Shown: positions 1 to 35,527 of the stretch, one piece after another
Layout: each line of letters opens with the position of its first letter
How positions within the stretch are numbered: the stretch's first letter is position 1
NCBI GenBank assembly: GCA_002256025.1
Contig: NKIB01000067.1
Span: forward strand, 1 to 35,527
Direction of reading: 5' to 3'
Length of the DNA stretch: 35,527 bases
From: Asterionella formosa
Taxonomy: Eukaryota
Program-made: the position numbers and the translations under genes
The notes under the pieces: model-generated
What the model saw: the letters and a program-made list of their open reading frames with translations, nothing else
Told to the model about the DNA's origin: nothing
Databases searched by the model: none

Positions 1-254
1 TAACTGGTGGGAGGTTTTTGGTTCCGCTTTTCCAGAGTGCTGTTGACATGGAAATACGTTAATTTCATGCCATGAGTGCTACTATTTTACAGAAGTAAAT
101 CGATGAGCTGCCTGTAATTGAATGCAGCAATTGGAAAACGACAAAAATCGCCAATCATCAGGATGAAAGCACCCACTTCATCTAACAACCACCAACACGT
201 GCGTGCCGCAATGGAAATGACACCCTAAGCAGCATATGCTGCCTATCATAAAAC

Positions 255-960
255 AAGCGCCACAGCAGCAACAAAGAACATCTACAAAATCAAGAACAAG
301 ACTGTTTTCACAACACACAAGCGTCCACAACAAACGATAACCAATATGCATGCAAGCACCATAGTGAGAATGGTACGGGCACCAGAGGATCTCACTGCCA
401 AGACGAACCAATACAAGAAGGCTAACCACATCTACAAATTCATAAAGGAATACATTGTTAGCATAATGCTACTCCTTTACATTGCATTTTAAATGGTGAT
501 TAGATTTGATTGATTTTCGACAAGAAATAGTACAGCTTTACTAGCAAATATCACACAGCTACCGCCTCCTGTCATCCGATAATACATGAAAAATACGCAA
601 CGAAGCGAGTAAATTCTGGTTCCACTTTCTTACTGTCCCTTTTTTGTATAGACAAACTCATCTGTTTACTGTAACAGTCATTCAAAGTCTCCAATGAATC
701 CTAAAAGACAGGCCTGTTGCCTCTAAAGGTTGTTGTTATTAGATCCGTAATGGACTTAACAGTTACCGCAATGGTCGTTTGGGGGTCACTAGCTTTGTCG
801 TGTTACTGATTTTTAGGGGTCAAATCAATGTTGACTGATGATTACTACCGGTATGCTGCAGTCTTAAAAATGACTAATATACCGGTAGGCTTTTATTGAC
901 AGGCTTCGTCAAAACTGTTAAAACTCGTGGAAATTAGCAAAACAAGTTTTATCTTTAATA
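255..960 (+). repeat. Dispersed non-coding repeat, copy 1 (left arm of a diverged inverted-repeat pair)
   Basis: Aligns by eye to the reverse complement of ~5127-5800. Shared blocks include catctacaaaatcaagaacaagactgttttcaca, tttgattgattttcgac, atacatgaaaaatacg, tttttgtatagacaaactca, agacaggcctgttgcct, gtcactagctttgt and aggcttttattgaca. Confidence 0.85.
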
Positions 961-1506
961 TAGATAGGTATATTGCCTAGATAATACCCTCTGTGCAACT
1001 ATCATACCCACCGGAATACCGTTATGTATTCCAAAGTATTTTACTCGACGACATTTCTTGTCCATCAGGAGTGTAAGAGAAATACGTAAAACTGCTGTAC
1101 TACCGGTACACTTCAACATTGATCCGTGTTGTCTGAAGATGAGACGTGGCGACAATTGTTTGAGAACATCTTCTCATGCATTGATGATTTAATCAAGTCG
1201 TGCGGCAGATAAGCAAAGAACTTCCAAAAATGTAATTCAATACTTTCTGAGAGCCCCATTGTATTCGTCAAACCTGCATCAGTTTGTGTTCTGCATTGAT
1301 CTATCATTCCCTATCATAGAACTGCACTTCAAGGCCGCCAGTATAATTGGATAGTACATTGGCTGCATGGTATCTTGGCAAAACAATAGCTACAGCTATT
1401 AAGCCATACTTAAGCAGCCCAGTAAACTTGACTAAAATTCTGTATCGCACGATCTCGTTTGAACAAACAGCTCAACCAAACGAGATAATCACCTTTCAAT
1501 ATCATC

Positions 1507-2244
1507 ATGTCCGATACACTTTTTGTTACGCCGACCTCTGGTTGCCGTGATCCGAATACTTATGAATGGTCATTAATACGGATTCCAATACTGTTGAATA
1601 TTTCGGCTCTCATTTCCCTTTCATTTTGGTGGATGTCTCTTAAGCGTATCAATCTTTTCCGACAACTTCGACAAGTTGGAAAACGCGTTGGTGGTGTTGT
1701 CCGATCATCAAGGGCCGATGGGCAAAATTCATTCACTCTAACTGTTAGATTCCCTGCCTATGTTCAAATGCCCGGAGAACAGAATTTCAGTACTGAGTCT
1801 ACAGAGGATTTCAATGGACAAGAAGCACCCAGAAGGATCCATGGTTGGGCAACCAAAGAGTATAACGTGTCGTCTAACGAGTATATGACTGCTGTTCGAG
1901 TTCATGCAATTGAAATGGTATTTGATCCAAGCGCTGGTGCACCCAAAGGTCTAGCGGCCCCTGCTTATTTGCTGAATAGGTCTGCATCGTTAGGAATCGT
2001 TTGTTCCACCATCTGGTTACTTACTCCAACGGTTTTGCTTTTATTGTTCGGGGTCAATTACCTTCCACAGTGTGCACTATTCCATACAGGACCCTGCATT
2101 CCTTATTGGTTGGTGGGGTATTCTGTACCGGTTCTCATCATGGTTTTATGTCGTCGTATTTGTAAAGGAAAATGTACTTATAGTGATCTGGAATTTGAAA
2201 TGGAGACACTGAATGACGATGCCATCCCCGTGGAGGCTGTATAA
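1507..2244 (+). CDS. Hypothetical 3-TM membrane protein, family copy A (DUF3592-like layout)
   Basis: Intronless 245-aa ATG ORF. N-terminal TM (IPILLNISALISLSFWW), a beta-rich soluble part, then two C-terminal TMs joined by LPQCALFHTGPCIPYW. Clear paralogs at 10105 and 15874. Confidence 0.8.
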   Translation: MSDTLFVTPTSGCRDPNTYEWSLIRIPILLNISALISLSFWWMSLKRINLFRQLRQVGKRVGGVVRSSRADGQNSFTLTVRFPAYVQMPGEQNFSTESTEDFNGQEAPRRIHGWATKEYNVSSNEYMTAVRVHAIEMVFDPSAGAPKGLAAPAYLLNRSASLGIVCSTIWLLTPTVLLLLFGVNYLPQCALFHTGPCIPYWLVGYSVPVLIMVLCRRICKGKCTYSDLEFEMETLNDDAIPVEAV

Positions 2245-3273
2245 TCTTGAGTTGTATTCCTAGTAGTATAAAGTGGCAATCATGAGATACATATTCCATA
2301 ATACTAGGAGTAAACATAAATACATTGCTCATCTTTCTATAACCTCTTTCTGTCGACCTCATGCCCAAGAAGCTTTCATGGCCTGCTGTCATGGAAAGGA
2401 GTGATGTAGCTAACGACACGTACGGCTTTGGATCTCATATCTGTCGTTCTTACCATATATTCTTGTCGAGTCTTGTCAGTTTTAGAGAAGTGGAAAATGC
2501 AAAAAATTGCAGCACTGAAACTGCTGTCGTGACCTGTTTTGCGATTCTGAATGACACGTAAAAAATAAATAATTAAAATTTAATGTATACTTTTACATCC
2601 AACAAAGACTAAAGAAAATACCAAAGAACATATAATTTATTTGACGTGTTTGAAAGACTATGGACAAAATTGCATTCTCCTTCCTCCACATCCATCACTT
2701 CTGTATCATTTGTTAACTGTTTGTTGCTTCTTCAAATGGCACATATGATTTGCTGAACTCTCAATCCTTCTTGTTACTAAAGTTACAAATCGAAGCTCCC
2801 TCAAATGAGTGGACTGATGCCGATTATCTTGATTTTGAAAAGGCGTTCGGACTTGTTCTTTCTGTAAATACATCAGCTTGTTAATTTTCAGAAAATTCTT
2901 TAAATATTACATTTGAGTTGCAGCACTTTCAATCATTGTGCATCCTTGTCACTTCTGATGATTCCAAGAATAGTCAGGAGTCGAAACTTCGTCAAAACAT
3001 CAGACTGATCATGGCGTCCATCTGATTTTTGAAACAGCACCCGGCAACTTTGTATCTCGATCTGGTGCTGTGAATACAGCCTAAGTATATTCAAAAAATA
3101 AACTGGCAGCAGCTCAGACCTTTTTCACATGCTGTTGCTTTTGGTTTTCCAACACTCATACCTGCAACACCTTCTATAGCAGCTTCTGTATTAGCCGCCA
3201 ACCTCATCAAGTTTCACCTCTCCCCCTGCTCAATTTACAAAAATCAGCCTCATCTGCTCAACTTGGTTATTGT

Positions 3274-3560
3274 TTGTCACTTTCACTATCACTGTCAATG
3301 TCAATGTCACTATCACTATCACTATCACTATCTCAATCACAATCACAATCTCTATCACTATCACAATCACTATCTCTATCACTATCACAATTACAATCAC
3401 AATCACCATCAGAATCAGAATCACAATCACAATCTCAATCTCAATCACAATCTCAATCAGAATCAGAATCAGAATCTCAATCAGAATCTCAATCATTGTC
3501 ATTGCCATTCTTTCCACTGTCACTGCCACTGCCATTGCCACTACCACTGCCAGTAGTAGT
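3274..3560. repeat. Degenerate hexamer tandem repeat (TCACTA/TCAATC/TCAGAA/CCACTG variants)
   Basis: About 290 bp of 6-nt periodicity. It gives dipeptide-repeat ORFs in four frames (HY, IT, SL/SQ, IV). Confidence 0.9.
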
Positions 3561-4317
3561 GACCTTCTATGGCACTTGAAACAAATTTGATGTATTCAAG
3601 TACTCACTTTGGTGTGTTGAGAATCCACTACAAATTGCCTGTATAGTGGTAGTAGGCTTATTTACGCCTGTTCGATATACTGGTAGTCTATGACCATTAC
3701 CTGGTTCATGCATGGCTGAATGATGGCGGATTAATTTTAGTGTACGCTACCATTGTGTATATTCCTACAATTATTATATGCACGCAGTAATGGTTTGATA
3801 TGATTAAAGCAAAAGTTAGACATGGGTAGATTTTTCGAATCAATCCAATCTAAATACTCTTGTAACATGGTCCTTGAACATCATGTAGTTTCAATTCAAT
3901 CATGCTGTTACAGTATAGTATGTATAGCCGGCTGCTAGAAGCAGTGTACTGGTACCGGGCTTCACCATCAAAAAGGAGGAAAACACTGAACATATTTTGA
4001 CTATGCGACTATATAAAAAAGAGGATAGTATGTTTTATAGCCCATTCGTAATCTCCTATTTTTAGGCAAGTCTTTCATTGTGTTACCTCCTGCAAACAAG
4101 ACCTGTACTTTCCTAGTTTTGTTAGCGTAGGTAATCTTCAACCACGCACCTTTCACAAAAGTTGATCATCATAGCCACAGCGTTAGGGGAAACTCCGACC
4201 GCCTATAAAGGCGGCACAAGCTGCTTGTAGGGGGCAACCCACTATTTCTTGCACACCACCAGGCAAGACCGTGCAGGTCGGTAAGGATTGTGGGAGTCGA
4301 ACCCAACGATGGCTTTT

Positions 4318-4395
4318 AAAAAAAATGCAGGAATCGAACCTCACAACCTCAGATCAAAGGCAACGTACCAAGCAAACCACTGAGCCATTCCCTTC
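4318..4395 (-). ncRNA. tRNA-like RNA polymerase III unit (tRNA-derived SINE head or pseudo-tRNA)
   Basis: The minus strand reads A-box TGGCTCAGTGG (4387-4377), B-box GGTTCGATTCC (4340-4330), then a T8 tract (4325-4318). A second B-box, GGTTCGACTCC, lies at 4303-4293. The acceptor and anticodon stems do not fold canonically. Confidence 0.55.
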
Positions 4396-4453
4396 TTGTG
4401 TCACTTTATTAAAATATAGCTACAATGCAATAAACATTTAATGGATCTGACGA

Positions 4454-4490
4454 TAAGGGTTAGGAATTAGGATTGGAGTTAGGGTTAGGG
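4454..4490 (+). repeat. Short degenerate telomere-like (TTAGGG) tract
   Basis: taagggttaggaattaggattggagttagggttaggg: about six degenerate hexamers, two of them perfect TTAGGG. Confidence 0.6.
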
Positions 4491-5126
4491 GGACGAAATA
4501 CCCCTACCTGGTATCATTTTCTTATAGATATATATTATATTCGTGAGTACATTTACCGGTACTTGACTATTGCCGGTATTTGCTCGAGGACCGATGGGTA
4601 CAAGTAAAAAACTGCTGTGACCCACTGAACAGGAGAACACTGAACAGGAAAAAAACACGACGGTTTGACCCCAACAAATGCCGATATGTCAAGATGTAAT
4701 TTTATAGCGATTTGTTTGTCCTAAAATATTGGTTGAAAAGTGCAATCGACGAAAATATTGCCAGAACACGGATAACCCCATGTTTTGAGAATCCATTGTT
4801 ATAATCGCACTCGATTTATTTGGTATATTAGTCATGTCGTATCCCTTTCTCTGTCAATCATTTTTGCCTAAGTATGTTGAGCATTCGTAAATGGTATACA
4901 GTTCACATTAGCATATGTGCATATATGTATACCGGTTCAGTGTTACAGTCGTGGATATTGACATCATCAATATGCAGGTAAATGCTTGGCCATTCCGGTA
5001 TTTTTGTGAGTTGATTATATTACCGGGTATTTGGGCATACAGCCAGAACTCACTGTAAAGAGTCTTGCTTCCTTAAACGCATGGAACAATGCCCATAGTC
5101 AAACTTTTACAGTTTTCCGGGTTCAT

Positions 5127-5955
5127 TATTAAAGAAAAAAATTTGTTTTGCTACTTTCCCCGAGTTTTTTCTTGATGAGGCGGCTTGTCAATAAAAGCCT
5201 ATTGTAATTTTAAGACTAGTTCATGGTAATGCATCATCTGTAACAATTGATTTGATACCCCGAAAAATCAATTAACACAACAAAGCTAGTGACTTTCAAA
5301 CGACCATGGCGGTAACTTTTAAAAGCACTACGGATCTAAAAACAACCATTAAAGGCAACAGGCCTGTCTATTTGGATTAATTGGAGACTATGTACGACTG
5401 TTACAGTAAATGTTTGAGTTTGTCTATACAAAAATAGGGACAGTATAGTGGAACTAGAATTTACTACTAGCATCGTCACGTATTTTTCATGTATCATGCT
5501 GGTGTCACAGTATGTCATACATATTCGCTTGTAAAGCTGTATTATTTCTAGTCGAAAATCAATCAAACAATCAAATCGTCATTGAAGCTACAATGTAAAT
5601 GAGTAGTATTATGCTAAAAATGTATTTCTTAATGAAATCTTTATGTGACTATCATTATGATGATGCCTTGTGTTATTGGTTCTTGGCAGTGCAATCTTCC
5701 GGTGCCATTGTGCTTGTTGGTTGTGGGCAGTTACGTGTTCTTGTGAAAACAGTCTTGTTCTTGATTTCGTAGATGTCATTGCTGTTGCGGCGCTCATAAT
5801 GCCTTGAGTTGAATTTTGGCAGTTAGATCTTCTGCTATCATTTTCACTTTGTTGCTTGCGTGCTTGTGTGCTTGTTGCTTGTTGTTGTGGGCGCTTGTTG
5901 TCAGTTGTGTGTGCTGAAAACAGTACTCTTGTTCTTGATTTTGTAGATGTCGTCA
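5127..5955 (-). repeat. Dispersed non-coding repeat, copy 2 (inverted relative to 255-960), with an internal ~175-bp duplication
   Basis: Reverse complement of 255-960. The tcttgttcttgatt(t/c)gtagatgtc block occurs twice (~5753-5777 and ~5927-5951). Confidence 0.85.
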
Positions 5956-6544
5956 CATTTCAGTCTTAAGCTTGCGATATATTTATTAGCTTAAATCAAA
6001 AATGTGGCCAAGATTGTCTGACAAACAAATGAAAGAAATCGTTTTCGATTGCCCCTCATTTCCTTTCTCTTGATTGCAGCCATAAAACGAAATTAATTTA
6101 GCTGTAAACAATGCGAAGAATTTATAATTCTTTTTACCACCAAAATTAATTGCCCTTTTAGTCGCATCTAATTTGAGGCACAACATCATGTTGCATACCT
6201 ATATATGAGCGCTTGTTTTGTGAATACACTCCACTGTCACGACCATCTTTTTGGAGTCGTGGATAAAAATTTCAAGGCAATTCGGAGACAATTTAACTTA
6301 AATTAAATGTTTTCTAAGCTAAGTAAATCACCGCCCTGACCCCTGGTATAGGGGTGGTTCCAATACGCCTACGGTACGTACACTGGTAGTACTAGTATGA
6401 ATACTAATACCAATGGTAGCGTAAGGCATTACCAGGAGTACCTAGTGCACACTGATTGCTCTGTTCACCACAGTTTCCTATCCACTGCTGTTTCACCAGA
6501 TTTTTATATGACAAAAAATCTTACTATGAAAAAGTATTTTTACC

Positions 6545-8970
6545 TCATTTTTTATTGAATTTGTTCATACATTTCGCAGAACATTTGCAAGACACACTGC
6601 AATCATGCTTTTCCTTAAAGCATCCACAAGCATTTGTGCATTCTTTCAGACACCTACACCTTTGTTTTGACTTGCTATCTTGTGGATAACACAAAGCATG
6701 AGCTTGCTGCATACTAATTTTTCTATAACTTTCACAAGCAAAAGTTCCATCAAGTATGCATGGCTTGTCTCTTTTCATTCAAATATGGTGAAATGACTGC
6801 CTTATTTGGAAAGACAATGTATCTTCCTTGAGGAATAAAGTATATCTTCTCATTTCTCCCTTTTCCAGAACATATAATGCCATGATCAGTTACTGCTTAT
6901 ATTCCTCGTCCAAGCTCATTTGTAGATAGGGCGAAGACAGTGGCAGGAATTCCATGTGGGTTGCTTACATCTCTGTAGTCCATTTTAAGTGTAACTATAG
7001 ACTCAATAGTTGCCTTTTGCCTTGACTGCATATGTCTGCCTTTCATGTATTTGCTTTGATTTCTGTCGTTGTGCTCTAACATATTGTGCAAGTTTTTGTC
7101 TTGCATTTTTCTTTTTGCATCAGTTCACCATCAAAATCCACTTGCTCAGTATTCACTTGCTGTGTCATTGAATCAGTCTCATGTAGGTCACTTGGTAAGA
7201 TCAATTCACTATTTGATTGATTAACCATTTCCTTGAACATTGTTACAACAAAGAAGGGGCGATAGTAATGTGGAGAAATAGCTGATATGTTTACAATTTC
7301 TGGTTCAAAAATCGAACCCAGGACAAGACAAGCGATCGGGCCACAATTGTACCCATCATTTTAATGTACAATGATTTACTTTGAAATGACCCAGCTATCC
7401 TCATCAGTAAAGAGCTAAAATTCTGTTTTACCATTGGAATGGAAAGTTGGAAAAGAGTTCCTTCCAATTAGTTTCGTCCGTTTCAGCACATTGGTGATAT
7501 GGTGGAACCAAATGTTAAGACCTAGATTGAGGCCATCGTAAATTGTGATGACATTGGTGTCAAGGTTGCTCACCATCACTGCAAAGTGATCATTGCCATG
7601 AAAGACACTTACAACCCTTTTTACATTGACCTTCAATTTCTTGCAGATTTGCGATTCTACTTTTTCCATCGGTAACAGACAATGAACAAATTGAATGGAA
7701 CCAACTTGGTTCTTGTGAGCAATCAGTGCTGCAAAACTTGATATAAAATCAGTTTCATACCAGGCATTGGTATTCTCACATTTAGAGTAGTATGCTTCAT
7801 TGTTGCAAACTGTGATTAAATGGTATCCTGAAAAACAACATGAAATGCAATTGAGTGTGGGATATTACCTTTTGAATTTTTGTTATCCCCAAATAAAATT
7901 GACCCTTCACCTAAATCCAATGCTTCTTGAACTGAAAAGGCATTTCTTCTTGTTGTCATTTTTCTTTTTCTTGTTTGTGGAGGAACTGCAATGTTTTCAT
8001 AACTTATACAATCCCCATCTCGCTCCTCTTCTTCTGTGTTGCAATTGGCACCAGAAGATTGGAGCATGTTGTCTATGCCTTTGATTGAGTTGCCTGTGAA
8101 AGAAGACGGCAGCAAGTTGTCTCTGCCACAATCTAGCTGTAGCTGTTGAAACAAGTGATTACCCATATTATCGTTGTGATGCAGAATTCCATCCTTATTG
8201 TGGCAGTAGATGTGGAAAGACTGCTCTTTTTTCTCAGGTTTTTCATCATCGCTGCTGCTGATATCATAGTCACTGGTTTCCTCATAATCATTTCTTGATT
8301 GAGCTTGAACACTTTGCTAACATCAGGTCCTTCCAAAATTTCAGCAAAACGTTGTGAAAAGTCACAGCCACTGAAAGTGGTGTCACAGACATTGCCACAG
8401 TTTGGCAATGTCAACTCCATGAAGACAGAGTCATTGGGGTCACTGGGATTAAGGGTCAAGTCATACATGAATTCTACAACAGCACGGAATCTACTGCTAG
8501 CTGCCACATCCATGCGCTCTTGGATAGTTGTGCATCTGCGGATGCTGTCTCTGGTGGCCTTGTCTGGCATAATGGGATCAAAATCAATCCCAAAAACGGT
8601 TTCATTTGCAGAAACATCATTTTTGGCCCAACCACATTGTCGGTTCAGAATTGAATTAACTTCTTCAAGGCATTTGGTCCAGTTTGGACGGAGTTTTTCC
8701 TTTGCTCCAGTTGTTCCAGTTTCCGCATCGACTGGCGGAGTAGTACCTGTGCACGCCTTTTCATTCTTTGTTGCTGTCGTTGCTCCGGTTTCCGCATTGA
8801 CTGGAGTTTTGCCTGATGCCTCGTTTTCATTGAAAAAACAAAAGCTACAGCTTTGAAATGCGTGCGAAAGGATTCTCTCATTCTCTGTGCATCACCAATA
8901 CTGACAGTGGCATTGCCATGATCATTGGATGAAGATGTGGAAACGTATGAGAATTCACTCACCACATACT
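6545..8970 (-). mobile_element. Decayed Ginger/KRBA2-like integrase-family DNA transposon ORF with Ulp1 (C48) protease and Cys-rich C-terminus
   Basis: Minus-strand fragments in order: integrase-core-end-like PNWTKCLEEVNSILNRQCGWAKNDVSANETVFG (~8700-8590); Ulp1-like WYETDFISSF...NDHFAVMV...TIYDGL...H*NDGYNCGPIACL (~7760-7325, one frame with stops); IVTLKMDYRDVSNPHGIPATVF (~6990-6930); RKISMQQAHA...CRCLKECTNACGCFKEKHDCSVSCKCSAKCMN (6545-6730). Many stops and frameshifts. No DDE triad seen. Confidence 0.65.
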
Positions 8971-9372
8971 CTTAATCACTACTGACTTCATTGCGATTCT
9001 TCTTCGAAGAATTCATCTCAAATCAGAGCAGCTTTTCCGGTATACAAGTACAAGATGAAGGGCTGTGAGCAATCAATAGATTTAGTTGTGCATTGACTTC
9101 TATTGAAGATTCACTGCAAGTAGGTAGGTACACGTGGCTACAGGTAAGCATTTGTCAGGAGAGATTGCTATCACTTGCTCATCCTGCTGCTATCTAAATA
9201 AATCTAAGTTGTGATAGAGAAAAGAGGTTTTGGGTGAAATAAAAATTACCCAAAAATTAGATAGGAGGAATCATGAGGCCTGCATCAGAAATATATTTAC
9301 TTACAGCTAATTTATTTTAAAGAACAAAATTACTCACCAGATTTTGAGTGCTCATATCATTTCAGCTGAATA

Positions 9373-9878
9373 NNNNNNNNNNNNNNNNNNNNNNNNNNNN
9401 NNNNNNNNNNNNNNNNNNNNNNNNNNNNNNNNNNNNNNNNNNNNNNNNNNNNNNNNNNNNNNNNNNNNNNNNNNNNNNNNNNNNNNNNNNNNNNNNNNNN
9501 NNNNNNNNNNNNNNNNNNNNNNNNNNNNNNNNNNNNNNNNNNNNNNNNNNNNNNNNNNNNNNNNNNNNNNNNNNNNNNNNNNNNNNNNNNNNNNNNNNNN
9601 NNNNNNNNNNNNNNNNNNNNNNNNNNNNNNNNNNNNNNNNNNNNNNNNNNNNNNNNNNNNNNNNNNNNNNNNNNNNNNNNNNNNNNNNNNNNNNNNNNNN
9701 NNNNNNNNNNNNNNNNNNNNNNNNNNNNNNNNNNNNNNNNNNNNNNNNNNNNNNNNNNNNNNNNNNNNNNNNNNNNNNNNNNNNNNNNNNNNNNNNNNNN
9801 NNNNNNNNNNNNNNNNNNNNNNNNNNNNNNNNNNNNNNNNNNNNNNNNNNNNNNNNNNNNNNNNNNNNNNNNNNNNNN
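9373..9878. other. Assembly gap
   Basis: Run of N. Confidence 1.
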
Positions 9879-10104
9879 CGCACCGTAGTCAAACCTGCAT
9901 CAGTTTGTGTTATGCTTTGATACTTCGTCCCCTATCGTATGACTACGGTATGCATAGGAGAGTAAGCAGTATTGGAGAGTACATTGCATGGTAGGAGTAC
10001 CAGGCACAATCTTGGCACAGCAATCTTTATTGATCTCCTGCATCGCAAGATCTCGTGAGGACGAACAGTTCAACCAAACAAGATTGTCATCTTTCGGAAT
10101 CATC

Positions 10105-10857
10105 ATGTCCGATAAAACGAATACGGGCCTTGATTATTGTGATTGGAATGAATATGAATGGTCTTATATATGGATTCCAATATTTTTAAATATTCTGGCT
10201 CTCATTTTCCTTTCATATTGGTGGAAGTCTCTTAAGCGTATCAATGGTTTCCGACAGCTTCGACAAGTTGGAATATGTGTTCGAGGTTTTGTTAGATCAT
10301 CAAGGGTCGTCGAAACTCAACATGATGGACAAATTCAGTATTCATACTATCTGACTGTGATATTCCCGGTCTATTTTCAAATGCCTGGAGATCAGAATTT
10401 CAGTTCTGAGTCCACAGAGGGTGTCAATAGCCACGAAGTCCCCAGACGTATCCATGGTTTGGCAACCAAAGAGTATCGCGTGTCATCGAATGTGTATTCG
10501 ATCGCTCTCCGAGTGCATGAAATTGAAATGGTTTTCGATCCAAGTGCACCCGAAGGTCTGGCGGCCCCTGCCTATTTGCTGAATACGCCTGCATTGTTAG
10601 GTGTCTTTTGTTCCGCCATCTGGTTGCTTACTCCAACGGTTTTCTTTTCATTGTTCGGGGTCAAGTGTCTTCCACAGTGTGCACCGCTCCATACAGGACC
10701 CTGTGCTGTATTTTGGTTGGCGGGATATTTTGGACCGATTCTCATCATGATTTTATGTCATGGTATTTGTAAAAGAATACCGGTATGTACTTCTAGTGAT
10801 CTGGAATTTGAAATGGAGACACTGAATGAAGATGCAATCCCCGTGGAGGCTATATAA
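10105..10857 (+). CDS. Hypothetical 3-TM membrane protein, family copy B
   Basis: Close paralog of 1507-2244. Start placed at ATG 10105 (catcATGtccgat, same context as copy A). Homology extends upstream (~9886 vs ~1266) and downstream (to ~11070 vs ~2470), so this is a segmental duplication. Confidence 0.8.
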   Translation: MSDKTNTGLDYCDWNEYEWSYIWIPIFLNILALIFLSYWWKSLKRINGFRQLRQVGICVRGFVRSSRVVETQHDGQIQYSYYLTVIFPVYFQMPGDQNFSSESTEGVNSHEVPRRIHGLATKEYRVSSNVYSIALRVHEIEMVFDPSAPEGLAAPAYLLNTPALLGVFCSAIWLLTPTVFFSLFGVKCLPQCAPLHTGPCAVFWLAGYFGPILIMILCHGICKRIPVCTSSDLEFEMETLNEDAIPVEAI

Positions 10858-11105
10858 TCTTGAGTTATATTCCTAGTATAAACTGGCTGTCACGAGGTAT
10901 ATATTACATAATACTTGGAGTGCACGTAAATTCATGGGTCATGTTATCTACAACCTCGTTCTGCCTACCTCTTGTTCATGATGCTATCATGGTCTTCCAT
11001 GGGAGAGAGCAATGTAAACACATTGGCTTTTGATCTCAAATGGCCATCATTCTTAACTTATTCTCCATCGTCTTTTAGGATGCCCATGTACAAAGGTGGT
11101 TAAGC

Positions 11106-11308
11106 TGTAAGCCACCGTTAACTTACTCCATCTTCCAAATAAAAATGTTTATGTTATACAAGGATCAAAACTTGATGCAAGTACAAAGTGTATGTTACAC
11201 GATGCTCTCTACTACACTATTAAGTAATCCGATTTGATTCAGTGTATTGAGCCATGCAGATATAATTTTTCCAGCGTCGCTACGATTGTCACATAGTGGT
11301 GGCTTACA
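11106..11308. mobile_element. Candidate ~200-bp MITE
   Basis: Perfect 11-bp inverted termini tgtaagccacc (11106-11116) and ggtggcttaca (11298-11308). The left end sits where 3' flank homology between copy B and the 13565-14013 copy stops. Confidence 0.4.
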
Positions 11309-11527
11309 ATGCATATTTTTCTATCTGCTGTGTATGTACCTATTTTCCCCCCAAACCGTGTTTATTTTTACTTCGTTTATACCACAAACATTCCTTTCTT
11401 ATTACGTTACGTTTTACACTTTTGCAGGGCAGCATCATTGTCAGAGAATTCTCTGATGCATAACCTAAATCACGAGTTTCGCATCCAATTACTTGCGGAG
11501 TCTCAAACTTCACCACAGAATGGAAGA

Positions 11528-12734
11528 TCAGCAGTAGCAGTTGTAGCAAAAGAAAGAATAGCAACGGGGGTTGTCGAATCTTGTAATTAGAGCTTGCCTC
11601 CTCATTTGTGGAACTGGCAAATCACCTGAGTGTCTGTAGAAAAGCACCATTAATTTCAATTCTGCCATTCTGTTCTGTTCCTTCAATGTAAGTAGTANNN
11701 NNNNNNNNNNNNNNNNNNNNNNNNNNNNNNNNNNNNNNNNNNNNNNNNNNNNNNNNNNNNNNNNNNNNNNNNNNNNNNNNNNNNNNNNNNNNNNNNNNNN
11801 NNNNNNNNNNNNNNNNNNNNNNNNNNNNNNNNNNNNNNNNNNNNNNNNNNNNNNNNNNNNNNNNNNNNNNNNNNNNNNNNNNNNNNNNNNNNNNNNNNNN
11901 NNNNNNNNNNNNNNNNNNNNNNNNNNNNNNNNNNNNNNNNNNNNNNNNNNNNNNNNNNNNNNNNNNNNNNNNNNNNNNNNNNNNNNNNNNNNNNNNNNNN
12001 NNNNNNNNNNNNNNNNNNNNNNNNNNNNNNNNNNNNNNNNNNNNNNNNNNNNNNNNNNNNNNNNNNNNNNNNNNNNNNNNNNNNNNNNNNNNNNNNNNNN
12101 NNNNNNNNNNNNNNNNNNNNNNNNNNNNNNNNNNNNNNNNNNNNNNNNNNNNNNNNNNNNNNNNNNNNNNNNNNNNNNNNNNNNNNNNNNTCCCGAACTT
12201 CCCCAGGTAAGTACACCATGCATTGTCTCCAGTTTCATATGCTGCCAGAAGTGCCTATGATTGTTAACTGACTATGATAATGCTCACTCACACCTTCATT
12301 GTTGAAATCCTCTTCCTCCTTGGTAACTTCAAATGAAATATGAATGAGGTTGCTGGGAAATAACAAGGCGAAGCTGCCATCAGCATTCAAGAAAAATGGT
12401 TCAGTAGGGCCACAAAGGTCAGGTGTCAATGGAGACATGGTTGCAGTTTATAGTTGAATTAGGGACAAACTAGAAGTAGTAGTTTACTTAACTTCTAGTT
12501 TATCACTTGATTTTAATTCATTCTTCACTTGTTTAACAGATATCCAAAGGGAAATGTGTTGTCCCAGAAATAGCACCAAAAGGCATTTTTCCACCATTGT
12601 TAGCCTTCTTAACTTCTAGCTTGGCTCTCCATAATCACATTGTTAAGACAAAGCTTAATGTTGACCAGCTCTTCAACAGTCAACTTCTTTCGAGGCGAGG
12701 CTTTGCCTTGTTGTCGAGATGCTTTCCAGGTCAT
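11528..12734 (-). pseudogene. Probable decayed DNA-transposon ORF (pogo/DDE-1-like ends), spanning a gap
   Basis: Frameshifted N-terminus MTWKASRQQGKASPRKKLTVEELVN...KLEVKKANNGGKMPFGAIS and C-terminus MAELKLMVLFYRHSGDLPVPQMRRQALITRF resemble transposase ends from memory. The catalytic core is not visible. Confidence 0.3.
11698..12190. other. Assembly gap
   Basis: Run of N. Confidence 1.
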
Positions 12735-13564
12735 GATGATTGCTATTGTGATGGGTGATGGGTGATTGTTGTGTTTGCATTTAAATTTTGTACTAATAAT
12801 TCGGGCGCGCCAGGAATTCCTAATTGACGTTTTCCATAAATGAATTTATCTCTTTATTGGTATGGCGCACGAGCGAAAGCGTAATAATGTTGTAGCATAT
12901 TAGATAAATTTTGGGGGATACTAAACTACTTTTCTAGCTGAGGAATATTCTCATAACTGCATACATATATAAAAGGTGATGCTTGCTCATGTTAGTAAAC
13001 GTAAAAATATCAATTTTTCGCAATTGAGTTCAACCCGTGTGTTTACTCTGTTTAGCGGTCGTGGCCTTTTAGTTTAAAAGTCGCCATAGTGATGACTTAA
13101 CAGTTTTTAAGTGTACCATCAAACACGACAAACGAGATGACAAGGATGACAAGAACGATGACAAAGACAATTCAGGTGATGTGCGATGACGTAGTATTTA
13201 TGGTGTGTGACCTTGTGTTGTTCCCTAAATGTACTAGCTTTACCGTGTGGCTGGAATCATGTGGTGCAGGGTACTACCTAAGGTAGCCCCCATATGTCCT
13301 GCTGTTTCGTCTGGAGAATACTGCATCATGATATCTCAACTTTGACCATGACGAAAATATCGAAAATCGCCATGATGATTTCCTGAATGGTACTAATACA
13401 AGTGTGTAAAAATAATTGTAATATCACTTCTATTGAGAACCAAAATTGAAGTCGCCAATGGCTCATCTTTTTCATGTAATTTATTAGACGAGGTACACAA
13501 TAAAAGGTGATGATGATTTGAGCAGATTTGACACTTTCACAGTGACAGTAGCTGCACAACCAAC

Positions 13565-14013
13565 ATATTGGTTGGTGGGATATTTTGGACCGATTCTCAT
13601 CATTGTTTTATCTTGTGGTATTTGTTGTTAAACAGAGGATGGAAGTCACATGGAATTCGAAATGGAGACACTGAATGATGATGCCATCCCCATGGAGACT
13701 GTATCCGATTCTCCCGATCCTGCTCATCATGGTTTTATGACGTGGTTGTATTTATTGTGAAACAGAGGGTAGTCTTCCGGATTCGAATGGAGACACTGAG
13801 TTGTATTTCTAGTATGAACTGGCAGTCATGAGACATGGTAGATTGCATAATGCAAGGAGTGCACGTTATTCATGACCACATGAACATGTGGGTAATGTGC
13901 CCTCTGATGGGAAGTAGCAATCTAGCTGATTACATATTGGATTTTGCCCTCACATAGCTATCATTCTCTATATATTCTCGTCGTCATTTAGGATGCCGAT
14001 GTACAAAGTTGGT
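13565..14013 (+). pseudogene. 5'-truncated, decayed copy of the 3-TM family (last TM, tail and 3' flank), with the tail partly duplicated
   Basis: Translates YWLVGYFGPILIIVLSCGICC*TEDGSHMEFEMETLNDDAIPMETV. A second ctcatcatggtttta...ttcgaatggagacactga follows. The 3' flank matches 10860-11100 (gagttgtatt..ctagtat..aactggc, tttaggatgcc.atgtacaaag.tggt). Confidence 0.8.
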
Positions 14014-14479
14014 CACAATATTCTCCTCTTTGACGTTTGCGGTTCACCATTTTCCCTATCAAAGAATCTTTCAATACTTAGCACTCTCCGTCTCTAGCAT
14101 CATTCTGGAAAATTATTCTAGTTTACAAAAACCTAGAGGGGAGGACCATTAACTCACCAGTGCCAGAATATGGCATTTACAGCACACATAATTTCCCCTT
14201 CTCTCATTCGAGAGAGTGTGCGTATCCACCCTTTCCCCGCCTTGCAGCACCCAAAGTCACCACATTTGTTGGGTTGATACTGGGTTGGTTAAGATTTTTA
14301 TACAACCTAGGCTGTTAATGCCAGGAAGCGCCATGCGGGCTACCCTACTAACACTTGAGTAGTCTTAAGGCGCTTAATAAATGAAGTTAACTATACTAGA
14401 AGAAAAAACATATACATACAATCCTCACACCACTTGCATGCCGGTACTACTGACATAGACAGGACTGTCTAATATGATA

Positions 14480-15028
14480 NNNNNNNNNNNNNNNNNNNNN
14501 NNNNNNNNNNNNNNNNNNNNNNNNNNNNNNNNNNNNNNNNNNNNNNNNNNNNNNNNNNNNNNNNNNNNNNNNNNNNNNNNNNNNNNNNNNNNNNNNNNNN
14601 NNNNNNNNNNNNNNNNNNNNNNNNNNNNNNNNNNNNNNNNNNNNNNNNNNNNNNNNNNNNNNNNNNNNNNNNNNNNNNNNNNNNNNNNNNNNNNNNNNNN
14701 NNNNNNNNNNNNNNNNNNNNNNNNNNNNNNNNNNNNNNNNNNNNNNNNNNNNNNNNNNNNNNNNNNNNNNNNNNNNNNNNNNNNNNNNNNNNNNNNNNNN
14801 NNNNNNNNNNNNNNNNNNNNNNNNNNNNNNNNNNNNNNNNNNNNNNNNNNNNNNNNNNNNNNNNNNNNNNNNNNNNNNNNNNNNNNNNNNNNNNNNNNNN
14901 NNNNNNNNNNNNNNNNNNNNNNNNNNNNNNNNNNNNNNNNNNNNNNNNNNNNNNNNNNNNNNNNNNNNNNNNNNNNNNNNNNNNNNNNNNNNNNNNNNNN
15001 NNNNNNNNNNNNNNNNNNNNNNNNNNNN
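14480..15028. other. Assembly gap
   Basis: Run of N. Confidence 1.
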
Positions 15029-15874
15029 CAGGGTTTCGTGTCTTTGTTGATCCAATGGTCCATCCTCATTTGGTGGCACTGGTTCTTGCACTAATTGTTC
15101 TTGCTGTTCTAATTGCTCCACCATTTCATATTCCAAATCATCATGACGACACACGCTCCACCAACACACTGCACAAATAATTAATGGTACTCCCACACCA
15201 ACCAACCAATATGGAATACACTGTCCTGTATGAAATGCAGCACATTTTGGAAGGTCATGTTCCCCAAAGAATAATAAAAATCCCACAGCACACATAATGT
15301 AAAGTGTCCCAAGGTAAATGGCCCAATTGCCTGGTTCTACAACCCAATTCAGGGGAGATGCCAATCCTCGAGTTGCTTGTGGACAAAAGACCATGGCAAT
15401 ATAGCCATCCTGAATGGCAGAATGAAAATCTTCTAATGTGACTGGATACTCATTGGTAACGACACCATTCCTTCTCTCGGCGTTATTTCTGTTTAATAGT
15501 GTTGTTGTTGTTGTTGCTGTTGTTGTTGTGTTATCATTATGATCTTCTACCAACCTGTAGACCGGAAACTCGACAGTGATATAGTATCTATATTGATGAA
15601 CCCCATTGACAGTCAATTGTTCATCTTCAATTCTTGATGATTGGACAATCCCAATAGATTGAACTCCATTTTGTAATTGTCGAATCCGATTCATTCGTCT
15701 AAAGTGAGAAATGACACCAGAAAAACAAAGTAGACCCAACGTGATGAAAAATATAGGAATAACGACAACGTCCCACCCCAATATTCGTTCTCCTTCTGAT
15801 TGTTGAAATGATGAGTAGGACGTGGTAATAGTAGTGGTGCTGACACCATTGGTCGCATGGCTCATTGTTGTCAT
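15029..15874 (-). CDS. Hypothetical 3-TM membrane protein, divergent family copy C (3' end lost in gap)
   Basis: Shares motifs with copies A and B: IPIF, RMNRIRQL..GV..IGIVQSSR, QYRYYITVEFPVY, IAMVFCP....GLASP, LPKCAAFHTGQCIPYWLVG, DLEYEM. First plausible ATG at 15874. Confidence 0.8.
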
Positions 15875-16599
15875 TAATGGTAGATTTTCTCCTTTACACA
15901 AACATGCACACAAACAGAGAGAAACAAATACACACTGTCATGAACAGATGCAGTGTATCGATGTTTATTGATTGTCTTGTTGCTATGATTATTATTTTAT
16001 TGTTATTTTTTTTTTTTTCGTTGATAAAAACAAATATCGGTCGTAATTAAGTAAAAGGGGGGTTGGAACATTGAAACAAGAGCAAAGACGAGGCGTTTTG
16101 CTTGCTTGCTTGCTTGCTTTGGTTATTATGCACAGGCATGATTAGCGATTCTCCTCTAGCAAAACACGCACACTGCTTAAGTACAGGCTTGAGTACGTAC
16201 AGGTACGACCTGGTACCTTGTGGTAACGAGCGACGAGCTATTACATCAAACAGTACGAATGGACAGCAGTAAATGCAGGAGTGCAATGTACGCCCATGTT
16301 CCGCAGTACTTAATAGTAGGCAGTACCTGGTGTAGATAGCAAGTACAGTACAGTACCCTGGTACTGACGAAACTACAAATGTTCCTCATACATACGTACA
16401 AAAAGGTAATCGCAACTGGAATATGGTATGATCAGGTATTGGACTACCAGTGAATACATACGCAGATAGTACTCCGTACATATTTTATGTCTTGTTGGTT
16501 TTGTAGAAATACCGGAAAGCAAAATGATTACCGAGGAGCACGCGATGATTTTGATATCCTCCTCTCGTTTCGTCGCTCGTCATGGTTGCGTTGCTGTCC

Positions 16600-16790
16600 A
16601 TACTACCGGTACCGGTAGATAGGAGTGCATAGACTACTACCGGTACTACCTGGTACCTGGTACCTGGTACCAGGGACCTGGTACAAGGTACCAGGGACCA
16701 GGGTACCTAAAACAATGTACGGTAATAATGAACCAAGGTACTTGTACATGATTTTCATATGGTGTACGGTACCGGGGTACCAGTACTCCC
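16600..16790. repeat. Cluster of stacked TACCGGTA / TACCWGGTA palindromes
   Basis: tactaccggtaccggta...taccggtactacctggtacctggtacctggtaccagggacctggtacaaggtaccagggaccagggtacc. Confidence 0.85.
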
Positions 16791-17018
16791 TGATACTGTA
16801 CTCTGGTATTGGCTACATTCACCATACATATACATAAAATACGTTGCGTTGCTTTTTATATCATAGGCGCCTCGTCTCTCCTCCGCCGATCGATCCCTCA
16901 CTACCACGGTGAGTACCTGGTGCCTGGTTACCAACTCTCTAACTCCCTCTCAACTCACAACTCCTGAAAGAACGCCGTCCTCCCCACCCCACCTCCCATC
17001 TGTCCATCAAAAGTAAAC

Positions 17019-18845
17019 ATGTTGTTTCGCACGGCATGGACTCATCATGGACGTACCATTGGTGCTGCCATGATGGCTAGTAGTGCTGTCGCAACAGTAA
17101 GTGGTATTGATGATGTATTGGAACTCCCATCATGACTGAATCGATTGGTTTCATTGTACATGTATCCAATCACACTCACTCACTTATCCATCTTTCATCC
17201 ATTCATCCATCTATATTGCACTTTATTATAGGCTGCTGCAATGTGGACAAGTTCATCTGCAGAATCGACGACTGGTACTACAACTACTACTTGTGATGCT
17301 CCAACTGTCATGAGCTTATTACAAGAGTTGACAAACAAGGTACGACAAACCTTTTTATATTGATTATACTCAAATACTAAACTATACTTTATTTTTTATG
17401 CATTCATCCATGATATTTTGCATTCATCCCGATTCACACTTTGCATTCACCCCCAAATTGATGTTGACACTTTTATACAGGTCACTGCATTAGAACGTAC
17501 CATTGGTACCATGTCTACAACAACTACTACTACTTCATTGACAAAACCTGGTATTGATGTTGTCTTGGGGGCTCAATGGGGCGATGAAGGCAAGGGCAAA
17601 TTGGTAGATGTGTTGAGTCAGCATTATGATGTTTGTGCTCGTGTTGCTGGTGGATCAAATGCTGGACATACCATTGTTGTGGATTCCAAGAAATATAAAT
17701 TTCATTTATTACCATCTGGCATCCTAAACAAGGCTGCCACATGTGTTATTGGGAATGGCGTTGTTGTACACTTGCCATCATTTTTGAAAGAATTGACCAG
17801 TTTGACAGAAAATGGGATTGATTACAAAGGACGTGTCTTGTTGTCAGATCGGGCACATATTGTGTTTGATTTTCATCAAGATGTTGATGGACAGAATGAA
17901 CAAACCCTTGGACGGCATAAATTGGGAACCACCAAGAAAGGAATCGGACCAGCGTATGCGTCCAAAATTTCGAGAAATGGACTCCGTGTGGGTGACTTGC
18001 AAGATTGGCCCACCTTTGAACGTAGATTTAGGGATTTGGCAGCATACCATATGGCATCTCATAAAGGATTAGTGATTGATGTGGAGCAACAGTTGGAGTA
18101 CTACAAAAGCATTGCGGACCTTATTGCTACCATGACTGTTGATACCATTGATTATACCAACAAGGCATTTAAGGATGGCAAACGAATTTTGGTGGAGGGT
18201 GCCAATGCAACCATGTTGGATATTGATTTTGGTACATACCCCTTTGTCACATCGTCCAATCCCTCTGTGGGGTCTGTCTTGACGGGATTGGGGGTGAGTC
18301 CCAACAAATTACGTGGCATTTATGGGACTGTCAAGGCCTACTGTACTCGAGTTGGTGAAGGTCCCTTCCCTACTGAATTGGACCATGCTACTGGAGTAGG
18401 ATATCATTTAGGGACTGTTGGAGCCGAGTACGGAACCACCACTGGCCGACCTCGCCGTTGTGGGTGGTTGGACGTGCCACAGATGCAATACTCTGTCTTG
18501 ATCAATGGCTTTACAGCCCTTAATTTGACCAAGGTTGATGTCTTGACAGGATTGGAAGAAATTCAAGTGGCCAAGGCATACAAGTACAATGGTGAATACC
18601 TATCCACCATGCCAGCATCACTTCAAGTGTTGTCGAATGTGGAAGTTGAATATGAGACCATGGCAGGATGGAAGGAAGATATATCAGGATGCAAGACATT
18701 TGAAGAGTTGCCATTGAATTGTCAAAAGTACATTTTGCGTGTGCAAGAGTTGATTGGAGTTCCAATTCGTTGGATTGGAGTGGGACCGAACAGGACGGAT
18801 CAGATTGATCGAGGTGAAGGATGGGACAACAAGGATCAAGTGTAG
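17019..18845 (+). CDS. ADSS: Adenylosuccinate synthetase (PurA family), 3 exons
   Basis: Signature motifs GAQWGDEGKGK, GGSNAGHT, GTTKKGIGPAY, EGANATMLDIDFGTYPFVTSS and EYGTTTGRPRRCGW. Proposed exons 17019-17096, 17232-17339 and 17481-18845. Both introns are GT..AG and phase 0, so the frame is preserved. Confidence 0.97.
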
Positions 18846-19347
18846 TTTGTCAGATTGCACACACATTGAATAAGGTTTTTTGCAGAAAATAGTCATCTCG
18901 AGTGGAGGAGTGATTGAGCAAGCGAGCATAGTTAGTATAGCAGAAGGAATGGGATGGGATAGTACTAGACAAGCAGTGGCATCATCATCTTGTTTGCTTA
19001 AAAGATAGATACGGAAAAGTACTGGTAGTCGCCTTTGTTGATGAATACAAACACTGGAGTATATATATGTGTGTGTGTATGTCTCCTGAACGACAAAGTA
19101 TATCCATCTAACTGGCAACACCCGCTGGGCTTGCATATGATATTGGCTTGTTCATAAATTGTGACCTGGTAGTACAATCAAGAATAGATTAATTATCCAT
19201 TGATTGCATCATGTATGAACCTGTAGTACATTATTTTTGTTCCCCTACAATCAAATCTGATATTCCTACTTGATGTTACATGTATCTCTAATAATTGCTT
19301 TAAGTCTCTAGTATATCTAGTATCCCTCTTGTGATGGATGTCAATGA

Positions 19348-19375
<28 letters not shown>
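19348..19375. repeat. (GT)n microsatellite
   Basis: About 14 GT units. Confidence 0.95.
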
Positions 19376-19378
<3 letters not shown>

Positions 19379-19436
19379 CACGTATGGTTTGTGTTGTTCG
19401 TCGTCGTTTCCTTCATTTCGCAATTCATTCATTCAT

Positions 19437-19685
19437 TCATTCAATAATCGTTGGCAAGGATGGAGCTCGACTCCTTTGTCTCATTGGAGTTGCAGTCTCA
19501 CTGCAGCAACAGGCATAATCCACCCATCCTTCAGAAGCAGTATTAGTAGTATTGCGGCGTAACAACGATACTACTGCTGAAGAAGAGGAAAAAAGGAATA
19601 CCATGGCCATGCAAACCAAAAGAAACAGAGCTCGAGTCGCAAGGACATTGTCGTCCAAATCAGAATTGATCAATGTTGTCGACAT
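19437..19685 (-). CDS. Possible small single-TM protein (82 aa)
   Basis: ATG ORF with one hydrophobic segment (ALFLLVCMAMVFLFSSSSAVVSLL) and a Cys cluster. It is flanked by microsatellites and convergent with ADSS. No family recognised. Confidence 0.3.
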   Translation of the reverse strand: MSTTLINSDLDDNVLATRALFLLVCMAMVFLFSSSSAVVSLLRRNTTNTASEGWVDYACCCSETATPMRQRSRAPSLPTIIE

Positions 19686-20769
19686 CTTTCTCCAATCAAA
19701 GTAAGGTTGTCACACACACACACGCACATACACACACTCTCTCTCTCACTGGCTTGCTTGCTTGAGGATCAATGCAATCCGCAAATAGGTCGACCAGAGA
19801 AGACTACCGGTAATAGATGGAGTTGTGTTGATGTCAGTGTACGAACGTTTGTTCTTGTCAAAATATTTTCGAGTATTTTCTTACTTTCTATTCGTTACCG
19901 GAACATGAACTAGACTACCGGTACCGGTACCAATCGGAGTACAGGTACCGCTATCTGCCTATTACAGCTATACTGGAGTATTGTTTGTTCTATCCCCTGC
20001 GCCTTTCAAAAAAAGAATCCTAATAATTATTCCTACATAAACATACCATCCAACAAAGGATTCTGTTCTGTCCAACCTCCTCATTGACTCCAGGTATGGT
20101 ACATACGTACATACAAATATCATGACAATCCAACCAGGTACCGGTACACATACTGGCATATAGACTACGGTAGACAACCTTGTTGTACAGCAGAAGTACA
20201 TAGTATTTATTAGTAGATGCACCGTCCTGCCTTTACATTACTGGTATGGTTGTTATGATGATCGTCACATCACCACATCGACGTCGCTCACCAACATCCA
20301 GACGACATGAGTACACGTACGTTCTGGTCAATGTATGTAGACAACCGGTACGCGCACGTTTCGGTAAAAATGAAATTTAGTTAGGAGGTTTTCCTGGTAG
20401 GAAGAACCGTCTTCTGCAGCAACTCAGCGGAATATTGTATTATTTTAGCTAAAAGTCACGAGAATTGTGGACTCGATTGTAACCCAGCAAATCGAATCGT
20501 GCATTGCCACGACCACAATCAGCTACCGGTACCATACTACCTGGTACTCTAGGAATTCAAAAGAATCATATGTGTATCTCCAAAAATAGTCCAGACATGA
20601 TCCCTTGAGCCTATTTGTAACGGTACCAGGTACCAGGTTCCAGAGGTACCATGGGATTTATTTCAAACTGCAACATAATATCGCTAACGGTATATACTCA
20701 AACGACGATGACAAAACCACCCCATAGTCTACATTCTTTGAGAATAAAACAAACTACACTGTCAGAAAC

Positions 20770-23003
20770 ATGAAAGTCCAGTCCTTCATTTGCCTTTCGA
20801 GCATTTTTCTCTGGCAGGAGGCCTCTGCTTTTTACTTTTCAGGAGGGGAGCCTCAACAATCCTTTGCCAGCGGCGATGTGTAAGTCCCTTCTTGTTGTAC
20901 GTAGAAAATCCAGTACTGGTCCTACGCGAAATCGTTGTTGAATCGTGCCTAGAGCACCAGCCATCAAGAAGCAGAATTGTCAATACAAGGCCATGACAAT
21001 GACGATGATCTACTGTACCGGTACTCCCCTCACGCACCGCACTCCCTCCCTCATGAACTCACATCAGTGTCAAGCTCAAGGTGAACAAAATGACGTCGGC
21101 CAAGACGCTCATGTCTGTGGATTACTACCGGCTCCCCTTTTGTCAGCCGGAAGGAGGACCCGAAATGGACCATGAAAGTCTTGGTGAATATTTGGCAGTT
21201 GATCGTATTGAATCCTCCCCCTACCGTCTTCAAATGAAGAAAGAAATGTACTGTGAGCAGGTCTGTTTCACCAACCTTGGACGCGGAGAGCACCATGCAG
21301 TCAGACCCAATAAGGTCGTTCAGGCCATTCGGAAGAATTATCACAACAACTGGATCGTTGACAACCTTTCGTCAGTATTCAAGGTGGAAGACCCTGAGAC
21401 TATCAAAACCAGATACTGGGGAGGATTTCCAGTGGGATACGTTGATGAGAACGACCAGAAGGCATACATCAATAACCACGTTAACATTGAAATCATGTAC
21501 CATCCGGTGGAAACGGAAGTGGACGAATTCCGTGTAGTTAGATTTACAGTGGAGCCTTTTTCCATACAGCACTCCTTTGAGCCATTGCAAGACAACGACG
21601 ATGATACCAACGACGATGATACCAACGAGGAAGGAAAGGGGACAAAGGTAGCGAAATTCATCAAACCCATTATGTCATGTGCTGCAGGCAATCAGAACTT
21701 ACACACCAATTACTATATGGTCGAAGCGGCAGGACCTCAATTGGCATCAGGAAAGGTGCTATTCACGTACGATGTCATTTGGAAGGAAAACAAGGAATTG
21801 AAATGGACCAACCGATGGGACATTTACTTGAGTATGGACAATGCCATCCCTGCCAAGGTGCACTGGTTGTCCATTGCCAACTCATTGGTCATTGTCGGTG
21901 TCTTATCGGCCATGATTGCGGCGATTCTGGTACGCAACCTACGATGCAACTCTTCCAAATACAGTCGTTTGGGGACTGATGTAGAAAACGCGGAAGACTT
22001 GAAAGAATTTGGATGGAAATCGGTTCATGCCGATGTATTCCGTCCTCCTTCCTTTTCTCCACTCTTGTTGTCCTGTGCCTGCGGAACAGGAGCTCAAATT
22101 CTGGCCATGAGCTTTCTTACAATAATCTTTTCGATCATGGGATTCTTGTCACCATCCAATCGTGGAGCACTTCTCATGGCAGTGTTGCTTCTATATGTCA
22201 CCATGGGAGGGATTGCTGGATACGTTGCTGCTCGCCTCTACAAGACATTCAATGGCAAGTCCTGGCAACAAGCCACTGCATTGACAGCATTTGGATTTCC
22301 CGGAATTTGCTTTCTTTTCTTTGTTTTACTTGATCATTTGGCTGTGACACTAGGATCAAGAGATGCTGCCCCTTTCGAAGCCATGGTCACGCTCTTGGTC
22401 CTATGGTTTGGAATCTCTACTCCACTTGTCTTTTTCGGAGCCTCCATCGGATACAAGCAGGATGCCATTGAGTTTCCAGTCAATACTTCATCTATTCCTC
22501 GTCAGATTCCTGACCAGCCTTGGTTTTTGAGAATTCCCTTTCCTCTTGTCATTGGGGGGATGTTGCCCTTTGCAGCATGCTATTTTGAGGTGTTCTTTAT
22601 TTTGGCATCCGTATGGGAGGGCCAGTACTATCATGTCTTTGGATTTTTGCTTCTGGTATTTTTCATTCTCTTGCTGACAAGTGCTGAAATCACTATTTTG
22701 ATCTGTTACTGGCAGTTGTGTCAAGAGAATTATCATTGGTGGTGGAGATCCTTTTGCACAGCAGGAAGTATTGCATTGTATATTTTTTTTTATTCCTTCA
22801 TGTTTTTCAGAGAACAACTTGAGACCAATGAATTTGCCACATATATGTTGTTCTTTGGATACATGGGATTGGTGTCCTTGGGACTTTTCATGATGATGGG
22901 CTTTGTTGGTGTGGCCAGTTTGTTGTGGTTTAATAAAACCATTTTTCGCTCCATGAAGATTATCAAGAATGAAGAATACAATATTCTTCAAGAGGAGGCT
23001 TGA
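20770..23003 (+). CDS. TM9SF: Transmembrane 9 superfamily protein (nonaspanin/EMP70), 2 exons
   Basis: Exon 1 20770-20879 encodes signal peptide MKVQSFICLSSIFLWQEASAFY. The intron is 20880-21067 (gtaagt...ctcacatcag). Exon 2 has YYRLPFC, WIVDNL, VHWLSIANS, GWKSVHADVFRPP, RQIP and ENYHWWWRSF, plus nine C-terminal hydrophobic segments. Confidence 0.95.
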
Positions 23004-24371
23004 ACAAGAGATATTACCACAACTGATTTAATAGTCTATTCACTGTATTGTACTTTGGTTATTTTTTCATGTATGTTCCTCTTGCTATTTAAGCTAATCT
23101 AGCTTCTTCTTTAGAAACTAAAATGCTTTGTGATTTTCACAATATGGGAAACGACTAGTCTAACACTGTTCTGTTAAATTTGGGATATTCCCATTCCATC
23201 ACTGGTGTCTCCACCAATTTCCTCCTTTAATATACTGTGGACTTGGCAAAATAAATGCCGAGGCGAGCTTGCATTTTGTGGTACATTTTTAAAAAGTAAT
23301 TTTCAGTATAGTGGCAATCACAGATAACTAGTTTTTCGATGGCTCACATGCATTCTTAGTGCAATTGAGCCAAGGGGAAATTGTGGAGCAAGTCAAAATG
23401 GCACTGGAGAAAATTTAAGAATCAATGCAACTGTTTTCCTCCAGAGGGAGTATACCTATGTTAGTATAACGTTAAATTTTCTGTAGTCTGACTGTAATGC
23501 TTACTCTTTCTAAGCAAGCTTGCTCGTCAGCACCAGTGTAGTATTAAACCTTCTGTTCCAATCCCACCTTTTTGTGAGCTTCTTCAATCTAACTTGTAAT
23601 TGTTTATACAAACAATTATTATGGCTCTCTTTCCAAATTTGTGCATAGATAGATATTTATTGTTGAGTTTGCAAACATTCAACTCTCAGCCAAGAACTGA
23701 CAAGCAACTCAACTCAACATCACTTAGTAGTAGCTAGCTAGTAGTACAACAGTTGTGAATATTCTTCCATCAATGTTATCTGCATTGCATATATAGACCT
23801 TTTCTTCAGTGAAATATTGATAACTATGGTACTAAGAACATTATACATTCAAATATTAATCTTGGTTTGCTGATATAGGAGTTCTTTTGGCAATCCATGC
23901 TGTTCGAATTTGCACATTATTTCAATAGCTACTACTGGATTTGTTTGTCTGGCTTACTCAAGATTGATTAGTTCGACTGAACTAATATGCCTGGAACGAT
24001 ATTAAAAATCTTGACACTATATACCGGTATATGATGTGGCGAATCAATACTACGAGATACCGGTAACCGATGGAACAGAATAACGGAATTTGTGATAGAC
24101 AATATCTTACTTTGTCGCTCAGGATGCATTACTACCAGTACATCATCACCAGGCTCGTTGTGACAAAATACAGATGTCACTCACAAACGAAGCAAACACG
24201 CTGCTGCACCAACCAACCGTACCCGTCCTTGTTCATTAGCTATCATCATCCTCAATCTACACAATAGCTATAGTGGTCGATGCCAACATCAATAATTAAA
24301 ACCGGTACTCTAGTTGATTGATTTATTTATTGATTGATTGAAGACAAAAATTGAATTTCCCGTCAATCAAA

Positions 24372-26204
24372 ATGGCGCCTGCCTCCGCCTCGAACAACAA
24401 GAAGCCGCCATCTTCGCCATTTTTCGCTCCATCGACTCCTAAAACTGTTTCGAATACTCCCGGAGGGACGAAACGTACTGTCAAGAAACCTGTCGAAGAA
24501 ATCAAGTCTAGTTTGGTCGGAACGACTGCCAATTTGATCAACGCCATTGTTGGTTCTGGCATTGTCGGGATTCCCTATGCCATCTATTGTTCAGGATTAC
24601 TAGCTGGCATTGTATTGGTCATGCTCTGTGCGCTTTTGACCATGACCTCCTTGCGATTGCTAATATTTACTGCACAATATGTGAAAGTACCATCCTACGA
24701 AACACTCTGTGAAGCAAGCTTTGGTCGGGTGGGATTTCTTTTCATTACAGCCAACATGTTCATCATGGCATATGGGGCCATGGTGTCCTATCTAATGATT
24801 GTCAAAGACACTATTCCATTGGTGTTGGGAGTCGACGAGACAGACGAATCCATGAAACGGGCGATTCTATTTATCCTCTCCTTGACTGTCATGGTCCCAC
24901 TCTCGGCACAACGTGACATGGCAGATTTGGCGAAAACATCACGACTGTCAGTAGCTTGTGATGCAATCATGGTTGTTCTAGTGGCATACCAAGCTCCCTT
25001 TCCACAAAAGGTACATGATGTTGGCTGGAAGTCTATCATTACACACTCAACCATTGAACCATCAACTGTCTTTATTGGACTGGGAGTACTAAGTTTTGCA
25101 TTCGTTTGTCAACATTCTGCTTTTATTATTGCTGGATCCTTGGACCGGCCCACCAAGGCACGATGGACAGTAGTGACACGTCGTGCTTTGATAGTTTGTG
25201 TTATTTTGGCACTTGCATGTGGCATTACTGGATTTTTAGGATATGGTGCTGCAACTCAAGGAAATATTTTGAACAATTTGGATCCTACGAATCTTTGGTC
25301 GAATCTGGCACGGGGGCTGCTGGGAAGTACCATGCTATTCGTATACCCCATGGAATCCTTTGTTGCAAGACATGTGTTGGTTGTACTACTCTTCCAAGGA
25401 CGACGTGCTCATGAAGGAGAAGATGCTAGTATCTTAAATCGACGTGATCGACGATGGGGGATGACAGTACTCTTGTATATCATGGCATTAATACCAGCCA
25501 TGTTGTTTCAGAATTTAGGATCTGTCTTGAGTGTTACTGGAGCCATTGGAGGCTCATGTTTGTCCTATATTGGACCTGGAATGTGTTATTTGGGAGTGTA
25601 TGGAAGTGACTTTATGGAACTGGTCAATGAATGGTTGGGAACAGCATCATCACCAGTTGTCAAGGAAGAATTGCTGCCACTAACTGCCATATCCACAACA
25701 ACACCACCAACTGCAATGACAACAACAACTACAGCGTCCACTTCATCTTGCTTTACAGTCATGATTCGAACATGTCTGTATTATCTCCTTGGGTTACCAC
25801 TATGGACAAAAATTGCTACAGTGGGTGCTGCAGGGTTAGTACGTCATAATGCCGAACAAGTGCAGAAATCTCCTCATATATCACGTATTGCTGGTCGTAA
25901 CACGACTAATAATACACTACGAAAATCTCAATCCTATCAGAATCCCAATTTCGTACCAGCTAATCTACAACCACCAGCTCGACCTACCAAAGGAGTCATT
26001 TTGCAAATACCACCAATTGACAAGGTTGGTGTTGTTCCAGCAGCAAGTATTGAAAAGGAGGACAAGACTACTACTGACGAAAACAATGAAGAAAGTGTCC
26101 ACAAACCGAAATTGATTGATTTCATCATTGCGATATGTTTCATGTTATTTGGTATAGTTGCCATGGTGGCAGGGTTAGGAAGTATCTTCATGTCAGTCGG
26201 ATGA
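24372..26204 (+). CDS. Amino acid transporter, AAAP/Aa_trans family (SLC38A11-like)
   Basis: NLINAIVGSGIVGIPYA, LSFAFVCQHS, GNILNN and FVYPMESFVARH motifs with about 11 hydrophobic segments. First ATG at 24372. Confidence 0.92.
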   Translation: MAPASASNNKKPPSSPFFAPSTPKTVSNTPGGTKRTVKKPVEEIKSSLVGTTANLINAIVGSGIVGIPYAIYCSGLLAGIVLVMLCALLTMTSLRLLIFTAQYVKVPSYETLCEASFGRVGFLFITANMFIMAYGAMVSYLMIVKDTIPLVLGVDETDESMKRAILFILSLTVMVPLSAQRDMADLAKTSRLSVACDAIMVVLVAYQAPFPQKVHDVGWKSIITHSTIEPSTVFIGLGVLSFAFVCQHSAFIIAGSLDRPTKARWTVVTRRALIVCVILALACGITGFLGYGAATQGNILNNLDPTNLWSNLARGLLGSTMLFVYPMESFVARHVLVVLLFQGRRAHEGEDASILNRRDRRWGMTVLLYIMALIPAMLFQNLGSVLSVTGAIGGSCLSYIGPGMCYLGVYGSDFMELVNEWLGTASSPVVKEELLPLTAISTTTPPTAMTTTTTASTSSCFTVMIRTCLYYLLGLPLWTKIATVGAAGLVRHNAEQVQKSPHISRIAGRNTTNNTLRKSQSYQNPNFVPANLQPPARPTKGVILQIPPIDKVGVVPAASIEKEDKTTTDENNEESVHKPKLIDFIIAICFMLFGIVAMVAGLGSIFMSVG

Positions 26205-26645
26205 CAATAATCTGCAGTAACTCATGGTTACATCATTGCTTTAAAAGCCAAAAAAAAAAAGATTTGGATTGGTATATCCTACAAGGTGGCAATACCAAAT
26301 ACTACTGGTCATGTGATTCATCAATTCATTGGTATGACAAAACATTTATAGCAATACCGGTAGTAGCATCCATGAACATGCAACAAAAACTAGCTAATGG
26401 TAGTATGCAGTGGGTGATGGAATAGTAAGAACTTTGGGTCTGCCTTACATGTGGTACAAAATCATTCATATACTTGGTGCTTCCTATATAGAAAAAGTTA
26501 ATTCAGGCAGATAACTACCGGTACTATACCGCAACTCCATGGTCCTTGTGCATCTGTTTTGCCTGTGTGTACAATAAGCCCACAAACTATACTAGCAAGC
26601 TAGATAGCTAGCTAGCTACCAGTATTAGTAGTAGTAGTGTCAAAT

Positions 26646-27401
26646 CTAAAAGAGTGCATCGCCAGTCACCCAGTTGTGATGAATCATCCCCCCAATGGCA
26701 AGCATGGCAAGACGTCCATTCTTAATCTCCTTGTACTCCATCAACTCCTTCTGCTCCTGCGATTTGCCCACACTCAATCCCATGGGATCGAATCCAAAGG
26801 CCCCCGGCACACGGGTTTCATCCTCAAACATATCCTCCATGGTGACTTTGCCCTTGTTGGTCCAGAACTCCAAGACTCCCACATAGCCGACAATCTGTAA
26901 CATGGCCGATGCTCCCACCACGGTGGGGGCCAAGTTGGAGTCATCAACATGCAGTAATCCAGGCAGGGTCCAGAACTGCTGCATCACGTAACCCACAGTG
27001 GCCAACATACAGATGCGTCCGTGCTTGATTTCTGATTCTCGGAGCCACTTCATGTCAAAGTTATCCGAAAAGCCGAGTGGGTCGAAGCCAACATCGCCCA
27101 CCCATCCTTTGGTATTGGCGGGTTCCAACAAGAAGGGCATGGACTTGGACATGGCATGTAGTGCTGGCATGCTGCTGCGAGTCTGACAAAGGCAAGGACG
27201 GCGACGAATGGGAAGAATGGCAGAGTGTACCGGAAACGGTCGTTGAGTTAGATTTTGGATTGGAAAATACAAAATTGGAACAAGCAAAACGGCATTATGG
27301 ATCATGTGTGAACCTACCTGCTGCTGGGAAGTGAATGCAGCAGCAGAACTCATGCTGAGGGCGGCGACGGTGGTGGTGGCGGCGGCGAACTTCATCATCA
27401 T
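26646..27401 (-). CDS. Lhcr: Fucoxanthin-chlorophyll a/c light-harvesting protein, Lhcr-type, 2 exons
   Basis: SKSMPFL, GDVGFDPLG, WLRESEIKHGRICMLA and EIKNGRLAMLA motifs. Signal peptide ends AAAF. Exons 27401-27318 and 27182-26646, intron 27317-27183 (gtaggt...tgtcag). Confidence 0.93.
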   Translation of the reverse strand: MMMKFAAATTTVAALSMSSAAAFTSQQQVGSHMIHNAVLLVPILYFPIQNLTQRPFPVHSAILPIRRRPCLCQTRSSMPALHAMSKSMPFLLEPANTKGWVGDVGFDPLGFSDNFDMKWLRESEIKHGRICMLATVGYVMQQFWTLPGLLHVDDSNLAPTVVGASAMLQIVGYVGVLEFWTNKGKVTMEDMFEDETRVPGAFGFDPMGLSVGKSQEQKELMEYKEIKNGRLAMLAIGGMIHHNWVTGDALF

Positions 27402-27563
27402 GGTCGTGGTATCCAAAATGAAATTGACGAAGCGAAAAGCAAGCCAACGTATGACGGAGTTATTGAACCAAAAAGATCGCGGTCTGGCCTGCTTGCCTTA
27501 TGATGGAGCCTTGCTTGCTGGCTGTCGCGAAGGAAAATGCACCTGAATCCTTCTGATGATTGT

Positions 27564-27633
27564 TGACGTCATTATTTCGTAATGGCAAGTGACGTTGCTG
27601 TGGTGGATTCCGAATTCCCTCTGTGCTGACTCA
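27564..27633. promoter_or_regulatory. Cluster of bZIP-type sites upstream of Lhcr
   Basis: TGACGTCA (27564-27571), TGACGT (27590-27595) and TGACTCA (27627-27633), about 165-230 bp upstream of the ATG. Confidence 0.45.
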
Positions 27634-28396
27634 CAAACATATCTAACGTACAGCACGACATCATGTATGTGCGTGCATGCATACCGGTAGTTAGTACATA
27701 TGTATCAGGCATCAGGCAGACAAATCAACAAGCGACGAGGAAGGATGATCATGTGGTCGTACATTTCGTCGTTGTCCCATGTACGCAGCGACCAGGTACT
27801 GCTAGACCACATATTTGCACATGATTCTACCGTCTTAAATATTTAACTAGTACATCTATCGTGCTTTTATTTGTTACTATTTAACCAGCAGTAGCGATTC
27901 GCGAATTGGTAAGAATTCAGGGATTCCCGGAAATGGAAAATTTCTAGGGAGCGAAACGACCATTACTTTATAAATATGCAATCTTTTAAATTGAAGAAAT
28001 TTTTAGATGGTACGAAGGGTCAGCTATCGATTCCGAACTTTAAATTCGCGTTTCGAAGGAAATGGAGGGCACACGATGTTTTGCCCCAAGAATGTGTTGA
28101 ACCGGTGAGGGCAACTCTACAGACGTTCTCTTATGATAGTAATTGAATCTTGCAACTTAGATTTACGTCGTCTCCCACTTGCTGGTATTCTTTCGATCTT
28201 GGAGGTGGAGGAGGATTATTGAATCATTGCTTCCAATTCTGTTTCATAAATGTATCAAGACTCTACCGTTTTAGTGTATTTATATATATGTGTATATATA
28301 ACCATGTTTTATGATTATGACGATTGTGCTACTGTTGTATTGTTCCTCTCCATCAGACTCTATGAAATCTTGGATCGTTCCTCCTTTAGACTGCTG

Positions 28397-29419
28397 CTAC
28401 CAGCTTTTCTTGTATGACAAGGAAACTTTATTTCTGGCCTCTTTATCATGTTTGTTTTGTAATGAATCATCACCATTGGATGGATCCGACAGACTTTGAC
28501 TCTTGGACTTGCTGTCGTTGCTGCTTCCAGTTTGACTACTAATGTTGGTACGACGGCGACGACTGACAGTAGTAGTACCAGTAGTCTTTGCATACTCTTG
28601 TTTTCGATCGTAATAGTCATTTAATAATCCACGAATAGTTTCCACTTGATCCCTCAAGGTAACATCATGTTTGATGTTTTTAGATGCATCTCTTTTTAAT
28701 TCTTGCAACATTTGTTGATATTCCAATTCATCTAAAGTGACATCATCTTCTTGTGATTTAATAGATCGTCGTTTCTGTATAGATGTGAAGACTGAATCAT
28801 ACAATTGTGCTGCTTTTTCTACTAGTCCTTCCTCTTCTTGTTGTTGTGTAGATGTTGTTGATCCCAATGCAATGGAAGAAAGAGATGATGATAATCGTTG
28901 TGAATGGCACCACGTCAAATAAGAATTATGTGTCATGGTGGATTGTCCAGTACTACTACATATTGCTGTCGATCTTCGTCTTATTGATTTTGTTTTTGGT
29001 TTGGCTTGTATTTGTTGTACTAGTTCAGAGGATGGTTCCAAACATTTTGCTTTTGCTGTAATTCCAGGTATAAAATCCAAAGTTTCACCACTACTGCCAA
29101 TACCATCATCATTATTACGACGTGGTAAAAATGTTGTTGTTGAGGACCCCCGTCGTATACTTGTTTTTGTAGTTCCAATATTTACACTTCTTGCAGCAAC
29201 AACAACACTCCCAGCACTACAATTTTCTCCGGTACTTTCTTCTGTTGTCCTTCTTGTGATGGTTGCCAACAATGTTTGTTGTGATGACTTTTTAAATTGT
29301 GGTGGTAAATCAGGTGCCAAAATACGTGTCAAGGCTTCATATGCAACTGTCGTGACACGACAGCTTGAACGACGACTGCTGCGACGTGAGGAGGATGGGT
29401 CCAAATCCATTCTTGTCAT
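28397..29419 (-). CDS. Hypothetical Ser/Thr/Arg-rich protein with a short helical/coiled-coil segment
   Basis: 340-aa ATG ORF with repeated RRSS/RRST motifs and a helical region (ELEYQQMLQELKRD...LRDQVETIRGLL). No family recognised. Confidence 0.65.
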   Translation of the reverse strand: MTRMDLDPSSSRRSSRRSSCRVTTVAYEALTRILAPDLPPQFKKSSQQTLLATITRRTTEESTGENCSAGSVVVAARSVNIGTTKTSIRRGSSTTTFLPRRNNDDGIGSSGETLDFIPGITAKAKCLEPSSELVQQIQAKPKTKSIRRRSTAICSSTGQSTMTHNSYLTWCHSQRLSSSLSSIALGSTTSTQQQEEEGLVEKAAQLYDSVFTSIQKRRSIKSQEDDVTLDELEYQQMLQELKRDASKNIKHDVTLRDQVETIRGLLNDYYDRKQEYAKTTGTTTVSRRRRTNISSQTGSSNDSKSKSQSLSDPSNGDDSLQNKHDKEARNKVSLSYKKSW

Positions 29420-31149
29420 TGAGTTACTACTACTTTTTAATTAAACTCCAAGTTGTTGTCAACGTTGTTGAAATGATATACTTCATGTAAATGACAAAGT
29501 ACAAGAATGGATGATGGATTTGGGAATATGTATACTAGTGTTGTGATGGCTTGCTAATAATGATGGGAGGAGGTTGTTTCTGGTTTGAGAAGTGGGACAC
29601 GAAGAATAATCTATTGTTGGGAGTCCAGTGATGTCCCCTAGAGTGTATACGGGAAAAATAGAGAAGCTCGAGATTACCGGTAAATTTAGACAGGATGGGA
29701 CAACATATTTTACCAAGTCCGGTACAAGGAAAAATCCCTACTACTTCTACTGTTTACAATACATGTCCTGTAAACAAGAGCGATGATCTCATCTGAGAAA
29801 AAAAGAGACATTGCCCGAAATTTTGGGACCATCAAATTTCTTTATGTCCAAAAACGAATGTTGAATGACGTATGAACAGTATGTAGGATACAAGTTGTAT
29901 AACATTTATGTACAATATGTCGTACTTCAATTTTGCAGCACGCTATGTATATATGTAGTATATCTACGGTTAACGTACAACAAAATGCCATTTCTATTTC
30001 AACATTCACATCGATAGATAGTAAAATAATTAATCCATGCGATCTGCATATACAGGGAGTGGTTTGGGTGTTGTACCAGACGACAACCCACCCTCAGGCA
30101 GGAATGATGGTGTGTGGTCCATTGGCGGAGGCTGCACTGATGATGAATGCAGTGTGGTTACCTGGTACCTGGTACCAGTACAGTACCTGGTACATACATA
30201 GATCTTCCTTTTGTTCGGTGTAGACTACCGGTATCGTTCATTTATTGAAAGTTACTGTTGTCGCAAATAACGTGTCCACCCACCACCATGATTGAACATG
30301 TACATTGCTTATATGTAAACTCCGAACCTGGTCCTGTAATCATGACATCCCCCCCCCCCCCCCGGAATAAAAAATTTGTGGTCGGTTCGAGCGATGGCAA
30401 AATGCGAATTGTCCGGATCTTGAAAGAACTGGGTGTTCCCAGGACCAAATGGTCCTTGTTCCTATTCCCTGTACAGTACCGAAGATCTTCAATTGTCACT
30501 ATATATGTACCGATATGTATCTACATTTATAAGTATGTGGAGGTACATCGGAATGACTACCGGGTACCGGGTACCAGGTACCAGCTACCTAATGCACCGG
30601 TAGTGGCCATCATTTCGAAAACAAGAAACATGAAACGATGCATTCGTGCTCGACATGGTATATAGCTATGGTGTCACTGGGTACTGGTACCAGGTATGCG
30701 AAATATAATTATATCCTGTACGTACTCTGCCACGAAAATGGTCTCAATGGTCTCATCAGTGCTCTCAACATGTCCTTTGGTTGTTGCTTCGAGGCAGAGA
30801 GCCATTTTGTATCAACTACTAGCTGGTACCAGTATCGGTATACTTGCTACCTGGTACTGGTACCGGTAGCATACCGGTAGACAACATAATGCACAAATTT
30901 CAAAGCCAAAATGGAGGATGCGATCGTATCACCACTGTGACGAATCCCTACATTTGTTCCATTGGTTGAGAGTCGTACAATGTCTATGTAGTTTATGCTA
31001 AACTATTTTACGATTTGACACTTTCTTCATAACAAATACTGTTAGTCTAACAAAAACCAGAACCCTTGTTGCTTTCTTGGAGGAGTAGAATAACTATACT
31101 GGCACAATATATATGTATGTAAATATATAGCGCAAAGGTACCAGAGCGG

Positions 31150-31770
31150 ATTTACGATTATAGAGACCCCTTGTCCTTTACCAACAATGCCCGAGCCTGA
31201 TCCAGTTTCTGTGCTGGCTCTTAGAGTGGTAGAATGCCTCATTATGCGTATGGATGCAGTACAACACTCTAATTTACACCTTGTTCTTTACTACTTACAA
31301 ATTCCCAAAGCTGATTTCTGGTTTGCTAGCTTGAGAGTGAAAGAATGCATATGTAGGCATACTGCACTGCCAACAATTCACGATTAGACACTATGTTTTT
31401 TCCAACAAGGAATATACCCGACACTATTGGCTGGAGCGAGAGTGACAGAATACCTTATCATGCAAATGTATGTAGTGCAAAACTTCACGATTTTACACCT
31501 TGTTGTTCGTTACTAGTTACGAATGCCCGACCATAATTTCTAGCTTGCTGCTAGCTTGAGAATAGCAGAATGCCTAAGTAGGCACAGTGCAATGGCACAA
31601 GACACAATTAGAAATCTTGATCTTTCCAATAACGAATACCAAACCTGGCTGTTGATACTTTGTTAGTTACAATTTGCAATGCTCGAACCTGATTTCTTGC
31701 ATGCTAGAGTACTTTATCATAGCTTGAGAATGGTAGATGCCTAAGTAGGGCGAAACGAAGTCACGATCAG
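31150..31770. repeat. Old diverged tandem array, period ~110 bp
   Basis: Variants of (g)ctagcttgaga.t...agaatgcct at ~31215, 31326, 31432, 31550 and 31720. tttacaccttgtt recurs at ~31273 and ~31492. Confidence 0.7.
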
Positions 31771-31825
31771 AAACCATGGCATATAAAATAATGAATGTAC
31801 CCAATTCAGTTAGTTTTCTTTAGCA

Positions 31826-32305
31826 TGCCCACCATTTCTGCAGTGCAAAACTGTTTCATGACCTTTTAGTTCATTTTTACAATAACGCCCACCATTTCTG
31901 CAGTGCAAAACTGTTTCATGACCTTTTAGTTCATTTTTACAATAAAGCCCACCATTTCTGCAGTGCAAAACTGTTTCATGACCTTTTAGTTCATTATTAC
32001 AATAAAGCCCACCATTTCTGCAGTGCAAAACTGTTTCATAACCATTTTGTTCATTATTACAATAATGACAACCATTTCTGCAGTGCAAAACTGTTTCATG
32101 ACCTTTTAGTTCATTATTACAATAGCGCCCACCATTTCTGCAGTGCAAAACTGTTTCATGACCTTTTAGTTCATTATTACAATAATGCCAACCATTTCTG
32201 CAGTGCAAAACTGTTTCATAACCTTTTTGTTCATTATTACAATAATGCCCACCATTTCTGCAGTGCGAAACTGTTTCATAACCTTTTTGTTCATTATTAC
32301 AATAA
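31826..32305. repeat. Young 60-bp tandem array, 8 copies
   Basis: Unit accatttctgcagtgcaaaactgtttcatgaccttttagttcattattacaataatgccc, with few substitutions and no indels. Confidence 0.98.
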
Positions 32306-33209
32306 ATAGGATAGACCGAGAAAGAAAGTATCTGATACAAGTACTAATATAAGTATAATGTATTTATACAGAAGCGTTCCACCGGCAGGAAGGAAGTACA
32401 TTAACATGATTATTAAGAGAATGGGTTAACTAGCTATTTACCAGTAGCTGGTACTAAAACGAGACTATGATGTACCTTTTATTAGCTCCTTGTTGTAGAA
32501 ATAGCTATTACAAGAATAACTACTGCTACTAAAATACTATAGCTGACGAGAGATTATGGGCGGGTACTGTCTTTGTTTCCCAAGTTGATTCTGAGACTCT
32601 ATATAGTACTAGAGGCTGGTAGCTCCACCACCAGCCATGCAACAACATGAATTCATATGAATGAATACGAAGTGAAAATTTGTTGGCTGCAGTACATTTT
32701 CACTATTACAGATTACTACTCACTCTACCAGTATCCGGCAAATAGTGGTAGTTTCTTATGTTCAAGCAAGGTCTGAGGTCGTCAATCCTTAGCAGCTAGC
32801 TGGTATTTGTTTCCTCTCTTCCACCAGTTATTTATCCAGCAATCATTAACATAACACCACCAAAATAACAATAAGAAGTGACGGCAAGAAGCCATCACAG
32901 ATGGCACCAATACAATATATGTTCGCCATTCATCAGCACCCAAAATGTATGTGTGATAGCTTGCTAGTAGTGAATTGCAGCAGTCAATCAGGCAGCCAGG
33001 CATGCAGTAGTAGTGCATAGTATCCAGTCGCAATATCTAGCTATACTTAGCAGACTATATACTGGTAGCCAGATAATATCCTAATTAGTTCCAATTTGTG
33101 AATGTCATGCCTTTTGTTCTAGCATGCAGTTGAAGAATGGCCGTGAGTATAAATGACAGGAACTACCACGCCCTCCTAAGGACTAGAAATAACTCACTCA
33201 CAAACTTGT

Positions 33210-34250
33210 CTACTTGTATTCCTTTTGAATGACTTGAGCTCCAATCAAACCTGCTTGTTCAATGGTTTGTGAGAAATCTGTCAATGTTCTTGGAGGAAAT
33301 CCAGTCACCAAAGTAAATGGTCCAGTCGAAGCCGTTGTTGTGGATTCGTCATTCAACAAATGTGTCACAATCAAATCCCAAATAGTACATGTAATTGGAA
33401 CAGTAATAATCTTTCTTCCTTGTGATGGATGCATTAGTCGAATGGCAATCGTAGTTGTGGTAGCACTTGTTGTGGCTGTTGGTGGTGGTGCAAAAGTCGT
33501 AGAAAATGTTGTTGGATCAATGACACCAGATGCTGTCGCACTACCAGTAGCAGGTGTTGTTGTTGTTGTTCCCAACGCCGTTCCTACTCCATGAAAAGTG
33601 CGAAATTCTTCCACATAATCTTTTTCTCGATGATCCAATAATCCGACAATCACATCGTCTTCTTGATGATTACTATTTGTATTAGACAAAAATTCTCTTG
33701 GTGTTTTTCCTTGTGCCAAGGCTCGTAAAAATTCTGAATTTGCATCATCATCTAATCGACGAAATGGTCCATCATCCACAATAAATCCATTTCGATACAT
33801 GGTTATGACACGACGTTGTTGGTTTTGTTCGTTGTTGTCATTATTACTCTTGGTAGCTCGACCAAACACAGCATCACGATCGTTTGGTTGCACCGCCAAT
33901 CCACTTTGTGAGTGTGTGTGTGTGTGTTGCGTGACGGTAAAAAATCAAAAAGTAGTTAGTGGTAAGTCAGTGTTATGGTTGGTTAGTTCCAAGTCATGGT
34001 TGGTTCGAAAAGGGTAGTTTCTCAAGTCCCATTACCGTCCACTAGTAGTAGGATATAATAATAGTAGCAGCAGTAGTAGTAGACGCTATGTACTCAAAGT
34101 TGCTTCAAACTGAAAAAATGACAATTCCACGTACCTTCCACCACCTCGTGCATCTATTCCACCGACATAACGATTGTTAGTTCCGTCGTCGTCGTCGTCA
34201 TCAGAAGAGTCTTGTTCTTTCTTTGTGTACAGGCCATGAATGTTACTCAT
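33210..34250 (-). CDS. SEP-UBX domain p97/Cdc48 adaptor (p47/p37/Shp1 family, no N-terminal UBA), 2 exons
   Basis: Exon 1 34250-34135 (MSNIHGL...YVGGIDARGGG), intron 34134-33904 (gtacgt...ctcacaaag), exon 2 33903-33210 restoring SGLAV. SEP domain ITMYRNGFIVDDGPFR, SHP box FHGVGTALG, UBX GFPPRTL...TIEQAGL. Confidence 0.93.
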
Positions 34251-34444
34251 CCTTCCTTTGATATATATATATGTTGATTTGTAATGGAGGAGATGGAACA
34301 GGAATCGATTTTTGTTGTGAATCCTTGTGTCATGCAAACGATAGAGATGATGAAGGCTACAGCGGCTGTTCGTGACATCATTTTACTCAGTACTACGAAC
34401 GTACCCGAAAATAAATCAACTCTCAGCGCAACCTTTTATGGCCA

Positions 34445-34765
34445 TACATATAGTCGTAGCTGTGTACTGCACTGGTAGTTAACTACCGGTAGCCCCTTCG
34501 ACAAAGCTCGCGATGTACATATACCGGTACTTGAGTACAGGGTAGACTGGGTACCAGATACCAGTACATATAGTCGTAGCTTTGTTGTGCACCGGCACCC
34601 TTCGACAAAAAAGCTATGTTGCGATGTACCGGTACTCGTTTAGACTGGGTACCAGGGTACCAGGTACCTGGCACATAAAGTCGTCGCTATGTAGTGCAGT
34701 GGTAGTTAACTAGCACCTTCGACAAAGCTCAGTATATATACTGCCTTGTATAGACTGGGTAATAC
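34445..34765. repeat. Three diverged tandem copies of a ~115-bp unit
   Basis: acata.agtcgt.gct...tgca....ccttcgacaaa...agactgggta starting at ~34446, ~34566 and ~34673. Confidence 0.85.
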
Positions 34766-34954
34766 CATCACCTCTAATAGCTTTGTCATGAAATGAAATC
34801 CCTTGTTGTACCTCCCCACTTTTCTAGTAATATGCATGTTAACATGCAAACCATGAAACTACTAGGAGATAAAATAGTTAATAACAAATGAGGTACTAAA
34901 CAAGCAATGTAAATACTAAAGACATTGCAAATTTCAAAATTTCAATGAAATTAT

Positions 34955-35260
34955 CTAAACACACAGTAGTGAATGCCCACCAGTGCAACAATCTTTTATC
35001 AGATGCATGAGTATGTATGTCACTGTTTGGTCTTGGCCATATGGCTCATAAATTCGGTCTATTGCTGTGTTTGCAGGAGTAGTATCACCAGCACAAACTA
35101 GCATTGCAACTGTCTCCCACAGAATTTAGCACCAGCAGTAAATAAATTTCAGTCTACTCCTTTCAACCCTTGTAAATAGCCTTTCTGGCTTTTGCCCTCC
35201 AATCCCAACCTCCCATTCCTGTCAAAGAACAACTAGCATCTTTGGTGTCTTAGCCACTAC
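34955..35260 (-). mobile_element. Decayed C-terminal domain of a Crypton-type (tyrosine-recombinase) transposon
   Basis: One frame reads PKMLVVL*QEWEVGIGGQKPERLFTRVERSRLKFIYCWC*ILWETVAMLVCAGDTTPANTAIDRIYEPYGQDQTVTYILMHLIKDCCTGGHSLLCV*. From memory this matches the GIGG.KPA..FT..ERG...AID.IY..YG...VT...D...GGHP tail of stramenopile Crypton-like proteins. Two internal stops. The recombinase core is not seen. Confidence 0.6.
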
Positions 35261-35527
35261 TATTGTACTAGACTGGATCAACAGCCATTTTACTTTCCAA
35301 ATCGTTTTACTTTGGGTTAAAGTACTGAAAGACTATTTAGGTTTAAGCAAATGATGGAATCTAATTTAATCAAGACAACGTTAAGCAATATTTTTCTTAA
35401 ACTTTGTAGACAAGCATGCACAGTCCTTAATTCATATGTAGATGACTGCATGTGTCACTACAGAAGGAAAGAGATTTACCAGCATTAGTCTACTGGTACT
35501 ATGTTAACAATATGCTGGTAATAACAG

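Follow-up and report, generated by a model that had tools for sequence, protein, structure and literature searches.

Footprints of the transposon Sleeping Beauty are described in the canonical form TA-C(A/T)G-TA and in the non-canonical forms TACGTA, TACATA, TACTA and TATA, all bounded by the duplicated TA, and more than half of them are of the partial or non-canonical kinds; for Tc1, Tc3, mariner and IS630 the cut is staggered by 2 bases (both according to the excerpted text of bioRxiv 10.1101/659086). In plants, Stowaway MITEs and the mariner-like Osmar elements that partner them leave behind, on excision, a small target duplication together with short stretches of the element termini (as outlined in the excerpt of PMC4561436). 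The window analyzed here, i.e., the whole stretch of 35,527 nucleotides of Asterionella formosa, comes from the nuclear genome of a freshwater diatom and contains the palindrome TACCGGTA (TA-CCGG-TA) and related words. Compared with what these excerpts describe, the sites are similar to Tc1/mariner footprints in that a duplicated TA brackets a few bases putatively from both element ends, the inserted bases form a palindrome that may include one ambiguous base at its center, and presence or absence is an indel at TA; as for Stowaway/Osmar, a small target duplication goes together with what may be short element-end remnants. In contrast to the CWG insert of Sleeping Beauty in that excerpt, the diatom sites carry CCGG or CCNGG, show no enrichment of partial forms and could not be matched to an element with such ends. 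Moreover, known Tc1/mariner footprints are rare and seen in experiments, whereas the diatom sites are a bulk feature of the genome, in arrays and at about one site of the family per 410 bases of non-coding DNA, a density for which no precedent was found in the literature; nor was a published description of these TA-CCGG-TA insertions found. Plant Stowaway/Osmar elements end in CTCCCTCC, and whole Stowaway MITE copies are seen in the genome, whereas the diatom window displays only putative scars.

HIP1, the highly iterated palindrome GCGATCGC of cyanobacteria, lies within genes as well as between them and, to our knowledge, arises without indels and not as an insertion with target duplication. 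Like HIP1, TACCGGTA is a single palindromic octamer over-represented by one to two orders of magnitude. However, only one of the 26 diatom sites falls within a long ORF and the sites represent indels, and therefore the HIP1 analogy drawn in the sequence-only reading fits poorly. The internal eliminated sequences or “TA-indels” of Paramecium are TA-bounded, are thought to descend from Tc1/mariner-type elements and are cut out leaving TA junctions, which is similar to the diatom sites, but this excision is programmed, somatic and precise to a single TA, whereas in the diatom a germline scar of 4-5 extra bases would remain; we know of no nuclear dualism in diatoms. The mobile GC clusters of yeast mitochondrial DNA are also short GC-rich palindromes inserted in AT-rich spacer with a short duplicated target, but these are organellar, hairpin-folding units of 30-50 bases, whereas the diatom inserts have 4-5 bases and are nuclear.

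Abundance and specificity of the motif

TACCGGTA occurs 26 times in the whole window, at exactly the positions given by the sequence-only reading, which had counted about 26 with fewer than one expected; the expectation is 0.27 (mean of 100 dinucleotide shuffles, shuffle maximum 2). For TACCWGGTA, 13 sites compare with 0.14 expected in the whole window. TA is present on both sides of 26 of the 69 CCGG in the window (next commonest flank pair, n = 3) and of 13 of the 54 CCWGG, and three CCSGG are flanked in this way too. Among 16 palindromic tetramers compared in the window, CCGG stands 26 times between two TA and each other tetramer at most six times. The insert family is narrow, CC(N0-1)GG. 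Since the bases outside the flanking TA differ at every site, the motif is not part of a longer repeat. Sites outside the arrays and duplications are the following (here and below, strand is given where one is assigned):

1101..1108, TACCGGTA, single
4505..4561, TACCTGGTA (4505) and TACCGGTA (4554)
19805..19812, TACCGGTA, single
20139..20146, TACCGGTA, single
21016..21023, TACCGGTA in the EMP70 gene, where it lies in intron 1 (20880-21067); contigs L001 and L013 have it as well
24022..24065, two TACCGGTA (24022, 24058) upstream of an amino-acid transporter gene
26355..26523, two TACCGGTA (26355, 26516) between convergent genes
27682..27689, TACCGGTA upstream of a light-harvesting protein gene
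29675..29682, TACCGGTA, single

Occurrence in independent assemblies and other diatoms

The window, a draft sequence, has three N gaps and the motif word includes the AgeI site, often found in cloning primers, so that an assembly, adaptor or linker artefact might be suspected. However, sites are present in contigs of four independent public runs from four different studies and in separately assembled metagenome contigs, one of the sites being orthologous, which refutes an artefact for practical purposes and leaves it a negligible probability. Motif sites occur in other diatoms too: contig L013 carries three TACCGGTA and four TACCWGGTA in 1.1 kb, and TACCGGTACCGGTA is present in contig L010, whose source diatom has an EMP70 of only 62% identity. 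Most sites under long contigs of other populations are fixed, and no 6-base indel was seen at 26355..26523 in runs X6 and X7.

Filled and empty sites

Three duplicate pairs in the window differ as TA versus TA-CCGG-TA, with an outgroup for one pair only. The features concerned are:

34484..34491, TACCGGTA in repeat unit t1, 6 bases absent from unit t3
34705..34712, empty counterpart of 34484 in repeat unit t3 (gttaacTAgcacc)
34522..34529, TACCGGTA in unit t1, with a unit t2 copy at 34627
846..887, two TACCGGTA (846, 880), both on the left arm of an inverted duplication whose right arm lacks the motif
5191..5204, minus strand, empty counterpart of site 880 (aaTAggctttt)
10778..10785, plus strand, TACCGGTA in ORF 9988-10857 (paralog B), derived 6-base in-frame insertion
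2167..2174, plus strand, empty counterpart in paralog A (ggaa|aatg)
13629..13636, plus strand, empty counterpart in copy C, spacing as in A, local sequence diverged

Most of the pairs proposed by the sequence-only reading withstood alignment. At 34478-34491, gttaacTA-CCGGTA-gcccc compares with gttaacTA-gcacc at 34705-34712, a clean 6-base difference as proposed, and the corresponding contigs of runs X2, X6 and X7 lack the 6 bases at 34484. Site 880 is likewise filled in one copy and empty in the other, but aaTA-TA-CCGGTA-ggctttt (876-887) differs from aaTA-ggctttt (5204-5191, minus strand) by 8 bases, i.e., CCGG+TA plus one more TA, and the less clean pair of 846 with a position near 5225 gave no clean indel. 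The coding pair stands: paralog B has six additional in-frame bases at 10778 compared with paralog A and copy C, which replace one residue by Ile-Pro-Val. As the two extra residues are missing in paralog A, its ortholog P0124, and P0122, the 87% identical ortholog of B, the coding insertion is derived, as judged from these sequences. The event is an insertion with TA duplication. Neither CC nor GG is present as a seed at the empty sites (34705 and the empty coding counterparts). The unit t3 counterpart of 34522 (atataCTGCC) may be another empty site, its alignment being ambiguous.

Arrays and clusters

Neighboring sites are separated by gaps of at most 40 bases in 22 cases, compared with 6.0 under random placement on TA (maximum 14 in 2000 trials). 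The arrays and clusters are:

16604..16707, mixed array TA-CCGG-TA-CCGG-TA, then TA-C-TA-CCGG-TA-C-TA-(CCTGG-TA)x3, followed by decayed units of CCAGGG/CCTGG; adenylosuccinate synthetase is 0.75 kb downstream; pile-up of unrelated contigs from public runs
19916..19929, tandem TA-CCGG-TA-CCGG-TA
20524..20546, TACCGGTA and TACCTGGTA separated by 6 bases
20614..20652, decaying array of CCAGG-TA units located upstream of EMP70, common to contig L001 with 2 substitutions within
30159..30233, array TA-CCTGG-TA-CCTGG-TA-CCAG-TA ... TA-CCTGG-TA, plus TACCGGTA at 30226
30558..30590, array TA-CCGGG-TA-CCGGG-TA-CCAGG-TA-CCAGC-TA-CC
30682..30696, TA-CTGG-TA-CCAGG-TA
30827..30879, cluster TA-CCAG-TA ... 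TA-CCTGG-TA-CTGG-TA-CCGG-TA-gca-TA-CCGG-TA; no indel in run X2
34627..34670, TACCGGTA (34627, unit t2), then array TA-CCAGGG-TA-CCAGG-TA-CCTGG; unrelated contigs from public runs pile up

A high-copy tandem repeat (34446-34790) adjoins arrays. Dozens of contigs whose flanks are unrelated stack up on the arrays in each of the four runs. Arrays at very many loci, their position beside this repeat and the perfect tandem runs (CCTGGTA)x3 at 16647 and (CCGGTA)x2 at 16604 and 19916 would suit an origin of CCGGTA and CCTGGTA as satellite units of 6 and 7 bases or as fragments of a dispersed repeat, spread by slippage, conversion or repeat fragments. We regard this as very unlikely, as most TACCGGTA are solitary in unique flanks and comprise 1.3 units, which slippage cannot make from TA, and the empty sites offer no CC/GG seed. 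Furthermore, unlike units are mixed within arrays (CCGGG, CCGGG, CCAGG and CCAGC at 30558; CCTGG three times, then CCAGGG, at 16647), which pure slippage of one unit would not produce.

Exclusion from genes and decay

The motif is almost entirely non-coding: long ORFs contain 1 of 26 TACCGGTA and 0 of 16 TACCNGGTA, i.e., 1 of 42 intact sites, compared with 426 of 2336 TA (18%), and the single case is the frame-preserving 6-base form. Among the 12 single-base neighbor classes, the CpG-transition product TACYRGTA occurs 18 times (2.4 expected), whereas the remaining classes range from 0 to 5; CpG observed/expected in non-coding DNA is 0.63 and TG/CA 1.3. The halo of single-base variants is close to the neutral expectation, and the sites decay like neutral sequence. 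This bears on the idea that TACCGGTA and TACCWGGTA are selected cis-elements, bound by a dimeric protein near promoters, with arrays as homotypic clusters grown by slippage and indels as incidental. The sites are indeed palindromic, non-coding and clustered, the clusters 16604-16707, 20524-20650 and 24022-24065 lie just upstream of genes, and the intron site 21016 is retained in three lineages. Nevertheless, besides the near-neutral halo, the intron around 21016 is conserved to the same degree as the site, and the array common to L001 has 2 substitutions in 23 bases, no fewer than its surroundings (window and L001 differ by 7.5%). Some sites are found where two genes converge with their 3′ ends (26355, 26516), another within an intron, and new sites arise as CCGG+TA insertions with duplicated TA, once in a coding region, which selection for binding sites does not predict. 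Selected cis-elements are therefore quite improbable.

Transposon excision as a putative source

On balance, we tend to favor that the sites are insertion and excision scars of a TA-duplicating cut-and-paste DNA transposon with ends 5′-CC...GG-3′, either of the Tc1/mariner/IS630 type or of another superfamily with a 2-base target duplication; both the transposon and its ends are only inferred by us. Such an element would integrate at TA, which becomes duplicated, and on its exit each flank would retain the duplicated TA together with two terminal bases of the element. Direct end joining would then give TA-CC-GG-TA, and one extra or unrepaired central base TA-CC-N-GG-TA. Since each scar would offer two new TA, repeated hits, helped by slippage, could build mixed tandem arrays. 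Selection would purge scars from genes, where the 6-base form can persist in frame, and outside genes they would decay neutrally, fastest at the central CpG, to TACTGGTA and TACCAGTA.

The footprint interpretation of the sequence-only reading is partly supported: the TA-duplicating insertion, the derived coding case, the narrow inserts, the arrays, the coding avoidance and the neutral decay fit a TA-targeting cut-and-paste element, but the searches for the element itself and for partial footprints do not. The search it proposed for TA-flanked inverted repeats with CC ends, run on the window, gave none besides the arrays themselves; after TACC no sequence in the window recurs beyond the short motif, and no transposase domain was found in 61 scanned ORFs (10 + 51) out of 86 listed frames of at least 75 residues, 25 short frames being outside the scan. 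The partial footprints expected here by the Sleeping Beauty model, TA-CC-TA, TA-CCA-TA and TA-CG-TA, are not enriched in non-coding DNA (TACCTA 11, 11-17 expected; TACCATA 5, 5-8 expected; TACGTA 7, 4-6 expected; TACCATGGTA 0). The scar spectrum is unusually clean compared with Sleeping Beauty, and a 5-base CCWGG insert is unexpected from simple pairing of a 2- or 3-base stagger, both of which count against transposon scars.

The lack of enrichment of partial footprints would suit a more precise, dedicated reaction, in which a nuclease or mobile element makes cohesive CCGG or CCNGG ends beside a duplicated TA, plain ligation yields TA-CCGG-TA or TA-CCNGG-TA, and the process could be self-propagating, close in idea to the HIP1 analogy of the sequence-only reading. 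Restriction enzymes of the CCGG family cut before the first C, and one restriction-enzyme fold reads the set CCGG/CCWGG/CCSGG by flipping out the central base; the same words are all present here (26, 13 and 3). The very narrow insert family and the absence of a conventional element from the window also speak for such a micro-insertion. However, no candidate enzyme or element was seen in the window and we know of none, TA duplication is a hallmark of ordinary transposase integration, and the neutral-like decay and absence from genes are unlike HIP1, which makes this reaction unlikely. Returning to the transposon, the fixation of most sites in contigs of other populations leaves its activity today putative. 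If the sites are excision scars, as is most likely, they would represent a major source of mutation in these algae that has so far gone undescribed; a rough equilibrium estimate has the scars building up neutrally, per TA, about one quarter as fast as substitutions per base.

Gene content and origin of the window

The window is draft sequence, broken by three N gaps. Its long ORFs code for an EMP70 endomembrane protein, an amino-acid transporter, an adenylosuccinate synthetase, a chlorophyll-binding light-harvesting protein and a SEP/UBX protein; tRNA and Rfam scans of the window gave no match. Diatoms supply the best named relatives of the adenylosuccinate synthetase (Epithemia 81%, Amphora 79%, Seminavis 74%, Nitzschia 74%), and runs from many studies, labelled freshwater or lake metagenome, carry DNA near-identical to the window, with long contigs in three such runs differing from it at about 0.5-1% of letters. 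The window is therefore nuclear DNA from a freshwater diatom. The light-harvesting protein as a query found no match in the genome-contig collection. Genes and repeats to which we refer are:

20770-23003, EMP70 gene, with intron 1 at 20880-21067 (GT...AG, 188 bases)
1507-2244, paralog A of a lineage-restricted protein family (about 245-289 residues, no Pfam match)
9988-10857, paralog B of the same family
13565-13727, copy C of the same family, partial and adjoining an N gap
283-820 and 5259-5945, arms of an inverted duplication (about 550-650 bases, 81-91% alike)
3247-3516, coding-like tandem repeat, a run of 12/18-base units
31705-32364, coding-like tandem repeat, 60-base unit eight times, inside a minus-strand ORF (31810-32340)

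Intron 1 of the EMP70 gene was seen by comparing spliced metatranscriptome contigs (L002, L005) with genomic ones (L001, L013), and due to this intron the bacterial-style ORF call at 21081 missed exon 1. The family of paralogs A and B has only five relatives in 5.8 billion proteins and keeps the C-terminal motif DLEFEMETLN(D/E)DAIPVEA. The arms of the inverted duplication enclose paralog A and the 12/18-base tandem repeat, and the left arm has two copies of the octamer TACCGGTA, the right arm none.

Abundance and placement of the motif

The octamer form of TA-CCGG-TA, TACCGGTA, occurs 26 times against 0.27 expected (at most 2 in any of 100 shuffles), which bears out the count and positions of the sequence-only reading. 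It is the commonest palindromic 8-mer of the window (the runner-up has 7), and TACCWGGTA, the form with a central A or T, occurs 13 times against 0.14 expected. Among TA-bracketed palindromic tetramers CCGG is found 26 times and each of the other 15 at most 6 times. TA stands on both sides of CCGG in 26 of 69 cases, the next commonest flank pair having 3, and on both sides of CCWGG in 13 of 54; the central base of TA-CCNGG-TA on the plus strand is T nine times, A four times and G three times. Since the sequence outside the flanking TA differs from site to site, the motif is not part of a longer repeat.

Long ORFs contain only one of the 26 TACCGGTA and none of the 16 TACCNGGTA, yet 426 of 2336 TA (18%), and the intact sites amount to 42 per 1910 non-coding TA, about 2%. 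Moreover, the family sites (intact plus the CpG-transition product TACYRGTA, n = 60) are clustered, with 22 neighbour gaps of at most 40 bases, compared with 6.0 on average, and never more than 14, when sites were placed at random on non-coding TA 2000 times. Their spread is also uneven, with 2 in 5-15 kb versus 51 beyond 16 kb.

Filled and empty sites

Sites that are filled in one duplicate copy and empty in another show an insertion together with a duplicated TA, which brackets the insert on both sides. In the tandem units at 34446-34790, unit t1 reads gttaacTA-CCGGTA-gcccc and unit t3 gttaacTA-gcacc (34484 versus 34711), so the difference is insert plus TA. Among the 12 indels listed, of 57 in read placement, is the gap at 34484: the six bases there are left out in three independent public runs by depth (X2 572.9/630.7, X6 121.1/121.1, X7 81.1/87.6) and present in the fourth (X1, left out 0/147,426), but the site lies in a high-copy tandem repeat and contigs without the six bases may represent other copies.

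The second clean case, likewise a single TA when empty and insert plus TA when filled, is in coding sequence. At 10778 paralog B has TACCGG/CCGGTA, and nothing is there in paralog A or copy C in an otherwise colinear alignment. The protein reads CKR-IPV-CTSS in B and CKR-E-CTSS in its 87% identical ortholog P0122, and at the matching position CKG-K-CTYS stands in both paralog A and P0124, the ortholog of A. As the extra residues are absent from P0122, paralog A and P0124, the six bases are a derived gain, in frame, that was made in the window's own lineage. Two further sites had been proposed from the inverted duplication. Site 880 is indeed filled in the left arm (aaTA-TA-CCGGTA-ggc) and empty in the right (aaTA-ggc), although the difference is eight bases, and site 846 has no clean counterpart in the inverted copy and is ambiguous.

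Empty sites bear on the idea that the motif is a satellite, multiplying by slippage beside an existing unit into one-unit arrays. Tandem arrays do occur, but they are mixed, most sites stand singly in unique flanks and the empty sites have no seed, so that we regard a satellite as very unlikely. Nor does the proposed analogy to cyanobacterial HIP1 hold beyond the over-represented palindromic octamer, a HIP1-like trait of TACCGGTA: HIP1 is present within genes as well as between them and is not known to originate with target duplication, whereas TACCGGTA sites are indels and lie outside genes (1/26 in long ORFs versus 18% of TA).

Reality, age and spread of the sites

Sites 26355, 26516 and 26617 are covered by long contigs of X6 and X7 without a 6- or 7-base gap, and long contigs of X2 span ten family sites in 30444-31856 with no gap at all; the stretches at about 24.5-26.4 kb and 28.4-29.7 kb are uncovered in X2 and X6 and thus uninformative there. 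The sites are therefore mostly not young and not confined to the genome of the window, and the chance that they are an artefact is close to negligible. At the arrays 16647-16678, 30180 and 34668 dozens of contigs with unrelated flanks pile up in four runs (loose-end agreement about 0.4), depth at array bins is raised ten- to a hundred-fold and contigs tend to stop there, which indicates that such arrays exist at very many loci.

A metagenome search with EMP70 gave 14 loci on short contigs, none from the same population as the window. Two are genomic contigs of relatives, L001 and L013, with EMP70 amino-acid identities of 89% and 92%; in the alignment of L001 to the window, 42 of 558 bases differ (7.5%). 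The TACCGGTA at 21016 in EMP70 intron 1 is common to both, and 1.1 kb of upstream DNA in L013 holds three TACCGGTA and four TACCWGGTA. Furthermore, L010, a contig from a diatom with just 62% identity in EMP70, has TACCGGTACCGGTA, and L007 has one TACCWGGTA, while nine of the 14 loci have neither TACCGGTA nor TACCWGGTA. The pattern is real, strong and lineage-wide. Matches to TACCGGTACCGGTA in the viral-contig collection (120 loci) were, where inspected, Gly-Thr coding repeats of phages and of a giant-virus bin, and the two matches to TACCTGGTACCTGGTACC are phage coding sequence; both sets are irrelevant.

A binding site kept by selection would be expected to change more slowly than its flanks. 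The array common to the window and L001 has 2 substitutions in 23 bases versus 7.5% overall, few loci being involved, and the one intron site is kept along with its whole intron. We consider a selected binding site to be quite unlikely.

Decay and rate of formation

Among the 12 single-base neighbour classes of TACCGGTA, the CpG-transition class TACTGGTA/TACCAGTA has 18 sites against 2.4 expected, and the remaining classes have 0 to 5 each (0.4 to 1.9 expected). The non-coding CpG observed/expected ratio is 0.63 and that of TG/CA about 1.3, values that point to methylation of CpG, or some other mutation bias specific to it, in this diatom. The central CpG is therefore the position that decays fast, as would be expected of a methylated site. 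CpG depletion and TG/CA excess are found in coding as well as non-coding DNA of the window.

Assuming equilibrium, 15.6 excess decayed over 26 intact sites give a rough CpG-transition rate of about 2.4 times the mean per-base rate. On the same assumption, the 42 intact sites among some 1900 non-coding TA and a loss at about 11 times the per-base rate would put formation roughly at 0.24 of the per-base substitution rate per TA. In the remaining neighbour classes the excess is about half of that predicted by equilibrium, with small numbers, and this shortfall would fit a site population that is still growing.

Proposed origin as excision scars

We favour, as slightly likelier to be right than wrong, that the motifs are excision scars of a TA-duplicating cut-and-paste element with the ends 5'-CC...GG-3'. 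An integrase-type event is marked by duplication of TA on the two sides of a few fixed bases. On excision such an element would leave TA-CC+GG-TA, an extra or mismatched central base would give TA-CCNGG-TA, new insertion into either TA of a scar would build tandem and mixed arrays, and frame-breaking scars would be purged from genes. These steps match the observed motif specificity, the arrays, the avoidance of coding sequence, the gain at 10778 and the clustering.

The scar would work like a Tc1/mariner footprint, where the excised donor site is left with both copies of the TA and the outermost bases from each element end, and the cut made by Tc1, Tc3, mariner and IS630 is staggered by 2 bases (bioRxiv 10.1101/659086). 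Sleeping Beauty, the best-studied case, leaves TA-C(A/T)G-TA with the variants TACGTA, TACATA, TACTA and TATA (same source). The footprint spectrum of the window differs, as partial or one-sided forms are not enriched (TACCTA 11 versus 11-17 expected, TACCATA 5 versus 5-8, TACGTA 7 versus 4-6, TACCATGGTA 0), and only TA-C-TA beside sites is mildly raised (5/52 flanks versus 1.6 expected). The 5-base insert, moreover, does not follow simply from a stagger of 2 or 3 bases. Membership of TA-CCGG-TA among Tc1/mariner footprints is thus a candidate assignment, by analogy, and is not established.

The matching element anticipated by the sequence-only reading, TA-flanked with terminal inverted repeats and CC ends, did not turn up in the window, where a TA-flanked inverted-repeat search over 35.5 kb returned only the inverted duplication (283-5945) and the motif arrays. 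Extension of 360 TACC occurrences gave no common sequence past the motif, Pfam found no transposase domain in 61 window ORFs, and no MITE-like ends emerged when the tandem units at 34430-34800 were folded and searched for inverted repeats. Against excision scars therefore stand the lack of an element or transposase in the window, the predicted partial scars that are not enriched, and the 5-base insert. These same points leave some room for a precise cut-and-ligate process, in which an element or nuclease leaving cohesive CCGG/CCNGG ends beside a duplicated TA would write TA into TA-CC(N)GG-TA in several diatom lineages at about a quarter of the per-base rate per TA; we judge this account unlikely.

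Other candidates were rejected. The 382-415-base segment between the arrays 30159 and 30558 was set aside as a possible MITE, since some X1 and X2 contigs join across it but have sides of only 21 bases, which is typical of repeats, and its depth is not high-copy. Excision of the hAT or V(D)J kind, through hairpins (P-nucleotides), would turn any flank into a palindrome, of even length only, but CCGG alone is enriched and the odd-length CCWGG is present. A telomere-like repeat does not fit, the units being palindromic and not strand-biased, and piggyBac, which targets TTAA and excises seamlessly, is excluded by target and excision type.

Comparison with known systems and implications

In Paramecium, TA-bounded sequences are eliminated, whereas the scar here stays in the germline, and unlike the GC clusters of yeast mitochondria the inserts are 4-5 bases long and nuclear. 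Diatom repeat surveys generally find LTR retrotransposons and unclassified repeats to dominate. The same is stated for three freshwater diatom species in PMC12044402. Our literature search, outside of which lay subscription journals and supplements, gave no account of TA-CCGG-TA scars or of a genome-wide build-up of footprints in diatoms, and the text of bioRxiv 10.1101/2025.10.24.684338 contains none of the terms mariner, MITE, footprint, DNA transposon and palindrom.

If transposon excision made the motifs, then a very large amount of cut-and-paste transposition took place in the past of diatoms and is on record in them. The process would be a leading source of small insertions, given that about 2% of non-coding TA carry an intact scar, and would create new CpG sites and restriction-type palindromes, seed 6- and 7-base tandem arrays near promoters and, as at 10778, let a protein gain two residues. 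Short-read assemblies would break at thousands of look-alike arrays, and the ratio of intact to CpG-decayed scars would be a built-in activity clock. If no matching element exists, the finding would point to an unknown sequence-specific insertion mechanism; should cut-and-ligate writing be true, it would be a new sort of sequence-specific mutator, spreading CpG-bearing palindromes and promoter-proximal arrays genome-wide.

A possible further micro-insertion and other repeats

TAGCTA is about threefold over-represented in non-coding DNA (18 versus 5-6 expected) and absent from long ORFs. It occurs three times as TAGCTAGCTA, for example at 23733-23742, and TA-GC-TA may be a second type of TA-bounded micro-insertion. 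Upstream of EMP70, L013 has TA-CCGG-TA where L001 and the window read TA-(T/C)... GC-TA-aCGG-TA. A run of about 16 C (cccccccccccccccc) lies at 30346-30361 between two motif arrays.

The three tandem units at 34446-34790 (about 110-120 bases each) are edged by motif arrays and followed by a stretch to the window end (34790-35527). Summed contig depth over both is hundreds to a thousand times single-copy in X1 and 20-50 times in X2, X6 and X7. Neither stretch has an ORF, inverted ends or a database match, and a 24-base piece found no match in the genome-contig or viral-contig collections; they are a high-copy repeat of no assigned kind. Finally, a 37-base piece at 23954-23990 has an 8-bp stem with a 4-base loop (attagttc gact gaactaat), and tens of X1 contigs belong to its family, leaving the window sequence on both sides with a loose-end agreement of 0.82-0.95.
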